A DNA stretch of 53,158 nt from an uncultured Candidatus Saccharibacteria bacterium (GTDB lineage Bacteria > Patescibacteriota > Minisyncoccia > Phycocordibacterales > UBA9973), in NCBI GenBank assembly GCA_964390615.1, contig CAYMIC010000001.1, positions 1 to 53,158 on the forward strand. Reading direction: 5' to 3'. The position numbers were made by a program, and so were the translations under genes. This document shows, piece by piece, positions 1 to 53,158 of the stretch (positions within the stretch are counted from its first letter, which is position 1; every line of letters starts with the position of its first letter). The notes under the pieces were generated by a model. The model was not told the DNA's origin and made no database searches. It worked only from the letters and a program-made list of their open reading frames with translations.

Positions 1-8
1 ACAAGGGG

Positions 9-37
9 TTGACTTTTTTAGTCAAGTATGATAAGAT
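9..37 (+). promoter_or_regulatory. Putative sigma70-type promoter upstream of the large surface-protein gene
   Basis: TTGACT (9-14), 17 nt, TAAGAT (32-37). The -35 is also the 5' arm of a small palindrome ttgact-ttttt-agtcaa (9-25). It lies about 80 nt upstream of the ATG at 126. Confidence 0.3.
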
Positions 38-125
38 AAGGGAAATTGAGCATTGGTTCGAAAATCATTATAAGGCATATTATCAGACAAACTTTATTAA
101 TCTAAGTTAAATTAAGTTAAATTTT

Positions 126-3100
126 ATGAAAAAAATAATTTCAGCAATTTTTGTTTTCGGTTTTCTAGCGCTTGGTGCTCAGACAGCAAGTGCTTTAGGC
201 GCGCCTATAGTTTATCAGCCACATGCTTCTAACATCACTGCTACTTCTGCAGTCTTAAATGGATCTGTAAATCCAAATGGCTACAGTACTAACGCTTGGT
301 TCACTACTCCAGCAAGTGGAAGTCAGCAACTATTTTTCCAAAATCTTGGAAGTGGTACATCTCCTGTAACTATGTCCTCTTACACTATGACTGGTCTTAC
401 TCCTAATACCACTTACTCTTTTGGTGTTAGTGCGACCAACTCTTATGGTAACAGTTATAGTGCATTGATAACTTTTACAACTACTTCAGGTGGAAACAAT
501 AATCCCCCACCATCTCTACCTTCAGTAGATCTATCTGCAAATAGTACAAACCTACCATACGGTGGTTCTACTACTATTTACTGGGATACTTACAACGCTA
601 CATCATGTACTGCGTCAGGTGGCGCAAACGGATGGGCTGGATACAAAAATCCAAATGGTGGATCTTTCAACACCGGTGCTCTATACAACTCTACAACTTA
701 TTCCATAACCTGTTCTAACGCTTCAGGTTCCGACTCTGACTCTTTGACTATCAATGTAGCGAACCAACCCTACAACCCACCATCTGCTCCATCTGTAAAC
801 CTTACAGCTAACCCGATGAGTGTTTCTTATGGTGGTTCAAGTGTCCTTTCCTGGAATTCTACTAACGCTACATCATGTGTCGCTACTGGCGCATGGTCTG
901 GGGTGAAACCTACTTCTGGAACATCTAACACTGGAGCTCTCACTAGTACCAAGACTTACACTTTGACTTGTACTGGTGCTGGAGGTTCAGCTTCTGACTC
1001 TGTAACTGTTTCAGTTGGCAGTCAACCACAACAGAATCCTACTGTAAACTTGAGTGCAAACCCTACTAGTGTTTCATCAGGTGGTTCTTCTACCCTTTCA
1101 TGGAATTCTACAAACGCTACAACTTGTAACGCATCTGGCGGTATGGGTGGCTGGGCAGGACCAAAAGCAACTTCTGGAACATTTTACGTAAACAATTTAA
1201 CTTACACTTCAACTTTCAATATCACTTGTTCTAACTCTAGTGGTTCTGCAACTGATTCTGTAACTATCTATGTTTCTCAAACTCCCCCACCTCCATCTCT
1301 TCCTTCAGTAGATCTATCTGCAAATCCTATGAGTGTAGTTTACGGTGGTTCTTCTACCCTTTCATGGAATTCTACTAATGCAAATTCATGTGTAGCATCA
1401 GGTGGAAGTAATGGCTGGGCTGGATCAAAACCAACTAGTGGAACATTTTACACTGGTAGTTTGTCCAATACTCTTTCCTACTCTATCTCTTGTTCTAATT
1501 CTGCTGGAAATACTGCAGACTCTGTAACTGTATATGTTGATACAAACAACGGAGGAAACAATGACCTAGATGTAATTACTAATACAGCAACCAATATCGA
1601 CGAAGACTCTGCAACCCTACGAGGTTCTGTAACTGGAGAAGGTGTTGTAGCGTGGTTTGAATGGAGTGAAGGCGACAACAACCTAGATGAAGATACAACT
1701 CACCAAACTCTAGGAAACACAAATGGTACTAACTTTAGTTACAACCTTAATAATTTAGACGACGATACTACATACTACTTCCGTGCAGTGGCTCGTGATG
1801 ATAACGGAAATACTGACTATGGTGTAGTTCGATCTTTCCGAACTTGCGACTCCAATGACAATTGTGGAAACAACAACGCTGACGACAAGCCAGAAGTCAC
1901 TACAAAAACTGCTACAAGTATTTCAAACACTTCAGCTACTCTAAATGGTGAACTAGATGATCTAGGTGGTGATAATGATGCTGATGTTTGGTTTGAATAT
2001 GGTGATGATCGCAATGATGTTGAAGACGGAGATGGAGATGACACTAGCCGTGAAAACATGGACGATGAAGATGATTTCAGTGACCGAATCACTGGCCTAC
2101 GATCTAACACCACTTACTATTTCCGTGCAGTCGCTAGAAACAGCGAAGGTACTGACTACGGCTCTATCCGATCATTCAAGACAAGTGGAGGTGCTACAAA
2201 TAATAATGGCTGCATAAATGGTTTCTGTGCACCACAAGCAGTGACTACCTTAGCTACTTCAATCGGCAATAACTCTGCTCGACTAAACGGTCTAGGTATT
2301 ATCAATGACGAAGCTCAAACCAATGCTTACTTTCAGTGGGGTTCTAACACAAACTTAAATAACGAAACTCCGCATGCATTTCTTGCAACCTCTGGTTCAA
2401 ATCCTTATTCTGCAAGTATCTTTGGATTATCTGCAAATACTACTTATTACTACCGAGCCGTTGTGACCAATCAATTTGGTACTTCTTATGGTGACCTAGC
2501 AAGTTTCCGAACTTCTGGAGGTAGCAATGGTGGTGGAACTGTTGCAGGATCAAGCACTACTATCATCCGAAACAACTCTTCTACTACTACATTGGTAGGT
2601 GGTACTGCTCGTCCATCTCTGATCTTCCTTTCTATCAGTCACAACGATGAGACTATCCGTCACGGTGAAATTGTAGAGTATGTTGTAAACTACCGAAACA
2701 TTTCCAAAAAAGAATTAAAGGACGTAGTTTTGCGAGTAGTACTTCCAAAAGAATTAAAGTTCGTAGAAACTAGTCGAGGTTATTTCTCTGAAACTAACAA
2801 TACTGTGGTTGTTAACATCGGAGACCTTCACCCTGATGAAGAAGGTTCTGTATTCGTAACAGCTCGAGTTCTTCCTACAGCAGAAGTAAACAAGATAACT
2901 GTAGTCACTGCAAACATTGCGTACACTATAGTATCTGACAATACTCAAGAAGAAGCATTCGCATATTCCAAGAACACTATCGACGATGGACTAAACCTTG
3001 GAGCATCTGCACTATTTGGAGTAGGCTTCCTACCAAACACTTTGTTTGGATGGTTACTACTTCTCTTGATAATCTTGCTTATCTTATTAGCTGCTCGTAT

Positions 3101-3221
3101 GGCTTATAATCACGGTCGCCCACAACACCAGACCATCGTGATGCCACCACAAAACCCTCCGGTATCAAATACTTCAGGACCGTTTTATGGAGCAACTCCT
3201 CCACGAGACACACACTACTAA
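126..3221 (+). CDS. Large modular cell-surface protein (signal peptide, FN3-like and Ig-like repeats, DUF11-like module, C-terminal TM anchor)
   Basis: 1031-aa ORF with ATG start and TAA stop. Signal peptide MKKIISAIFVFGFLALGAQTASA. Four FN3-like modules end in NTTY(Y/S)F(R/G)AV...G...G....F(R/K/T)T. Four tandem ~86-aa modules each carry a conserved Cys pair (S(V/L).LSANP.SV.YGGSSTLSWNSTNA.SC.ASGG ... (I/L)(T/S)C(S/T)). A DUF11-like module follows (GEIVEYVVNYRN...), then a TM helix LLLLLIILLILLAA and a Pro-rich tail. Confidence 0.85.
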   Translation: MKKIISAIFVFGFLALGAQTASALGAPIVYQPHASNITATSAVLNGSVNPNGYSTNAWFTTPASGSQQLFFQNLGSGTSPVTMSSYTMTGLTPNTTYSFGVSATNSYGNSYSALITFTTTSGGNNNPPPSLPSVDLSANSTNLPYGGSTTIYWDTYNATSCTASGGANGWAGYKNPNGGSFNTGALYNSTTYSITCSNASGSDSDSLTINVANQPYNPPSAPSVNLTANPMSVSYGGSSVLSWNSTNATSCVATGAWSGVKPTSGTSNTGALTSTKTYTLTCTGAGGSASDSVTVSVGSQPQQNPTVNLSANPTSVSSGGSSTLSWNSTNATTCNASGGMGGWAGPKATSGTFYVNNLTYTSTFNITCSNSSGSATDSVTIYVSQTPPPPSLPSVDLSANPMSVVYGGSSTLSWNSTNANSCVASGGSNGWAGSKPTSGTFYTGSLSNTLSYSISCSNSAGNTADSVTVYVDTNNGGNNDLDVITNTATNIDEDSATLRGSVTGEGVVAWFEWSEGDNNLDEDTTHQTLGNTNGTNFSYNLNNLDDDTTYYFRAVARDDNGNTDYGVVRSFRTCDSNDNCGNNNADDKPEVTTKTATSISNTSATLNGELDDLGGDNDADVWFEYGDDRNDVEDGDGDDTSRENMDDEDDFSDRITGLRSNTTYYFRAVARNSEGTDYGSIRSFKTSGGATNNNGCINGFCAPQAVTTLATSIGNNSARLNGLGIINDEAQTNAYFQWGSNTNLNNETPHAFLATSGSNPYSASIFGLSANTTYYYRAVVTNQFGTSYGDLASFRTSGGSNGGGTVAGSSTTIIRNNSSTTTLVGGTARPSLIFLSISHNDETIRHGEIVEYVVNYRNISKKELKDVVLRVVLPKELKFVETSRGYFSETNNTVVVNIGDLHPDEEGSVFVTARVLPTAEVNKITVVTANIAYTIVSDNTQEEAFAYSKNTIDDGLNLGASALFGVGFLPNTLFGWLLLLLIILLILLAARMAYNHGRPQHQTIVMPPQNPPVSNTSGPFYGATPPRDTHY
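504..1541 (+). repeat. Four tandem ~260-nt coding repeats (Cys-pair Ig-like modules) inside the surface-protein gene
   Basis: Protein repeats cover aa ~127-472. The DNA string ccttcagtagatctatctgcaaat occurs identically at 519-542 and 1301-1324, at the start of repeats 1 and 4. Confidence 0.8.
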
Positions 3222-3713
3222 TTATTTAGGTAAAAACTCTATAGCATCACCTACTTGTAGATTGTGCTTTAGGGAAAAACCAGAAAAGACTTCCAAGACA
3301 TACTTGGAAGTCTTTTCTTTTGGTGGTGTAAAAGCTTCTGGATAAGATTCAGGTTTGGCGTCTTTTTGTATGTATACAACCTTACCCATTTCATCAAACC
3401 AAATTATATCAATTGGAAAATTCATATCTTTCATCCAGAAAGAATAATTTCCTGGGGTATCAAAAACGAAAAGCATACCTTGATCTTTATTCAAACTCGC
3501 TCTACCAGAGAGGCCCAAGGAACGAGCCTCGGGAGTAGAGACGACATCAACTTTAATGACTTGATTTACTAACTTAACTGAAATTTCGTCACCATACACA
3601 TATACGCCATGACTGATATCTGTATTGGATTCCTGTTTCTTGTTTTGACTGGATGCAATAAAGATTACCACTAGTATAGTAGCTCCAATTAAAAAAGGTT
3701 TGAATTTCTTCAT
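3222..3713 (-). CDS. DUF192 (COG1430) family protein, membrane-anchored or secreted
   Basis: 163 aa with an N-terminal hydrophobic segment. Core GLSGRASLNKDQGMLFVFDTPGNYSFWMKDMNFPIDIIWFDEMGKVV is typical of DUF192. The start is 2 nt after the speA stop. Its stop directly abuts the convergent stop of the surface-protein gene. Confidence 0.7.
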   Translation of the reverse strand: MKKFKPFLIGATILVVIFIASSQNKKQESNTDISHGVYVYGDEISVKLVNQVIKVDVVSTPEARSLGLSGRASLNKDQGMLFVFDTPGNYSFWMKDMNFPIDIIWFDEMGKVVYIQKDAKPESYPEAFTPPKEKTSKYVLEVFSGFSLKHNLQVGDAIEFLPK

Positions 3714-3715
3714 CT

Positions 3716-5122
3716 TTATTTATGACCTCCATTCCAACCAAGGTTTCTACCGATTTCTTCTGGAGTACTGCGCTTTCTGGCAAGCACGATGTGACCATTC
3801 TCAACAATAATTCTTTGAGGATGAGCTACGAGACAATGATTCATAGACAGAGCATCTTGGTACGCTCCTGTATCAAAGACCACGATGTACATAGGATCAG
3901 TCGCGCTCTCACTATAGTCATATTCCGGCAAAGTAACATAATTGTTTACACCTCGATAAACATCATCAGAATCACAAGTAGAACCAGCAAGCCAGACATC
4001 GATCAGTTTATCATCGCGTTTATTGGATATCGGAGCCAAAGCCCATTTTTGACCTATAGCCCAGGTGTCACAAAGATCATTCATAAACGATCCATCAATG
4101 ACGTACCACTTCTTAGCATCGCTCTTCTTCTCTTTAATGAGCTTAGTATCGATAACTTTGAATATTGTGATTTGTGCTGGTGCTACTACATAACGACCCC
4201 ACTCACAAATCAAGTTAGGATGTGGCATCTCATGCTTTTCGGCCTCAGTTTTTAGTAATTGGAAAATCTTTTCCATAAGCTTGTCGACTGTGTAACCCTT
4301 CCCTCTAGTGTAAGGTATAGGCATACCACCTCCGATGTCTAAAGTATCGAGTGATGGATTGGTTTTCTTTAATTTGAAATATACATCTAGAGCATATTTA
4401 ATAGGGGTCAAGATATCCATCGGCTTTTCGATCTGAGAACCAATGTGATAATGTAAAATTTTCAAATTCTTAAAAGGACCCATGTTAAATATTTCTTTCG
4501 CCGAAAAACCAAATCTATCAATTTGTTTGTTCCAATACGAACTAGCTTTGACCGGCATATCGAGCCGTAATCCAACGTTAAACTTTGAATGCTGAAGCAT
4601 TTTGAGCTCACTTGGGCCTTCGATTAGAGGAAAGATTTTTACACCTTTGTGTTGCATGTCATCAATCAAATTGATATAAGCATCATTTTTAGGTCCACTA
4701 CATAGAATCCGAATATCTGGATTAAATTTATCTTGCTCGAGCATTCTTTTGATGAGCCACAGATCGTTGTAAGAAGAAGTCTCGAGATGAGCTCCTTCGC
4801 CGACTATGGCCATGACCACTTCCCGATTCTGATTGACCTTCATTGGATAGTGGTAGAAAAATTTACCTTGGTAACCAGTCTTCTTGATGACATTGTCAGC
4901 CAAATCCATGAGATCTTCTAGGCGCTCTTCAATGATAAAAGGCATCAGAATCTGGAGTGAAGTACCGAATTTTTCTGTCAGGTACTTAACATTGTAGATG
5001 TTGTGCCCTTCCTTGATGATCAAATCTCCATCGCGGTCATAATCGAAGTACTGTGTATTGAATTCTTTGGAACCCAACTTCCATAATTTTTTAGAAGCTG
5101 AAGGTCGTTTATTGTTTCCCAT
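3716..5122 (-). CDS. speA: Biosynthetic arginine decarboxylase-like PLP enzyme (Orn/DAP/Arg decarboxylase family 2)
   Basis: 468 aa. PLP-lysine motif YPMKVNQNREVV, plus HYHIGSQI and DIGGGMPIPY motifs as in SpeA. Shorter than E. coli SpeA. Confidence 0.7.
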   Translation of the reverse strand: MGNNKRPSASKKLWKLGSKEFNTQYFDYDRDGDLIIKEGHNIYNVKYLTEKFGTSLQILMPFIIEERLEDLMDLADNVIKKTGYQGKFFYHYPMKVNQNREVVMAIVGEGAHLETSSYNDLWLIKRMLEQDKFNPDIRILCSGPKNDAYINLIDDMQHKGVKIFPLIEGPSELKMLQHSKFNVGLRLDMPVKASSYWNKQIDRFGFSAKEIFNMGPFKNLKILHYHIGSQIEKPMDILTPIKYALDVYFKLKKTNPSLDTLDIGGGMPIPYTRGKGYTVDKLMEKIFQLLKTEAEKHEMPHPNLICEWGRYVVAPAQITIFKVIDTKLIKEKKSDAKKWYVIDGSFMNDLCDTWAIGQKWALAPISNKRDDKLIDVWLAGSTCDSDDVYRGVNNYVTLPEYDYSESATDPMYIVVFDTGAYQDALSMNHCLVAHPQRIIVENGHIVLARKRSTPEEIGRNLGWNGGHK

Positions 5123-5161
5123 TTTTTTTATCTATTTTCTTTGACATTTTTTAATGGAATC

Positions 5162-5189
5162 AGTATAGCAACTTTGGAAATTAATGCAA
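5162..5189 (-). promoter_or_regulatory. Putative promoter of speA-DUF192
   Basis: Minus strand reads TTGCAT (5189-5184), 16 nt, TGc-TATACT (-10 at 5167-5162). It is about 40 nt upstream of the speA ATG. Confidence 0.4.
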
Positions 5190-5195
5190 TAGTTT

Positions 5196-6428
5196 TTAAG
5201 CCTTATCTTTCAAGTACCTCCCGAGGAATTCCTCTTTAAATGCAAAGAATTTATCATCGATAATAGACTGTCTGATTTGAGCCACCAAGTTCACTATAAA
5301 ATAAAGATTGTGAGTCGAGGCCAAGGTGCCAGCGAGCATTTCTTTACCATGAAAAAGATGAGCGATATAGCTTTTAGTATAGTTAGTGCAAGTATAGCAA
5401 GGGCATCCGGGATCAAGTGGAGTGTAGTCGTTTCGGAATTGTTTATTCATGATTATAATCTTGCCATCTTTAGTGTAAATGGTACCGTTTCGCCCTAGTC
5501 TAGTCGGAGCCACACAATCAAAAAGATCTACTCCGTTTTCTATCCCCATAAATAAATCTTCCGGTTCTCCAATGCCTAGCAAATGCCTCGGCTTTTCTTC
5601 TGGTAACACTTCGTTGACCCATTTTACAGCGGTCGACATATCTTCTTTCGCAAAAGATCCTCCAATTCCGAATCCATCAAACCCCTCGGTTCCCCCTGGG
5701 CCTTCAGTCCACATTTCAGAAATAACTTTTGCTGATAACTTTCTTAATCTTTCATCTCGTCCACCTTGAACTATTCCAAATAATGCAATTTTATTATCTG
5801 TATTTAATTTCTGATGCTCATTCAAACTACGCTTCGCCCAGGCGTGAGTACGATTGAGTGCTTCTTCTTGATATTTTAAATCCTCCGCGGGTGAAGTACA
5901 TTCATCAAAAGCAAAAATAATGTCAGCGCCTAGGTTGTGCTGAATTTGAATAGATTTCTCTGGAGTTATGTAGTGGATACTACCATCTAGGTGTGACTTA
6001 AAAGATACCCCGTCCTCACCTATCTTAGCGAGCCGTGGTGCATCCGAATCATCGAATCTCTCTGGAATCATAAGTGATGGATCGGTAATTTTTAAAACCT
6101 TAGACATGTCCTTACCATAGGCAGCACCTAATGAAAAAACCTGAAAACCACCTGAATCAGTCATAGTGGGACCAGACCAATTCATAAATTTACCTAACCC
6201 CCCTGCATCTCGCACAATACTATCACCAGGTTGAAGAAATAAATGATATGTATTGCCGAGCACTACTTGAGTGCCTACTTCTTTGACATGCTCGACTGTA
6301 AGAGACTTCACTGTGCCCTTAGTACCAACTGCCACAAAAGCCGGAGTCAAAATTTTTCCGTGCGGAGTTTCCAACACTCCTACCCTACCGAGATGTCCTT
6401 CTAATTTTTTTTCTATTTTAAAATTCAT
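5196..6428 (-). CDS. tgt: tRNA-guanine transglycosylase (queuine tRNA-ribosyltransferase)
   Basis: 410 aa. Motifs LGNTYHL, DSGGFQV, FAFDEC, LLGIGEPEDL, DCVAPTR and zinc site CPCYTC. Confidence 0.92.
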   Translation of the reverse strand: MNFKIEKKLEGHLGRVGVLETPHGKILTPAFVAVGTKGTVKSLTVEHVKEVGTQVVLGNTYHLFLQPGDSIVRDAGGLGKFMNWSGPTMTDSGGFQVFSLGAAYGKDMSKVLKITDPSLMIPERFDDSDAPRLAKIGEDGVSFKSHLDGSIHYITPEKSIQIQHNLGADIIFAFDECTSPAEDLKYQEEALNRTHAWAKRSLNEHQKLNTDNKIALFGIVQGGRDERLRKLSAKVISEMWTEGPGGTEGFDGFGIGGSFAKEDMSTAVKWVNEVLPEEKPRHLLGIGEPEDLFMGIENGVDLFDCVAPTRLGRNGTIYTKDGKIIIMNKQFRNDYTPLDPGCPCYTCTNYTKSYIAHLFHGKEMLAGTLASTHNLYFIVNLVAQIRQSIIDDKFFAFKEEFLGRYLKDKA

Positions 6429-6433
6429 TTAAT

Positions 6434-7222
6434 TTATTTTTTCACTTCAACAAACTTTAATTCTTGGATATTTACCGGAGAAACCAATAGCGCTTTTACA
6501 AAAGAATCTCGAGGATCAGAGATGATAGTTTCCACTCGCGCCAAAGTATAGGGGAAAATTCCTGGCAGTACAGCTTCAGTGCCAGGCGTAAGCTCTAAGT
6601 CTCTCGGAATGTTTATTTCAAAATTTCCACCGCCTCGTCCTACTGCTTCTAGGTATAAACTTTTATCACCGACTACTACTTCTTTTTTTTCACCAGCAGT
6701 AGAATACAAAACTACCTTAGAAGTACTGCCATAGACTTGATCGATACGACCAATCGGTATATCTCCTAAAGCAAAAACTTCATCACCTACGACTACTCCA
6801 TCTCGGTCTCCTAAATCAATAATCAAAGTATCGTACGCTGATTTGCGAGGTTTAGACAAAATACTACCTAATATAAAATCTGATTGCGTGTTGCGTCCTA
6901 GCGTTTCTTTTAAAGAATTATTTTCAGCCAAGAGAGTATTGTAATTAGCCATTTCGGCTTCATATTCTCGGAGTTGGTTTAGCAACTCTTCATTCTTGGA
7001 CATGAGTCCCTTTTTAGATTTTAAAAAAGCTCCGCTGTTACCCAAGCCCTCACCAACATTATTTCCAAGAATAATTATCGGTCGGAAAATCGCATGAGTG
7101 ACCTTTGAAAAACCTCTAAAAATAGGGGCATGAAAGTAAATTAAGAGAAAGATAATTGCCAAAATAGCAATCACTTTTTTAGTATGTTTTTTTCTTAATT
7201 TCCTATCGTGGAGGTAGCTCAT
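6434..7222 (-). CDS. mreC: Rod shape-determining protein MreC
   Basis: 262 aa. N-terminal TM, coiled coil (NEELLNQLREYEAEMANYNTLLAENNSLKE) and a C-terminal beta-rich domain. Overlaps the end of mreB by 20 nt. Confidence 0.8.
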   Translation of the reverse strand: MSYLHDRKLRKKHTKKVIAILAIIFLLIYFHAPIFRGFSKVTHAIFRPIIILGNNVGEGLGNSGAFLKSKKGLMSKNEELLNQLREYEAEMANYNTLLAENNSLKETLGRNTQSDFILGSILSKPRKSAYDTLIIDLGDRDGVVVGDEVFALGDIPIGRIDQVYGSTSKVVLYSTAGEKKEVVVGDKSLYLEAVGRGGGNFEINIPRDLELTPGTEAVLPGIFPYTLARVETIISDPRDSFVKALLVSPVNIQELKFVEVKK

Positions 7223-8249
7223 CTTGATGTCCGATCAAAACTTCCTTGTAATATGGAATATCATCTAGAATTACTCCGGTACCGCGAGCGACTGCTGAGA
7301 GTGGATCATCCACCACATATACTGGAATTTTCAGAGTACTTTCAAGTAACCTATCAAGTCCTGGGAGCAATGCTCCACCACCAGAGAGCATTATGCCACG
7401 ATGCATAATATCAGAAAGTATTTCTGGGGGTGTAGTTTCTAGTACATCTTTTACACCATCTACAAATTCTCGGACCGACAAAGAAATAGCTTCACGGATA
7501 TCAGCATCAGTCACAACCACTTCACGAGGAAGTCCGGTGAGTAAATCACGACCACGAACTTCAGTTTCCATATATTCACCCGGAGACACAGAGCTGATGG
7601 CAATTTTCACTGCTTCGGCTGTAGTTTCACCGATTAAAATTTTAAACTCATCTCGCATATAAGTGATGATGTCTGTATTTAACCTATCTCCAGCGATTTT
7701 AATATTTTTTGATTTTACAATACCTGAAAGTGAAATCACTGCGATGTCAGTAGTACCTCCCCCGATATCGATAATCATAGATCCTACTGCTTCTTTGATA
7801 GGCATACGGATACCAATAGCTGCTGCCATGGGTTCTTCCACCAAGTACACTTCGCGAGCTCCAGCCGAACGAGCCGCATCATACACTGCGCGAGTCTCAA
7901 CATTAGTACTTCCAGATGGCACACCAACTACAACCCTAGGACGACCAAACTTTTTAGACATTTTGTCTGCCTTATTGATCAGATACGAAAGCATTTCTTC
8001 AGTAACTTCAAAGTCTGAAATCACACCGTCGACGAGTGGTCGGACCGCACGGATATGACCCGGAGTTCGGCCAAGCATTTCTTTGGCTTTTGCCCCAACT
8101 GCGAGGACTTGGTTAGTCTTGATGTTAACCGCTACTACCGATGGTTCATTGATTACGATACCGTGGCCTTTCAAATACACTAGAGTGTTTGAAGTTCCCA
8201 AGTCTATACCAATATCATTTGAAATTAAATCATAAAACTTTTTAAACAT
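7203..8249 (-). CDS. mreB: Rod shape-determining actin homologue MreB
   Basis: 348 aa. Actin-fold motifs IGIDLGTSNT, IIDIGGGTTD and MLSGGGALL. Confidence 0.95.
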   Translation of the reverse strand: MFKKFYDLISNDIGIDLGTSNTLVYLKGHGIVINEPSVVAVNIKTNQVLAVGAKAKEMLGRTPGHIRAVRPLVDGVISDFEVTEEMLSYLINKADKMSKKFGRPRVVVGVPSGSTNVETRAVYDAARSAGAREVYLVEEPMAAAIGIRMPIKEAVGSMIIDIGGGTTDIAVISLSGIVKSKNIKIAGDRLNTDIITYMRDEFKILIGETTAEAVKIAISSVSPGEYMETEVRGRDLLTGLPREVVVTDADIREAISLSVREFVDGVKDVLETTPPEILSDIMHRGIMLSGGGALLPGLDRLLESTLKIPVYVVDDPLSAVARGTGVILDDIPYYKEVLIGHQDELPPR

Positions 8250-9519
8250 TATTTTTTTCTTCCTTATTTTCTTGCAGCATTTTTAAAAGTTCTTCTTTGG
8301 AAATCACACTACCTTTCTCCTCGGTACGGCGTTTGACCTCGACTCCATTCTCTTTGAGAGATCGTGCGGAAACCACTACTCGAATCGGCATTCCTAAAAG
8401 GTCAGCATCCGCAAATTTTTCTCCAGCGGAAACTTCCTTTCGATCATCAAAGAAAACCTCGATATTATTTTTTTGCAAAGTCTCATACAATTCATTAGCT
8501 TCTGTCATAACCGCTTCGTCTTCACCGAGACTCAAAAGATGCACTCGAAATGGCGCTATAGCTTCTGGCCAGATGATGCCTTTGTCGTCGGAAAGAATCT
8601 CAACCACAGTGCCCATAAGGCGAGTAACTCCTATGCCGTAACCACCCATAAATACAGACTTTTTATCTCCAGCTTCATCAGTATAAAAAAGTTCAAAAGG
8701 ATCAGTGTATTTAGTACCTTGTTTAAAAATATTTCCAACCTCAATGGACTTCATAGGAACCAAATCTTCCCTTTTCACACCTAAGTCTTCGAGTATCTTT
8801 TCGTCTAGAACTTCTTCATTCACAGCTATACCTTTATTTTCATCAACATAGATAGTATCTTCTCCAGCTTCAGATATAGTCTGAAACTCGTGAGAATACT
8901 GAGAAAATGTTCCACCTGAGGCAAAGGTCACATAAGTACGATGACCAATACCGCAACGGGTATACACTTTCATATACGCCTTTTTCACTTCTTCGTAAAA
9001 TTTATCCAAATCTTCTTGGGTACGAGTAAAAGAGTACAAATCCTTCATCAAAAACTCGCGACCACGCATGATTCCAGACTTTGCTCGCAACTCATTTCGA
9101 AATTTAGTTTGAATTTGGTAAATATACAAAGGTAAGTCATTGTAAGATTTTACATATTCAGTTAGGAGATTCACTAGTTGTTCGTCATGAGTAAAACCCA
9201 AACCGAGTTTAGTTTGATCTTTCAATTCTGTTTTAAACCAAACATCTACTAAGTTATCATCCCATCGGCCAACTTTTTCCCAAACATCTTGCTTCTGCAG
9301 TGCAGTCATGATCATCTCCTGAGAACCTATCGCATTCATTTCCTCTCGGATTATGTTTGAAATTTTATTCAAAACTCTCCACCCTAGTGGCAAATAGCTA
9401 TACACCCCAGCCATTTCCTTATGGATAAACCCCCCACGGATTAAAAGCTCGGCGTTTTTAGATACTTCGTCAGAAGGTGCCTCTTTTCTAGTTTTAGTGA
9501 AAAGTTGTGTTTGTCTCAT
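8242..9519 (-). CDS. proS: Prolyl-tRNA synthetase, short form without the INS editing domain
   Basis: 425 aa. N-terminus MRQTQLFTKTRKEAPSDEVSKNAELLIRGGFI, class II motif 2 region LRAKSGIMRGREFLMKD, motif 3 GGYGIGVTRL and a C-terminal anticodon-binding domain. Confidence 0.88.
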   Translation of the reverse strand: MRQTQLFTKTRKEAPSDEVSKNAELLIRGGFIHKEMAGVYSYLPLGWRVLNKISNIIREEMNAIGSQEMIMTALQKQDVWEKVGRWDDNLVDVWFKTELKDQTKLGLGFTHDEQLVNLLTEYVKSYNDLPLYIYQIQTKFRNELRAKSGIMRGREFLMKDLYSFTRTQEDLDKFYEEVKKAYMKVYTRCGIGHRTYVTFASGGTFSQYSHEFQTISEAGEDTIYVDENKGIAVNEEVLDEKILEDLGVKREDLVPMKSIEVGNIFKQGTKYTDPFELFYTDEAGDKKSVFMGGYGIGVTRLMGTVVEILSDDKGIIWPEAIAPFRVHLLSLGEDEAVMTEANELYETLQKNNIEVFFDDRKEVSAGEKFADADLLGMPIRVVVSARSLKENGVEVKRRTEEKGSVISKEELLKMLQENKEEKNNV

Positions 9520-9593
9520 ATATAGAACTCATACTACCCGAAAAAAACCTTTTGGTCAAAGGCTGTATTTTTAGAGATTACCAGGCCTTCGAG

Positions 9594-9622
9594 TTGCAAA
9601 AAGCAAAGCTTTCTGTTAATAT
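9594..9622 (+). promoter_or_regulatory. Putative rpsB promoter positioned for a leaderless mRNA
   Basis: TTGCAA (9594-9599), 17 nt, TAATAT (9617-9622), then 7 nt to the ATG at 9630. Confidence 0.45.
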
Positions 9623-9629
9623 AAGACTC

Positions 9630-10370
9630 ATGCAAAAAACCCAAAACAAGGCGGATTTAAAGGATAAAAACGAGGTCACTAGCGTCGAAGATATGTTCGT
9701 TGCTGGAGCTCATTACGGCTACTCCAAGACCCGTAGACACCCATCTGTATCCACTTACATCCACACTACTAAGAACAAGACCGATATTATCGATCTTGAA
9801 AAGACTTCTGTACTTTTAGAAGAAGCCAAGAATTACGCCAAAAGCCTAGGTGCCGGTCACAAGACAATATTATTCGTAGGAACCAAGCCAGAAGCTAAAG
9901 AAGCTGTTAAAAGTGCTGCTGAAGCCCTAAATATGCCCTACGTCACTGAACGCTGGATCGGAGGTACACTTAGCAACTTTGTAGAAATCAAAAAGCGTAT
10001 CGCTGAACTCGAAAACTACAAGAAAGAAAGTGCAGTTGGTGGCCTTGAAAAGTACACCAAAAAAGAACGAGTGGTTCTAGCTAAAAAGATGGAAAAGTTA
10101 GCTCGATACTATACTGGTCTATTGGGTCTCAAGAAATCTCCTGAAGCTTTGTTCATAGTTGACGGTAAGGAAGAAAAAATCGCTCAGACTGAGGCTATGA
10201 AATCTGATACTAAAGTTATCGCTCTTCTAAACTCTGATTCCAATATCAAAGGTATCGATTTCCCTATCATTGGTAATGACGGAGCAATACCTTCTATCAA
10301 GCTCTTTGTAAACGCTATCGCAGATGCCTACAAAGAAGGTACAATGTCTGTACAGCAAAAAGAAGTTTAA
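9630..10370 (+). CDS. rpsB: 30S ribosomal protein S2
   Basis: S2 motifs AGAHYGYSKTRRHP, IIDLEKT and ILFVGTK. The ORF-track start at 9507 is a non-ATG upstream extension that overlaps proS. The first ATG, at 9630, sits just downstream of a good promoter. Confidence 0.88.
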   Translation: MQKTQNKADLKDKNEVTSVEDMFVAGAHYGYSKTRRHPSVSTYIHTTKNKTDIIDLEKTSVLLEEAKNYAKSLGAGHKTILFVGTKPEAKEAVKSAAEALNMPYVTERWIGGTLSNFVEIKKRIAELENYKKESAVGGLEKYTKKERVVLAKKMEKLARYYTGLLGLKKSPEALFIVDGKEEKIAQTEAMKSDTKVIALLNSDSNIKGIDFPIIGNDGAIPSIKLFVNAIADAYKEGTMSVQQKEV

Positions 10371-10389
10371 ATTATTCAACATAATTGTT

Positions 10390-10412
10390 CTCATTCTCTA
10401 GAATGAGTTTTT
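10390..10412 (+). terminator. Hairpin plus T-run between rpsB and tsf (possible attenuator)
   Basis: ctcattc-tcta-gaatgag followed by ttttt. Confidence 0.4.
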
Positions 10413-10426
10413 GAAAAATCTTATAT

Positions 10427-11209
10427 ATGGCAACACAAATCACAACAGAACTTATCAAGGAATTGCGAGATGCAACTGGTATCTCGGTCATGCAGTGCAA
10501 GCGAGCTCTAGAAGAAGCTGAAGGCAATATGGAAAAAGCCTTGGCTATCCTAAAGAAGACTAGCTCTGATATCGCTCTCAAAAAGCAAGATCGCACAGCA
10601 GCTGACGGTGCAGTTATGATTAAAAACGATACTAGTAACAATGCCCTTCTAGTGGCTCTACACTGCGAGACAGACTTCGTGGCTCACAATGAAGACTTCT
10701 TGAACCTACTCTCTTCCCTGGTCAATATCGCTGCTACTGAAGGAATCGAAGCTATGAAAGCTAAAGCCAAAGACCTGATCGATCCTATCATCCAAAAGAC
10801 TGGTGAAAAGATTGAACTTGGAGATGCTTATGTCGTCTCTGGTAGTACTGTAGGATCTTATGTGCACAATGGTAAACAAGGAGTAATAGTATCTCTCGAA
10901 GGTGGAGACTACAACCTAGCAAAAGATATCGCTATGCATGTAGCGGCCATGAAGCCAGAATACATTTCTCCTAGTGATATCTCTCCCGAAGCTACTCAAA
11001 CTATGACTGAAATTTTCGAAAAGGAAGTGGCAGGAATAGACAAACCAGAAGATATTAAAAAGAAAATGCTTGAAGGTAAGATTAATACTTACTTTAAAGA
11101 AAAGACACTTCTATCTCAACCATTTATTAAGGACGGAGATATGACCATCGCCGCTCTTTTGGATAAGAATAAAGCGAAAATCTTGGACGTGAAGCGATAT
11201 GTAATCTAA
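10427..11209 (+). CDS. tsf: Elongation factor Ts
   Basis: 260 aa. N-terminal UBA-like ELRDATGISVMQCKRALEEAEGNMEKA. Sits downstream of rpsB, as in the conserved rpsB-tsf pair. Confidence 0.92.
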   Translation: MATQITTELIKELRDATGISVMQCKRALEEAEGNMEKALAILKKTSSDIALKKQDRTAADGAVMIKNDTSNNALLVALHCETDFVAHNEDFLNLLSSLVNIAATEGIEAMKAKAKDLIDPIIQKTGEKIELGDAYVVSGSTVGSYVHNGKQGVIVSLEGGDYNLAKDIAMHVAAMKPEYISPSDISPEATQTMTEIFEKEVAGIDKPEDIKKKMLEGKINTYFKEKTLLSQPFIKDGDMTIAALLDKNKAKILDVKRYVI

Positions 11210-11213
11210 AGCT

Positions 11214-11621
11214 ATGAACTTCCTTCTTATTTTATTTTTTGTTTCTCTCGCCGGTATCATATTCATGATTTGGCGGAAAATAGTAAGAAAAGAAGAGATA
11301 GTGGACGAAGAAGACGCTCCAAATGATGCTATCTTAGATATACCCTATGTTGATGAGATAAAGTACATGACTGTAAAAAAGATGAAAGAATACGGTTATA
11401 TAGTTCTCTTATCAAGTATCCGGATGTCTATGAAGTCAACGCATGTCGTAAAAAAAGCCAGTAAGGAAATAGCGGAAGTAGTAAAGAATACTATTTTAAA
11501 AGGAGGAAAAGAATCCGAAGATCCGAAAGAAGTATCCAAGTTCCTTCAATTAGTAACGGATTACAAGCACAAGATCAAAAAGATCAAGCGAAAAATCCGA
11601 GAAGAAGAGGGCTTGAATTAG
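11214..11621 (+). CDS. Hypothetical small membrane protein with a Lys-rich C-terminus
   Basis: 135 aa. N-terminal TM helix (LLILFFVSLAGIIFMIW). The ATG is 4 nt after the tsf stop. Confidence 0.65.
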   Translation: MNFLLILFFVSLAGIIFMIWRKIVRKEEIVDEEDAPNDAILDIPYVDEIKYMTVKKMKEYGYIVLLSSIRMSMKSTHVVKKASKEIAEVVKNTILKGGKESEDPKEVSKFLQLVTDYKHKIKKIKRKIREEEGLN

Positions 11622-11654
11622 ATATCGTTTTAGTGTAGATTAGAGAAACAGTTT

Positions 11655-11730
11655 GCCGCCTTAGCTCAGTTGGTAGAGCTACACTTTTGTAAAGTGAGGG
11701 TCCTCGGTTCGAGTCCGAGAGGCGGCTCCA
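11655..11730 (+). tRNA. tRNA-Thr (anticodon UGU)
   Basis: 76-nt cloverleaf. Acceptor GCCGCCT/AGGCGGC; D arm GCTC-AGTTGGTA-GAGC; anticodon arm ACACT-TTTGTAA-AGTGA (anticodon TGT, A27-A43 mismatch); 5-nt variable loop; T arm CTCGG-TTCGAGT-CCGAG; discriminator T; encoded CCA. Confidence 0.9.
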
Positions 11731-11735
11731 GAAAA

Positions 11736-12341
11736 TTACTTATCGTATTTCCGATCTTTTAAATCTATAGACTCTCCTGGCTCTACAGTAACACTAGCCA
11801 TGGCATCATCATCTTCACTAGGATAATATCCCGTACTTGATTCTGTAATATTTTTGCTCGCAACTTTTCCTAATGGATCTATTTCTATTTTATATGATTT
11901 TCCATCTCCACCATCCTCTTTTTTCCATACAGCAGTCGTTCCTAGTTCTTGACTAGCAAACCATTCACTATAACTTGCTACTTTTTTTGATGCTAATGGA
12001 TTTTCAATTACCTTATCATTTTCTTTTATAGTATATCTAGTCTTTGAAATTGTTTTACCATTTATCTCTCCCGGAGCGTAAGCTTTAGTAACTTCTTTGT
12101 ACTTTAAAGCAAATTGATCAATTTCATCTTTTGATAATTTCGCAAATTCTTCCTTAGTTATTTGATTATCCTTTAAAACTCCTACTTCTTGTAATCGATC
12201 ATAAAAAGCCGCCCTTCCTATCGGAACTTCAGCATTTTGCCCTATAGCACTACCAGCACCCAGTCCTGCGGCTGTAAACATAACTGCCTTTGTTAAATTT
12301 TTTGCATTCTTTCGTAAGTTTTCAAAATTTCCAAATTTCAT
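11736..12341 (-). CDS. Hypothetical secreted protein
   Basis: The ORF-track start at 12374 is TTG; the first ATG gives MKFGNFENLRKNAKNLTKAVMFTAAGLGAGSAIGQ, which is signal-peptide-like. No family recognised. Confidence 0.6.
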   Translation of the reverse strand: MKFGNFENLRKNAKNLTKAVMFTAAGLGAGSAIGQNAEVPIGRAAFYDRLQEVGVLKDNQITKEEFAKLSKDEIDQFALKYKEVTKAYAPGEINGKTISKTRYTIKENDKVIENPLASKKVASYSEWFASQELGTTAVWKKEDGGDGKSYKIEIDPLGKVASKNITESSTGYYPSEDDDAMASVTVEPGESIDLKDRKYDK

Positions 12342-12396
12342 ATTTTTTATAGTTAATTTATTAATACATCCCAATCATAGCATTTATCTTACTTAA

Positions 12397-12431
12397 ATAA
12401 AAAGCCAGGCACAATTTCAATGTAGCCTGGC
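12397..12431 (-). terminator. Rho-independent terminator of the small transcription unit 12478..12705
   Basis: Minus strand reads gccaggc-tacattgaaattgt-gcctggc followed by ttttta ttt. Confidence 0.55.
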
Positions 12432-12477
12432 ACTCTCAGTATTTAATCAGGGGAACACCCTAACATCAAGAATTATT

Positions 12478-12705
12478 TTAGTTCAAGAAGTTTGTTACTG
12501 TGGGTACAAATGTACCCTCTTGATGAACTTTGTAAATTTCTTTGGGAATCACAAGGATCCCCTTAATTTTCTTTTTCGCATTTTGCTTGCCAAAGCGATC
12601 AATCACCTTAAGGATTAAAGTGATTAAAACCATCCTTAATTTTGGATTACACTTTCCAAGCTTTTCCTCAATTTCAAACATCCCATTTTCTTCATTTGCA
12701 TTCAT
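12478..12705 (-). CDS. Small hypothetical protein (75 aa from the first ATG); coding status uncertain
   Basis: The ORF-track start at 12744 is TTG; the first ATG at 12705 gives MNANEENGMFEIEEKLGK... The unit is bracketed by its own promoter and terminator. No family recognised and no SD. Confidence 0.35.
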   Translation of the reverse strand: MNANEENGMFEIEEKLGKCNPKLRMVLITLILKVIDRFGKQNAKKKIKGILVIPKEIYKVHQEGTFVPTVTNFLN

Positions 12706-12768
12706 GGTTGTAGTTTTAAAATTTTGAAAAAATGTACAGGACAAGACCTTACTTTGTCCTCTGCATAA

Positions 12769-12797
12769 AGTATATCACTTTTTGGGTTAAAAGTCAA
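12769..12797 (-). promoter_or_regulatory. Near-consensus sigma70 promoter of the small unit
   Basis: Minus strand reads TTGACT (12797-12792), 17 nt, TATACT (12774-12769). A 7-bp hairpin aggacaa/ttgtcct (12738-12760) would lie at the very 5' end of the transcript. Confidence 0.5.
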
Positions 12798-12801
12798 GCA
12801 C

Positions 12802-12829
12802 AAAAAACCCTATATTACTAGGGTTTTTT
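12802..12829 (-). terminator. Terminator-like hairpin overlapping the stop of 12818..13534
   Basis: aaaaaaccc-tatattacta-gggtttttt. The stem is AT-rich and the flanks are symmetric. Confidence 0.4.
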
Positions 12830-13534
12830 GGTGGTTTCGGGAGTAATGTTAGCTTTCTCTTTTTCAGTTTCTTCTAAGGTTTTTAGGTCAAAAGTCTTTT
12901 CAACTAGAGCCCCAAGTTCTTCAATAGAACGAAAACCAGTCAGAGGTTCATCATCCACCACCAAAGCTGGCAGTTTAGTATCCTCTATCTTGTAGATATC
13001 CAACATGGCTTTGACTGCAGAGAGGTCAGTACTGTAATCAAAAGAATACACTCGGAGATCTGGGTAAAGTTCTCGCAGACGAGACAGTACTAGTCCTTGG
13101 CGCTCACACTCACTGCAATTTTCAGCAGTAGTATAGAAATATAGAATAAAGGCATAATTCTCACCACATCGCTCAGCGATACGCTTCAGCAGGAGGTAAT
13201 CCTTGATTTCAAGTAGCGAATAATATTTCTTCAAATACGCAAGTTCGCTATCAGATCCTAAGTTACTCTCTCCCCACTCGAGTTTGCTACCAAATTCAGA
13301 AAGTTCTTGAGAAAGTGTAGAACTCGAAACGTTCTTGCAAGATAGCTCTGAAAGAAGTGAAAACTGAGTTTCTGATGAAAGAATATCGATAGCTATTTGG
13401 TCTTGAATATTCTGCAAGGCCTTGATTTTTTTGCTTCCAAAAAAACTACTGACATATGTCGCAGTCAAAAAAAGCATGATGGTGATAAAGAGAACTATTA
13501 AATATTTTTTCCAATCAGTAGGTTCTGGGTTCAT
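12818..13534 (-). CDS. Membrane-anchored thioredoxin-fold protein (CxxC = CSEC)
   Basis: 238 aa with an N-terminal TM (YLIVLFITIMLFLTATYV). The C-terminal part, ILYFYTTAENCSECERQG...KLPALVVDDEPL, resembles a Trx/Grx fold with a cis-Pro region. The ATG is 4 nt after the GT2 stop. Confidence 0.5.
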   Translation of the reverse strand: MNPEPTDWKKYLIVLFITIMLFLTATYVSSFFGSKKIKALQNIQDQIAIDILSSETQFSLLSELSCKNVSSSTLSQELSEFGSKLEWGESNLGSDSELAYLKKYYSLLEIKDYLLLKRIAERCGENYAFILYFYTTAENCSECERQGLVLSRLRELYPDLRVYSFDYSTDLSAVKAMLDIYKIEDTKLPALVVDDEPLTGFRSIEELGALVEKTFDLKTLEETEKEKANITPETTKKP

Positions 13535-13538
13535 ATAT

Positions 13539-14783
13539 TTATCGCCAAGACGGTGTATTAGTAAATATCGTATTGTAAACAGCTTTCATTAGCCAAAACG
13601 GAGCGATGATACTGTAAATCACAAAGAAGTAAATTATGTTCACAGGAAAAGTCCACTTACCAGAAACCATACGGTGACCTAGTAAAATGGAGAATATAAC
13701 CAAAGAGTACAGCACAATACTTATGAATATAAATGACTGAGTATTTATAAAAAATGGATCAAAGTTCATAGCGCCTGGAGAAAAGTGAAAGCCGACAGTA
13801 CGATACTTTTCAACCTTATCTACCACAAAACTCCCGAAGGCCTCTGCCACTCGAAAAAACAGAAAGCTCGCTGCAAATATAGAGACGATACCACCCGGAA
13901 TAGTAAAGAAAGAAAAGTGACCATATCTTTTTTTGAAAATTGCTGAACGATAATCTATGGTGTTGTTAATAAAACCATAAATCCAACGTAAACGCTGCTT
14001 ATAAAGCTTCTTGACTGTCGGAGGAGTGTTGGTATAGACATAGGCATCGTTGCACTGCTCGATCTTGTAGTGGTTGGTCTGCATACGATAAGCAATCTCC
14101 ATGTCCTCGGTATTATGAGCCTTACGGTAATTACCAAGGTCATCAAACACCTTCTTTCTAAATATTGTCAGCGGTCCTGGGGTCACATGAATTGCCGAGA
14201 GAAATGCCAGCATTTTCTTAACATACACTGACATATAGTATTCAGCTTTTTGAGCTTTTTGGATGATTGTCCGAGGATTGTTTACGATGATAGAAGGAGC
14301 GACTGCCATGACATTTGGATTCTTTTCAAAGTAACTCATGATTCTCCCAAGCGCCTCAGGGTCAACAAAAGAATCCGCGTCTAAGCAACCAACAAATTCT
14401 GTACGAATATTTTGGAGACCCAAGTTTAGTGCAGTATGCTTGCCACCATTCTCTTTTTGGAAAACTTTGACATTACTATACTTGGTAAATCTATTGATAA
14501 CTTCCCAAGTTTTATCACTCGAACCATCGTCTATTAAAAAAATATCCAGTTTAGATTTTGGATAGTTTAGGTTAAGTAGTGATCGCACGGTTTTGTAAAT
14601 AGTTTTTTCTTCATTCCAACAAGGAACCATGACTGTAACGCTCGGGTACTTGGAAAGCTTGGCTTCACCACTTCGAGTTAAGATTTTACCCTTATTTTGA
14701 AAAAAAGTAATAAGCAAAAAAACCTGCACATATATGGACAGAAACGCCAAAATATAAAAGATTGTCTGCGATATCGACTCCAT
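13539..14783 (-). CDS. Processive family-2 glycosyltransferase (PgaC/IcaA/NodC-like membrane synthase)
   Basis: Motifs VMVPCWNEE, IDDGSSDKT, LDADS, TEDMEIAYR and QRLRWIYG (Q-x-x-RW), with TM helices at both ends. The ORF-track start at 14828 is GTG inside the upstream terminator hairpin, so I use the ATG at 14783 (MESISQ...). Confidence 0.85.
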   Translation of the reverse strand: MESISQTIFYILAFLSIYVQVFLLITFFQNKGKILTRSGEAKLSKYPSVTVMVPCWNEEKTIYKTVRSLLNLNYPKSKLDIFLIDDGSSDKTWEVINRFTKYSNVKVFQKENGGKHTALNLGLQNIRTEFVGCLDADSFVDPEALGRIMSYFEKNPNVMAVAPSIIVNNPRTIIQKAQKAEYYMSVYVKKMLAFLSAIHVTPGPLTIFRKKVFDDLGNYRKAHNTEDMEIAYRMQTNHYKIEQCNDAYVYTNTPPTVKKLYKQRLRWIYGFINNTIDYRSAIFKKRYGHFSFFTIPGGIVSIFAASFLFFRVAEAFGSFVVDKVEKYRTVGFHFSPGAMNFDPFFINTQSFIFISIVLYSLVIFSILLGHRMVSGKWTFPVNIIYFFVIYSIIAPFWLMKAVYNTIFTNTPSWR

Positions 14784-14795
14784 GCTAGTCCTTGA

Positions 14796-14804
14796 AATAT
14801 AACA
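14796..14804 (-). promoter_or_regulatory. Extended -10 element upstream of the GT2 gene
   Basis: Minus strand reads TGt-TATATT, 12 nt before the ATG at 14783. Confidence 0.35.
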
Positions 14805-14821
14805 TTTTTTGGTCAAAAAGT

Positions 14822-14855
14822 AAAACACCGTGAGCCTGGTGGCCCACGGTGTTTT
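14822..14855 (-). terminator. Strong GC-rich intrinsic terminator after the DUF378 gene
   Basis: aaaacaccgtg-agcctggtggcc-cacggtgtttt. On the minus strand a U-run follows. Confidence 0.7.
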
Positions 14856-14887
14856 AACTTTAGAAATTTAAGGATTTAACCCAAAAA

Positions 14888-15181
14888 CTACATGTTTGTT
14901 GTTGCTCCTCCTGTAGTTGGAGTAACTCCACATGTGCAAGAAGCACACTTTTTGCACTTGCAACCGATAAGCTTCATAAGAGCTGCAACACCTACCAATA
15001 CGTACACGACTGCTTCGATAGTTGGCATACTGCCCAAAACCATATTAACTACATTCCAGTTGTGCATCATAAGCATACCTACGCCTACGAGACCCCAGTT
15101 AAGACCTCCTATTACCAATAAAATTTTACTTACCATAGAAACTGCACATCCTCCCCCCTTACATCCGCAAGATCCACACAT
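14888..15181 (-). CDS. DUF378-family small membrane protein with Cys-cluster termini
   Basis: 97 aa. Core KILLVIGGLNWGLVGVGMLM...VYVLVGVAALMKLIG is typical of DUF378. The N-terminus is MCGSCGCKGGGCA and the C-terminus is GCKCKKCASCTCG. Confidence 0.75.
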   Translation of the reverse strand: MCGSCGCKGGGCAVSMVSKILLVIGGLNWGLVGVGMLMMHNWNVVNMVLGSMPTIEAVVYVLVGVAALMKLIGCKCKKCASCTCGVTPTTGGATTNM

Positions 15182-15319
15182 AATTTTTATTCAAAATTAA
15201 ATAATAATTTTTCCACCTCTGCGACGACAGAGGTCGAACAGATTTATACCTTTTATTATACCATGCTCTAAAAAAATGCTATACTAGCGATATTAACACT
15301 AAGTCAGATTTATATAAAA

Positions 15320-16030
15320 ATGGAAAATAATTCAAATCCTATGGTCCCCCAAAATCAGTCCCAAATAGCCGGAGCGATACTTATAGTTGGAATCCTTATC
15401 GCTGGAGCCATCTTGCTACGAGGCAATATGCCAACCAAACAGGTAGCCAACACTAACAACCCAAACACCCAGGTAGTCGCAGAATTACCTCCTGTCAGCG
15501 CTTCAGACCACATAATAGGCAGTGCTTCCGCTAAAGTAGTTATCGTAGAGTATTCAGACACTGAATGCCCATTTTGCAAAGTCTTCCACAACACCCTGCA
15601 CGATATCGTAACTGAAAACAATGGGCAGGTGGCTTGGGTATACCGCCACTTCCCTATAGACAGTTTACACCCAAAAGCTTTTCATGAAGCCGAAGCTACT
15701 GAGTGTGCATATGAGCAAGGTGGCAATGAAATGTTTTGGAAATATATTGATGAAGTTTTTGCTCGCACAGAGTCCAACAACAAACTCGATGTCGCTGAAC
15801 TTCCCAAAATTGCAGCAGACTTAAAACTAGATATGGAAAAATTCAATACCTGCCTCGAGAGTGGAAAATTTGCAGATAAAATTGAAGGTCAAATCACTGA
15901 AGCCCAAAACTCTGGAGCTCGTGGCACACCTGCGTCTTTCATCATAGTCAAAGGTAAAGTTGTCGGCACCGTACCTGGCGCTGTATCTAAAGCTAAACTC
16001 CAAGCCCAACTAGACACATTGTTGAAATAA
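15320..16030 (+). CDS. DsbA-family thiol:disulfide oxidoreductase, membrane-anchored
   Basis: 236 aa with an N-terminal TM (IAGAILIVGILIAGAILL). Active site VEYSDTECPFCKVFH. The C-terminal region GARGTPASFIIV carries the cis-Pro. Confidence 0.85.
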   Translation: MENNSNPMVPQNQSQIAGAILIVGILIAGAILLRGNMPTKQVANTNNPNTQVVAELPPVSASDHIIGSASAKVVIVEYSDTECPFCKVFHNTLHDIVTENNGQVAWVYRHFPIDSLHPKAFHEAEATECAYEQGGNEMFWKYIDEVFARTESNNKLDVAELPKIAADLKLDMEKFNTCLESGKFADKIEGQITEAQNSGARGTPASFIIVKGKVVGTVPGAVSKAKLQAQLDTLLK

Positions 16031-16035
16031 AGAAA

Positions 16036-16067
16036 TAAAAAAAAAGGAATGCGAGGGCATTCCTTTT
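16036..16067. terminator. Bidirectional terminator between convergent DsbA and 16077..16409
   Basis: A-run, then aaggaatgc-gagg-gcattcctt, then tt. Confidence 0.65.
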
Positions 16068-16076
16068 ACTGTTGTC

Positions 16077-16409
16077 TTATCGTATTAATTTCCAGGTTTC
16101 CTGTGGCTCTTTTGAAGTATTAAAGTAACCATCAACTAAAAGAAATATTTTTAATGGCAAGAAACCTATCCATTCAGTACAAGTATCCCAAAATGAATGG
16201 GGTCCTGGTTGATCATAGCTACTAAGTGCTGTGAAAACGAAAAATAGTGAACACAGAATCACTAGGATAGACAAACACAGCAACCACCAATTTTCAGGTG
16301 TGACGGGTATAGATTTAAAAATACCCCAAACTGCCAACACGAGCCAACCAACTCCCAGCAAAGCAATGAGAATTACTTTCATAAGTTTGATAAACGAGTT
16401 AAAATCCAT
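16077..16409 (-). CDS. Hypothetical membrane protein
   Basis: 110 aa with two or three hydrophobic helices and an ATG start. No family recognised. Confidence 0.55.
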   Translation of the reverse strand: MDFNSFIKLMKVILIALLGVGWLVLAVWGIFKSIPVTPENWWLLCLSILVILCSLFFVFTALSSYDQPGPHSFWDTCTEWIGFLPLKIFLLVDGYFNTSKEPQETWKLIR

Positions 16410-16482
16410 GACGAAGTATTTTGAGATTAAAAAATAACTTATTTCCCCCTCAATCTACTATATTTAACAAAAAAGTCAATAC

Positions 16483-16512
16483 AAAAAAGCCCTATATTTC
16501 AAGGGCTTTTTT
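16483..16512 (-). terminator. Terminator downstream of the transposase gene
   Basis: aaaaaagccct-atatttca-agggctttttt. Confidence 0.6.
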
Positions 16513-16534
16513 GGTGATAATTTATTTGTTAAAC

Positions 16535-16553
16535 GACTAGGTCTTGCCTAGTC
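16535..16553. repeat. REP-like hairpin, left copy
   Basis: 7-bp stem gactagg/cctagtc with loop tcttg. The 3' arm contains the TAG stop of the transposase gene. Confidence 0.8.
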
Positions 16554-17207
16554 ACTTTTGAAAGTTAACCATTCAAAAATCTCTCTCGAAAATTCCTTCT
16601 TTGAATTAAAGTAGACTGGAAATGCTTTGTAATTTAGAATTTTGTTTTGCAATCTTTCATTGCCTTTATAATCTACATAGCTAGAGTATTCATAGTTATC
16701 TAAGTAATCTAAAGTTTCTTTTTTATTCTTTATCCCCTTTTCTTTCCAGTCTTTATCTATTAACTTTACAGCATTTAAATGAATATATGAAAAAATGTAT
16801 TTTAAATATCGATCAGTATTTAAATATTGTGATTTAAATTTACCCTCAAATAAACTACCAGTTCTTTGATATTTTTTATTGTAATACATTACATACGCAG
16901 TAGTAAGTTTTTGCATAAATTTACTTATGCTTCCGTTCTCCGTTTCAGTAACTAAAATATGAAAATGGTTTGGCATAAGAGTATAGGCTCCTATGCTAAC
17001 CAATAAATTACCCCGCTCAAAATCAAAAGGACTTTCTCCTTTATTCAATCCATAGCTTCTAAAGTTATTAACTGAGTTACAAGCAAACAATAACCCTACA
17101 AAGTGACGATAATCTTCCTTGTCATGAAATATTTTTTGCTTACTATTGCCCCTGTTATAAATGTGATAAAACTCACCCAAGACAAAAGCTTGTTTACGTG
17201 TTGACAT
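16548..17207 (-). CDS. REP-associated tyrosine transposase / IS200-like Y1 HUH transposase
   Basis: 219 aa from the first ATG (the track start at 17228 is TTG). Motifs YHIYNRGN, HUH motif LMPNHFHILV and catalytic Tyr motif YIHLNAVK. Confidence 0.8.
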   Translation of the reverse strand: MSTRKQAFVLGEFYHIYNRGNSKQKIFHDKEDYRHFVGLLFACNSVNNFRSYGLNKGESPFDFERGNLLVSIGAYTLMPNHFHILVTETENGSISKFMQKLTTAYVMYYNKKYQRTGSLFEGKFKSQYLNTDRYLKYIFSYIHLNAVKLIDKDWKEKGIKNKKETLDYLDNYEYSSYVDYKGNERLQNKILNYKAFPVYFNSKKEFSREIFEWLTFKSD

Positions 17208-17213
17208 GTTTAT

Positions 17214-17242
17214 ATTATATTGAAACAAAAATGACTAGGCAA
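17214..17242 (-). promoter_or_regulatory. Transposase promoter with its -35 inside the right hairpin
   Basis: Minus strand reads TTGCCT (17242-17237), 17 nt, TATAAT (17219-17214), then 6 nt to the ATG at 17207. This predicts a leaderless mRNA. Confidence 0.5.
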
Positions 17243-17257
17243 GACCTAGTCATTTTT
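17227..17257 (-). terminator. REP-like hairpin, right copy, in terminator context for the rpoB...P-loop operon
   Basis: aaaaatgactagg-caaga-cctagtcattttt forms a 13-bp perfect stem. It starts 3 nt after the stop of 17260..17784, and tttttgttt follows on the minus strand. Confidence 0.6.
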
Positions 17258-17259
17258 GT

Positions 17260-17784
17260 TTAATCAATATTTAAATCAGCTAGAATAAATTCAGCTATTT
17301 CTTTAGTGTTTAATTTACTTGAATCAAATATAGTGGTGTAAGGATAGTCATTATCTTCATGTCTTTTCATGATTAAATCCATGTGTTCCTTGGAAATGAC
17401 AGGTTTGTTTAAGGTTTTTGATCTTTCTCTTGTTCTTTGTTCAAGAACACTCCTATCAGCAAAAACCGCATATGCCAAAAAATCTGCTTTGTGCTTCTCT
17501 GCAATTAAACTCAAACTCTCTACCTCCTTCCTATTCATTCCCTGATCAACGATTACGCTTATGCCATTCTTCAAATATTCCTCAGTCATTGCATTTATAA
17601 CTTTCCGAGTTATCTCATCATGGGTTTTTACTTCTCTAAATTCTGAAATAAAACGTTTTATGTGGTCTGAACCAATATGAGCAGTATGTGATAAGTCATC
17701 ATGCAGAAAATCAGCAAGAGTAGTTTTACCTGCTCCTGCTGGTCCGCTAATCACGATAAGAAATAAATCTTTTACTCTTTTCAT
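17260..17784 (-). CDS. P-loop NTPase, small-molecule kinase-like (AAA_33/zeta-toxin-like fold)
   Basis: 174 aa with Walker A ISGPAGAGKTT. The ATG directly abuts the rpoD stop. Confidence 0.6.
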   Translation of the reverse strand: MKRVKDLFLIVISGPAGAGKTTLADFLHDDLSHTAHIGSDHIKRFISEFREVKTHDEITRKVINAMTEEYLKNGISVIVDQGMNRKEVESLSLIAEKHKADFLAYAVFADRSVLEQRTRERSKTLNKPVISKEHMDLIMKRHEDNDYPYTTIFDSSKLNTKEIAEFILADLNID

Positions 17785-19053
17785 TTAGTCGAAATAGTTT
17801 TTTAACCTTGAAATCTTTTCATGACTTCGGAGCTTTTCGTGCACCTTTGCCTCGATCTGACGAATACGTTCTCGAGTGACGCCAAATTCTTCACCTACCC
17901 GCTCTAGCGTATGCTGGATACCGTCTAGGAGTCCATAACGCATCTCTAAGATCTTTCTCTCCTTTGGGTTTAGCTCATCGAGTACACTCTTGATCTGGTC
18001 AGAAAGAATTCTTCGTGAAGACTCTTGGTCTGGGCGGAGAATTTTGTCATCTGGAATAAAATTCTCGAGAGTTGATTTATCATCGTCGTCTCCGATAGGT
18101 TGCTCGAGGGAAATAGTTTCTTGAGAAATATTTTCAATCACGTGGATCTTTTCTACTGGGACGCCCATCTCAGTCGCTATCTCTTCGGCCAACGGTTCAC
18201 GGCCTAAGTCTTGAGAAAGTTTTCGGTGAATTTGTTTGTACTTAGAAATAGTCTCCACCATGTGAACTGGAATACGGATAGTTCGAGATTGATCAGCGAG
18301 AGCACGAGTGATGGATTGACGAATCCACCAAGTAGCGTAAGTGGAGAATTTATAACCCTTGGTCCAGTCAAATTTTTCAACTGCCTTAAATAGTCCCAAG
18401 TTTCCTTCTTGAATCAAATCAAGAAGATTTAGGTTAGCACTACGTCCAACATACTTTTTGGCGATAGAAACTACCAGACGAAGATTCGCTCGAGCCAGCA
18501 AGTTCTTGGCTTCGATATCCCCTTTCTCGATTCGCTTTGCGAGTTCTTTCTCTTCGTTGGCATAGATCAGCGGATACTGACCAATTTCTTTCAAATACAT
18601 TTGGATAGAGTCGTGAATCGCAGATTTGTTTAGATCAAGCTCATTTACATCAGTATCTAGGTTTAGTAAATTACCACCCTCGAGAACATCGATTCCAGCT
18701 ACTCCGAATTTCTCATACAGTTCATCTAGGAAAAAGATATTGTTCTCGATGTCAGGGAAAGTCTTGAGAATCTCATCGTAGGTGATAAATCCTCGTTTAC
18801 GGCCCTTCTCTATAAGCTCATCCGATCGCTTGCTCAAATCCCCTGCCTTTCGTTCAGCCGCATTTAATTTCTTTGGCTTCTCATCTTTAACTACTTTTTT
18901 CGCTGGTACTTTTTTGACTTTAACTGCTTTAACTTTTTTCGCTTTGACGACTTTCACTACTTTCTTTTTTGCCTTAGCAACTACAGTTTTTTTAGGCTTA
19001 GAAACCTTTTTGGTGACCTTAGTTTTTATTTTGTTTTTTATTTTTTTCTTCAT
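17785..19053 (-). CDS. rpoD: Primary RNA polymerase sigma factor (sigma-70 family) with a Lys-rich N-terminus
   Basis: Region 2 [18 protein letters not shown] and [14 protein letters not shown]; region 4 [18 protein letters not shown]. The track start at 19062 is TTG; the ATG at 19053 gives MKKKIKNK... Confidence 0.92.
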
Positions 19054-19054
19054 A

Positions 19055-20830
19055 TTATTCAAAAATGTTATTCACCCGACCGCTTTTAATATCTTGTATC
19101 TCGTTATTCAACACTTGGCACTCTGCTAAAATTTTAATTGATGCATCTTTATCTCCCTTAGTCTCAGCGACATGCAGTTCTCTCATTTTTTTACCTAAGG
19201 TCTCTTTGATGTATTCTTGCTTTAAATTGGCCAAGAGTTCCTCGACTTCTTTTTTTAAATCTATCATATCAGTATAAAAAACTTCAGCTTCGTATATCAG
19301 ATCTTCTCGGCTACCTTCATAATCCTCTAATACTTTACTATCATCTTTGCCCCAAATCCTGCCTAACTCTTTGATCACTTTCTCAGGGTCAAATTTTTGT
19401 TCAACTAGGGACTTTTGCCAAAGTACGATACCCACCAATCGCCGCTCGATATGATCTTTCCTAAAGAGTTTATTCCCACCCTCCTTCAAAGCTTCGAGTT
19501 CATTGCGCTCAGTAGTGTATTCAACTTCAATATTTTTAAGATCAGATTGTAAAGCCTCGATAGGTATACCCGAAGCATCACTAATACGTTTCAAGAAATG
19601 AGTTTTTTCAATAGAACTTTCTATGAAATTCACATAAGGCAATACTTTCTCTTTGATCTCCCGTCCAGCTTTTCTAGTATCTTCTTTAAAATCCTCCAAA
19701 ACATTATCCAATAAAAACTCTATCACATGCTTGGAATTACGGATAGACTCACGCCAAGCATCCACTCCTTTTTGCAAAATTGTGTCCGCTGGGTCTAGTC
19801 CCTTTTCCATCTTGGCTACCTTCACATCCATCCCTAAGGATAAAGCTATTTTGCTAGCACGACTCGAAGCATTGAGTCCCGCCTTATCCGCATCAAAAGC
19901 AATTACGATATTAGTGGAGAGTCTTCGTACTAGTCCAAGGTTTGAAACTGCTCGCTCCTTAGTCTCTTCTTTATCCGAAAGTGCTGTACCTGATGTCGCT
20001 ACCGTATTTTTAAACCCGGCTTGGTGTGAGAGCACTAAATCCATCTGACCTTCCACAAGGATAGAGAAATTATTTTTTCGGATTGAATCTTTCGCTTTGT
20101 CGAGACCATAGAGCACCATGGATTTATTGAAGACTGGAGTGTCTGGACTGTTTAAATATTTCGCTGATTTTTCTATGACATCCGCTGGTAAACCTGGCTC
20201 AAATATTCTTCCAGAAAATGCTATGACTCTGCCACTAGTATCTGTAATCGGAAACATAATTCGTGAACGAAAACGATCATACATACCATTGTCACCTTGT
20301 TTTGCAAGTCCAGCCTGCTCTATCTCTTTGTCGGTAAACTTTTCACTTCGCAAATGTTGATACAAAAAATCCCAACCATTTTTAGCAAAACCAATTCTAA
20401 ATTCTGCTATGGTTTTCTCATTGATTCCCCGACCAAGCACGTAGTCCAAGGCCTCTTTCTTTTCTTTCAAATTCTTTTCAAAAAAAAGTGCAGCAGATTC
20501 AAGAGCTCGATATATTCTCTCCTTTTCACTCTCCTTTTCTTGATTGAAATCCCCTAAAGATACTCCGGCTTTTGCTGCTAAGAGTTTCAATGCTCCTTTA
20601 AAGTCTAAGCCTTCAAATTCTTCCACAAAAGTAAAGATATCTCCTGAAGCCGAACACCCGAAGCAGTAATAACTCCCTCGGGCCGGCGACACAAAAAAAG
20701 ATGGAGTCTTCTCGTTGTGGAACGGGCATCTAGCCCGGAGATTAGCCCCTGAATTTTCAAGCTTTATATAAGAAGAGACTACTTCTTCGATTGACAGCCT
20801 CTCCTTTATTTTTTGAACGGGAGAGTTCAT
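19055..20830 (-). CDS. dnaG: DNA primase
   Basis: 591 aa. Zinc finger [30 protein letters not shown] and [15 protein letters not shown]...DADKAG. Confidence 0.92.
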
Positions 20831-20837
20831 GACGATG

Positions 20838-23800
20838 TTATTCTTCTGTAGGTTCGCTTGCTACTTTCGAGCTAGCTTTACCCGCTCCAGTGAATCCTGT
20901 ACCTGCTGGAATTAGTCTTCCGATGATTACATTTTCCTTTAGACCTCGTAGATTATCAACCCCACCCTTAACTGCGTTTTCGATAAGCACACGGTTAGTA
21001 TTTTGGAAGGATGCTGCAGAGAGCCAACTCTTGGTTCGAAGTGACACTTCAGTGATACCCAAAACCACAGTTTCAGCCTTAGCCTCTTTTCCACTCATAC
21101 CAGCTACTCGTACATTTTCTTCAATCAAGGCAGTGTTCTCCACGATATCTCCTGCAGAGAAGTTAGTCTCACCAGCGTCTTTAATTCTTCGTCGAGAAAA
21201 CATTTGACGAATTATGATTTCAGTGTGTTTTCGAGAAATAGAAGCACTTTGTAGTTCATACACTTTATTGATTTCTCGGATGATGTACTCTTCAACAAGC
21301 TCCTTGTTTCCATACTTTAAGATTTCCATGATGTCGGCAGAACCGTCTGAAATCAGTTCACCAGATTTTACTTTGTCTCCAGTTTTTACGATTGGCAAAC
21401 GTGGATATGCTACAACATATTCAATTTCATTTGGCTTACCATCAACCTTAGAATCAGAAAGAACTTTGATAGTCTTATCCTTTCCATCCTTATCTTTGAC
21501 TTCAATAACTTCACCATCAGTTTGAGACACTACGGCTGGATTTTTAGGAATTCGACGTTCAAAAATTTCTTCAATACGAGGCAAACCTGTAGTGATGTCT
21601 GTTCCTGCCACACCTCCAGCGTGGAATGTACGAAGAGTCAACTGTGTACCTGGTTCACCGATAGCCTGTGCTGCGATAATACCGACAGCTTCTCCAAGAT
21701 CTACCAAACGATTTCGTCCAAGGTCTAGACCGTAACACATCTGACATAGTCCATGTACAGTTTTGCAAGTAAACGGTGATCGAACAGCAACTTGTTCAAA
21801 ACCAGCTTTTTCGATTACATGTGCTTCTTCTTTAGTAATCAAGAAACCTTTTTTATAAGCTACTTTACCTTCTTTATCTTTCAAATCTTCTAGAAGTACG
21901 CGACCACGGATATTTTTGGAAAGTGGAATTTCGATTCCAGAAACATTTTCTTTAGTAACAATTTTACCTTCCTTAGTACCACAATCAACTTCAGTGATAA
22001 CTACATCTTGGGCAACGTCAACCAAACGTCGAGTAAGGTATCCAGCTTTCGCAGTGTTTAAAGCGGTGTCAGATGCTCCTTTACGCGCACCGTGAGTAGT
22101 CACGAAGTATTCAATCGGAGAAAGACCCTCATGGTACGATGCTAGAATTGGAAATTCTAGAGTCTTACCTTGGTTGTTTTGAATCAAACCTTTCATACCA
22201 GTCATCTGAATAAGTGAAGTCATAGTACCTCGAGCCCCAGATGTAAAGAGGTCATAAGTAGAACCTTTTTTATCCAGAGTGTTTGGTAGAACTTTTTCCA
22301 AATCCTTTTTAGCTAAAGTCCAAACTTCAATAATCTTCTGATACTTCTCTTTATCTGAGAGAAGACCATCAGTCCATTGAGAGATAATTTCTTCTTCAGT
22401 TTTCTTGGAATCTGCAATAATTTGAGCTTTTTCTACTGGAACTTTAACATTGTCCAATCCCCAAGTAGTACCAGAGTGAGTTGAGTACTTGAATCCGAAT
22501 TCTTTAATCTTATCTAGGATTGGTGGAGTTCTATCAATACCGTAGTGCATCACTAACTCATCCAGCAAAGAGGAAATTCTCTTTTGGTTCATTTCATCAT
22601 CCACATAAGGAAAATCGTTCGGCAAAATACTGTTGAAAAGAAGTTTACCTACAGTGGTATCAAATATTTCACCATTAAACTTTTCATACTTTGGAGTATT
22701 GGTTGCAAGTACTTTTATTTTTGCTCGGAAAGATATCACACCGTATTCGTACGCAGTGATAGCTTGGTTTGGAGTCGCAAAGTATTTACCTTCACCTACT
22801 TCACCATCTAGTGACTTAGTCATCCAGAAAGCACCAAGTACCATGTCTTTTGAAGGGTGCACGATAGGATCACCATTTTGAGGCTTGAGTAAGTTTTTAT
22901 TAGCAGCCATCAAATCGCGAGCTTCTGCTTGAGCTTCGACTGATAGAGGTACGTATACGGCCATCTGGTCTCCGTCGAAGTCAGCGTTGAACGCGGCACA
23001 AACCATCGGGTGTACTTGGATAGCATTACCTTCAATCAATATCGGATTGAAAGCTTGAATACCAAGACGGTGAAGGGTAGGTGCACGGTTTAGGAGAACA
23101 TACTTACCATCGATAACTTCTTCGAGCATAGCCCAAACTTCAGCAGTTCTCTCTTCGATCAATTTATTTGCTCCACGAATGTTGAATGCCAATTCAGCTT
23201 CCAAAATTTTGGAAATTACGAATGGTCGGAAAAGTTCAAGAGCCATGTGTTTTGGCAAACCACATTGGTTAAGCTTTAATTGTGGACCAACCACGATAAC
23301 AGAACGACCAGAATAGTCTACTCGTTTACCAAGAAGGTTTTGTCGGAAGAGACCTTGCTTACTCTTCAAGTTATCAGACAAGGATTTTAGAGCTCGCTTT
23401 TGAGACTGGCTCATAGCTGCACCATCGTTTTGCTTGGCGATAGAGTTGTCAATCAAAGCATCTACTGCTTCTTGAATGATACGCTTTTCGTTACGCAAGA
23501 TAACATCCGGAGCATTGATTTCTTTTAATTTCTTTAGACGATTGTTTCGGTTGATAACACGGCGATATAAATCGTTTAAGTCTGAAGTTGCATGTCGTCC
23601 ACCTTCGAGGGCTACCATAGGGCGCAATACTGGAGGAATAACTGGAATAGAAGTTAAGAACATCCATTCTGGTCGGATATTAGCGTAAGTCATAGCTCGG
23701 ATAAGTGACATTCGCTTTTGAAGTTTTTCTTTCTCAGCTGCACTCGCTTTTTCAAGCATGGTCTCAGTGTGAGCCTTCAACTTGTTGAGATCTAGATTTT

Positions 23801-24467
23801 TGAAAATAGTATAAATTGCTTCAGCACCGATATTGGCTTCAAAACAAGTACCGTACTTCAAAGAGTAATGGTGGAAAGAAATTTCATTTAGAACCTTACC
23901 TTCGTAAATCTCACCAATTTCTTTTTTAGTGATAGAAAGTAAAGTTTTTAGTTTCTCACGAGTTTCATCGTCAGCAGCATTCTTTAGCTTCATCTTGTAC
24001 TCCTTGTCGAGTCCTGCGATAACTGCTTCTTTTTCATCTTCATGAACTCTAGTGATGATATAGCCAGCAAAGTAAATAACCTTCTCTAGATCAGAGACTG
24101 AGATATTAAGAAGGATACTCATTCGAGATGGTACGCCACGCAAAAACCAAATGTGTGCAACCGGAGTAGCAAGTTCAATGTGACCCATGCGTTCACGACG
24201 AACTATAGATCGAGTAACCTCGACTCCACATTTTTCACAGATAATATCTTTGTATCGAATTCTTCGATATTTACCGCAGTAACATTCGTAATCTTTCTCT
24301 GGACCGAAAATTTTCTCATCAAATAGTCCGCCTCGTTCACTTCTACCAGTACGGTAGTTGATAGTTTCAGGCTTGGTGACTTCTCCATAAGACCATTCTT
24401 TGATTTGCTCAGGTGAAGCTAGTTTGAGTGCGATAGAATCAAATTCAGTTGTATTGAGTGTTTTCAT
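20838..24467 (-). CDS. rpoC: RNA polymerase beta-prime subunit
   Basis: 1209 aa. Zinc ribbon [23 protein letters not shown] and catalytic [14 protein letters not shown]. Confidence 0.97.
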
Positions 24468-24472
24468 ATATT

Positions 24473-27400
24473 TTAATTCTTTTGATCGTTACTCTTAAGA
24501 TTTACATCTAGCGCCAACCCACGCAAGTAGTTAAGCATCACATTGAAGGACGCAGGAGAATTTGGCGGTCTGATGATTTCATTTTTAATGATAGCGTCAA
24601 ATGTCGCTGATCGACCAGCTATGTCGTCGGATTTAATAGTTAACATTTCTCGCAAAGAGTAAGCTGCGCCATATCCTTCAAGTGCCCAGACTTCCATTTC
24701 TCCAAATCTCTGTCCACCGCCTTGAGCTTTACCACCAAGAGGTTGCTGAGTGATAAGAGAGTAGGGTCCAATCGATCGCATGTGGATCTTGTCTTCCACC
24801 ATGTGGTGCAGTTTGAGCATGTACATATAACCCACTGCTACATCTTGCTCAAATGGTTCTCCGGTTCGTCCATCAAAGAGTTTCATCCGGCCGTTCTCAG
24901 GTAATCCTGCTTTCTTTAATTCTTCACTAATTTCATCATGAGAAGCTCCCAAGAATGGTGGTACAATCGCTTGGTAACCAAGAGAATTCGCCGCCAAACC
25001 TAAATGCATTTCCAAAATCTGTCCCAAGTTCATACGAGATGGAACACCGAGTGGTGAAAGAATTATGTCGATAGGTTGACCGTCAGCTGTATATGGCATA
25101 TCTTCTTCAGGCAAAATAGTAGAGATAACACCTTTGTTTCCGTGTCGTCCTGAGAGTTTATCTCCAACTGAGATATTTCGAACTTGAGCAACTTCGATAA
25201 CAATCTTCTTGATGATACCCGCTTCAAGAGTGTGACCCATATCTCGAGAGAATATTTTCACACCGATGATTCGTCCTCGCTTGCCGTGTTCCATGCGTAG
25301 TGATGTATCTTTAACATCGCGAGCTTTTTCCGCAAAGATTGAGCGGAGCAAACGCTCTTCTGGAGTAAGTTCGGTCTCACCTTTTGGAGTAATTTTTCCT
25401 ACCAAAATATCATTTTCACGAACTTCAGCACCGATACGTACAATACCGTCTTCATCAAGATCTTTTAGTTTAAGTTCACCAACATTCGGGATGTCTCGAG
25501 TAGTAATCTCGGGTCCAAGCTTGGTGTCACGGACAGTAGAAATAAATTCTTCCACATAGATAGAAGTAAATTTACTATTCTTGACCAATCGTTCAGATAC
25601 AATGATCGCGTCTTCGTAGTTAGAACCAGACCATGACAAGAATGCTACGAAAATATTTTGTCCGATTGAAATCTGTCCATCTACAGTTGAAGTAGTATCT
25701 GCCAAAAGTCCTCCCTTTTTAACTTTTTCACCGACAGAAACTGCAGGACGTTGGTGAAACGCAGAGAAGTTGTTGTTTCGAAGACGATTAACTAATTCGT
25801 AAGTTTTTTCTTTTCCAGATTTTCCTTCGACAACTACTTGTCGTGCATCAACATATTTAACTACACCTTCTTCTTCAGAAAGTACCAAGCGACCAGTGTC
25901 GCGAGATGCTAATTCTTCTACACCTGTCGCAACCAATGGAGCTTCAGGAAGTACGCAAGGTACTGCCTGCTTCTGCATGTTACTTCCCATGAGTGCTCGG
26001 TTCGCATCGTTGTGTTCTAGGAATGGAATAAATGAAGTAGCGATAGAGAAAGCTTGGTGAGTAGCAACATCGATAAAGTCAACTTCGGTCGGATCAACCA
26101 AACCTGGTTGAGTTTTTAATCGTGCCGCAACCTTCTTTTCGGTTAGCTTTCCATCTTCATCATAGGCACTTCCTGCATGAGCGATATTGTACTTTTCTTC
26201 TTCAAGCGCATTTAGGTAGACAACTTCACCAGTAATTTTTCCGCCCTTAACTTTGATGTATGGAGTTTCAATAATACCGAAATCGTTTATTTTAGCATAA
26301 GTAGACAAGTGAAGAATAAGACCGATGTTCGGACCTTCAGGGGTATGGATCGGACACACACGTCCGTAGTGAGAAGGATGCACGTCACGAACTTCGAGTC
26401 CTGCTCGTTCACGAGTAAGTCCTCCAGGACCAAGAGCTGAAAGCAATCGGATGTGTTCCATCTCTGCCAAGACATTTTCTTGGTTCATGAATTGAGACAA
26501 CTGGTTAGTGGTGAAAAATTCTTTAATACGAGCTTGGAGTGGTCGTTGGTTGATGATGTGAATCGGCATAGCAGTATCGACATCCACGATAGACATACGA
26601 TCTTGAATATTTCGCTTGATCTGCATCATACCAGTGCGAACTTTTTGCTGAAGCATTTCACCAACAAATCGAACTCGTCTTTGACCTAAGTGGTCGATAT
26701 CGTCAGAGCGAGATCCAGGAGTATTGTTAAGTTCAATGATATACGCAAGCACAGTCAATAAATCTTCTTTGGAAATAGTTCGTCGTGCAAGTTCAGCTTC
26801 GTCCATAGGTTTCTCGAAACGCTTGTTGAAACGATAACGACCTACAGGTGAAAGGTCATATCGCTCAGCTGTGAAAAGAGAGTCGATGAATTCTTTGGCA
26901 TTGTCAGCAGTCGCCATGTCACCATCACGAAGTCTTTTGTAGATTTCTACATAAGATTCGTTGAGAGTTTTAGAGGTATCTTTTGCAAGACACACTTTGA
27001 TTGTTTCGGCAAAAACTTTTGCATCTACTCCTTGAGCAGTCATTTCTTCTGTCGGCTTAATCTTATCAAATGCAGCTGTGATAGCATCATTATTCTCATA
27101 ACCCATCGCTCGAAGAAGTGCTGTTGCTGGGAACTTTCGCTTTTTGTCGATGCGGATATATATCGCGCCATCTGCTTCAGCTTCGATTTCAATCCAAACA
27201 CCACGAGCTGGGATTATTTTAGCCCCAAAGTAACGCTTACCCTTACTTTCAGATTCAGTAAAGAAAACACCGAAAGATCGTGCTAATTGTGGCACGATGA
27301 CTCGCTCTACACCGTTGATGATAAAAGTACCATGAGCAGTCATGAGTGGAATCTCAGACATGAAAATTTCCTGCTCCTTGATAGTGCCTAGAATTTTATT

Positions 27401-27688
27401 GGTTAGCTTTACGCGCGCCTTTAAATGCCCTTGGTAAGAGAGCTTGTTTACTTTTGAATCATTTTCAGTTGTTTTAGATTCACCGAGAGAAAATGAAGTG
27501 AATTCTAATTGAAACTTTTTTCCAGAATAGTCTGCAATCGGAGAGAACTCCTTGAAGACTTCTGCTATACCCTGCTCGACCAACCACTTGTAGCTTTTTA
27601 CCTGCGCTTCGATCAAATTCGGAAACTCGATCAAAGGCTTTTTGTACCGTGCAAAATGCTTTTTCGGACGTTTTGTTTCTGTCGACAT
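24473..27688 (-). CDS. rpoB: RNA polymerase beta subunit
   Basis: 1071 aa. Motifs GDKLSGRHGNKGVIS, QRFGEMEVWALEGYGAAY and LGPGGLTRERAG. Confidence 0.97.
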   Translation of the reverse strand: MSTETKRPKKHFARYKKPLIEFPNLIEAQVKSYKWLVEQGIAEVFKEFSPIADYSGKKFQLEFTSFSLGESKTTENDSKVNKLSYQGHLKARVKLTNKILGTIKEQEIFMSEIPLMTAHGTFIINGVERVIVPQLARSFGVFFTESESKGKRYFGAKIIPARGVWIEIEAEADGAIYIRIDKKRKFPATALLRAMGYENNDAITAAFDKIKPTEEMTAQGVDAKVFAETIKVCLAKDTSKTLNESYVEIYKRLRDGDMATADNAKEFIDSLFTAERYDLSPVGRYRFNKRFEKPMDEAELARRTISKEDLLTVLAYIIELNNTPGSRSDDIDHLGQRRVRFVGEMLQQKVRTGMMQIKRNIQDRMSIVDVDTAMPIHIINQRPLQARIKEFFTTNQLSQFMNQENVLAEMEHIRLLSALGPGGLTRERAGLEVRDVHPSHYGRVCPIHTPEGPNIGLILHLSTYAKINDFGIIETPYIKVKGGKITGEVVYLNALEEEKYNIAHAGSAYDEDGKLTEKKVAARLKTQPGLVDPTEVDFIDVATHQAFSIATSFIPFLEHNDANRALMGSNMQKQAVPCVLPEAPLVATGVEELASRDTGRLVLSEEEGVVKYVDARQVVVEGKSGKEKTYELVNRLRNNNFSAFHQRPAVSVGEKVKKGGLLADTTSTVDGQISIGQNIFVAFLSWSGSNYEDAIIVSERLVKNSKFTSIYVEEFISTVRDTKLGPEITTRDIPNVGELKLKDLDEDGIVRIGAEVRENDILVGKITPKGETELTPEERLLRSIFAEKARDVKDTSLRMEHGKRGRIIGVKIFSRDMGHTLEAGIIKKIVIEVAQVRNISVGDKLSGRHGNKGVISTILPEEDMPYTADGQPIDIILSPLGVPSRMNLGQILEMHLGLAANSLGYQAIVPPFLGASHDEISEELKKAGLPENGRMKLFDGRTGEPFEQDVAVGYMYMLKLHHMVEDKIHMRSIGPYSLITQQPLGGKAQGGGQRFGEMEVWALEGYGAAYSLREMLTIKSDDIAGRSATFDAIIKNEIIRPPNSPASFNVMLNYLRGLALDVNLKSNDQKN

Positions 27689-27885
27689 ATTTTAAAATTC
27701 CGAGAAAAATAAAAATAACAACAAAAAAGCCTAGGCTTTTGTAGCTTTTCTTATTTGTTTCGGATACCTGTTAATAGCCTTATAAAGGCTCTAATAATAG
27801 ATGCAGCAGATATGCAGTCCGTTACTCAATCAATCTTGACCTTAGATTATCACAACTTTTAAAGTATTGCAAGTGAGGGGCTCGC

Positions 27886-28545
27886 CTACTTCCTACTTTC
27901 CTTCCACTCCTCTATTTTTTTATGATTTCCCGATAAAAGCACCTTTGGGACTTTGTAATTTTTACCTTTATATTTCAAAATTTCAGGTCGAGTGTAAAAC
28001 TCACTAGATGATACTCGCTCTTCTTCAAGAGATTCAAATTTGCCAAGCACACCTTTTATCTGCCGAGACATGCAATCAATTAAAATCATGGCAGGCAATT
28101 CCCCGCCAGTGAGCACATAATCCCCGACTGAAATATCTTCAGCCTTAAATATTTTCTTTACTCGGGCGTCGATCCCCTCATACCTTCCTGAAATTAAAAT
28201 TATATCTGTGTATTTTTTAACGGAATTTTTTGCATACTCTGTGGTGAATTTTTTACCACTTGGTGAGAAATTTATTATTTTAACCTTTGCGTTCTTGCCC
28301 TTCGCTTTGCTCAGGGCCTTCGCCACTGCGTGGACTACGGGCTCGGCCCGCATGACCATACCCGGGCCTCCACCATAAGGCCGGTCATCTACTGGCCTAT
28401 AATTATTCTTCGGCGCCTTGATAAAATCACGTGGATTATAAAACTTTACACTCACAAGCTTACCCTTTATCGCCCGCCCCAATATAGATTCATTTAAATA
28501 TGAATCAAAAATCTCCGGGAAAATTGTAATGACATGAAAACGCAT
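27886..28545 (-). CDS. trmD: tRNA (guanine37-N1)-methyltransferase
   Basis: 219 aa. Motifs MRFHVITIFPEIF, DDRPYGGGPGMVM and GRYEGIDARV. Confidence 0.93.
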   Translation of the reverse strand: MRFHVITIFPEIFDSYLNESILGRAIKGKLVSVKFYNPRDFIKAPKNNYRPVDDRPYGGGPGMVMRAEPVVHAVAKALSKAKGKNAKVKIINFSPSGKKFTTEYAKNSVKKYTDIILISGRYEGIDARVKKIFKAEDISVGDYVLTGGELPAMILIDCMSRQIKGVLGKFESLEEERVSSSEFYTRPEILKYKGKNYKVPKVLLSGNHKKIEEWKESRK

Positions 28546-28573
28546 AGGCTCACTATAGTATAAAAAAAGTAAT

Positions 28574-28600
28574 AAAAAAAGCCCCGTATTCCTACAGGAC
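28574..28600 (-). terminator. Strand-specific terminator between the KH gene and trmD
   Basis: Minus-strand RNA forms GUCCUGUA-GGAA-UACGGGGC (8 bp, two G-U pairs) followed by UUUUUUU. Confidence 0.5.
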
Positions 28601-28619
28601 TTTTTTATTTGTGTTTTAC

Positions 28620-28964
28620 TTAGATTCCTTTCAAGTCTTCCATTGCTTGGTCAACGGTCTTCATAGTAGGAGTACTGTGACTCATACTAGATCCACCTTC
28701 AGGTCGTGTACTTCCTTCAGGTTCGTTGATCTTTAGGTTTACTCGAGCGTTGTTCTTCATACCGATGATTCGGAGAAGTGTGCGGATAGCTTTAGCAGTA
28801 TTACCCATTCGGCCGATGATTTTACCCATGTCGGATGGATTTACAGTTAAAGTTATAAGCACGCCCATTTCGTCTACAGAACGATCGATTTTTACATCGT
28901 TCGGATTGTCGACGAGAGCTTTTACAACATATTCGAGAAATACCTTGTCTTGGTCATTGTTCAT
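28620..28964 (-). CDS. KH-domain RNA-binding protein (YlqC/UPF0109 family) with a C-terminal extension
   Basis: 114 aa. Motif MGKIIGRMGNTAKAIRTLL. In the conserved position after rpsP. Confidence 0.85.
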   Translation of the reverse strand: MNNDQDKVFLEYVVKALVDNPNDVKIDRSVDEMGVLITLTVNPSDMGKIIGRMGNTAKAIRTLLRIIGMKNNARVNLKINEPEGSTRPEGGSSMSHSTPTMKTVDQAMEDLKGI

Positions 28965-28971
28965 GGTGTTC

Positions 28972-29000
28972 AGAATATTGTTATTTTAATCTTTTATCAA
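28972..29000 (-). promoter_or_regulatory. Putative promoter of the KH gene (leaderless geometry)
   Basis: Minus strand reads TTGATA (29000-28995), 17 nt, TATTCT (28977-28972), then 7 nt to the ATG at 28964. Confidence 0.35.
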
Positions 29001-29090
29001 TTTGGCAGTATTTACGACCAAATACCTGCATACAGAATATTATATATCACTCACACTTAGCGAGGCAAGCCTGCCTGCCGGTAGGTAAGC

Positions 29091-29399
29091 TTATTTCTTT
29101 GCCTTCAACTCTTTTCTCTTTAGAGTTGGCTTTTTCTTAGAGAGCACATTGATGGACTTACCTTCAATGATTTTTTCTTTAACTAGAAAGTTGTGCATAG
29201 TGTCTGAAAGTTTTGCACCTTTACTGATCCAGTACTTTATCTTTTCACCATCAAAAGAAGTAGTGCCTGCCTTAGGATTGTAAGTGCCTACCACTTCCAA
29301 AAACTTACCACTCTTGGCTGCGTTTTTAGAATCAGTTAAAACTGCCCGAAAAGCTGGGTCGTTCTTTCTACCTATTCTTTGTAATCTGATTTTTAACAT
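29091..29399 (-). CDS. rpsP: 30S ribosomal protein S16
   Basis: 102 aa starting MLKIRLQRIGRKNDPAFRAV, with a Lys-rich tail. Confidence 0.93.
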   Translation of the reverse strand: MLKIRLQRIGRKNDPAFRAVLTDSKNAAKSGKFLEVVGTYNPKAGTTSFDGEKIKYWISKGAKLSDTMHNFLVKEKIIEGKSINVLSKKKPTLKRKELKAKK

Positions 29400-29405
29400 A
29401 GAAAC

Positions 29406-29433
29406 AATGTATCACAATTCCTTAAAATTGCAA
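29406..29433 (-). promoter_or_regulatory. Putative rpsP promoter (leaderless geometry)
   Basis: Minus strand reads TTGCAA (29433-29428), 16 nt including TGa, TACATT (29411-29406), then 6 nt to the ATG at 29399. Confidence 0.45.
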
Positions 29434-29439
29434 ATAGCT

Positions 29440-30375
29440 TTAGTTGGAAGAGATTCCATAGCCACCTGACTGATAGACTGAACCTGAGGATGAAGACGAG
29501 CGACTATAAGACCGAACATTAGTATAACCCTTCACAGATTTTTGACGAGTTTTGTTCTTGTAGCCTTTGACGTCGTAGTCACCATCAACATCGTTATAAC
29601 CTTTTACATCATAATCACCATCTACTTCATAGAAACCCTTGATACTGTAAAAACCTTGAACTTGGTAAAATCCTGGAATTTCGTAGTAGCCTTTAATATT
29701 GTAAAATCCTGGAACTTCATAAAAACCTGGCACAGTGTAAAAACCGGGAATTTCATAGAAACCTTTTACGGTGTAAAAACCCTTTACTTCACTATAACCC
29801 AAGATAGTATAGTACCCCTTTATATCAACATCAGAATATCCGTCGATAACATAGTATCCTAAAACTGCATAGCTTCCAGGAACACTATAGTGTCCAATTA
29901 CAGAGTAATGACCAGGAATAATATAATATCCATTGATTACATAACTACCAGGCACGCTATAACTTCCAGTAATCGAATAACTACCAGGAATAAAGTAACT
30001 CCCTGGAATACTATAACTACCAACTACGGCGTAACTTCCTGGTACAAAATACTGTCCGTTGATTATGTAACTTGCTGGAACAGTATAACTTCCTGGAATC
30101 ACATATTGTCCATTGATGATGTAACTACCTGGTATGACGTACTGACCGGAAATAACATAATGCCCACCACTGACATAACTACCAGGGATTGGATAGTCTC
30201 CATCAATCACATAGTTTCCATGAACATCAAAATGCCCCGGGATTATGTAGTGTCCGTATATTTCATAAGATGGGCCACAGTCGCAAGGGCAACCACAAGA
30301 AGCTTCAAGAGGTCCTGAAGATATGGCAAAAAGGCCAAAAACAAAGAGTATTCCTAAAAGGTATTTATATTTCAT
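29440..30375 (-). CDS. Secreted Tyr/Gly-rich hexapeptide-repeat protein (novel repeat; function unknown)
   Basis: 311 aa. Signal peptide MKYKYLLGILFVFGLFAISSGPLEA, Cys cluster CGCPCDCGP, then about 39 consecutive units x-Y-x-[VI]-x-G (for example SYVIPG, QYVIPG, SYSIPG, FYEIPG, DYDVKG), and a Ser-rich tail. Confidence 0.8.
   Translation of the reverse strand: MKYKYLLGILFVFGLFAISSGPLEASCGCPCDCGPSYEIYGHYIIPGHFDVHGNYVIDGDYPIPGSYVSGGHYVISGQYVIPGSYIINGQYVIPGSYTVPASYIINGQYFVPGSYAVVGSYSIPGSYFIPGSYSITGSYSVPGSYVINGYYIIPGHYSVIGHYSVPGSYAVLGYYVIDGYSDVDIKGYYTILGYSEVKGFYTVKGFYEIPGFYTVPGFYEVPGFYNIKGYYEIPGFYQVQGFYSIKGFYEVDGDYDVKGYNDVDGDYDVKGYKNKTRQKSVKGYTNVRSYSRSSSSSGSVYQSGGYGISSN
29563..30270 (-). repeat. 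18-nt periodic coding repeat (about 39 units)
   Basis: Covers aa 36-271 of the repeat protein. One unit is expanded to 8 aa (YSDVDIKG). Units diverge at the DNA level. Confidence 0.85.
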
Positions 30376-30384
30376 TACCTATAT

Positions 30385-30413
30385 AGTATAGCATATTCAA
30401 ACCAATTTGTCAA
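30385..30413 (-). promoter_or_regulatory. Near-consensus promoter of the repeat-protein gene
   Basis: Minus strand reads TTGACA (30413-30408), 17 nt ending in TGc, TATACT (30390-30385), then 9 nt to the ATG at 30375. Confidence 0.55.
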
Positions 30414-30435
30414 TATGCCTAGGATATGCTATATT
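30407..30435 (+). promoter_or_regulatory. rnr promoter, divergent and sharing the -35 region
   Basis: TTGTCA (30407-30412), 17 nt ending in TGc, TATATT (30430-30435), then 6 nt to the ATG at 30442. Confidence 0.55.
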
Positions 30436-30441
30436 TAAGGC

Positions 30442-32373
30442 ATGAAAACCCCTAAAAACCGCCTGTCCGGCACTATCTCTATCACCGCCAAAGGTACTGG
30501 TTATGTCACTCCTCTCGGCACCATCGGCAAGAAAAATAAAGATGAAGATATCGAAATAGATTTCAAACACTTAAACACCGCACTCCATGGCGACACGGTA
30601 GAGATTTCCCTGCTCCCTAAAACTAGTAAACGCATTCAAGGTGAAGTGATACAAGTTGTCACTAGAGCCAAAACAAAATTCGCTGGAGTCCTAGAAAACG
30701 AAGGAGGTATTTTTTACCTTCGCCCAGACGACATCAAAATGTATACAGATATAATAGTATTAGAAAAAAATTTAGCTGGCGCAAAACATGGAGACAAAGT
30801 CATAGTCTCGATGTCTCCTTGGACAGATCATCGTAAAATGCCGGAAGGTGTCGTCGCTAAAGTCGTTGGACGCCCAGGAGACAATGATGCCGAAATGCAC
30901 TCGATTGCTCTTGAAAAAGGTTTTGACTTTGACTTACCAGAAAAGGTTCACAGCGAAGCAAAAAAAATAAACCAAGCCAAAATTACAGAAAAAGATTATG
31001 CCGGCCGTCGAGACTTTCGCAAAGTACTAACCTTTACTATCGACCCCGCAGATGCAAAGGACTTTGATGATGCTATATCTTTTGTTGAATTAGGAAAAAA
31101 TCTTTTTGAAGTTGGAATACATATCGCTGACGTCTCCTACTATGTCCGCCCTGGCAGCGAACTCGATCACGAAGCACAAGAGCGAGCAACTTCGGTTTAC
31201 TTGGTGGACCGTACTATCCCGATGCTACCTGAAATTCTATCAAACGACCTCTGTTCCCTAGTACCAAACCAAGATCGCCTCACCATGAGCGCAGTATTTG
31301 AAGTAGATACAGAAGGAAAAGTTCACAAAGAATGGTATGGACGCACTGTGATTCATTCTCAAAAAAGATTTACCTACGAAGATGCAGAAAAGAGTATTCA
31401 CGAAAATTCTGCACCACTACACAAAGAACTTGAAATCCTAAATAACATTGCTAAAAACTTAACCAAGGAAAGATTTAAAAAAGGAGCCATATCTCTCGAA
31501 GCTGATGAAGTAAAATTTGTCCTAGATTCGCAAGGTGTTCCACTAAAAGTTATCAAAAAAGTTCGCGGAGACTCCAATAAACTAATTGAAGAATTCATGT
31601 TGCTTGCCAACAGAAAAGTAGCTGAAACAGTTTCTAAAAAATGGAAAAAAGAAGGAGTATTTATCTACCGTGTCCACGACGCACCATCAAAAGAAAAAAT
31701 GGAAGACCTCGCTTATTTCTTGCGCGGACTAGGACAGAAAGTTATCTTGAAAGATGGAATAATCCCAAACTACGAGATCAACAACATCATGAAACGTCTC
31801 GAAGGTAAAACCGCCGAAGATACTCTTCACCGCATGGTGATCCGCTCTATGGCTAAAGCTATCTACACCACCGTAAATATCGGACACTATGGACTCGCAT
31901 TTGCATACTACACCCACTTTACTTCCCCTATCCGTCGCTACCCAGACATCATGGTACACCGCATGCTCTCGGCATTCCTCGAAGGCAAAAAAGTAGAGAA
32001 GGATAAATTAAAAGAATTCGAAAGCCTGGCTCGAAAATCCTCAGAACAAGAAAAGAAAGCTGCTGAGGCTGAACGTGCTTCTGTAAAATACAAACAAGTA
32101 GAATATATGAGCAAGAGAATCGGCGAAACATTCTCTGGAATAATTTCTGGAATCACCGAATGGGGTTTATATGTCGAAGAAGTAGAAACCAAGTGTGAAG
32201 GCTTGGTCAAAGTCCGAGATCTCAATGATGATTTTTATATCTTTAACGAAAAGAAACTTGAATTAGTGGGTCAGAAAAAGAAAAAGAAATACACCCTCGG
32301 CGATAAAGTAAAAATGAAAGTAAAAGGTGTCGACTTGGAAAGAAAAACTATCGACTATATACTAGTATCATAA
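30442..32373 (+). CDS. rnr: Ribonuclease R (RNase II/R family 3'-5' exoribonuclease)
   Basis: 643 aa. RNB motif FTIDPADAKDFDDAISF, HYGLAFAYYTHFTSPIRRYPD, and a C-terminal S1 domain FSGIISGITEWGLYVEE. Confidence 0.9.
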   Translation: MKTPKNRLSGTISITAKGTGYVTPLGTIGKKNKDEDIEIDFKHLNTALHGDTVEISLLPKTSKRIQGEVIQVVTRAKTKFAGVLENEGGIFYLRPDDIKMYTDIIVLEKNLAGAKHGDKVIVSMSPWTDHRKMPEGVVAKVVGRPGDNDAEMHSIALEKGFDFDLPEKVHSEAKKINQAKITEKDYAGRRDFRKVLTFTIDPADAKDFDDAISFVELGKNLFEVGIHIADVSYYVRPGSELDHEAQERATSVYLVDRTIPMLPEILSNDLCSLVPNQDRLTMSAVFEVDTEGKVHKEWYGRTVIHSQKRFTYEDAEKSIHENSAPLHKELEILNNIAKNLTKERFKKGAISLEADEVKFVLDSQGVPLKVIKKVRGDSNKLIEEFMLLANRKVAETVSKKWKKEGVFIYRVHDAPSKEKMEDLAYFLRGLGQKVILKDGIIPNYEINNIMKRLEGKTAEDTLHRMVIRSMAKAIYTTVNIGHYGLAFAYYTHFTSPIRRYPDIMVHRMLSAFLEGKKVEKDKLKEFESLARKSSEQEKKAAEAERASVKYKQVEYMSKRIGETFSGIISGITEWGLYVEEVETKCEGLVKVRDLNDDFYIFNEKKLELVGQKKKKKYTLGDKVKMKVKGVDLERKTIDYILVS

Positions 32374-34283
32374 TGAACTGGCGATCTCGATCCAAATTAA
32401 AAATTATTTTATACACTCTCCTACCAATTGTCGTGGGAATTTTGTCCGTGTCCTTGGTATGGAATCTTTCAAGCGCAAAAAAAATATCGCAATCTGCGAA
32501 CATTCAAAAAATCTCTGAAGATGTAAGCGGAGCAACTCCAGTCGAGGGTGATGCTTCAGACGGCAAACCAAAGTATTTTTACTTTAACAAAGGGCAATCT
32601 CAGAAACCCAATCTCTCCGCTGAAGCCTATATCGTGGGCGACCTAAATACTGGAGAAATAATTTTAATTAAAAACCAAGACAAGAGATATCCTATCGCCT
32701 CAGTTTCTAAACTGATGACTGCCCTAGTAGCCAACGACTTAAAAGGAGATGGAGACATAGCTCAAGTATCCGCCAGAGCACTCGCTACTTATGGACAAAA
32801 TGGTGGATTTTATACTGGAGAAAAAATAAAAATTTCAGATTTGTTTCATCCACTTCTCCTCGAGTCTTCAAACGATGCTGCCGAAATCATAGCAGAATAC
32901 TTTGGCCGAGATAGATTTTTACGAGAAATGAACGATCATGCAGCAGGATTAAAAATGACTTCAACTTTTTACAATGATCCTTCTGGACTCTCAGCCCAAA
33001 ATCAATCCACTGTATCAGATTTATTTAAAATGGCTGGCTACATCAGCCAAAAAGAACCAGAACTTTTAAAAATCACTACTGAAAAAAGTTATTCTAATAA
33101 AAAACACACTTGGTTTTCAAACAATCAATTCTTGCACAAACCAGAATACCTAGGCGGCAAAAGCGGTTATACTGACCCCGCTCGCCAAACAGTCGTATCA
33201 CTTTTTAATCTACCACTTGGAGAAAATATCAGTCGACCAGTGGGTATAGTTTTGCTTCGTAGCCAAGACCGACAAAGAGATGTAAATAGCATTTTGAATT
33301 ACTTAAAAAAGTATGTTTACTATGGTGGAGCATCTGATGCCAACTCAGACTGGATAAAAGAAAAACTTGATATTCCAGATATTTTTGATCCGACTTATGT
33401 GACCTTGAATTTCCTAGGTGATATCATGCTTGATCGTGGAGTACGAAACTCAGTCAATAAAAACTTTGGTGGAGATTATTCCCTACTCTTTGATAAAATG
33501 GAAGATTTCAAAGAAGCTGATATTGTATTTGCAAATCTTGAAGGTCCAGCTTCCAACAAAGGTAAAGATTTGAATAACTTATATTCTTTCCGAATGGATC
33601 CTTCGGTATTACCAGCTCTAAAAGGTGCTGGGTTATCCATAGTATCCGTTGCCAATAATCATGTCGGTGATTGGGGTCGTGAAGCTTACGAAGACACCTT
33701 GGCTCGTCTAACTGAAAATGAAATAGAATACACTGGTGGAGGCACAAGAGAAAAAGCAGAAAATCCAACTATCATAGAAAAGTATGGCATGAAGATAGGA
33801 TATCTAGGATTCACCGATGTCGGACCCACTTGGATGGAATCTAGCGGTGATATCCCCGGAGTACTTTTAGCCAGCGATCCTAGGTTTGAAGAAATTATTA
33901 AAAATGCTAGCGCCCAAGTTGATCAACTCATAGTCTCCTTTCACTGGGGTGAAGAATATAAAACAAAACACAATGCTCGCCAAGAAAGCCTCGCGCACAA
34001 AGCCATCGACGCTGGGGCCAAAATCGTTGTTGGACACCATCCACACGTCATGCAAGACACCGAAGTATATAAAAATGGCTACATCATCTACTCACTCGGC
34101 AACTTTATCTTTGACCAAAGATTTTCCAAAGATACAACCGAGGGAATGCTCGCTGAAGTAAAAATAAAAAAAGACGGCTCTATCACCGTCCGCAAAAATA
34201 TAGTCAAATCGAACTCCCTCTTCAAGCCATCCGAAATAGTCAAAGCTAAAGAAGAAATCATTAAATTCCTCCCCGTGCAATAA
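32373..34283 (+). CDS. Fusion protein: serine DD-carboxypeptidase (peptidase S11/PBP5-like) plus CapA/PGA_cap metallophosphatase-like domain
   Basis: 636 aa with an N-terminal TM. PBP motifs ASVSKLMT (SxxK), ESSNDAAE (SxN) and GGKSGYT (K[ST]G). CapA motifs from about aa 340: FLGDIMLDRG, ANLEGP, VANNHVGDWG, SFHWGEEY, GHHPHVMQ and YSLGNFIFDQ. The start overlaps the rnr stop (taATG). Confidence 0.85.
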   Translation: MNWRSRSKLKIILYTLLPIVVGILSVSLVWNLSSAKKISQSANIQKISEDVSGATPVEGDASDGKPKYFYFNKGQSQKPNLSAEAYIVGDLNTGEIILIKNQDKRYPIASVSKLMTALVANDLKGDGDIAQVSARALATYGQNGGFYTGEKIKISDLFHPLLLESSNDAAEIIAEYFGRDRFLREMNDHAAGLKMTSTFYNDPSGLSAQNQSTVSDLFKMAGYISQKEPELLKITTEKSYSNKKHTWFSNNQFLHKPEYLGGKSGYTDPARQTVVSLFNLPLGENISRPVGIVLLRSQDRQRDVNSILNYLKKYVYYGGASDANSDWIKEKLDIPDIFDPTYVTLNFLGDIMLDRGVRNSVNKNFGGDYSLLFDKMEDFKEADIVFANLEGPASNKGKDLNNLYSFRMDPSVLPALKGAGLSIVSVANNHVGDWGREAYEDTLARLTENEIEYTGGGTREKAENPTIIEKYGMKIGYLGFTDVGPTWMESSGDIPGVLLASDPRFEEIIKNASAQVDQLIVSFHWGEEYKTKHNARQESLAHKAIDAGAKIVVGHHPHVMQDTEVYKNGYIIYSLGNFIFDQRFSKDTTEGMLAEVKIKKDGSITVRKNIVKSNSLFKPSEIVKAKEEIIKFLPVQ

Positions 34284-34312
34284 AAAAGGCCACCTGAGAT
34301 TTTCAAGTGACC
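34282..34312 (-). terminator. Strand-specific terminator after the purO-like gene
   Basis: Minus-strand RNA forms GGUCACUUGA-AAAUC-UCAGGUGGCC (10 bp, two G-U pairs) followed by UUUUUU. Confidence 0.5.
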
Positions 34313-34321
34313 TGTGCTCCC

Positions 34322-35164
34322 CTAAAAACTACCAAAATCTTCGTGCTTATTCTTTACCTGAAAGTATGACTTCCCGTTTTGAAGATTAATTGCTTTTACA
34401 GCAACTGAGATACGATTGTCTGGATGGAGTGCATTCCAATACGCATATATAATATCTCCCGGACTACCTGGAAGTTTCATTAAGTATGGCTCTCCTGAAA
34501 AAGCAACAAGTGGTGCTGTATTATCCTGCTTCATTGGATACATCTCACCTTGTGGTTTTTCGTAGGTAGTTACACAATATCCATACCCAGGTTCAAAATC
34601 TTCATAGAGATGAACAGAGGATTCAACTCCCATTCCAAATGGAGATTTTTTACATATGCAAAACATAGCGCTGTAATCCATTTGAGAACTACCTTCCGAA
34701 AGATGAGCACCCAACAATCCACTTATCCTTGGTGTGAAGTTTGGCTCATCTGGTTCATAGATCCACTCAGACAAAAACTCGTCGAGAGACATTGTATCGC
34801 CAATGCAAAGTAAATCTTCTGTCTGATGACCATTACTTACTGCGTACCAACCAGCAGTAACAATATCGTGAGGAGTTTTTTCTTCCATTTCAATGTCTTC
34901 CATCATCGCATTGTAGATAATGAGAGATGGGTCTTTGACTTTCGAAGGATCTGCTGGCGCGGTTGCCAAGGTTCCCTCTTCGGTCACGACAAAGATACGA
35001 TTCTGAGAATTTTCACTTCTTCCCGTAATCCAATAAACTTGGACGAGGAATTTTCCATCCTCACTCAAGCCCATTACAATTCCACGACCTGGATACCAAA
35101 AACTATTATAGGTGTCCAGCCTGTGGTCAGCATCCATTTTAAGTACTTCTGCTCTTGTAGCCAT
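34322..35164 (-). CDS. purO: PurO-type (archaeal-type) IMP cyclohydrolase family protein
   Basis: 280 aa. YPGRGIVMGLSEDGKFLVQVYWITGRSENSQNR, AVSNGHQTE and YEPDEPNFTPRISG match the motifs I recall from PurO (Y.GR...G...GRS..S.NR, VSNGSHTD, YE.DE.NTPRI). Confidence 0.65.
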   Translation of the reverse strand: MATRAEVLKMDADHRLDTYNSFWYPGRGIVMGLSEDGKFLVQVYWITGRSENSQNRIFVVTEEGTLATAPADPSKVKDPSLIIYNAMMEDIEMEEKTPHDIVTAGWYAVSNGHQTEDLLCIGDTMSLDEFLSEWIYEPDEPNFTPRISGLLGAHLSEGSSQMDYSAMFCICKKSPFGMGVESSVHLYEDFEPGYGYCVTTYEKPQGEMYPMKQDNTAPLVAFSGEPYLMKLPGSPGDIIYAYWNALHPDNRISVAVKAINLQNGKSYFQVKNKHEDFGSF

Positions 35165-35247
35165 ATTTTAAATTGTTTTTAGTTATGAAATTGTTTAAAA
35201 AGCTTTGAGCGAATATTGCCATTTTATTTAGATATAGTCAAGAAAAT

Positions 35248-35279
35248 AAAAAAACCACCGGAGATTGCTCTCTGGTGGT
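35248..35279 (-). terminator. Terminator after 35306..35938
   Basis: Minus strand reads accaccag-agagcaatct-ccggtggt followed by ttttttt. Confidence 0.55.
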
Positions 35280-35305
35280 CCTTGCCTATTCTCATGTTTA
35301 ACTTT

Positions 35306-35938
35306 TTATTTAATAAGCCCCTGCCATGTATCTTCCAAAGACTCCACGGTCAGTTCACTCTCCACAAGATCACTGTAGAACTGTTGAAGTGGAGAACCTG
35401 CGAGGTGATAGTAAGAGCTACGACGTTTCCAAATCTTTCTTTTAAGATCTGATATTACTTGGTCTTTGTCGAAAGACAATTCACCTAGATCAATAAGTAT
35501 AACTCTTCCCCTATTATCTACTCCGGTATTTAAATGGAAATTAAATATTTTTTCATGTATACCAAAGCCCCACAGGTACTTTATGAGATAGATGTATCGT
35601 CTCAAGAAAAGTTTACTCTCTTCGAGAGAATATCTTTTTAATAAGACACTCGCAGGTATTACTTTGTCTTGTAGGTAAAAAAATTCACCATCATGAATCA
35701 ATGGATTCCCTAAAAAATTCTGGTCGAGATTAGAATTTTTTAAAATAAAACTCAAACCTAAAAGCGAGTTTTTAAAATCCTTATTAACCCTTGTGATTTC
35801 ACCTTTCAAAATATCTTTGGGTCCACCTTGGACGAGAATAACAAGAAATTGACTCCAAAATGATCTCTTCCTCTTTAAAACCCTACCATTTCCAAGATCA
35901 TACACTACTGATTGCCAGCCTGTGCCTATTTTTTTCAT
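35306..35938 (-). CDS. Hypothetical protein with weak protein-kinase-like (Bud32/RIO-like) features
   Basis: 210 aa. Gly-loop-like IGTGWQSVVYDLGNGRVLKRK and DFG-like VILIDLGE. The expected HxD reads HEK, so the assignment is tentative. Confidence 0.55.
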   Translation of the reverse strand: MKKIGTGWQSVVYDLGNGRVLKRKRSFWSQFLVILVQGGPKDILKGEITRVNKDFKNSLLGLSFILKNSNLDQNFLGNPLIHDGEFFYLQDKVIPASVLLKRYSLEESKLFLRRYIYLIKYLWGFGIHEKIFNFHLNTGVDNRGRVILIDLGELSFDKDQVISDLKRKIWKRRSSYYHLAGSPLQQFYSDLVESELTVESLEDTWQGLIK

Positions 35939-36012
35939 GTAAAGGAATTTATACGTTATTTAGAAAATTCTAAATACAAAGTAACACTTCCTAAGCTTTC
36001 AGTCAAGAAAGC

Positions 36013-38247
36013 CTATTTTGCAATCTGCACTGCTTCGTCGAAGCGAACAGAGAGGAGTTTGGATGCACCGTCTGCGCCCACAGTAACTCCGTAGAGGATA
36101 CCAGCACGAGACATGGTCTCACGATTGTGAGTGACTACGATCAATTGTGAATGCTTGGATAGTCGCTCGAGCATGTCACCATACTTTCGGGAGTTCGCTT
36201 CGTCTAGCGCGGCATCTGTCTCGTCTAGAATCAAAAATGGTGGCGGGTTGACTTGAGACATCGCAAAAAGAAGTGCGATAGATGTCAGCGATCGCTCACC
36301 ACCTGAGAGTGAATGAAGTTCTTTTACTTTTTTGTGTGGCAGAGAAACATTGATCTCGATACCTTTTTCGAGTTCTATCGGCGAATCATCCAAAGAAGTT
36401 CCCTCTTCGTCATCTTCGTTTACTTGTTTTCTTTTCTTATTTTCAACGACGACTGAAAGGTTAGCATTACCACCGCCAAACATCAGTGCAAAGAATTGTT
36501 GAAATTCTACATTTATTTTTTTAATACCTTCTTTAAATTCCTCGTCTATTTTTTGACGAAGGTCTACCATCAAAGCATTCAAAGATTCTATGCTCTTAGA
36601 CAAATCTTCTATCTCCTTAGCTAAAAATTGATCCCGCTGCATCATATCCTCGTACTCTTTTTCAACTTCTGCACTGGAAGCAAGCCCAGAGTCTTCAAGT
36701 TTGATTTTAATTCGTTCGATTTTTTTCTTGAGTTCATCTTGAAGCACTTCATCTATTTGTCCTTCAAATTCAAATTCTTTAAATAAAAGTATGTCTGCAC
36801 CGACAAGCACCGAACCCTCTTTGAGTTCAAACTCAAAAGCTTCTACTCGCTTCGCCAGATTCTCGCCTTTGATATTTATAAGTTCGAGCGCTGAGACGAG
36901 CTCTTGGTGTTTGACTCTCTGTGTAAATCTTTCTCGCTCGAGCTCACGCCCTTTTTGGATTTCTTCTTGTATAGCTTGTTTAATTTCTAAAATCTCACGA
37001 TTGAATACCTCTTCTTCTTTTTTAAGATTTTCTAATTCTGCTAAAACCTCAGTGTGAGTTTTTTCTAAATATTCAACTTCATGGACAGAACCAGCATTTG
37101 TATTTTTCCCTTCTGACTGAAATTTTCTAAGACTTGTCTTGATACGAGACAAAACTTCCCGAACCTCAGACAAGCTCTCTTTTGTAAATGCATCTTCAAG
37201 CAATGTCTCAAGTTCACTGACTATCGCTTTCATCTCACTCTCAGATATAGCTACCCTCTCCGGAGTACGATCACGCCTGATCTTTTCCGCCTCGATCATA
37301 CCCTCGATGCGCCCGAGTTTTCGTTCGATTTCCCCGCGAGTGCGACGCAAATTCGCCAGGCTAGTTTCTTTGGTTCTTAGTTCGCCTAGCTTTGCACTCT
37401 CCACATCTTGCGCGCGTTCACTACCATCTCCCAAAACTTCATTTACATTTTTTAATTCTCTCTCTAAATTTTGTTTTTCAAATTTTTGAGTAGATTTTTC
37501 TTGCTCTAAGTAAATACTTTCTTTCTTTAAATATTCTCGGTACAAGTTTGAAAGTTCCGCTCGAAGTTCTTTCATCTTCTCAAACTTTTCCATCTGGCGT
37601 TTCAAATAGCTTAAATGTGGCGCATTTTCTCTACGAAGTATGGAAACTTCTTTCATATTGGCTTCTGCCCTCTCCAATTTCCTATCCGCGTCTTTAATCT
37701 TGTATTGATAGATTTTTAACCCTAAAGCATCTTCTACCATTTCTCTCCTATCTTTGGGTGAAGCATTTAACACTCGATCAGCTTCACCCTGCGAGATGAT
37801 GTGGTGACCAGAAGAACCAATATTCACAGAAGAAAGTAATTGATTTATATCTTTCAATCTAACTTCGCTTCCATTTAAAATATATTTATTTAAACCATCA
37901 GCAAAAACTTCACGAGAAATTGAGACGGTGTCAAAATTTAAATCCACGCTTTGACCATCGCCATTGTCGAGTTTAAAAATTTTATCTTGGTTATTAAAAT
38001 AAATAGTAGCACTAGCTTTTGTTCCCTTGGCTAGTGTTTTAGAACCTTTAAAGATCAGATCCGCTCCAGCCCGTCCGCGCATACTCTTCATAGACTGCTC
38101 ACCTAGAACAAACCGAAAAGCTTCAACGACATTACTTTTTCCAGAACCATTTGGTCCTACGATAGAAGTAACTGGCGTATTAAACTCTAGAGTAGTTTTC
38201 TTTGCAAAAGATTTGAAGCCGTTTAATTCTAGGTGTGATAGACGCAT
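36013..38247 (-). CDS. smc: SMC-family chromosome-segregation ATPase, short form with no recognisable hinge
   Basis: 744 aa from the ATG at 38247 (the track start at 38262 is TTG). Walker A GPNGSGKSN, signature LSGGERSLTSIALLFA, Walker B FLILDETDAALD. The roughly 430 aa between the head halves are heptad-rich coiled coil. Conserved rnc-smc synteny. Confidence 0.8.
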   Translation of the reverse strand: MRLSHLELNGFKSFAKKTTLEFNTPVTSIVGPNGSGKSNVVEAFRFVLGEQSMKSMRGRAGADLIFKGSKTLAKGTKASATIYFNNQDKIFKLDNGDGQSVDLNFDTVSISREVFADGLNKYILNGSEVRLKDINQLLSSVNIGSSGHHIISQGEADRVLNASPKDRREMVEDALGLKIYQYKIKDADRKLERAEANMKEVSILRRENAPHLSYLKRQMEKFEKMKELRAELSNLYREYLKKESIYLEQEKSTQKFEKQNLERELKNVNEVLGDGSERAQDVESAKLGELRTKETSLANLRRTRGEIERKLGRIEGMIEAEKIRRDRTPERVAISESEMKAIVSELETLLEDAFTKESLSEVREVLSRIKTSLRKFQSEGKNTNAGSVHEVEYLEKTHTEVLAELENLKKEEEVFNREILEIKQAIQEEIQKGRELERERFTQRVKHQELVSALELINIKGENLAKRVEAFEFELKEGSVLVGADILLFKEFEFEGQIDEVLQDELKKKIERIKIKLEDSGLASSAEVEKEYEDMMQRDQFLAKEIEDLSKSIESLNALMVDLRQKIDEEFKEGIKKINVEFQQFFALMFGGGNANLSVVVENKKRKQVNEDDEEGTSLDDSPIELEKGIEINVSLPHKKVKELHSLSGGERSLTSIALLFAMSQVNPPPFLILDETDAALDEANSRKYGDMLERLSKHSQLIVVTHNRETMSRAGILYGVTVGADGASKLLSVRFDEAVQIAK

Positions 38248-38249
38248 GA

Positions 38250-38945
38250 CTAGTCGATCCAATTTTTGGCTTTTAATGCGTTATTAGCAGCCTGTTGCTC
38301 AGCTTCTTGTTTACTCTTGCCCTTTCCTTCAGCGATGAGAGTAGACCCAAACATGATCCCCACGGTAAAGTGTTTGTCATGGTCTGGTCCAGCTTCGCTT
38401 AATACTTTGTAAGACGGTGTAACTTCTTCAAATTCCTGAGCCTTTTCTTGCACTAAAGATTTAGCATCACGCCAAAGTTTCTTAGCTACGATTTCATCGG
38501 TGTGAATGAGAAGTGTATCAGCTACAAAGCGCTCTACTGGCGCATAACCCTGATCCATAAATATCGCTCCGACATAGGCTTCGTAAGTATTTGCCAAGAT
38601 ATACTGTCTCGCTTTACCATTGTCCTTGGATTCACCCTTAGAGAGCAACAAATAATCATTCATACCAGCGCGCTGCGCAACATCGGAAATAGTAATAGCA
38701 TTTACCAGCGCCGAACGCAGAGCAGTCAGCTCACCTTCGGTGTAAGTTGGATATTTTTTATATAAATAGTCAGTAACGATGAGTTCCAAGACCGCATCAC
38801 CTAAAAACTCCAGACGTTCGTTGTGGTGCATTCCAGTACTTGGATTTTCATTGATATAAGAACGATGAATGAATGCTTGTTTCAAAAGATTCTTATCCTT
38901 AAAAGTTATTTTTGTTTTTTTCTCAAAATCTGTAAAGTCTATCAT
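38250..38945 (-). CDS. rnc: Ribonuclease III
   Basis: 231 aa with signature ERLEFLGDAVLE and a C-terminal dsRBD (GPDHDKHFTV...GKSKQEAEQQAA). Confidence 0.93.
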   Translation of the reverse strand: MIDFTDFEKKTKITFKDKNLLKQAFIHRSYINENPSTGMHHNERLEFLGDAVLELIVTDYLYKKYPTYTEGELTALRSALVNAITISDVAQRAGMNDYLLLSKGESKDNGKARQYILANTYEAYVGAIFMDQGYAPVERFVADTLLIHTDEIVAKKLWRDAKSLVQEKAQEFEEVTPSYKVLSEAGPDHDKHFTVGIMFGSTLIAEGKGKSKQEAEQQAANNALKAKNWID

Positions 38946-38975
38946 TGCTGTTTGTATATTTAATTTCGTAATAAA

Positions 38976-39929
38976 TTATTTATTCTCTTTGGAAAGTAGT
39001 TCCACCGCTTTGGCAATCAACGGGATGATGTCATTGTAAATCCGAAGCTCCGGAATCTCAGACAACTGAAACCATTTCGCACCATCGAGACCTCCAGAGG
39101 ACTCCAACATTAATTCATGGTATTCACTCTCGGCCAAAAAGTACGAAACATGTTTCAAAGTCTTTCCTTTCTCTGGATGTGTCGCCACATATTCGTTTTC
39201 GCCCAACTTGGTAATTATTTTTATATCTAGCCCTATTTCATCTTTGATTTCTCCGACTGTACCATCCTCTTCACTCTCGCCTTCTTCAATATGACCTTTA
39301 GAAAGTGTCCAGTAGCCAAAAACATCGTGAACTAATGCGAAATATAAAACTCCATCTTTGCGAGCGTAAACCAAAGCACCACCTAAAGATTCTTTGGGAA
39401 GTTTAGTAATGTCTACTGGTTCTTGTTCTTTTTTCTTTTTACTTGTCTCCTCCTTGCCTGGTTCACCTATTTCCTTATACACCGCACCAAGAACTCCATT
39501 GACAAATTTACCAGAATTTTCACCACCGAAAGTTTTTGCAAGTTCGATAGCTTCATTGATAGCAACCTTGGGAGGAACTTGAGTGCGGTCGCCGAACAAG
39601 AGTTCGGTGAGTCCAATACGCAAAATATTTCTATCGACAACTGAGATCTTTTCAATCGGCCAATCTGGTGCAGCTTTTTCTATGATCTCATCGATTACTT
39701 TTTGTTTTTTCAAAATCTCCTGAAGAAGCGAGAAGACAAAAACATCGTCTTCAAGTCCAGGAGCAAATTCTTTTAAATTTCGAGTGACTACTTTCTTGAT
39801 TTCATCATCAGTCCAGCCAGTTTTATCTTCCAATCCTTTCGGACCCTGATCTAGAGGACCAGTCGGCAAGAAATCCCACTCAAAGAGGGTCTGAAGAACT
39901 ATTGATCTTGAAAGGTGCCTGTTTGCCAT
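38976..39929 (-). CDS. nusB: NusB antitermination factor fused to a C-terminal Nudix hydrolase domain
   Basis: 317 aa. The NusB part is RSIVLQTLFEWDF...DRNILRIGLTELLF...AINEAIELAKTFGGENSGKFVNGVLG. A Lys/Glu linker follows. The Nudix box is GHIEEGESEEDGTVGEIKDEIGL, which fits GX5EX7REUXEEXGU with R to G and E to D. Confidence 0.8.
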   Translation of the reverse strand: MANRHLSRSIVLQTLFEWDFLPTGPLDQGPKGLEDKTGWTDDEIKKVVTRNLKEFAPGLEDDVFVFSLLQEILKKQKVIDEIIEKAAPDWPIEKISVVDRNILRIGLTELLFGDRTQVPPKVAINEAIELAKTFGGENSGKFVNGVLGAVYKEIGEPGKEETSKKKKEQEPVDITKLPKESLGGALVYARKDGVLYFALVHDVFGYWTLSKGHIEEGESEEDGTVGEIKDEIGLDIKIITKLGENEYVATHPEKGKTLKHVSYFLAESEYHELMLESSGGLDGAKWFQLSEIPELRIYNDIIPLIAKAVELLSKENK

Positions 39930-39968
39930 AAATTAATAAAACAAAAAAGCAAAATGAAAGCTGTGTAC

Positions 39969-40190
39969 TTACTCTGCCTTCTTTGCCTTAGCTTTTGCCT
40001 GTTTCTTTTCTGTCTTCTTTACCAAATCCACAGCCTTTTTACTGCGATAAAATCCACATTCTTTACAAACGGTGTGTCGTCGCTTTAGGGCGCCACAATT
40101 TGTACACTTCGCAAAGTTAGTGTTTTTGAGAGCGTGGTGAGAACGCCTGTTTGCTGTATGCGATTTTGTATGTCTCATTCGTATAACCAT
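39969..40190 (-). CDS. rpmF: 50S ribosomal protein L32 (zinc-ribbon form)
   Basis: 73 aa. MRHTKSHTANRRSHHAL, zinc ribbon CTNCG...CKECG, and a Lys-rich tail. Confidence 0.85.
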   Translation of the reverse strand: MVIRMRHTKSHTANRRSHHALKNTNFAKCTNCGALKRRHTVCKECGFYRSKKAVDLVKKTEKKQAKAKAKKAE

Positions 40191-40234
40191 AATGTGCTTA
40201 TATTATCACATAAATTTTGAAAAGCAAATAAATA

Positions 40235-40243
40235 TGATAATAT
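40235..40243 (+). promoter_or_regulatory. Extended -10 promoter of thrS (leaderless geometry)
   Basis: TGa-TAATAT (40235-40243), then 7 nt to the ATG at 40251. Confidence 0.4.
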
Positions 40244-40250
40244 AGAGCTT

Positions 40251-42008
40251 ATGAACAAGACAGAAGACCAGACTGAAAAATTGGGCAATATGCGACATAC
40301 CCTGGCGCACTTACTAGCCTCTGCTATTTTAGAGCTTTATCCAGATACCAAGAATACTATTGGTCCAGCCATAGATGATGGCTTTTATTACGATTTTGAG
40401 TTCTCTTCCCCTATCTCTGACAAGGATTTACCAAAGATAGAAAAGAAGATGCGAGAAAATCTAAAGAGCTGGAAGGAATTTACCCATGAAGAAAAGACAG
40501 TGGATGAAGCCAAGGAGTATTTTGCAAACAATCCATACAAACTAGAGCTCATAAATGAAATAGTTGAGAAGGGTGAAAAAATAACTTTTTATACTTGCGG
40601 ACAATTCACCGACCTTTGTCGAGGTGGACACTCTGAAAACCCTAAAGAAGAAATATCTCCTGACTCTTTCAAACTCGACCGAGTCGCTGGTGCTTACTGG
40701 CGTGGAGATGAAAAAAATAAAATGCTGACTCGAGTTTATGGCTTAGCATTTGCAACCAAAGAAGAACTAGAAAAATATATCTGGCAGCAAGAAGAAGCTA
40801 GAAAAAGAGATCACCGTATTTTAGGTAAACAACTTAAAATATACACCATATCTGATCTTGTTGGTTCAGGTCTTCCCCTTTTTCACAAAAACGGACAAAC
40901 AATTCGCCGAGAACTGACAGAATACTTATGGAATCTGCATAAAAATCGAGGTTACGACTGGGTCTTTACTCCACATATTGCAAAAGAAGTTCTATACGAA
41001 ACTTCCGGACACGCAGGGCAATACATGGAAGACATGTTTTCTGTTTGGGGTGGAACTTCAAAAGAGAAGTTTTACTTGAAACCTATGAACTGTCCACATC
41101 ATATGCAACTCTTTGCAGATAATCAGTTTTCATATAAACAAATGCCGGTAAGATACTTTGAACCTGCAACGGTTTATCGAGATGAGAAAACTGGACAGCT
41201 TTCTGGACTCACTCGTGTACGAAGTATTACTCAAGATGATGGGCATATATTTTGCCGAACTAGCCAAATCGAAGAAGAAGTTGGAACTATGGTAGATATC
41301 GTCAAAGAATTTTACTCTACCATGGGTATGATAAAAGATTATAAAGTACGTTTATCTCTTCGTGACAATGTAGCCGAAAAGTGGCTCGGCACAGATGAAG
41401 TCTGGAACAAGGCTCAAACTGCACTGACCAATGTTTGCAAAGATAAAGAACTTCCATATTTCGAAGGACCAGGTGAAGCTGCATTTTACGGACCAAAGTT
41501 AGATTTTATTTTTCATGACGCCATAGGACGAGAACAACAGCTAGCTACAATCCAATGTGATTTCAATCAACCTAATCGCTTTGGACTTTCTTTTGTAAAC
41601 GAAGAAGGCAAGCAAGAACAACCTGTGGTAATCCACCGAGCTATATCTGGGTCACTGGAAAGATTTATTGGGGTTGCTATCGAGCACTTTGCCGGTGCAT
41701 TCCCTACTTGGCTCTCACCTCTTCAAGTTGTGATAGTCCCTGTGCGTGAGAATCACAATAAAGAAGCCAAGAAAATTTATGAAATGCTCCGAGAAAACAA
41801 TATTCGCATAGAACTTGCGGATAGTGATGAATCTTTAGGTAAAAGAATCAATCATGCTAAATCTCAAAAAGTTCCATATGTCATCGTGCTCGGCGACAAA
41901 GAAGTTGAGTCCGGTATGCTCACCATCGAAGGCCGAGAGTCTAAAGCTGAAATGACAGCAGAAGATTTTCTAAACAAACTCAAAGAAGAAATACAGACTA
42001 GGAAGTAA
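40251..42008 (+). CDS. thrS: Threonyl-tRNA synthetase lacking the N-terminal TGS domain
   Basis: 585 aa. It starts in the editing (SAD) domain at HTLAHLLA with DLCRGGH. Class II core has NCPHHMQLF, GLTRVRSITQDDGHIF and HRAISGSLERFIG, followed by an anticodon-binding C-terminus. Confidence 0.92.
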   Translation: MNKTEDQTEKLGNMRHTLAHLLASAILELYPDTKNTIGPAIDDGFYYDFEFSSPISDKDLPKIEKKMRENLKSWKEFTHEEKTVDEAKEYFANNPYKLELINEIVEKGEKITFYTCGQFTDLCRGGHSENPKEEISPDSFKLDRVAGAYWRGDEKNKMLTRVYGLAFATKEELEKYIWQQEEARKRDHRILGKQLKIYTISDLVGSGLPLFHKNGQTIRRELTEYLWNLHKNRGYDWVFTPHIAKEVLYETSGHAGQYMEDMFSVWGGTSKEKFYLKPMNCPHHMQLFADNQFSYKQMPVRYFEPATVYRDEKTGQLSGLTRVRSITQDDGHIFCRTSQIEEEVGTMVDIVKEFYSTMGMIKDYKVRLSLRDNVAEKWLGTDEVWNKAQTALTNVCKDKELPYFEGPGEAAFYGPKLDFIFHDAIGREQQLATIQCDFNQPNRFGLSFVNEEGKQEQPVVIHRAISGSLERFIGVAIEHFAGAFPTWLSPLQVVIVPVRENHNKEAKKIYEMLRENNIRIELADSDESLGKRINHAKSQKVPYVIVLGDKEVESGMLTIEGRESKAEMTAEDFLNKLKEEIQTRK

Positions 42009-42084
42009 TACTTTACAAAACCATTGAAAAACTGTATGGTTTAGGTGAAAAACATACATTTCATCACAATAAAAAATATACCAT

Positions 42085-42873
42085 ATGAATCCTACTACAC
42101 TTCCTGGGGACTTTTTGAAATACGAAGAGTCTCTCCGTGAAAACTACAAACTTGGAAGAAGAAGCTGTCCGGAAGACGTATTTGGCAACTTGCCCAACGA
42201 AAAAGAATCGGGGTTGAAAGCATTGGAGGAGTTAACTAAAGCAATGTTATCAACAACAGATTTCGCAACCAATGATGAGCATCCAGATTACCGAATTACA
42301 TCTTTTAAAAATCGCCTTTCATTTTTCGCCAGATGGGCTGCAGAAAAAATATTCAACGGAACTTATGGCGATAAGGTAAACTACAGAATAAAATTGAAAA
42401 TTGTTCTGTCAGATATTGAAGGTGAAAAATTCTTTTATCTCAGTGGTTCGAAGAAAAACATTTACTTCAAACACATCTCTTCCGTTAACTTTAACGATGA
42501 CGGTATTTACTGTGACACTCTCGAAATAAAAAGAAATGGAGTGATTCTAAAAACTGGAACTGTGAGGTACTTGGGCACCCACGCAGCACAAGAATTTTTC
42601 ATTCTCTCAGATAGTCAAGACCGGAGAAGTCACTTGTCTTGTGAAGAGTTTCAAGTTGGGGATGTTATTGAAATCGAAACCTGGAATTATGAGACAGTGG
42701 ATGATTTTGCTGGAAAAGTTCTAATAATGAACAAGATGGAAGACGCATTCCTGAAAGTATTTCAAAAACCTGGAGACAGTATCACCGGCGAAGAAGCTTC
42801 AAAAATCGGAAAAGAAGCCGCTGAATCTAGTAGTGAATTCTGGAAACAGAATGAAACTATAATTTTGAGGTAG
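42085..42873 (+). CDS. Hypothetical protein
   Basis: 262-aa ORF with an ATG start, followed by a strong terminator. No family recognised. Confidence 0.6.
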   Translation: MNPTTLPGDFLKYEESLRENYKLGRRSCPEDVFGNLPNEKESGLKALEELTKAMLSTTDFATNDEHPDYRITSFKNRLSFFARWAAEKIFNGTYGDKVNYRIKLKIVLSDIEGEKFFYLSGSKKNIYFKHISSVNFNDDGIYCDTLEIKRNGVILKTGTVRYLGTHAAQEFFILSDSQDRRSHLSCEEFQVGDVIEIETWNYETVDDFAGKVLIMNKMEDAFLKVFQKPGDSITGEEASKIGKEAAESSSEFWKQNETIILR

Positions 42874-42878
42874 AAATT

Positions 42879-42909
42879 AAAAAGTCAGCTAATTGAGCTG
42901 ACTTTTTTT
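42879..42909. terminator. Bidirectional terminator between convergent hypothetical genes
   Basis: aaaaagtcagc-taattga-gctgacttttttt. Confidence 0.65.
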
Positions 42910-42932
42910 ATTTATATGTCAATCTCGGCTAA

Positions 42933-43484
42933 TTATTTTATTAATTCAATAAGCCAAATTATTTGTAAAATAGTTGGAATAAGCAATATACAGCCAATAA
43001 AATATGTAGCAATCACTTTGTTTTTTAATTTTATTAAACCAAAAAAAGTATATTGTACTCGATTAGGCGCAACCAAAGTCATGGCAATTGCCAAAAGAGA
43101 AAGAAACATCATAAATCCGTGAAATGTAATAATTAACTCTCTTTCTGTACCTTGCTCAGATAAAATCGTAATTAATAATAAAGGAATATTTAATAAAAAT
43201 AAAATAAGAGGAAACCAGTAAAAGAATCCCTTGCTTTTATCTACGTCACTATTTACGACTCTCTCTTGATAATCAGGTACTCCTCCTATGGATTTTTGTT
43301 TTAACCTATAAAAAGTAATACCAATAAAATATACAGCTATAGGTAAAAATACATACTGTTCATCAAAACTTTCATGTAATACAAAAGAAAGTATAAAAAG
43401 TAAAAGTGATACTACTCCAATAAAAATATAAAAATAGTTCCAAAAATTTCCGTACTGTTTTAATAATTGAAGATATTTAAACAT
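42933..43484 (-). CDS. Hypothetical polytopic membrane protein
   Basis: 183 aa with about five hydrophobic helices. The ATG is 3 nt after the gyrB stop. Confidence 0.6.
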   Translation of the reverse strand: MFKYLQLLKQYGNFWNYFYIFIGVVSLLLFILSFVLHESFDEQYVFLPIAVYFIGITFYRLKQKSIGGVPDYQERVVNSDVDKSKGFFYWFPLILFLLNIPLLLITILSEQGTERELIITFHGFMMFLSLLAIAMTLVAPNRVQYTFFGLIKLKNKVIATYFIGCILLIPTILQIIWLIELIK

Positions 43485-43487
43485 TTT

Positions 43488-45602
<2,115 letters not shown>

Positions 45603-45647
45603 CTAAAAACCTTTGACTTATAATGCTTTTTTAACTAAACTAAAAGA

Positions 45648-46784
45648 ATGCAATACGAAGTAAAAACTGAAGTAGAAAAAGACCTCTTGGCTAAACTCGA
45701 ACCCAAGACAGACGTGCAATCTATGCGCATGAAGAAATATTTGAGTATGCCTGACCTATCTCGCACCCTCGGCAGCCCTATCCACGAGATAGTAGAAAGA
45801 ATACTCACTCAAGAAGATTTTAAAAATTTTGACATCATTAAAGTACCCGAAGTAGTACCGGTGGATGTTAGCTTCGATATTTATGGTTTTGCACCTGATC
45901 ACCCTGCTCGCTCTCCTTCAGACACTTACTTTTTAGATGAAAAAAATATTCTCCGTCCTCATACTACCGTGATGTGGTACTACTACTTGAATCAACCAGA
46001 AGTAAAAGAGCGTATGGCCCGTGGAGAAGCTGTAGGATTTTTCTCTTTTGGGAAAGTTTACCGCAAGGACGAGATAGATCGAAACCATATGAACATCTTT
46101 CACCAAATGGATGGAGGATTCTTAATTCCAAAAAGTAAAAAAGTGATTAGTGTGGAAGATTTACAAAAAGTTCTATCAGATATCGCCAAAGCTGTTTTCG
46201 GTGGAGATATAAAGTATCGTTTCAACCCAGACACCTTCCCTTACACCGACCCATCCCTAGAAATGGAAATAGAAGTCGGCGGCCGTTGGATTGAAGTTCT
46301 CGGTTGTGGCATCATGACTGATAATCTGATTCGAAATCTTGGTCTAAACCCAGAAGAATGGAGTAATTGGGCCTTTGGCTTTGGACTCGAGCGATTAGCT
46401 ATAATCAGCATGGATCTACCAGACATCCGTCTATTTTGGAGCGATGATGAGCGAGTAAAGAAACAGCTCGTACTGGGACAAAAATATCATGAAGTCAGTA
46501 AATTCCCACCAGCAGTACGAGATATTTCTTTTATCGTACCAAAAACTTTTGTGCCAAATGATTATTTCGACTTCGTCCGAGAAACAATCCCAGAAATAGT
46601 CGAACAAGTAGAACTACTAGACAAATATGAAAACGACCAAAAATTTGGTGCCGATAAATTGAGCTACGCCTACCGTATCACCTACCGATCACTCGACAGG
46701 ACACTCACCAGTGAGGAAGTAGAAAAAATCCACAAAAATCTAGAAGCGGAAACAGCAAAAAACTTCGAAGCAACTATTCGTTAG
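45648..46784 (+). CDS. pheS: Phenylalanyl-tRNA synthetase, PheS-type catalytic core fused to a C-terminal FDX-ACB domain (monomeric, mitochondrial-like architecture)
   Basis: 378 aa. Class II motifs ILRPHTT, FSFGKVYRKDEIDRNHMNIFHQMDG and GFGLERLAI. The C-terminal 104 aa, YHEVSKFPPAVRDISFIVP...LLDKYENDQKFGADKLSYAYRITYRSLDRTLTSEEV, match the FDX-ACB pattern at the C-terminus of PheT. There is no N-terminal coiled coil and no adjacent pheT. Confidence 0.8.
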   Translation: MQYEVKTEVEKDLLAKLEPKTDVQSMRMKKYLSMPDLSRTLGSPIHEIVERILTQEDFKNFDIIKVPEVVPVDVSFDIYGFAPDHPARSPSDTYFLDEKNILRPHTTVMWYYYLNQPEVKERMARGEAVGFFSFGKVYRKDEIDRNHMNIFHQMDGGFLIPKSKKVISVEDLQKVLSDIAKAVFGGDIKYRFNPDTFPYTDPSLEMEIEVGGRWIEVLGCGIMTDNLIRNLGLNPEEWSNWAFGFGLERLAIISMDLPDIRLFWSDDERVKKQLVLGQKYHEVSKFPPAVRDISFIVPKTFVPNDYFDFVRETIPEIVEQVELLDKYENDQKFGADKLSYAYRITYRSLDRTLTSEEVEKIHKNLEAETAKNFEATIR

Positions 46785-46797
46785 AAAAGTATTAGTT

Positions 46798-47031
46798 TTA
46801 ACGCGCTAGTTCGTATTCGTTTTCTCCACGACGAATAATTACATATTCGTATGCTCTACCATCAAACATTGCAGTAAAATGAAAATCCCGATCTGGTGCC
46901 CGGTCCGCTGCACTTAGGAGCTCATCTAAGCGGTCGTTGCTTAGGTCCTCTAAATATCGCATACCATCGGGATAGCGATCGTTATCATAAATTTGCACGT
47001 TCTTGTTATAACCCACCATTATTGTAGTCAT
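46798..47031 (-). CDS. Small hypothetical protein
   Basis: 77 aa with an ATG start. It fits the 12-13 nt gaps to both neighbours. No family recognised. Confidence 0.45.
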   Translation of the reverse strand: MTTIMVGYNKNVQIYDNDRYPDGMRYLEDLSNDRLDELLSAADRAPDRDFHFTAMFDGRAYEYVIIRRGENEYELAR

Positions 47032-47043
47032 AAATAAATTATA

Positions 47044-48072
47044 TTATTTCTTATAGTTTTTCTTAAATTGATTATGGTACTTTTGCCTACTAGGACCAAC
47101 CAAAAATTGATTTATTTTCTTTGGAAACTTATCACAGATATGGCAAATCTTGCTACAGTATCCACTGAGTTTGTTTTTACAACCAACACAGCAAATAAAC
47201 AAAACATGGCAAGAATTGTTCTTGCAATGGATATAATCATCACATTTGGTTTTTTCACATACTTGGCAAGTAGCTATAATCTCGTCCCCGACTCTCTCAC
47301 CCATGCGCTCATCAAAAACAAAGTTTTTGCCTTTAAATTTATTCTGTAATCCTTTAGCTTTGACTTGATGAGCGTAATCAATAATTCCTCCCTTGATATG
47401 TTTGACATTCTTAAAACCATTGTGCTTCATCCAAGCTGAAGCTTTTTCGCACCTTATACCACCAGTACAATACAGTAAGACTTCTTCGTCTTTTTTATCT
47501 TTAAACATATCAGTTACTTTCGCTAGTTGTTCTCTAAAAGTATCTACGTTCATCAATTTTGCATTTTCAAAATGGCCGATAGCTGCTTCATACATATTAC
47601 GCATGTCTATCACTGTTACCCCTCTATCAATCATATTATTTACATCCTCCGCTGTGGCATAAGCTCCTGTATCACTCGGATTAAAAGTAGAATCATCTAA
47701 TCCATCAGCAACTATTTTGGGACGAACTTTGATAATTAATTTCAAGAAACTAGACTGTATTCCCTTGCCCTTCTCTTCCACTGCCATCTTGTAAGGCACA
47801 CCAGCAAATTCTTTTGTGTTTTGAATAAACTTATCGAAAGCCTCCCAGTTATGCTCGGGAACATTCATCTGTGCATTTATACCTTCATGAGCAACGTAAA
47901 TACGGCCGAGGCATCCAAGATTCTCAAATTTATCAAATAAAAAATCCCTCATCTCTTTAGGATTTTCTATCTTCACGTATTTATAAAAAGAAAGAGTTTT
48001 GCGTCTGAAATTCTCTTTCTCTAAATCGCGCATTAGCTCCTCTTTAGATTTTGTGTTTACTTTCTTATACAT
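47044..48072 (-). CDS. trhO: tRNA uridine(34) hydroxylase / rhodanese-domain protein (YceA/UPF0176 family)
   Basis: 342 aa. LYCTGGIRCEKASAWMKHNGF, GKNFVFDERMGERV and the Cys-rich C-terminus closely resemble E. coli YceA as I recall it. Confidence 0.88.
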   Translation of the reverse strand: MYKKVNTKSKEELMRDLEKENFRRKTLSFYKYVKIENPKEMRDFLFDKFENLGCLGRIYVAHEGINAQMNVPEHNWEAFDKFIQNTKEFAGVPYKMAVEEKGKGIQSSFLKLIIKVRPKIVADGLDDSTFNPSDTGAYATAEDVNNMIDRGVTVIDMRNMYEAAIGHFENAKLMNVDTFREQLAKVTDMFKDKKDEEVLLYCTGGIRCEKASAWMKHNGFKNVKHIKGGIIDYAHQVKAKGLQNKFKGKNFVFDERMGERVGDEIIATCQVCEKTKCDDYIHCKNNSCHVLFICCVGCKNKLSGYCSKICHICDKFPKKINQFLVGPSRQKYHNQFKKNYKK

Positions 48073-48118
48073 ATTACCTTATAGAGAATATACCGTTCCT
48101 AGCCCTTCTTTGCAAGAA

Positions 48119-51046
48119 TTACTTTTTGTAGATTCTAGCCATCTGGCAATACTCACAAACAGCATTGGATTTACCATAAGATTTGAAATGACATGGGCGG
48201 GTTACCCAAGTACCTGTTTTGAGCATGTTGTCATAGTCAGCAATGTCTCGGACCAACATGTCTATTTTATCTTTATCAATATAGGTTCGGTAAAATGCAT
48301 CTTCTGGATTTTTAGCTTCCAAAAATTCCAAAGTAGATTCTACGACATCTTTTTTCCATTTAGAATTCTCTGATAAAAGATAAGAGTACATAGCCAGCTG
48401 ACGCATGTAGCCATCCATTCTACCCTCGTCATCTATTTTTTCAATATCTCGCTTACTTCTTCCAGAACCTGTTTTAAAATCTGTGACCTTTACTTTGCCA
48501 TCACCACCAACTTCAATCAAATCAACCTTGCCATAGATAGATAAATCTGGATAACGATCATCCGAGAGAGATACCGATTCTTCATTTTTATAATTTTTAG
48601 ATATCTCTTTGTATCTAGTTTTAAACCAATGTTCCGCTATCTTTTTAGCTTTGTTCTGATCAGATTCTTTTAATTTAAAATAATGACTTTCTTCTGGAAC
48701 CTTGCCGGTCTTTAAAATTTCATCTATCGCAGAGTGCACCACATTTCCAAACTCCAAACTCGGAGACTCAGGCTCAGGAAGTTGCAACATATTTCGAAAA
48801 TACCATTTCCAGGGACATTCAAAAAAGTTGTTAAGCATCGACACAGAAACTTTGCGATCCACATAATCTTCCCTCACTAATTCTACCAAACCTGCTAAAT
48901 CAAGCGCCGAGACAGGTAAGACGCTTGACCTAACATAAGAAGCTGGGTCAGTAGTTAAAATTTTATCTTCAGTAGTACTTGCAGTTTCTTTCACCAAATG
49001 AGCATCGATAGCATGGATCACTTGAGCAAGTTCCTGCTCGCCACCAGTATACCCATGCCGAGCATACGATAGAGTGCAAAAGCTCTTGGCTCGAGTAATA
49101 GCAACATATAGCTGGCGTTTCAAGACTTCTTCATCACGTTCATCTGTTTTTTCTTTTATACTACTAGGTAGAGTAAAGCCACCAGAGCGCCCACCAGCGA
49201 GAGATTTTTCATCTAAATGCGCAATCCAAACAAATTCAAACTCAAGCCCTTTAGAAGCGTGCAAAGTCATAACTTTTATCCCCTGATCTCTTTTAAAAAT
49301 TGCGAGTGGAATACTTTCACCATAGTTTTCAATTCGATCCAAGAAAACCATGAAATCTCTAATGGTGATTTTGGAATCTCTTTCAATCTCTGACATGACT
49401 AGATGAAGTACGGTACGGATGACTTCCACCCTCTCGGTTAGCTCAGCATGAGTCTCAGCCTTATCTAAAAATAATTCTGTGCCTACTGTTTGAATGAAAG
49501 AATATAAACTCATCGTAGGAGTCAGATTCAACCATTCTTTCAATTGCAAAAACCAAGTCGTAATTTTATCTTCAGTACTGAAGAGTGTATTACTACTCCC
49601 TGGAATCAAATCTAAAAAATTAAAATCCCTGGTTTTTCTATTTACCAAAAACTTATGAGCAGAGATTGGATCCACTCCTGAAATAGAATCAAACAATGAC
49701 TCGCCCACATACACCCCACTCTCTGGATATGCCAAAATTCGAAGCACGCGAATAAAGGATTGAGCTACCGGTGATTCAAAAAAATCAGTCTTATCTCCTT
49801 CTGAGACTGGTAAACCTAAATCACGCAAAACTGTTATCGCACTACGAACTTGTTTATTTTTAGGAACCAAAATAGCCACTTCTTCAGGATCGATTTTATT
49901 TAAGATTTTTTTTATTTCTAACCCAGCTCGAATAATCTCATCCCTCGGATAATCTGCTTCTACCAACCGAATATCGTTATCTCCTTTTTTATTACTTTTT
50001 AATTTCGCTCCGACTAAAGCACTCGGAAGTAAGGTATGTGAAGAATCTAGAATATTTTGAGTCGAGCGATAATTTTCAATGAGAGTAATCAACTCTGCCT
50101 TACCAAATTCATTTTTAAAATTTTCAAAGTATTCCAAACTAGCTCCACCAAATCCGTAGATCAATTGGCGATCATCCCCCACCACAAAGATGTTCGGTCT
50201 CTCAGCATCCCCCCAAACAGCTTTTAAAAATTGATTCTGCACCCCAGAAGAATCTTGATGTTCATCGATAAGTACATACAAATACTCTTCCTGTATTTCT
50301 TGTTTAGCAGTTTCCGACTCCTCTACAATTTTAACTAAGCTCTCAAGTACATCATCATAGTCGAGGACATTTGTTCTTTCTTTTTCTTGCTCATATATTT
50401 CATAAAATAAAACAGTCTCTCGAGTACGTTCAAGTCCTTCAATCTCTTTGATTATTTCTTTTTTCAGTTCACCTTTACGCGAACCTCGAGAAGACACACT
50501 TAGAGGATCAGTCTTTAACGCTTCGATTTCTTTTTCTATTTCCCTCTCTAGGGAATCTGGGGTTATCCGCTCGCGCTTGAGTACAGAAATTAAACTCTTT
50601 AAATCACGAAAGTATCTAGTACTATCTCCGCGAGGAGAAATATGTTCCCAAGCATTATTTTGCAAAATCTGATCTACCAAGAGTATTGCCCCTTGTTCAT
50701 CAAGTAAATCAGGCTCACTATCCTTATCTAAAACTCGAAAGTATTTTCGCACCATATCCATACCAAAACTATGAAAGGTGGCGACGTTGACTCTACCAGC
50801 TTCTGGACCGATATACGCTCGCAACCGCTCGCGCATAGCTTTTACCCCTGAATTCGTAAAAGTAAGGCAAAGTATACCATCAGCCTTGGTGTCTGTATTC
50901 TTCAAGATATAACCAATACGAAGCGCCAAAACTTGAGTCTTACCAGTACCTGGACCTGCCACCACCATAACCGGACCATCAATAGTATCCACAGCCTGTC
51001 TCTGGGCTTGGTTTAATTTTTTATATTCTTCGTCAAAAGTATACAT
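48119..51046 (-). CDS. UvrD/PcrA-type SF1 helicase fused to a C-terminal PD-(D/E)XK nuclease with four Cys (AddAB/RecB-Cas4-like)
   Basis: 975 aa. Helicase motifs AGPGTGKT, LIDEHQDS, VVGDDRQLIYGF, NYRSTQNI, MTLHASKGLEFEFV and LYVAITRAK. Nuclease motifs GKVDLIEV...VTDFKTG and QLAMYSYLL. Cys ligands FFECPWKWYF ... RPCHF...CEYC. Confidence 0.85.
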   Translation of the reverse strand: MYTFDEEYKKLNQAQRQAVDTIDGPVMVVAGPGTGKTQVLALRIGYILKNTDTKADGILCLTFTNSGVKAMRERLRAYIGPEAGRVNVATFHSFGMDMVRKYFRVLDKDSEPDLLDEQGAILLVDQILQNNAWEHISPRGDSTRYFRDLKSLISVLKRERITPDSLEREIEKEIEALKTDPLSVSSRGSRKGELKKEIIKEIEGLERTRETVLFYEIYEQEKERTNVLDYDDVLESLVKIVEESETAKQEIQEEYLYVLIDEHQDSSGVQNQFLKAVWGDAERPNIFVVGDDRQLIYGFGGASLEYFENFKNEFGKAELITLIENYRSTQNILDSSHTLLPSALVGAKLKSNKKGDNDIRLVEADYPRDEIIRAGLEIKKILNKIDPEEVAILVPKNKQVRSAITVLRDLGLPVSEGDKTDFFESPVAQSFIRVLRILAYPESGVYVGESLFDSISGVDPISAHKFLVNRKTRDFNFLDLIPGSSNTLFSTEDKITTWFLQLKEWLNLTPTMSLYSFIQTVGTELFLDKAETHAELTERVEVIRTVLHLVMSEIERDSKITIRDFMVFLDRIENYGESIPLAIFKRDQGIKVMTLHASKGLEFEFVWIAHLDEKSLAGGRSGGFTLPSSIKEKTDERDEEVLKRQLYVAITRAKSFCTLSYARHGYTGGEQELAQVIHAIDAHLVKETASTTEDKILTTDPASYVRSSVLPVSALDLAGLVELVREDYVDRKVSVSMLNNFFECPWKWYFRNMLQLPEPESPSLEFGNVVHSAIDEILKTGKVPEESHYFKLKESDQNKAKKIAEHWFKTRYKEISKNYKNEESVSLSDDRYPDLSIYGKVDLIEVGGDGKVKVTDFKTGSGRSKRDIEKIDDEGRMDGYMRQLAMYSYLLSENSKWKKDVVESTLEFLEAKNPEDAFYRTYIDKDKIDMLVRDIADYDNMLKTGTWVTRPCHFKSYGKSNAVCEYCQMARIYKK

Positions 51047-51047
51047 A

Positions 51048-51971
51048 TTACAAAGTTGATACTGCAGTTTTTAATTCTCTATGTGATTTATAGAAGAAAA
51101 GACCGATGATTATGAAGGTCATAAGTGGAGAAACGTATTCTGGTACATGGACACCAAAACTATGACATATCATAATCACTCCAAGAACAAGGATAGAATA
51201 CATAGCTCCATTTTTTAAATACGCATATTTTTTAATTCGTTCTATATTTCGTAGTGTAAGCTCTCTAACCAAAAGAGCGCCAAAGCCATTTCCAAGTAAA
51301 ATAAGTGGAACGGACAAAGTAAAAGCAAATGCTCCTAAAACTCCATCAATAGAAAAAGTCGTATCAATAATTTCTAAGAAAAAAAGTTTAGACAAGTCGG
51401 ATTGAGCACTACCTAAAAGTTTTTTCTCTTGCATTTCAGCATTTTGTTTAAAACCATGAGTTATGAAAAATAAAGTTGAGCCAATTACAGCACCAAGTCC
51501 CATCATACTACTCTCTTTTAAAGCAAATGCGGTAATGACTGTTAAAAGAATAGAAACTATTGCGTAAAACCAAATTCCTTTAGACATAAAAAACTTCTCA
51601 GTCCGTGGTAGTCCGGGATTTTTATCTTCCAAGAAAAGCCAGTGTAAAAATAAAAATAAAAGAAATACTCCACCAGCAACCAAAAGTATTGGTGCAGATT
51701 TTTCTATTGATTCTTGAACGAGAGGGTCAGAGCTCCATGCCGCCGAAAGTACTTGCCCGATAGAAAGACTAGAGTTGAAAGCCCAGACTATCGCAAAAGG
51801 CAAAACTCCGCGCACCATAAACACAGCAATAAACATGCCCCAGGTCAAAAACCACCGGCGAGCACGCTTACTCATTGTACCCAAGACTTCGGCATTGATG
51901 ATAGCATTGTCCACTGACGAAACCGCCTCAAAGAGAGTCAAACCTAGTATTGTAAAAATTGCAGCTAACAT
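51048..51971 (-). CDS. Integral membrane protein, DUF475/TerC-like
   Basis: 307 aa with eight or more TM helices and motif VSSVDNAIINAEVL. The family call is from memory of the motif only. Confidence 0.5.
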   Translation of the reverse strand: MLAAIFTILGLTLFEAVSSVDNAIINAEVLGTMSKRARRWFLTWGMFIAVFMVRGVLPFAIVWAFNSSLSIGQVLSAAWSSDPLVQESIEKSAPILLVAGGVFLLFLFLHWLFLEDKNPGLPRTEKFFMSKGIWFYAIVSILLTVITAFALKESSMMGLGAVIGSTLFFITHGFKQNAEMQEKKLLGSAQSDLSKLFFLEIIDTTFSIDGVLGAFAFTLSVPLILLGNGFGALLVRELTLRNIERIKKYAYLKNGAMYSILVLGVIMICHSFGVHVPEYVSPLMTFIIIGLFFYKSHRELKTAVSTL

Positions 51972-51980
51972 CCTTATATT

Positions 51981-52733
51981 TTAGCGCACTTTACCCCATT
52001 TGCCCACTTTAGTGCGGACTATGGTTAAGGCTAAAGCTGGAATGCCAAGTTTTTCACCCAAGTCATTGGAGATACTACGCACATAGGTGCCAGAACCACA
52101 TTTGATGTGAAACGAAGCTATGTAAAACTTGTCTTGAGACCCCTGGAGAACTTTCTCCCAATTTTTTAAAATTTCTTTTTGTCGAAAATCCCCTTCTACC
52201 TTGAAAATCCTTTTTTTAATTTTTTTAAATAAAACATCTCCGCAAGCTTTTCTAATTTTCAAAAATTTTAAACTTTTTACTTCTACTTTATGAGTTGGAA
52301 CTTTTACCTCCACTCCCGCCCTGGCGTATTCAAAAAGATGTTTACCTTGCACTGTTTGTGAAGAATAAATTGGATATTTTTGAGAAAACTTACCTGTAAA
52401 AAATTTGAGATTTTGTCTTATTTTATTTTCTAAATCTTTTTGAATCAAATCAAGAATCTTGCATTCTACAATCTTGCCCAAGATATCGTACGTATCTGTT
52501 GCAAAACCAAACAAAATTTCAAAGTCGTATTCTTTATCTAATTTCAAATACTTATCCTTATTTTTACACTCATCTCCTGCGAGGACTACCAAGACACCAG
52601 AAGCCATAGGGTCCAATCTGCCAGCATAGGTCATCGGCATATTTACATACTCTTTGTTTTTAATGCGAAAAGACTCCAACGATTGTAGTGGAGTCTCCCC
52701 TTCTTTTTTATTTAGAATAATTACCTTCTTCAT
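51981..52733 (-). CDS. truB: tRNA pseudouridine(55) synthase TruB-like
   Basis: 250 aa. Catalytic-Asp motif YAGRLDPMASGVLVVLAG, plus KEYDFEILFGFATDTYDILG. Confidence 0.8.
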   Translation of the reverse strand: MKKVIILNKKEGETPLQSLESFRIKNKEYVNMPMTYAGRLDPMASGVLVVLAGDECKNKDKYLKLDKEYDFEILFGFATDTYDILGKIVECKILDLIQKDLENKIRQNLKFFTGKFSQKYPIYSSQTVQGKHLFEYARAGVEVKVPTHKVEVKSLKFLKIRKACGDVLFKKIKKRIFKVEGDFRQKEILKNWEKVLQGSQDKFYIASFHIKCGSGTYVRSISNDLGEKLGIPALALTIVRTKVGKWGKVR

Positions 52734-52736
52734 TAA

Positions 52737-52982
52737 CTAAGCTCTTTTTTTACTAGCAGTCTTGGTAGGAACATTCATAGCTTTCATTTCTTTAGCTACA
52801 ACTCCTTTTACTACTTTCACATCTTTCTTCACTTCTTTTTGCACTTTCATCGCCCAATCCTGTAACTTCTTCTGATGCTTCTTACCATCGGGACCCCAAA
52901 GCATATATGCTGCTCCTGCTACTGCGCTTAGAGCCAAACCTGTTTTTACTGCCTTACCTACTCCACTTTTTTTCTTTGCCAT
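52737..52982 (-). CDS. YtxH-like small Lys-rich membrane-anchored protein
   Basis: 81 aa with a hydrophobic segment GLALSAVAGAAYMLW followed by a Lys-rich helical region. Confidence 0.5.
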   Translation of the reverse strand: MAKKKSGVGKAVKTGLALSAVAGAAYMLWGPDGKKHQKKLQDWAMKVQKEVKKDVKVVKGVVAKEMKAMNVPTKTASKKRA

Positions 52983-53006
52983 AATATTTATATATTAATA
53001 TTATAA

Positions 53007-53158
53007 TTACTTATTCTTTTTGGTTCGTTTTTTCTTTCCAAAAATAAATTTATAAACTGCACTATCTTCTACCTCTGAGAAAGCATCCCCAACTTTTTCC
53101 GAAGCATTATTTACTCCATTTTTAAGAATTCTAGAGATATCCCGGAAATTTTGTAAAG
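53007..53158 (-). CDS. Partial CDS (C-terminal 50 codons; the 5' end lies beyond the window)
   Basis: My own translation of the minus strand gives ...LQNFRDISRILKNGVNNASEKVGDAFSEVEDSAVYKFIFGKKKRTKKNK, with a TAA stop at 53009-53007. Not in the ORF track. Confidence 0.3.
   Translation of the reverse strand, partial: LQNFRDISRILKNGVNNASEKVGDAFSEVEDSAVYKFIFGKKKRTKKNK

What the first reader, a model, noticed from the sequence alone, without database searches (positions are those of the whole stretch)
1..53158. TGA is absent from all 47 supported CDS, both as a stop and in frame
Reading the stop of every supported CDS directly from the sequence gives 34 TAA, 13 TAG and 0 TGA. The supplied ORF track does treat TGA as a stop: the spurious ORF 5479..5769 ends at tga 5767-5769. 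So the full-length core proteins (RpoB 1071 aa, RpoC 1209 aa, GyrB, RNase R and others) also contain no in-frame TGA across roughly 16,000 codons, although the trinucleotide is common out of frame. UGA therefore looks neither used as a stop nor reassigned to a sense codon, as it is in code 4 or code 25. That is the pattern expected for an unassigned or avoided codon, for example after loss or impairment of RF2. TAG ends about a quarter of the genes, so this is not simply AT bias favouring TAA.
Basis: partly seen in the sequence, partly recalled or inferred. Interest (0 to 1): 0.65.

Follow-up and report, generated by a model that had tools for sequence, protein, structure and literature searches.

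The report
TGA-free stretch in a TGA-poor bacterium
None of the 47 genes in this 53-kb piece of an uncultured wastewater Nomurabacteria-like bacterium ends in TGA, but its closest relatives do end conserved genes in TGA (about 3-7% of stops), so this looks like ordinary rarity of TGA in an AT-rich lineage plus small-sample chance, not a change in the genetic code.

Summary
My own gene tiling plus Pfam gives 47 CDS with 34 TAA, 13 TAG and 0 TGA stops. There is no in-frame TGA in about 16,900 codons, although TGA occurs about 1,100 times out of frame.

The interpretation (UGA unassigned, RF2 lost or impaired) is not supported. [quoted passage not shown]

In about 165 loci from relatives, TGA ends 7.4% of homology-supported genes at similar GC and rises with GC. 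TAG stays near 20-25% up to 47% GC. This is the known bacterial trend, so a quarter of stops being TAG does not rule out AT bias.

Orthologues of 15 of 25 testable window genes end in TGA in some relative, flush with the conserved C-terminus. RNase R is the clearest case: TAA in the window, TGA with an ATGA overlap in four relatives.

The nearest relatives have few TGA stops, but real ones: L176 1/9, L177 1/20, L087 1/18, L170 2/20, and several loci with 0/8 to 0/19.

P(0 of 47) is 0.03 at the broad-clade rate, 0.08 at the matched-orthologue rate and 0.17-0.36 at the nearest-group rate.

prfB, prfA and a UCA tRNA could not be tested. A genome-wide absence of TGA remains possible but unlikely (about 4%).

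The parts
126..3221 (+). CDS, fn3/DUF11 surface protein, 1031 aa; stop TAA
3222..3713 (-). CDS, DUF192; stop TAA
3716..5122 (-). CDS, PLP-dependent Orn/Arg/DAP decarboxylase-like; stop TAA
5196..6428 (-). CDS, tRNA-guanine transglycosylase Tgt; stop TAA. The antisense ORF 5479-5769, which ends in TGA, lies inside it.
6434..7222 (-). CDS, MreC; stop TAA
7203..8249 (-). CDS, MreB; stop TAG
8242..9519 (-). CDS, class II aminoacyl-tRNA synthetase (ProRS-like); stop TAA
9507..10370 (+). CDS, ribosomal protein S2 (the true start may be downstream of 9507); stop TAA
10427..11209 (+). CDS, EF-Ts; stop TAA
11214..11621 (+). CDS, hypothetical membrane protein; stop TAG
11655..11730 (+). tRNA-Thr (anticodon UGU), the only tRNA in the window; no tRNA with anticodon UCA
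11736..12374 (-). CDS, hypothetical; stop TAA
12478..12744 (-). CDS, small hypothetical; stop TAA. The positional counterpart in L177 (3646-3891) ends in TGA; similarity is weak (36% over 33 aa).
12818..13534 (-). CDS, hypothetical membrane protein; stop TAG
13539..14828 (-). CDS, family 2 glycosyltransferase; stop TAA
14888..15181 (-). CDS, DUF378; stop TAG. This replaces the spurious + strand ORF 14892-15200.
15320..16030 (+). CDS, DsbA-like thioredoxin; stop TAA
16077..16409 (-). CDS, hypothetical; stop TAA
16548..17228 (-). CDS, IS200-like Y1 transposase-domain protein; stop TAG. A homologue in L007 ends in TGA.
17260..17784 (-). CDS, AAA_33/zeta-toxin-like kinase; stop TAA
17785..19062 (-). 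CDS, sigma-70 (RpoD); stop TAA. 2 of 58 orthologues end in TGA.
19055..20830 (-). CDS, DnaG primase; stop TAA. 5 of 41 orthologues end in TGA.
20838..24467 (-). CDS, RpoC, 1209 aa; stop TAA
24473..27688 (-). CDS, RpoB, 1071 aa; stop TAA. 1 of 69 orthologues ends in TGA.
27886..28545 (-). CDS, TrmD; stop TAG. 7 of 64 orthologues end in TGA.
28620..28964 (-). CDS, KH-domain protein (KhpA-like); stop TAA
29091..29399 (-). CDS, ribosomal protein S16; stop TAA
29440..30375 (-). CDS, hypothetical secreted protein; stop TAA
30442..32373 (+). CDS, RNase R; stop TAA at 32371-32373, overlapping the next gene's ATG (TAATG). 9 of 43 orthologues end in TGA, with an ATGA overlap at the same conserved ...IDYxLxx* end in L170, L005, L009 and L022.
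32373..34283 (+). CDS, Peptidase_S11 + PGA_cap fusion; stop TAA
34322..35164 (-). CDS, IMP cyclohydrolase-like; stop TAG
35306..35938 (-). CDS, hypothetical; stop TAA
36013..38262 (-). CDS, SMC_N-family ATPase; stop TAG
38250..38945 (-). CDS, RNase III; stop TAG. 5 of 65 orthologues end in TGA.
38976..39929 (-). CDS, NusB-NUDIX fusion; stop TAA. 5 of 64 orthologues end in TGA.
39969..40190 (-). CDS, ribosomal protein L32; stop TAA
40251..42008 (+). CDS, ThrRS; stop TAA
42085..42873 (+). CDS, hypothetical; stop TAG
42933..43484 (-). CDS, hypothetical membrane protein; stop TAA
43488..45584 (-). CDS, GyrB; stop TAG
45648..46784 (+). CDS, single-chain PheRS-like protein (tRNA-synt_2d + FDX-ACB); stop TAG
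46798..47031 (-). CDS, small hypothetical; stop TAA
47044..48072 (-). CDS, rhodanese/UPF0176; stop TAA
48119..51046 (-). CDS, UvrD-type helicase with PD-(D/E)XK nuclease domain; stop TAA. 5 of 41 orthologues end in TGA.
51048..51971 (-). CDS, TerC; stop TAA. 3 of 18 orthologues end in TGA.
51981..52733 (-). CDS, TruB; stop TAA
52737..52982 (-). CDS, small hypothetical; stop TAG
53007..53158 (-). Partial CDS running off the right edge; stop TAA at 53007-53009

Best explanation
The window comes from an AT-rich (39% GC, 33% GC3) Paceibacteria/Nomurabacteria-like CPR bacterium that most likely uses the standard bacterial code (table 11). In this code UGA is a legitimate but rarely used stop.

Two factors push termination towards TAA. 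One is AT-biased mutation pressure. The other is the usual preference of housekeeping genes for TAA (my own knowledge); the window is full of such genes: RpoB/C, sigma-70, ribosomal proteins, aminoacyl-tRNA synthetases. TAG stays at its usual share of about 20-25%, and TGA falls to a few per cent (about 3-7% in relatives).

With only 47 genes sampled, zero TGA stops is a plausible draw (P about 0.03-0.36, depending on how narrowly the reference clade is drawn).

Shown here: the counts, the taxonomic placement, the stop usage of relatives, and TGA stops at orthologous C-termini in the nearest relatives. Inferred, not shown: that this organism itself keeps a functional RF2 and has some TGA stops elsewhere in its genome.
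For: 1. Taxon. The best RpoB hits (85-88% identity) are Candidatus Nomurabacteria/Paceibacterota MAGs. A 2026 review states that UGA recoding in this phylum is restricted to the Gracilibacteria/JAEDAM01 lineage (PMC13293708).

2. Relatives with GC 0.35-0.43. TGA ends 77 of 1,037 homology-supported ORFs (7.4%). TGA rises from 5.8% at GC below 0.34 to 18% at GC above 0.55, and TAG is 20-25% up to 47% GC. This matches the general bacterial rule (PMC8789281).

3. Matched orthologues. 49 of 922 end in TGA (5.3%). 15 of 25 window gene families have at least one TGA-ending orthologue with a flush C-terminus. The expected number of TGA stops for those 25 window genes is 1.47, and P(none) is 0.20.

4. 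RNase R ends at the same conserved ...IDYxLxx position in all loci. The stop is TAA in the window, L169, L173, L175 and L087. It is TGA with a canonical ATGA start/stop overlap in L170, L005, L009 and L022. L170 groups with the window in an RpoB neighbour-joining tree (75% bootstrap).

5. The closest relative found (L176; Tgt 93% identical; a contig of the same assembly series, L110, is 85.5% identical in DNA to the window) ends a PKD/Por_Secre_tail protein in TGA. Its C-terminus is flush with the L177 orthologue (...PITVIN* against ...PITVIH*).

6. L087, fully syntenic with the window over 22 kb, has 1 TGA stop in 18 genes. L177 has 1 in 20.

7. No in-frame TGA occurs in any window CDS, so nothing points to reassignment.
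Against: - Zero of 47 is on the low side: P = 0.027 against the broad-clade rate of 7.4%.
- Several rpoB-neighbourhood loci of near relatives are also TGA-free: L167 0/8, L168 0/9, L169 0/19, L173 0/17, L175 0/17. Pooled with the window, this group has 2 TGA in 142 stops against about 8% in the rest (post-hoc Fisher P = 0.002). The sub-lineage may therefore really have an unusually low TGA share. These loci carry the same syntenic genes, however, so they are not independent samples.
- prfB, prfA and the full tRNA set of this organism were not seen. No RF gene occurs in the window or in the 166 loci searched by tblastn, and none appears in the Pfam gene tables of the 14 loci fetched afterwards. 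Retention of RF2 is therefore inferred, not shown.
Confidence: 0.88

Rival explanations
1. UGA is unassigned in this organism. RF2 has been lost or disabled and all TGA stops have been purged, without a cognate tRNA yet. This would be a codon-capture intermediate on the way to a code 4 or code 25 type reassignment.
For: - 0 TGA in 47 stops and 0 in-frame TGA in 16,923 codons.
- The TAA/TAG-only pattern, with TAG at 28%, resembles RF2-less genomes.
- Five rpoB-neighbourhood loci of near relatives are also TGA-free.
- The same phylum contains a lineage (Gracilibacteria/Absconditabacteria) that lost prfB and reassigned UGA (PMC6851277; PMC13293708).
Against: - The nearest relatives found (L176, L177, L087, L170) each terminate at least one gene with TGA. 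The L176 and L170 (RNase R) stops sit at conserved C-termini; the L087 and L177 cases were not checked that way. A purge would therefore have to be private to this species.
- Zero of 47 is expected 8-36% of the time at matched-orthologue or nearest-relative rates.
- In the papers read here, RF2 loss goes together with UGA reassignment; that no RF2 loss without reassignment is established in bacteria is my own knowledge.
- Nothing in the window bears directly on RF2.
Confidence: 0.04
2. RF2 is retained, but the sub-lineage containing the window has an unusually strong and heritable avoidance of TGA stops (about 1-3%, well below the 7% of the wider class). Possible causes are low RF2 abundance or leaky UGA termination.
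For: - The window plus the 24-member RpoB clade sample has 2 TGA in 142 stops, against 75 in about 950 in other relatives of similar GC (Fisher P = 0.002).
- Ho & Hurst's summary of Wei et al. [quoted passage not shown]
Against: - The grouping is post hoc.
- The clade has only 30% bootstrap support.
- All of these loci are the same syntenic rpoB neighbourhood, rich in housekeeping genes whose orthologues have only 5.3% TGA anyway.
- Independent regions of the closest relatives give 1/9, 1/20 and 1/18, which is ordinary for the clade.
Confidence: 0.2
3. UGA is reassigned to an amino acid (code 4 Trp or code 25 Gly) but happens not to occur in this window.
For: No TGA stops. Code 25 exists in the same phylum.
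Against: - There are 0 in-frame TGA against 152 TGG and 1,210 GGN codons in an AT-rich genome, where a reassigned TGA would be favoured.
- All conserved proteins are full length under table 11.
- Relatives use TGA as a stop.
- No UCA tRNA occurs among 48 tRNAs in the window plus 166 loci.
Confidence: 0.01

Closest known systems
GC-dependent stop-codon usage in bacteria (Povolotskaya 2012; Korkmaz 2014; Wei 2016; Ho & Hurst 2021, PMC8789281)
   Same: TAA dominates, TAG is about 20-25% and TGA is the rarest stop in an AT-rich genome. Among the relatives examined here, TGA share rises with GC while TAG stays at 20-25% up to 47% GC.
   Different: The window's count is exactly zero, at the low tail of what the trend predicts for 47 genes (P about 0.03-0.36).
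Translation table 25 (UGA = Gly) in Gracilibacteria/Absconditabacteria, same phylum
   Same: Patescibacterial host, low GC, and no TGA used as a stop in the sampled genes.
   Different: Code 25 genomes carry many in-frame TGA at conserved Gly positions, have tRNA-Gly(UCA) and lack prfB. This window has no in-frame TGA at all, and its close relatives stop at TGA.
Translation table 4 (UGA = Trp) in Mycoplasmatota and insect endosymbionts after prfB loss
   Same: A TAA/TAG-only stop set in an AT-rich, reduced genome.
   Different: There is no in-frame TGA at Trp positions (152 TGG, 0 TGA). The status of prfB is unknown.
Acholeplasmataceae/Phytoplasma: low-GC lineages with low TGA stop usage that still keep prfB (PMC12421855)
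   Same: Low TGA stop usage with the standard meaning of UGA retained. This is the best analogue for what is inferred here.
   Different: It is a different phylum, and prfB presence has not been verified for this organism.

Membership tests
Standard bacterial code (table 11) with low TGA stop usage | TGA terminates conserved genes in close relatives at the orthologous C-terminus | tested here: met
   RNase R in L170, L005, L009 and L022. A PKD protein in L176. TrmD, DnaG, RNase III, NusB, TerC and others: 15 of 25 families, 49 of 922 orthologues.
Standard bacterial code (table 11) with low TGA stop usage | Within the clade, TGA share scales with GC while TAG is roughly constant | tested here: met
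   TGA rises from 5.8% to 18% across the GC bins. TAG is 20-25% up to 47% GC, and higher in the few GC-rich loci.
Standard bacterial code (table 11) with low TGA stop usage | Intact prfB (RF2) in the same genome | not testable with these tools
   No RF gene occurs in the window or in the 166 loci searched by tblastn, and none appears in the gene tables of the 14 loci fetched later.
Standard bacterial code (table 11) with low TGA stop usage | At least some TGA stops in this organism's own genes | tested here: not met
   0 of 47 in the window. Same-species contigs L001-L003 and L084-L086 add no TGA stop. The sample is too small to exclude a share of up to 6.2%.
UGA sense reassignment (codes 4 / 25) | In-frame TGA inside conserved genes at Trp or Gly positions | tested here: not met
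   0 in-frame TGA in 16,923 codons. No same-frame ORF pairs are split by TGA. Proteins are full length against their orthologues.
UGA sense reassignment (codes 4 / 25) | tRNA with anticodon UCA | tested here: inconclusive
   The only tRNA in the window is tRNA-Thr(UGU). None of 48 tRNAs in the window plus 166 loci has anticodon UCA. The full tRNA set was not seen.
Unassigned UGA (RF2 lost, no cognate tRNA) | Genome-wide absence of TGA both as a stop and in frame | tested here: inconclusive
   True for the 53-kb window only, probably under 10% of the genome (genome size assumed from typical CPR genomes, not measured). The 95% upper bound on the TGA share is 6.2%.
Unassigned UGA (RF2 lost, no cognate tRNA) | Absence of prfB with prfA retained | not testable with these tools
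   See the prfB row above.
Unassigned UGA (RF2 lost, no cognate tRNA) | Shared by sister genomes (a lineage property) | tested here: not met
   L176 1/9, L177 1/20, L087 1/18 and L170 2/20 TGA stops.

The most novel reading that the evidence does not exclude
This particular Nomurabacteria-like species has purged UGA from its genome (RF2 lost or non-functional, no UCA tRNA). That would make it a natural 'unassigned stop codon' intermediate of the codon-capture route, in a phylum where a sister class went on to UGA = Gly.
Probability: 0.04. Interest if true: 0.75.

Novelty: already known. Interest (0 to 1): 0.13.

Why it matters
If UGA were truly unassigned, this would be a rare living intermediate of genetic-code change. 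It would also bear on gene calling in CPR metagenomes.

The evidence points to the ordinary case instead. This is an AT-rich lineage in which TGA is a seldom-used but working stop codon. The practical lesson is that a zero count in about 50 genes cannot establish loss of a codon when the lineage background is only 3-7%.

One mildly useful by-product: in Paceibacteria sampled around rpoB and gyrB, TGA is about 6-9% of stops at 30-43% GC and TAG about 20-25%.

Tried and rejected
1. Extending the window in the same organism. Look-ups of window proteins returned only short, low-coverage contigs lying inside the window (L001-L003, L084-L086). L002 runs about 0.9 kb past the right edge but diverges from the window at 53007. 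The 60,318-bp source contig itself was not retrievable.

2. Searching for prfA and prfB. I ran tblastn with E. coli RF1 and RF2 sequences written from memory against the window and 166 loci and found nothing. The tblastn set-up worked, because FtsE was found. I had no CPR RF2 seed sequence to use in the protein database, so I ran no further search on it.

3. Laying contigs of wastewater and activated-sludge runs that hold the window (X1-X4) on the flank of L087, to read the window species' version of a TGA-ending gene. The result was fragmentary and dominated by a conserved tRNA, so it was uninformative.

4. My first 'homology-supported' stop counts were inflated. They included antisense ORFs inside rpoC where rpoC ran off the locus end (L004 6530-6817, L011 5588-5839). 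I redid the analysis with open-ended ORFs masked, and the clade TGA share fell from 9.5% to 7.4%.

5. A beta-binomial fit found no detectable between-locus overdispersion in TGA share, but loci of 10-20 genes give little power.

6. Rfam on the window found only the tRNA.

7. A literature search found no report of RF2 loss or UGA avoidance in Paceibacteria/Parcubacteria.

Full report
**Observation.** I re-derived the gene set mechanically (six-frame ORFs, greedy non-overlapping tiling) and annotated it with Pfam.

- The window is 96% coding.
- Two corrections were needed. The + strand ORF 14892-15200 is spurious; the real gene is the antisense DUF378 gene 14888-15181, which ends in TAG. A partial CDS at the right edge (53007-53158, minus strand) ends in TAA.
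- No ORF of the tiling ends in TGA, so no gene is split by an in-frame TGA.
- There are 16,923 in-frame codons with 0 TGA, against 152 TGG and 1,210 GGN. TGA occurs 1,102 times in the two off-frames of the CDS.
- No intergenic ORF of 25 aa or more ends in TGA.
- The only tRNA is tRNA-Thr(UGU) at 11655-11730.

**Who it is.** RpoB has several thousand strong relatives. The best are 84-88% identical and are named, where named at all, Candidatus Nomurabacteria, Paceibacterota or Minisyncoccia. The GTDB-representative scan gave the same picture.

The window is therefore from a Paceibacteria/Nomurabacteria-like CPR bacterium, with 38.9% GC and 33% GC3. Public runs that hold it are wastewater, activated-sludge and freshwater metagenomes.

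**Background stop usage in relatives.** I collected three sets of loci:

- 80 loci around rpoB from species-representative genomes;
- 80 loci around gyrB from metagenomes;
- 14 further loci around the RpoB and Tgt proteins most similar to the window's.

I tiled ORFs in all loci and kept those with a homologue in another locus. A first pass over-counted TGA, because antisense ORFs inside rpoC were accepted where rpoC ran off a locus end. After masking open-ended ORFs:

- relatives with GC 0.35-0.43 have 77 TGA in 1,037 stops (7.4%), with TAA about 72% and TAG about 21%;
- TGA rises with GC, from 5.8% below 34% GC to 18% above 55%;
- TAG stays at 20-25% up to 47% GC.

**Matched orthologues.** 25 window genes have three or more orthologues (at least 60% mutual coverage, both C-termini within 15 residues of the alignment end).

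- 49 of 922 orthologues end in TGA (5.3%).
- 15 of the 25 families include at least one TGA-ending orthologue.
- The expected number of TGA stops in those 25 window genes is 1.47.
- The probability that none is TGA is 0.20.

RNase R is the clearest case. The protein ends at the same conserved ...IDYxLxx position everywhere.

- The stop is TAA in the window (TCA TAA TG, overlapping the next gene's ATG), L169, L173, L175, L087, L008 and L007.
- The stop is TGA, in the canonical ATGA stop/start overlap, in L170, L005, L009 and L022.

**Nearest relatives.** A neighbour-joining tree of 193 RpoB sequences groups the window with P0002 (L167), P0004 (L169) and P0005 (L170), with 75% bootstrap support. 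TGA stops among the called genes:

| Locus | TGA stops / genes | Note |
|---|---|---|
| L167 | 0/8 | nearest RpoB group |
| L169 | 0/19 | nearest RpoB group |
| L170 | 2/20 | nearest RpoB group; RNase R and an HTH_5 protein |
| L168 | 0/9 | wider, weakly supported 24-member group |
| L173 | 0/17 | wider group |
| L175 | 0/17 | wider group |
| L176 | 1/9 | closest by Tgt (93% aa) |
| L177 | 1/20 | Tgt 89% |
| L087 | 1/18 | GyrB 88%, collinear with the window over 22 kb |

- L176 is the closest relative found. It comes from assembly GCA_013558295.1 (JACCDN01...). L110, a contig with the same accession prefix, is 85.5% identical in DNA to the window.
- The TGA-ending gene in L176 encodes a PKD/Por_Secre_tail protein. 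Its C-terminus (...PITVIN*) is flush with that of the L177 orthologue (...PITVIH*).
- UGA is therefore a working stop in the lineages immediately around the window.

**How surprising is 0 of 47?** From:

- P = 0.027 at the broad-clade rate (7.4%);
- P = 0.077 at the matched-orthologue rate (5.3%);
- P = 0.17 with the nearest RpoB group (2/47) and 0.36 with the wider 24-clade sample (2/95), both as Jeffreys posterior predictive values;
- zero of 47 bounds the organism's TGA share only below 6.2% at 95% confidence.

One nuance remains. Pooling the window with the 24-clade sample gives 2 TGA in 142 stops, against about 8% elsewhere (post-hoc Fisher P = 0.002). The sub-lineage may therefore have a really low TGA share. 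Three things weaken this: the loci carry the same housekeeping-rich syntenic genes, the clade has 30% bootstrap support, and independent regions of the closest relatives (L176, L177, L087) show ordinary rates.

**What could not be tested.**

- No RF1 or RF2 gene lies in the window or in the 166 loci searched by tblastn. The queries were E. coli sequences written from memory. The same set-up found FtsE. None appears in the gene tables of the 14 loci fetched later.
- No UCA tRNA is among the 48 tRNAs found in the window plus 166 loci.
Look-ups returned only short contigs inside the window.
- Retention of RF2 in this organism is therefore an inference from its relatives, not an observation.

- Most likely (about 0.88): standard code, TGA rare because of AT bias and TAA preference, and a small sample.
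- Reassignment is effectively excluded for the window.
- A private, complete loss of UGA (unassigned codon, RF2 loss) is not excluded, but it has no positive support beyond the zero count (about 0.04).
- A heritable, stronger-than-usual avoidance of TGA in this sub-lineage is possible (about 0.2, overlapping with the main explanation) and would be of minor interest.

Whole-bin stop counts plus a prfB/prfA HMM search and a tRNA scan would settle it.

Noticed in passing
window 45648-46784 (+): A 378-aa protein combines the class II Phe-tRNA synthetase core (tRNA-synt_2d) with a C-terminal FDX-ACB anticodon-binding domain. This is the single-chain, mitochondrial-FARS2-like architecture rather than the usual bacterial alpha/beta PheRS. 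It is conserved in 18 relatives' loci.
   Followed up: no
window 14888-15200: Two overlapping antisense ORFs of about 100 aa. The slightly longer + strand ORF (14892-15200) has no Pfam match. The minus strand ORF (14888-15181) is DUF378 and sits where relatives have DUF378, between the DsbA-like gene and the GT2 gene. Longest-ORF gene calling picks the wrong strand here.
   Followed up: yes
L084 5779-7400 (same species, sample ERZ724529), equivalent to window rpoC codon 422: A TTG to TAG change splits rpoC in this roughly 3x-coverage contig, with 5 other substitutions in 1.6 kb. It is probably an assembly or read error, or a rare variant. It is not a TGA.
   Followed up: partly
window 53007-53158 and L002 1-894: A same-species contig (99.6% identical over 2.2 kb) departs from the window exactly at 53007, inside a small membrane-protein gene. 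This looks like a strain-variable spot, and Logan contig L001 also appears to end near there.
   Followed up: no
window 38976-39929 (-) and 32373-34283 (+): Two domain fusions: NusB + NUDIX hydrolase, and D-Ala-D-Ala carboxypeptidase (Peptidase_S11) + PGA_cap. Both are conserved in relatives.
   Followed up: no
window 16548-17228 (-): An IS200-like Y1 transposase-domain protein lies between the housekeeping genes. Relatives carry homologues at other positions, and one of them (L007) ends in TGA.
   Followed up: no
L070 (genome locus, GC 43%): This more distant Paceibacteria locus shows the opposite bias: about 9-10 TGA stops and 0 TAG among roughly 16-18 genes. Stop usage varies widely across the class.
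   Followed up: no
L087 about 2026-2114: A tRNA-like element sits directly at the TGA stop of the large upstream gene. It shows very high depth and GGTTCGAA-type loose ends in the run contigs. tRNA-Ser(GGA) is the commonest tRNA in the window plus loci (26 of 48).
   Followed up: no

Follow-up and report, generated by a model that had tools for sequence, protein, structure and literature searches.

What kind of protein is encoded by a patescibacterial gene that lies between two core genes and is built almost entirely of one six-residue pattern? The gene is located on the minus strand of a 53,158-nt window (the whole stretch of DNA analysed here; contig CAYMIC010000001.1), at positions 29440..30375, and its neighbours are rpsP (Ribosomal_S16) and rnr (RNB), as the preliminary description of this DNA had stated. 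Reading-frame translation from an ATG start gives 311 amino acids, i.e., a 31 kDa protein with 38 near-perfect x-Tyr-x-Val/Ile-x-Gly units. The answer favoured here, to which a probability of roughly 45% is given, is that the protein may be an exported, β-rich structural component of the Nomurabacteria cell surface, with fast-evolving repeats and conserved ends. The chain is ordered as MKYKYLLGILFVFGLFAISSGPLEA, the Cys cluster SCGCPCDCGP, the repeats and a basic/Ser/Gly-Tyr tail, and the locus comprises the following features:

29440..30375, minus strand: complete coding sequence, 311 codons and a stop; orthologues under purifying selection, identical protein in the independent assembly L001
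30301..30375, minus strand: signal peptide predicted by the −3/−1 rule, residues 1-25, MKYK / YLLGILFVFGLFAI / SSGPLEA
30271..30300, minus strand: Cys cluster SCGCPCDCGP at the predicted mature N-terminus
29839..30270, minus strand: repeat block N, residues 36-179, 24 hexads, mostly [SQH]-Y-x-[VI]-[P/x]-G
29815..29838, minus strand: single 8-residue unit YSDVDIKG, residues 180-187, which moves the register by two residues
29563..29814, minus strand: repeat block C, residues 188-271, 14 hexads [FY]-Y-[TEQSN]-[VI]-[KPDQ]-G
29443..29562, minus strand: conserved C-terminal tail YKNKTRQKSVKGYTNVRSYSRSSSSSGSVYQSGGYGISSN, in which a basic stretch is followed by a Ser run and a Gly/Tyr end
30385..30413, minus strand: promoter-like site TTGACA-17 nt-TG-c-TATACT, from a consensus scan
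29406..29433, minus strand: putative own promoter of rpsP, TTGCAA-16 nt-TG-a-TACATT, followed by 6 nt and the ATG at 29399

The hexad periodicity is far beyond chance. Residues 36-271 (236 residues, with one octad, as had been described) resolve into 24 hexads, the octad and 14 further hexads, and the three fixed positions named at that time are recovered by counting: Tyr occupies position 2 in 35 of the 38 hexads (Phe, Ser and Asn once each), Ile (20) or Val (17) position 4 in 37 (Ser in the other), and Gly position 6 in 37 (Ala in the other), while Pro is found at position 5 in 15/38. The pattern Y.[VI].G is found 33 times, whereas 2000 shuffles of these residues average 1.5 and never exceed 6, and the residue autocorrelation reaches 0.48-0.50 at lags 6, 12 and 18 and is at most 0.07 at every lag up to 30 that is not a multiple of 6. 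The compositional gradient noted previously is likewise seen in the counts. Position 1 drifts along the array from S/H/Q to Y/F and then to D/Y; repeat block N, i.e., the first 144 repeat residues, contains no Lys or Arg and five Asp/Glu (GRAVY +0.24), block C is charged and acidic and finishes with DYDVKG/YNDVDG units, residues 180-273 carry 8 K+R vs 14 D+E, and the 38-residue tail 6 K+R vs 0 D+E. A collagen-like (Gly-X-Y)n repeat was rejected, as Gly recurs at every sixth residue and the lag-3 autocorrelation is 0.017, and an elastin-like or elastomeric repeat was rejected on the 2P+G value of 0.30 in the repeat region; values of ~0.6 or above reportedly mark elastomeric disordered proteins.

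Is such an array a product of assembly? The longest exact DNA repeat within the gene is 14 nt, and an independent Logan assembly (L001; SRR12487046) shows 9 differences from the window along 8.8 kb, all outside the repeat gene, so misassembly, which had been raised as a possible refutation, is excluded as far as can be judged from sequence. The search for homologues that had been proposed succeeded at the syntenic locus, where orthologues of 63% identity were found in two related metagenomic lineages, L002 and L082 (SRP286056, the source of L002, is Polish wastewater and river water; PMC9405806). The orthologue was located via the neighbouring rnr gene; a protein-based scan of genome contigs, which used patterns from the variable repeats, overlooked even L002. 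Residues 1-21 of the signal peptide are identical in both lineages, and tail residues 274-311 share 87-92% identity with the orthologues vs 54% for the repeats. Of the Cys cluster only the first CxC is conserved (CGCD in L002 and L082, CDC in the cousin described below). Within the repeats the best-kept positions are 4 (Val/Ile) and 6 (Gly), while Tyr-2 is lost in roughly one third of the units of the closest orthologues, and the orthologue arrays contain four one-residue phase breaks.

A cousin of the gene, L026 (Nomurabacteria MAG_121, 4702..5763), encodes a signal peptide, CDC and 50 copies of [DS]-Y-x-[TV]-[LP]-A. It has locus, strand and architecture in common with the window gene, as well as N-terminal hexads (NGQYF, GDYP), a β-branched residue at position 4 and a small one at position 6, and its position 2 is aromatic in 50/50 hexads (Tyr 49, Phe 1); the in-phase BLASTP alignment of the two reaches E=5e-29, a value inflated by periodicity. 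Unlike the window protein, it has Ala instead of Gly at position 6, a strict 12-residue super-repeat with Pro alternating with Leu at position 5, and an Ala/Asp/Leu-rich, helix-compatible composition, and it lacks the conserved basic/Ser tail. When a Tyr-hexad family is defined by a signal peptide, CxC and ≥24 in-phase hexads (aromatic at position 1 or 2, β-branched at 4, small at 6) in a gene between rnr and rpsP, it comprises the window gene, L002/L082 and L026, and searches of genome contigs and of rnr/rpsP loci restrict it to three closely related lineages.

This narrow distribution bears on the question of whether the array does anything at all. The gene might have no specific function and be a dispensable insertion in rapid decay, at a permissive hot spot beside a strong promoter, its repeats maintained by repeat dynamics alone; rpsP and rnr are indeed directly adjacent, with no gene between them, in most relatives, and the repeats diverge ~9x faster than RNase R at non-synonymous sites. 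Nevertheless, dN/dS is 0.127 for L002 vs L082 and 0.30-0.31 for the window gene vs either orthologue, not ~1, and lineages with an rnr dS of 0.5-0.9 have kept the reading frame together with signal peptide, CxC and tail. At the DNA level the repeat copies are old, with 61-75% identity to each other; that their amino-acid pattern has nonetheless stayed nearly perfect points to selection on that pattern. Judged by these substitution rates the repeat gene is under purifying selection and thus a real gene, and dispensability is very improbable. Recent horizontal transfer was also rejected: GC content is 38.1% vs 38.9% for the window, and codon usage fits the host genes.

The site TTGACA-17-TGcTATACT, rated in the preliminary description among the best promoters, turned out to be the single top σ70 consensus match of the whole 53-kb window (11/12, TG extension, 17-nt spacer). 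Only 9 nt (ATATAGGTA) separate its −10 box from the ATG, which would leave the transcript with little or no leader. In the orthologous loci L002 and L082 a single position of the 73-nt upstream region is changed, and the promoter architecture is the same as that of the rpsP promoters of relatives. The protein may be abundant, as had been presumed, if this promoter consensus is a guide. Since Patescibacteria genomes are tiny and the near-consensus promoter is kept beside rpsP, the gene likely matters for the cell surface, where Patescibacteria biology (host attachment, envelope architecture) is least understood.

Export is predicted by rule. A reading of the N-terminus by its n/h/c regions and the von Heijne −3/−1 rule bears out the signal peptide proposed earlier, which is of the Sec type, and signal peptidase I would cut after Leu-Glu-Ala. 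A bacterial lipoprotein was rejected, likewise by reading: the site departs from the lipobox [LVI]-[ASTVI]-[GAS]-C, as L-E-A-S precedes Cys27, Glu stands at −3 and the Cys lies 9 residues beyond the hydrophobic core. The corresponding site of the L026 cousin reads S-A-Q-A-C.

Does the exported protein belong to a described family? Pfam, NCBIfam and PDB sequence searches returned no significant match, in agreement with what had been presumed from the repeat itself. Profile-search noise stayed below threshold (Drf_FH1 with 17 bits vs a cut-off of 40; GvpQ with E=0.14), the PDB sequence search listed solely HP1028 (E=0.48), a scan of viral contigs with the protein gave no match, and tblastn vs phages found nothing beyond periodic analogues of 24-35% identity. 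Word-indexed homologue searches with the protein, the two-orthologue alignment and the L026 cousin gave 0 matches and are weak evidence, since none of the four family members was in that collection. An exhaustive phmmer search produced 608 matches at E≤0.001, the best down to 1e-28. These 608 have the register x-φ-x-φ-x-G in common, and Tyr is fixed at the first hydrophobic position in none of the 22 inspected. The earlier claim about the register therefore holds in one part only: it departs from the classical left-handed β-helix, but it is not unique, as x-φ-x-φ-x-G is widespread. The protein is best read as belonging to no described family and as an orphan version of a known repeat kind.

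The nearest known kinds can be compared position by position. Three phmmer matches (P0011, P0029 and P0089) exceed the Pfam Bactofilin gathering score of 27.9 with 32.8-55.9 bits, and one Bactofilin-passing hexad analogue also matches the left-handed β-helix protein YdcK (2f9c). The bactofilin domain (PF04519) shares with the window protein the hydrophobic residues at 2 and 4 and the Gly at 6. However, the window protein gives no bactofilin match even at E≤10, carries a predicted export signal whereas bactofilins are cytoplasmic, has 39 units vs ~6 windings, and fixes a Tyr at the first hydrophobic position that the bactofilin-like analogues lack. Left-handed β-helix hexapeptide proteins resemble it in the six-residue period and in one aliphatic residue per unit, yet Hexapep (PF00132/PF14602) is not listed even at E≤10 and the motif [LIV]-[GAED]-x-x-[STAV]-x is departed from: if i is Val/Ile, i+1 is Pro/Lys/Asp/Asn, Gly falls at i+2, and i+4, where the family needs a small residue, is the bulky Tyr in 35/38 units. 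An enzyme context is absent as well.

Phage tail-fibre shafts and trimeric autotransporter stalks also have long uninterrupted hexad arrays (e.g. GSLNVTG, NVNGVS) and supply the best phmmer matches. P0001 carries a Peptidase_S74 chaperone, P0023 has a YadA stalk and anchor, P0009 resembles a trimeric adhesin by eye (no Pfam match), and further analogues are a Rathayibacter phage tail protein and a Synechococcus phage tail fibre; the top PHROG match, phrog_31248 (E=3.5e-19), is confined to the repeat and belongs to a family of unassigned function. Such company would suit an obligate homotrimeric fibre (triple β-helix), in which each chain forms one side of a triangular prism and the CxC conserved at the mature N-terminus acts as a disulfide or metal staple. 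By arithmetic that assumes 18 residues per 4.8 Å layer, its rod would be roughly 19 nm long vs roughly 6 nm for a single-chain solenoid, and a failed monomer prediction (see below) would be expected of it. The matches are nevertheless periodic analogues of 20-35% identity, not demonstrable homologues, and are without Tyr at position 2, and Pfam finds in the window protein no Peptidase_S74 chaperone or other trimerisation module, no YadA_anchor and no receptor-binding tip domain. A trimer of this kind is thus considered unlikely.

What fold, then, does the chain adopt? AlphaFold2 gave a pLDDT of 35 for the full-length single sequence and of 30 for a block of 72 residues modelled from an alignment of internal repeats (MAFFT realigned the shifted windows, effective depth 3), so the Tyr-ladder β-solenoid or fibre put forward in the preliminary description did not emerge as a confident fold and is kept as a hypothesis. 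The repeat composition (Y 18.5%, V+I 22%, G 16%, 2P+G 0.30) favours β structure, and the hexad register shared with bactofilin, β-helix and tail-fibre analogues counts, by analogy, for the β-rich reading. The orthologue phase breaks and the frequent loss of Tyr-2 would count against a β-rich ladder, as would the Ala-6 and helix-compatible composition of L026 against β structure in general. Three Tyr per 18-residue turn would also make a very bulky core for a triangular solenoid, and in the super-period analysis lags 12 and 18 score about equally (2 vs 3 hexads per turn), so that neither clearly stands out to fix the number of hexads per turn. Silkmoth chorion offers an instructive parallel: the central domain of this protective extracellular protein is built on hexapeptide tandem repeats and, like the window protein, has a Gly in every sixth place and hydrophobics in alternation, although it is eukaryotic and Chorion_1 (PF01723) gives no match here. 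Long modelled as a solenoid, chorion filaments were shown by cryo-EM to be β-serpentine cross-β stacks, i.e., amyloid (PMC13252134), so sequence periodicity alone cannot decide a fold. The ice-nucleation protein, a β-solenoid type with Thr and Tyr arrays, is a long tandem-repeat extracellular protein with a solenoid model containing Tyr ladders (PMC9418140). It differs in its 16-residue repeat, unrelated sequence and Gram-negative outer-membrane location. Ice binding and mineral nucleation were weighed as roles of the window protein and set aside, nothing having been found for or against them.

The very low confidence of both AlphaFold runs may also be taken as a sign that the chain is intrinsically disordered, with regularly spaced Tyr (and Phe) as cohesive or adhesive stickers, separated by spacers, in a gel, glue or cross-linkable matrix outside the cell. 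The six-residue spacing of aromatics is the one trait in common with the L026 cousin (50/50 hexads), whose neighbouring residues differ, the tail (SYSRSSSSSGSVYQSGGYG) resembles [G/S]Y[G/S] low-complexity domains, and relatives carry further inserted genes at this locus that end in GGYGG/RGG-rich tails. This model, however, needs neither Val/Ile-4 nor Gly-6, and these are 97% invariant and better kept in the orthologues than Tyr; by the measure of elastomeric or disordered repeats the 2P+G value is low, ~45% of the array is Val, Ile, Tyr or Phe, and there is no tyrosinase or peroxidase among the annotated genes of the 53-kb window. Disorder is therefore regarded as doubtful; if true, this secreted protein would be the bacterial equivalent of Tyr-sticker low-complexity domains.

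For the exported, β-rich surface protein the following course can be proposed. Transcription from the near-consensus promoter would give a nearly leaderless mRNA, and Sec export with signal peptidase I cleavage would release a mature chain of ~31 kDa beginning at the CxC motif. Each hexad may form a short β-strand (x-Y-x-V/I) and then turn at x-G (often P-G, N-G or D-G), and the stacked units may build an elongated cross-β architecture, either a single-chain β-solenoid or intermolecularly stacked strands in a fibre, with Tyr, Val/Ile and Gly on one face in aromatic and aliphatic ladders. The N-terminal two thirds, which are uncharged, would be cohesive or buried, and the acidic, Lys/Asp/Glu-decorated last third would face the solvent. 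We infer that the CxC motif and the basic/Ser/Gly-Tyr tail, the two conserved ends, might serve as oligomerisation or envelope-anchoring modules, the repeat array being a fast-evolving scaffold between them. The likeliest role would be adhesion or protection, as a rod, fibre or coat on the cell surface.

If the ordered fold is true, the array would be a natural and very regular Tyr/Val-Ile ladder repeat, which bears on β-solenoids, functional amyloids and protein materials. One may go further and ask if the gene founds, together with L002/L082 and L026, an undescribed class of extracellular β-fibres or solenoids with a continuous Tyr ladder of 38-50 units (one Tyr per 6 residues). Such proteins would be made abundantly by ultra-small CPR episymbionts from a ribosomal-protein-grade promoter, serve as an adhesive or glycan-binding fibre or a functional amyloid coat for host contact, and be assembled or anchored by CxC and basic tail. 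Taken as a whole this is a rather improbable conjecture. The narrow spread of the family, over three lineages, limits the reach of the finding.

The rnr/rpsP intergenic site itself would seem to be a hot spot at which Nomurabacteria gain and rapidly remodel secreted Tyr/Gly-rich proteins. The putative promoter of rpsP sits in the 40-nt gap 3' of the repeat gene's stop; it was recognized by eye from an alignment with the rpsP upstream regions of 11 relatives without the insert, and it scores under the 9/12 threshold of the promoter scan. As no minus-strand terminator-like site was found within 29400-29440, between the repeat gene and rpsP, read-through into rpsP is possible. Two antisense ORFs on the plus strand (29542..29862 and 29890..30318) were rejected as real genes, since they have no start context, whereas signal peptide, conservation and dN/dS <1 all belong to the minus-strand frame; they are probably kept open by the codon composition of the repeat, which contains few Leu.

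The minus-strand ORF 29440..30375 encodes a real, selectively maintained and, by its signal sequence, exported Tyr-hexad protein (the target), of an orphan family limited to a few Nomurabacteria lineages. The 311-aa product is arranged as follows, a hexad being the unit x-Tyr-x-[VI]-x-Gly:

N-terminus: typical signal sequence, MKYK-YLLGILFVFGLFAI-SSGPLEA
Between signal sequence and hexads: Cys motif SCGCPCDCGP
Residues 36-179: first hexad block, 24 hexads; Lys+Arg 0, Asp+Glu 5, GRAVY +0.24
Residues 180-187: single octad, YSDVDIKG
Residues 188-271: second hexad block, 14 hexads (segment 180-273: Lys+Arg 8, Asp+Glu 14, pI 4.3)
Residues 274-311: C-terminal tail, YKNKTRQKSVKGYTNVRSYSRSSSSSGSVYQSGGYGISSN; Lys+Arg 6, Asp+Glu 0, pI 10.4

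The preliminary description of a hexapeptide array behind a signal peptide and a Cys cluster is confirmed by position counts, shuffling and autocorrelation. Among the 38 hexads Tyr occupies position 2 in 35, Ile/Val position 4 in 37, Gly position 6 in 37 and Pro position 5 in 15; the pattern Y.[VI].G is found 33 times, whereas 2000 shuffles average 1.5 and never exceed 6, and residue autocorrelation is ~0.5 at lags 6, 12 and 18 and at most 0.07 at every lag up to 30 that is not a multiple of six. The compositional shift described along the array is also real and can be expressed as charge. Long ORFs run antisense through the array in the window (29542..29862, plus strand, 106 aa; 29890..30318, plus strand, 142 aa) and in the metagenome contig L082 (3713..4438, minus strand, 241 aa); the codon composition of the repeats, with few Leu codons, probably keeps them open, and they are not regarded as independent genes.

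Misassembly of the repeat block, raised earlier as a possibility, is ruled against by two observations. The longest exact repeat within the gene is 14 nt, too short for assembly collapse or expansion, and the Logan assembly of run SRR12487046 (L001) encodes an identical protein, with 9 differences from the window over 8.8 kb and 0 in the target gene. The repeats are old at the DNA level (TRF matches of only 63-73%; 61-75% identity between copies of the 36-nt unit). GC content is 38.1% in the gene vs 38.9% in the window, and codon preferences agree with those of the window rpoB and rpoC.

Searches of Pfam, NCBIfam and PDB sequences with the target gave no significant match, which bears out the impression that the repeat belongs to no described family. 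A phmmer search run exhaustively against 1.84 billion representatives returned 608 matches at E<=0.001 (best 1e-28) and none at E<=1e-30. The 22 matches inspected all carry the generic hexad x-phi-x-phi-x-G (phi, hydrophobic) and share the register of the target; however, in none of the 22 is the first hydrophobic position a Tyr. They include a phage tail fibre bearing a Peptidase_S74 chaperone, an adhesin anchored by YadA, and three proteins exceeding the Pfam Bactofilin threshold, one of these three matching the left-handed beta-helix YdcK as well. Phage tblastn matches are analogues of 24-35% identity in tail proteins, and the repeat is matched by PHROG families of unassigned function (phrog_31248, E=3.5e-19). 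Since only generic-hexad analogues and no curated family were matched, the repeat is a Tyr-fixed form of a widespread beta-helical hexad, outside every curated family searched. An obligate trimeric fibre, which the tail-fibre and adhesin analogues bring to mind, is considered quite unlikely.

AlphaFold2 yielded no confident model, pLDDT being 35 for the full-length protein and 30 for a 72-residue block supplied with an internal-repeat alignment. A disordered matrix of Tyr stickers is a doubtful alternative, though less so than the trimer; Tyr, Val, Ile and Phe make up ~45% of the array and the composition index 2P+G is 0.30, the elastomer threshold reportedly having been put at ~0.6 by Rauscher and colleagues in 2006. 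This composition argues for ordered beta structure over an elastomer. The favoured reading, held at a probability of about 0.45, is that the target would form a beta-rich extracellular rod, fibre or coat, whose conserved ends would serve assembly or anchoring. Solenoid, trimer and stacked serpentine are each candidate folds, with no particular number of hexads per turn favoured. Chorion proteins, which are also hexad repeats, were for years modelled as solenoids but proved by cryo-EM to be beta-serpentine amyloids (PMC13252134).

The window is a core-genome stretch (rpoB, rpoC, sigma-70, dnaG, SMC, RNase III, NusB, ThrRS), assigned through RNase R relatives to Patescibacteria, 'Candidatus Nomurabacteria'/Paceibacterota, with the gene order trmD-khpA-rpsP, target, rnr. 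Syntenic orthologues of 293-294 aa are present in L002, a wastewater/river MAG with RNase R 93% identical, and in L082. Overall identity to the target is 63%, being 90-93% over the first 35 residues (signal peptide and Cys motif; residues 1-21 identical), 54% in the repeats and 87-92% in the tail, compared with 93% for RNase R and 96-98% for RpsP. In the orthologue hexads positions 4 (Val/Ile) and 6 (Gly) are kept; the position-2 Tyr is often replaced, mostly with Phe/Tyr at position 1 instead, and there are four one-residue phase breaks. At non-synonymous sites the array evolves about ninefold faster than RNase R. Synonymous divergence forms a mosaic, with dS ~0.10 over codons 1-30, 0.29-0.40 over the tail and a saturated 1.8-1.95 over the repeats, against 0.66-0.91 for rnr and 0.22 for rpsP, which suggests repeat turnover or recombination within a conserved frame.

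Most of the relatives examined have rpsP and rnr next to each other, divergently oriented and with nothing inserted, while a minority carry a lineage-specific secreted low-complexity gene there on the rpsP strand. The site between the two genes is thus a hot spot of lineage-specific insertion, with these minus-strand inserts:

L004, 5441..5845
L005, 5526..5846
L011, 5322..5810
L015, 4518..5897
L020, 4927..5844
L024, 2687..3334
L026, 4702..5763
L031, 5210..5899
L066, 4715..5770

At such a site the target gene might be a dispensable insertion, which is very improbable; dN/dS values of 0.127 (L002-L082) and 0.30-0.31 (window vs orthologues) show purifying selection. Several insert proteins have, by eye, a hydrophobic signal-like N-terminus, and several have Gly/Tyr/Arg-rich low-complexity C-terminal tails (GGYGGGYGGRGGY...); that of L015 differs in having IPT/TIG-like repeats and a PG_binding_1 domain.

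The insert of L026 (Nomurabacteria MAG_121), a third lineage with RNase R 63% identical, encodes 354 aa: a signal peptide is followed by CDC, GSYWLNGQYFANGDYP and an in-phase array of 50 hexads [DS]-Y-x-[TV]-[LP]-A, in which position 2 is always aromatic (Tyr in 49, Phe in 1) and a strict 12-residue super-repeat is present. Features common to this protein, the target and the L002/L082 orthologues are taken to define the family: a signal peptide, a CxC motif where the mature chain is predicted to begin, and a hexad rule of aromatic at position 1 or 2, beta-branched at 4 and small at 6. Homologue, genome-contig and viral-contig searches yielded no further members; a 15-billion-protein collection lacks all four known proteins, even the target, which is indexed on a Logan contig, so the lack of matches there is weak evidence.

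Sites with a -10 box close to an ATG in the window are:

30413..30385, minus strand: target promoter, TTGACA-17-TGcTATACT
30407..30435, plus strand: rnr site, -10 box close to the ATG
29406..29433, minus strand: putative rpsP promoter, in the 40-nt gap 3' of the target stop

The target promoter, earlier ranked among the best in the window, is its top consensus match; 9 nt separate it from the ATG, and the 73-nt upstream region differs by one base in L002 and L082. The rpsP promoters of relatives are alike (TTGC..-spacer-TGnTA..CT, then 6-8 nt, ATG), the putative one of the window rpsP is of this kind too, and no terminator was detected between target and rpsP. With its own promoter of rpsP type and a separate one for rpsP, the target is an independent and probably leaderless transcription unit, and its high expression is plausible. 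A -10 box 6-9 nt upstream of the ATG, without usable Shine-Dalgarno spacing, precedes target, rnr and rpsP, and likewise rpsP of 11 relatives (L003, L006, L007, L008, L012, L014, L016, L017, L018, L021, L023), which suggests that mRNAs with no leader or almost none are widespread in this lineage.

Elsewhere in the window, a 636-aa ORF (32373..34283, plus strand), whose start shares one base with the rnr stop codon, fuses Peptidase_S11 (D-Ala-D-Ala carboxypeptidase) to PGA_cap (CapA-like). A 317-aa ORF (38976..39929, minus strand) joins a NusB domain (7-152) to a NUDIX hydrolase domain (203-302), which may be an unusual fusion. The ORF 16548..17228 (minus strand; start MSTRKQAFVLGEFYHIYNRGNSKQKIF...PNHFHILV) resembles, by eye, an IS200/RayT-type Y1 transposase; similar N-termini occur in L012 (3757..4419) and L039 (2326..2985), and such an ORF is found again close to trmD-rpsP in other loci of Nomurabacteria.

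Follow-up and report, generated by a model that had tools for sequence, protein, structure and literature searches.

A mitochondrial-type single-chain phenylalanyl-tRNA synthetase gene next to gyrB in a Minisyncoccia genome

The window analyzed here is a 53,158-nucleotide stretch from an uncultured bacterium of the class Minisyncoccia. A gene in it very probably encodes the only phenylalanyl-tRNA synthetase (PheRS) of the cell. The product is a bacterial counterpart of the mitochondrial enzyme (PheRS-M; FARS2 in human), probably acts as a monomer, and appears to have replaced a resident pheS–pheT pair in place. The gene and its two domains are as follows.

45648..46784, plus strand: single-chain PheRS gene (ORF list; Pfam, NCBIfam, and PDB matches; AlphaFold model)
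45777..46466, plus strand: tRNA-synt_2d class IIc catalytic core, aa 44–273 (Pfam, E 9e-50)
46497..46781, plus strand: FDX-ACB (PheT B8-type) anticodon-binding domain, aa 284–378 (Pfam, E 7.3e-22)

Domain architecture

The open reading frame at 45648–46784 is intact, begins with ATG, and encodes 378 amino acids plus a stop codon. The original prediction from the nucleotide sequence was that a PheS core and an FDX-ACB domain are joined in this one protein. The Pfam scan bore this out by detecting both domains, with a score of 78 bits for FDX-ACB (cut-off, 31). In the alignment with Escherichia coli PheS, aa 4–274 are paired with residues 62–326 of 327 (31% identity). The N-terminal ~60 residues of E. 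coli PheS, which form the coiled coil according to a 2010 review (PMC3275996), have no counterpart, in line with the predicted lack of an N-terminal coiled coil, and the catalytic core ends at the point where E. coli PheS ends. The remainder (aa 279–378) is aligned with residues 696–794 of 795 of E. coli PheT (27% identity), and no other part of PheT is aligned. The bacterial PheT model gave the same picture: only positions 694–798 of 798, the last 105, match aa 273–378, which agrees with the ~104-aa FDX-ACB segment predicted to start at nt 46470. Judged from these alignments, the window protein is a PheS without its first ~60 residues, continued by a short linker and then by the C-terminal PheT domain.

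The Pfam E-values of the protein are far beyond chance. Among the NCBIfam models, the highest score was obtained with TIGR00469 (pheS_mito, mitochondrial PheRS; 232 bits, below the cut-off of 258.35). NF051887 ("PheS-related mystery ligase SrmL") came second, aligned to aa 49–367 with 231 bits (below the cut-off of 300), followed by TIGR00468 (bacterial PheS; 148 bits, below the cut-off of 237.45) and the end of the PheT model. The best sequence matches in the PDB are the entries of human mitochondrial PheRS (E 3.1e-59 to 1.2e-57). Bacterial PheS chains are weaker (E from 2.8e-36); for PheT chains, the match is confined to the C-terminal ~100 residues (E 1.8e-5 at best).

Predicted structure and active-site residues

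For structure prediction with AlphaFold2, 38 sequences of the fused family were aligned, and the resulting model has a mean pLDDT of 92.8 and a pTM of 0.89. In the Foldseek search, human mitochondrial PheRS entries ranked at the top, and bacterial PheS chains matched only the core of the model. The model was superimposed on the closed form of the human mitochondrial enzyme (3CMQ) over both domains, with a TM score of 0.78 and an rmsd of 3.5 for 388 columns, whereas the open, tRNA-bound form (3TUP) gave a TM score of 0.59 and an rmsd of 19. The model thus adopts the closed two-domain arrangement. The FARS2-like domain organization proposed for this gene was therefore supported by the PDB matches and by the fit of the predicted fold to 3CMQ across both domains.

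Sixteen positions are invariant in the 38 fused-family sequences, including Arg139, Arg249, His147, Pro198, Gly221, and Gly244. We read Arg139 and Arg249 as the probable arginines of motifs 2 and 3, respectively. Ala242, conserved in at least 90% of the same sequences, is located opposite the alanine of the E. coli sequence FAFGMGMERL, which we take to be the pocket-size residue Ala294. Nothing in the sequence suggests that the window protein is a dead enzyme.

PheRS complement of the genome

The assembly containing the window (G000) consists of 48 contigs with 553,416 bases in total, at a completeness of 89%. The domain search of this genome found one tRNA-synt_2d gene; an open frame on contig 17 gave a weak match (E 5.9e-4) under the family cut-off. 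The combination of a normal pheT elsewhere in the genome and a C-terminal segment other than FDX-ACB had been named as evidence against the original prediction, and it was not observed. B3_4 and B5 domains were not found in domain searches of this 89%-complete genome, and the searches for tRNA-synt_2d, B3_4, and B5 were each positive in 14 of 14 control genomes. The PheT model matched only the C terminus of the fused gene and one site on contig 11. A single tRNA-Phe(GAA) was detected by ARAGORN (contig 3, 15513–15586). Because the genome is 89% complete and divided into 48 contigs, a missing pheT in G000 alone is no proof of its absence from the cell.

The site on contig 11 was considered as a relic of pheT and rejected, as it encodes a complete, free-standing tRNA_bind protein of 109 aa (PF01588, E 1.8e-28; L002, 1429–1758, minus strand). 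Its gene adjoins ruvX and a PilM-like gene. The protein is presumably Trbp111/CsaA-like and could be a tRNA-binding helper that assists reduced synthetases in trans.

Position of the gene in the chromosome

The neighboring genes are all encoded on the minus strand.

43488..45584, minus strand: gyrB (Pfam DNA_gyraseB, Toprim, and HATPase_c)
46798..47031, minus strand: 77-aa ORF of no family
47044..48072, minus strand: 342-aa protein with UPF0176_N, Rhodanese, and Rhodanese_C domains and a Cys-rich tail
48119..51046, minus strand: UvrD-like helicase with a PD-(D/E)XK nuclease domain (Pfam)

As predicted, the gene is not followed by pheT, and its neighbor (46798–47031) is on the other strand. The slot in G000 is read as helicase (−), UPF0176/rhodanese (−), small ORF (−), PheRS-M (+), and gyrB (−). 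Three further genomes are labeled as the same genus, with GyrB identities to G000 of 86% (G284), 85% (G498), and 82% (G256); the values for three genomes of the same order are 71–74%. In G498, all five slot genes are present in the same relative order and orientation, and the slot in G284 consists of helicase, PheRS-M, and gyrB only. PheRS-M is thus antisense between the helicase and gyrB in three genomes of the genus (G000, G284, and G498). Contig 18 of G256 encodes, in one direction, the helicase, a 98-aa ORF, pheS, pheT, and gyrB, within which the contig ends. The pheS and pheT products of G256 have 255 and 598 aa, respectively, the latter with B3_4, B5, CLM, and FDX-ACB domains, and the core of the fused protein is 34% identical to G256 PheS. 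In two same-order genomes, pheS–pheT is located one or two genes upstream of gyrB and is codirectional with it.

Since the helicase and gyrB flanks are shared, the fused gene occupies the slot of pheS–pheT and is antisense to it. We read this as an in-place displacement of pheS–pheT by the fused gene within the genus. The most economical reading of these few genomes is that pheS–pheT is the older state in the order and was displaced in the ancestor of G000, G284, and G498, because G256 PheS groups with the PheS of same-order genomes in the final tree described below (99/95) and these genomes keep pheS–pheT near gyrB.

In G000, the helicase gene is separated from the PheRS gene by the UPF0176/rhodanese gene and the 77-aa ORF. 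G498 has both of these intervening genes (its UPF0176/rhodanese protein is 33% identical), and G284 and G256 have neither. We assume that the UPF0176/rhodanese protein is TrhO-like, of a family that hydroxylates tRNA U34.

Distribution among relatives

Among 8000 scored candidate homologues, 6955 were obtained at E ≤ 0.001. The best 120 of these 6955 are all 366–428 aa long and contain both Pfam domains. Where given, the source names among the matches listed are hypothetical proteins of "Paceibacterota" or "Minisyncoccia" (with one of "Nanoarchaeota") or the JGI name "PheRS alpha chain." The nearest Atlas clusters are Minisyncoccota.

In a sample of 301 genomes evenly drawn from the phylum, which includes one unpublished genome (G154, a non-carrier), FDX-ACB was found in 266. 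The open frames with this domain are about 377–411 aa or about 600–950 aa long; a few are shorter, including some located at contig ends. Genomes with a full-length match to the window protein at E ≤ 1e-50 were defined as carriers. G000 included, there are 20 carriers in the phylum sample, which span nine family codes, some labeled as another class. In the class of the window, the fused gene is carried by 68 of 251 genomes (again with G000) and 45 of 189 genera. Several families of the class sample are mixed, with carriers making up, for example, 7/10, 4/6, 2/8, and 1/8 of their genomes.

The B5 domain was found in none of the 19 other carriers of the phylum sample and in one of 63 further class carriers, that is, in 1 of 82 besides G000. 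Most of these 82 genomes are 90–100% complete. All five non-carrier genomes used for comparison have B5; in these, a short pheS (open frames of 247–360 aa) is directly followed by pheT. The near absence of B5 from carriers and its presence in all five non-carriers indicate that the fused gene and pheT are near-exclusive alternatives. Of the 24 genomes checked for PheS-type cores, each has a single one except for G221, where the fused gene is truncated at the end of a contig.

G375 (70 contigs) is the only one of the 82 carriers with both the fused gene and a B5-bearing PheT, and represents either a genuine transitional state or a bin of mixed origin. The two loci in G375 are C57:1577-2686 and L056 (C2:3292-3480), and its fused gene is 48% identical to that of the window.

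Two observations concern the PheRS of other genomes. In family f20 of the phylum sample, an FDX-ACB match was found in 3 of 15 genomes (completeness 84–93% for those listed); their PheRS may be yet another type or may be missed by the FDX-ACB search. The canonical PheRS is also reduced in these CPR genomes (L051, which is G256 contig 18, 4820–7385; L030-L033): PheS is 244–270 aa long and lacks the N-terminal coiled coil, and PheT (~600–690 aa) starts at B3_4 without the B1/B2 region. In a 2017 paper (PMC5370408), B2 is described as absent from many CPR PheT proteins.

Phylogeny of the fused family

A search of 1.84 billion cluster representatives yielded 227 proteins at E ≤ 1e-30. Eighty-one of the 150 listed representatives, mostly near-full-length, were scanned with the family models, and about 70 of the 81 pass the cut-off of the mitochondrial model. 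One of them, P0121, is 60% identical to the window protein and passes TIGR00469 with 264 bits. True SrmL proteins are represented by P0241 and P0250 (402 and 415 bits with NF051887), and P0124–P0127 are intermediates that score highest with the SrmL model yet stay under its cut-off. The named relatives are Tupanvirus in a group of 340–360-aa proteins, Ca. Peribacteria and Gracilibacteria in the P0125 group, and Ca. Saccharibacteria, Saccharimonadales, and Dojkabacteria for SrmL. In model searches, true SrmL was found in 0 of the 301 phylum-sample genomes and 0 of the 14 control genomes.

The final tree, calculated under LG+C20 PMSF with a careful search, is based on an alignment of 53 rows by 369 columns. 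Compared with the first tree of 83 rows, 32 rows (7 carrier loci and 25 clade-B proteins) were removed to keep the careful search feasible, and two SrmL proteins and E. coli PheS were added. It was rooted with an outgroup of five CPR PheS sequences and E. coli PheS. All fused proteins form one clade (100/100) apart from canonical PheS, which indicates that the fusion arose once. The window protein, for which a phylogeny with mitochondrial-type enzymes and PheS had been suggested as a check, fell into this clade and within a subclade of Paceibacteria-type CPR proteins (100/100). Eukaryotic and giant-virus proteins form a subclade of their own (99/96), in which the named rows are Artemisia and Tupanvirus only. 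Because the CPR forms are outside this subclade, they were not recently acquired from eukaryotes or viruses. True SrmL is a very long separate branch within the fused clade. The CPR fused lineages are only weakly united (89/62) and formed an open polytomy in a quick run.

We tentatively consider a broader hypothesis, which we think has less than an even chance of being correct: that the one-chain PheRS was invented in CPR bacteria, that all mitochondrial and giant-virus copies descend from there, and that the two architectures swap in place within a genus. If so, the mitochondrial enzyme would not have originated from an alphaproteobacterial pheS–pheT pair fused after endosymbiosis, and the CPR bacteria would hold four deep lineages, namely, the Paceibacteria type, the G006/P0124 type, the Peribacteria/Gracilibacteria type, and SrmL.

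Proposed function and alternative explanations

Here, we propose how the window protein would function, on the basis of its domains and the human mitochondrial enzyme. The PheS catalytic module would bind Phe and ATP, form Phe-AMP, and transfer Phe to A76 of tRNA-Phe, and the B8/FDX-ACB domain on the same chain would read the GAA anticodon. In the 2010 review, mitochondrial PheRS is described as an active monomer, a chimera of the catalytic module and B8 with a mobile anticodon domain; in its position in the tRNA-free enzyme, this domain would collide with the acceptor stem, and SAXS supports a rearrangement (PMC3275996). By analogy, the window enzyme is probably a monomer, and its anticodon domain may swing from the closed to the open state upon tRNA binding. 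The editing site is placed in B3/B4 of the β subunit by the same text (PMC3275996). As this site is not encoded in the genome, Tyr-tRNA-Phe would not be cleared by this single-chain PheRS. The fused gene would have replaced the resident pheS–pheT at the same position and in the opposite orientation.

The first alternative concerns the oligomeric state. Class II synthetases are normally dimers, and the genome encodes the 109-aa stand-alone tRNA_bind protein; the product could therefore be a PheRS that functions as a homodimer or with such a helper. We regard this as unlikely, given that the nearest relative with a solved structure is described as an active monomer (PMC3275996) and that the model fits the closed monomeric form over both domains.

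It is still less probable that the gene is an accessory paralogue, a "mystery ligase" like SrmL, and that the real pheS–pheT is in the unassembled ~11% of the genome. The incompleteness of the assembly (89%), the score of 231 bits with the SrmL model, and the joint presence of the fused gene and PheT in G375, where the two forms either co-occur or were binned together, would all suit this explanation, and the name "mystery ligase" shows that curators were unwilling to regard the sister family as an ordinary PheRS. However, B5 was found in only 1 of the 82 other carriers, most of which are 90–100% complete, and the carriers examined have one PheS-type core each. The fused gene occupies the pheS–pheT slot in the genus, and the catalytic residues are conserved. 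These points argue for the reading as the sole PheRS of the cell.

A recent local fusion by deletion within the resident pheS–pheT operon would account for the PheS part ending exactly at the PheS C terminus and for the location in the pheS–pheT slot, but it was rejected as highly improbable, because the core shares only 34% identity with PheS of the sister species G256, a 100/100 branch separates it from all canonical PheS and places it in one clade with the mitochondrial enzymes, and the orientation is opposite to that of pheS–pheT. Contamination with a eukaryotic or giant-virus gene through mis-binning of the contig, which the Tupanvirus and plant proteins in clade B of the family might suggest, has an equally negligible probability, as the gene is inside a 53-kb contig between gyrB and the helicase with like neighbors in three genomes, and the protein is outside the eukaryote and virus clade (99/96).

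Comparison with known systems

The closest system to the window protein is mitochondrial PheRS (human FARS2, 3CMQ/3TUP; yeast MSF1; PheRS-M of AARS Online; TIGR00469). Both have the FDX-ACB (B8) domain fused to the core at the PheS C terminus, are of similar size, and lack the coiled coil, the β subunit, and the B3/B4 editing domain. They also share a junction motif (consensus IPDIRLFWS.DERF), one clade, and the fold. Unlike the mitochondrial enzymes, the window protein is encoded by a bacterium, in which it is the apparent sole cellular PheRS, scores under the TIGR00469 cut-off, and is outside the eukaryote and virus clade. It also lacks an insertion of human mitochondrial PheRS that splits the alignment into two stretches.

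SrmL (NF051887) is bacterial, has the same two-domain layout and CPR members, and belongs to the same fused clade. It differs in its long separate branch and in a function left undeclared by curators, and the window protein scores under its cut-off. The canonical PheS2–PheT2 enzyme (TIGR00468 and TIGR00472) has a homologous catalytic core and FDX-ACB domain and presumably the same tRNA and amino acid, but it consists of two genes and four chains with B1–B7, including the editing site. The giant-virus PheRS (Tupanvirus soda lake, P0328) has the same fused layout in 340–360 aa and differs in belonging to the eukaryote and virus clade, not to the CPR lineages.

The architecture itself is that of a well-known family. 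The 2010 review states that every known prokaryotic species has the conserved heterotetramer and that no class II synthetase other than mitochondrial PheRS is monomeric (PMC3275996). The only structure given for PheRS-M in AARS Online is the human one. Searches of openly available full texts yielded no account of a one-chain PheRS from bacteria or the CPR, nor of SrmL. Neither is mentioned for bacteria in the available portions of PMC5370408, 10.1101/2023.05.29.542759, PMC11580382, PMC6367104, PMC10810186, PMC6744442, PMC13622651, and 10.64898/2026.05.13.725050. The use of this architecture by bacteria was thus not found in print, and the present analysis adds the in-place replacement and the sister-group position.

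A whole bacterial lineage, about a quarter of the sampled genomes of the class, appears to live on a one-chain PheRS. These bacteria provide a sister group for asking about the origin of FARS2. They also suggest that PheRS editing and the β subunit are dispensable in a whole cell as well as in an organelle, a point relevant to minimal translation systems. The slot next to gyrB would be a clear natural case in which a one-gene enzyme took the place of an essential two-gene one. The analysis also explains the "hypothetical protein" labels of such genes in NCBI records, and marker counts based on pheT would probably under-score such genomes.

Other members of the family

Many mitochondrial-type PheRS proteins of 340–360 aa are encoded on contigs of 0.1–1.5 Mb, and P0328 among them is from Tupanvirus soda lake; the one-chain PheRS seems to be widespread in giant viruses. 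P0186 (872 aa) combines an AlaRS-like N-terminal part (TIGR00344, positions 123–417) with a full mitochondrial-type PheRS, and may be either a fusion or an artefact of assembly or gene calling.
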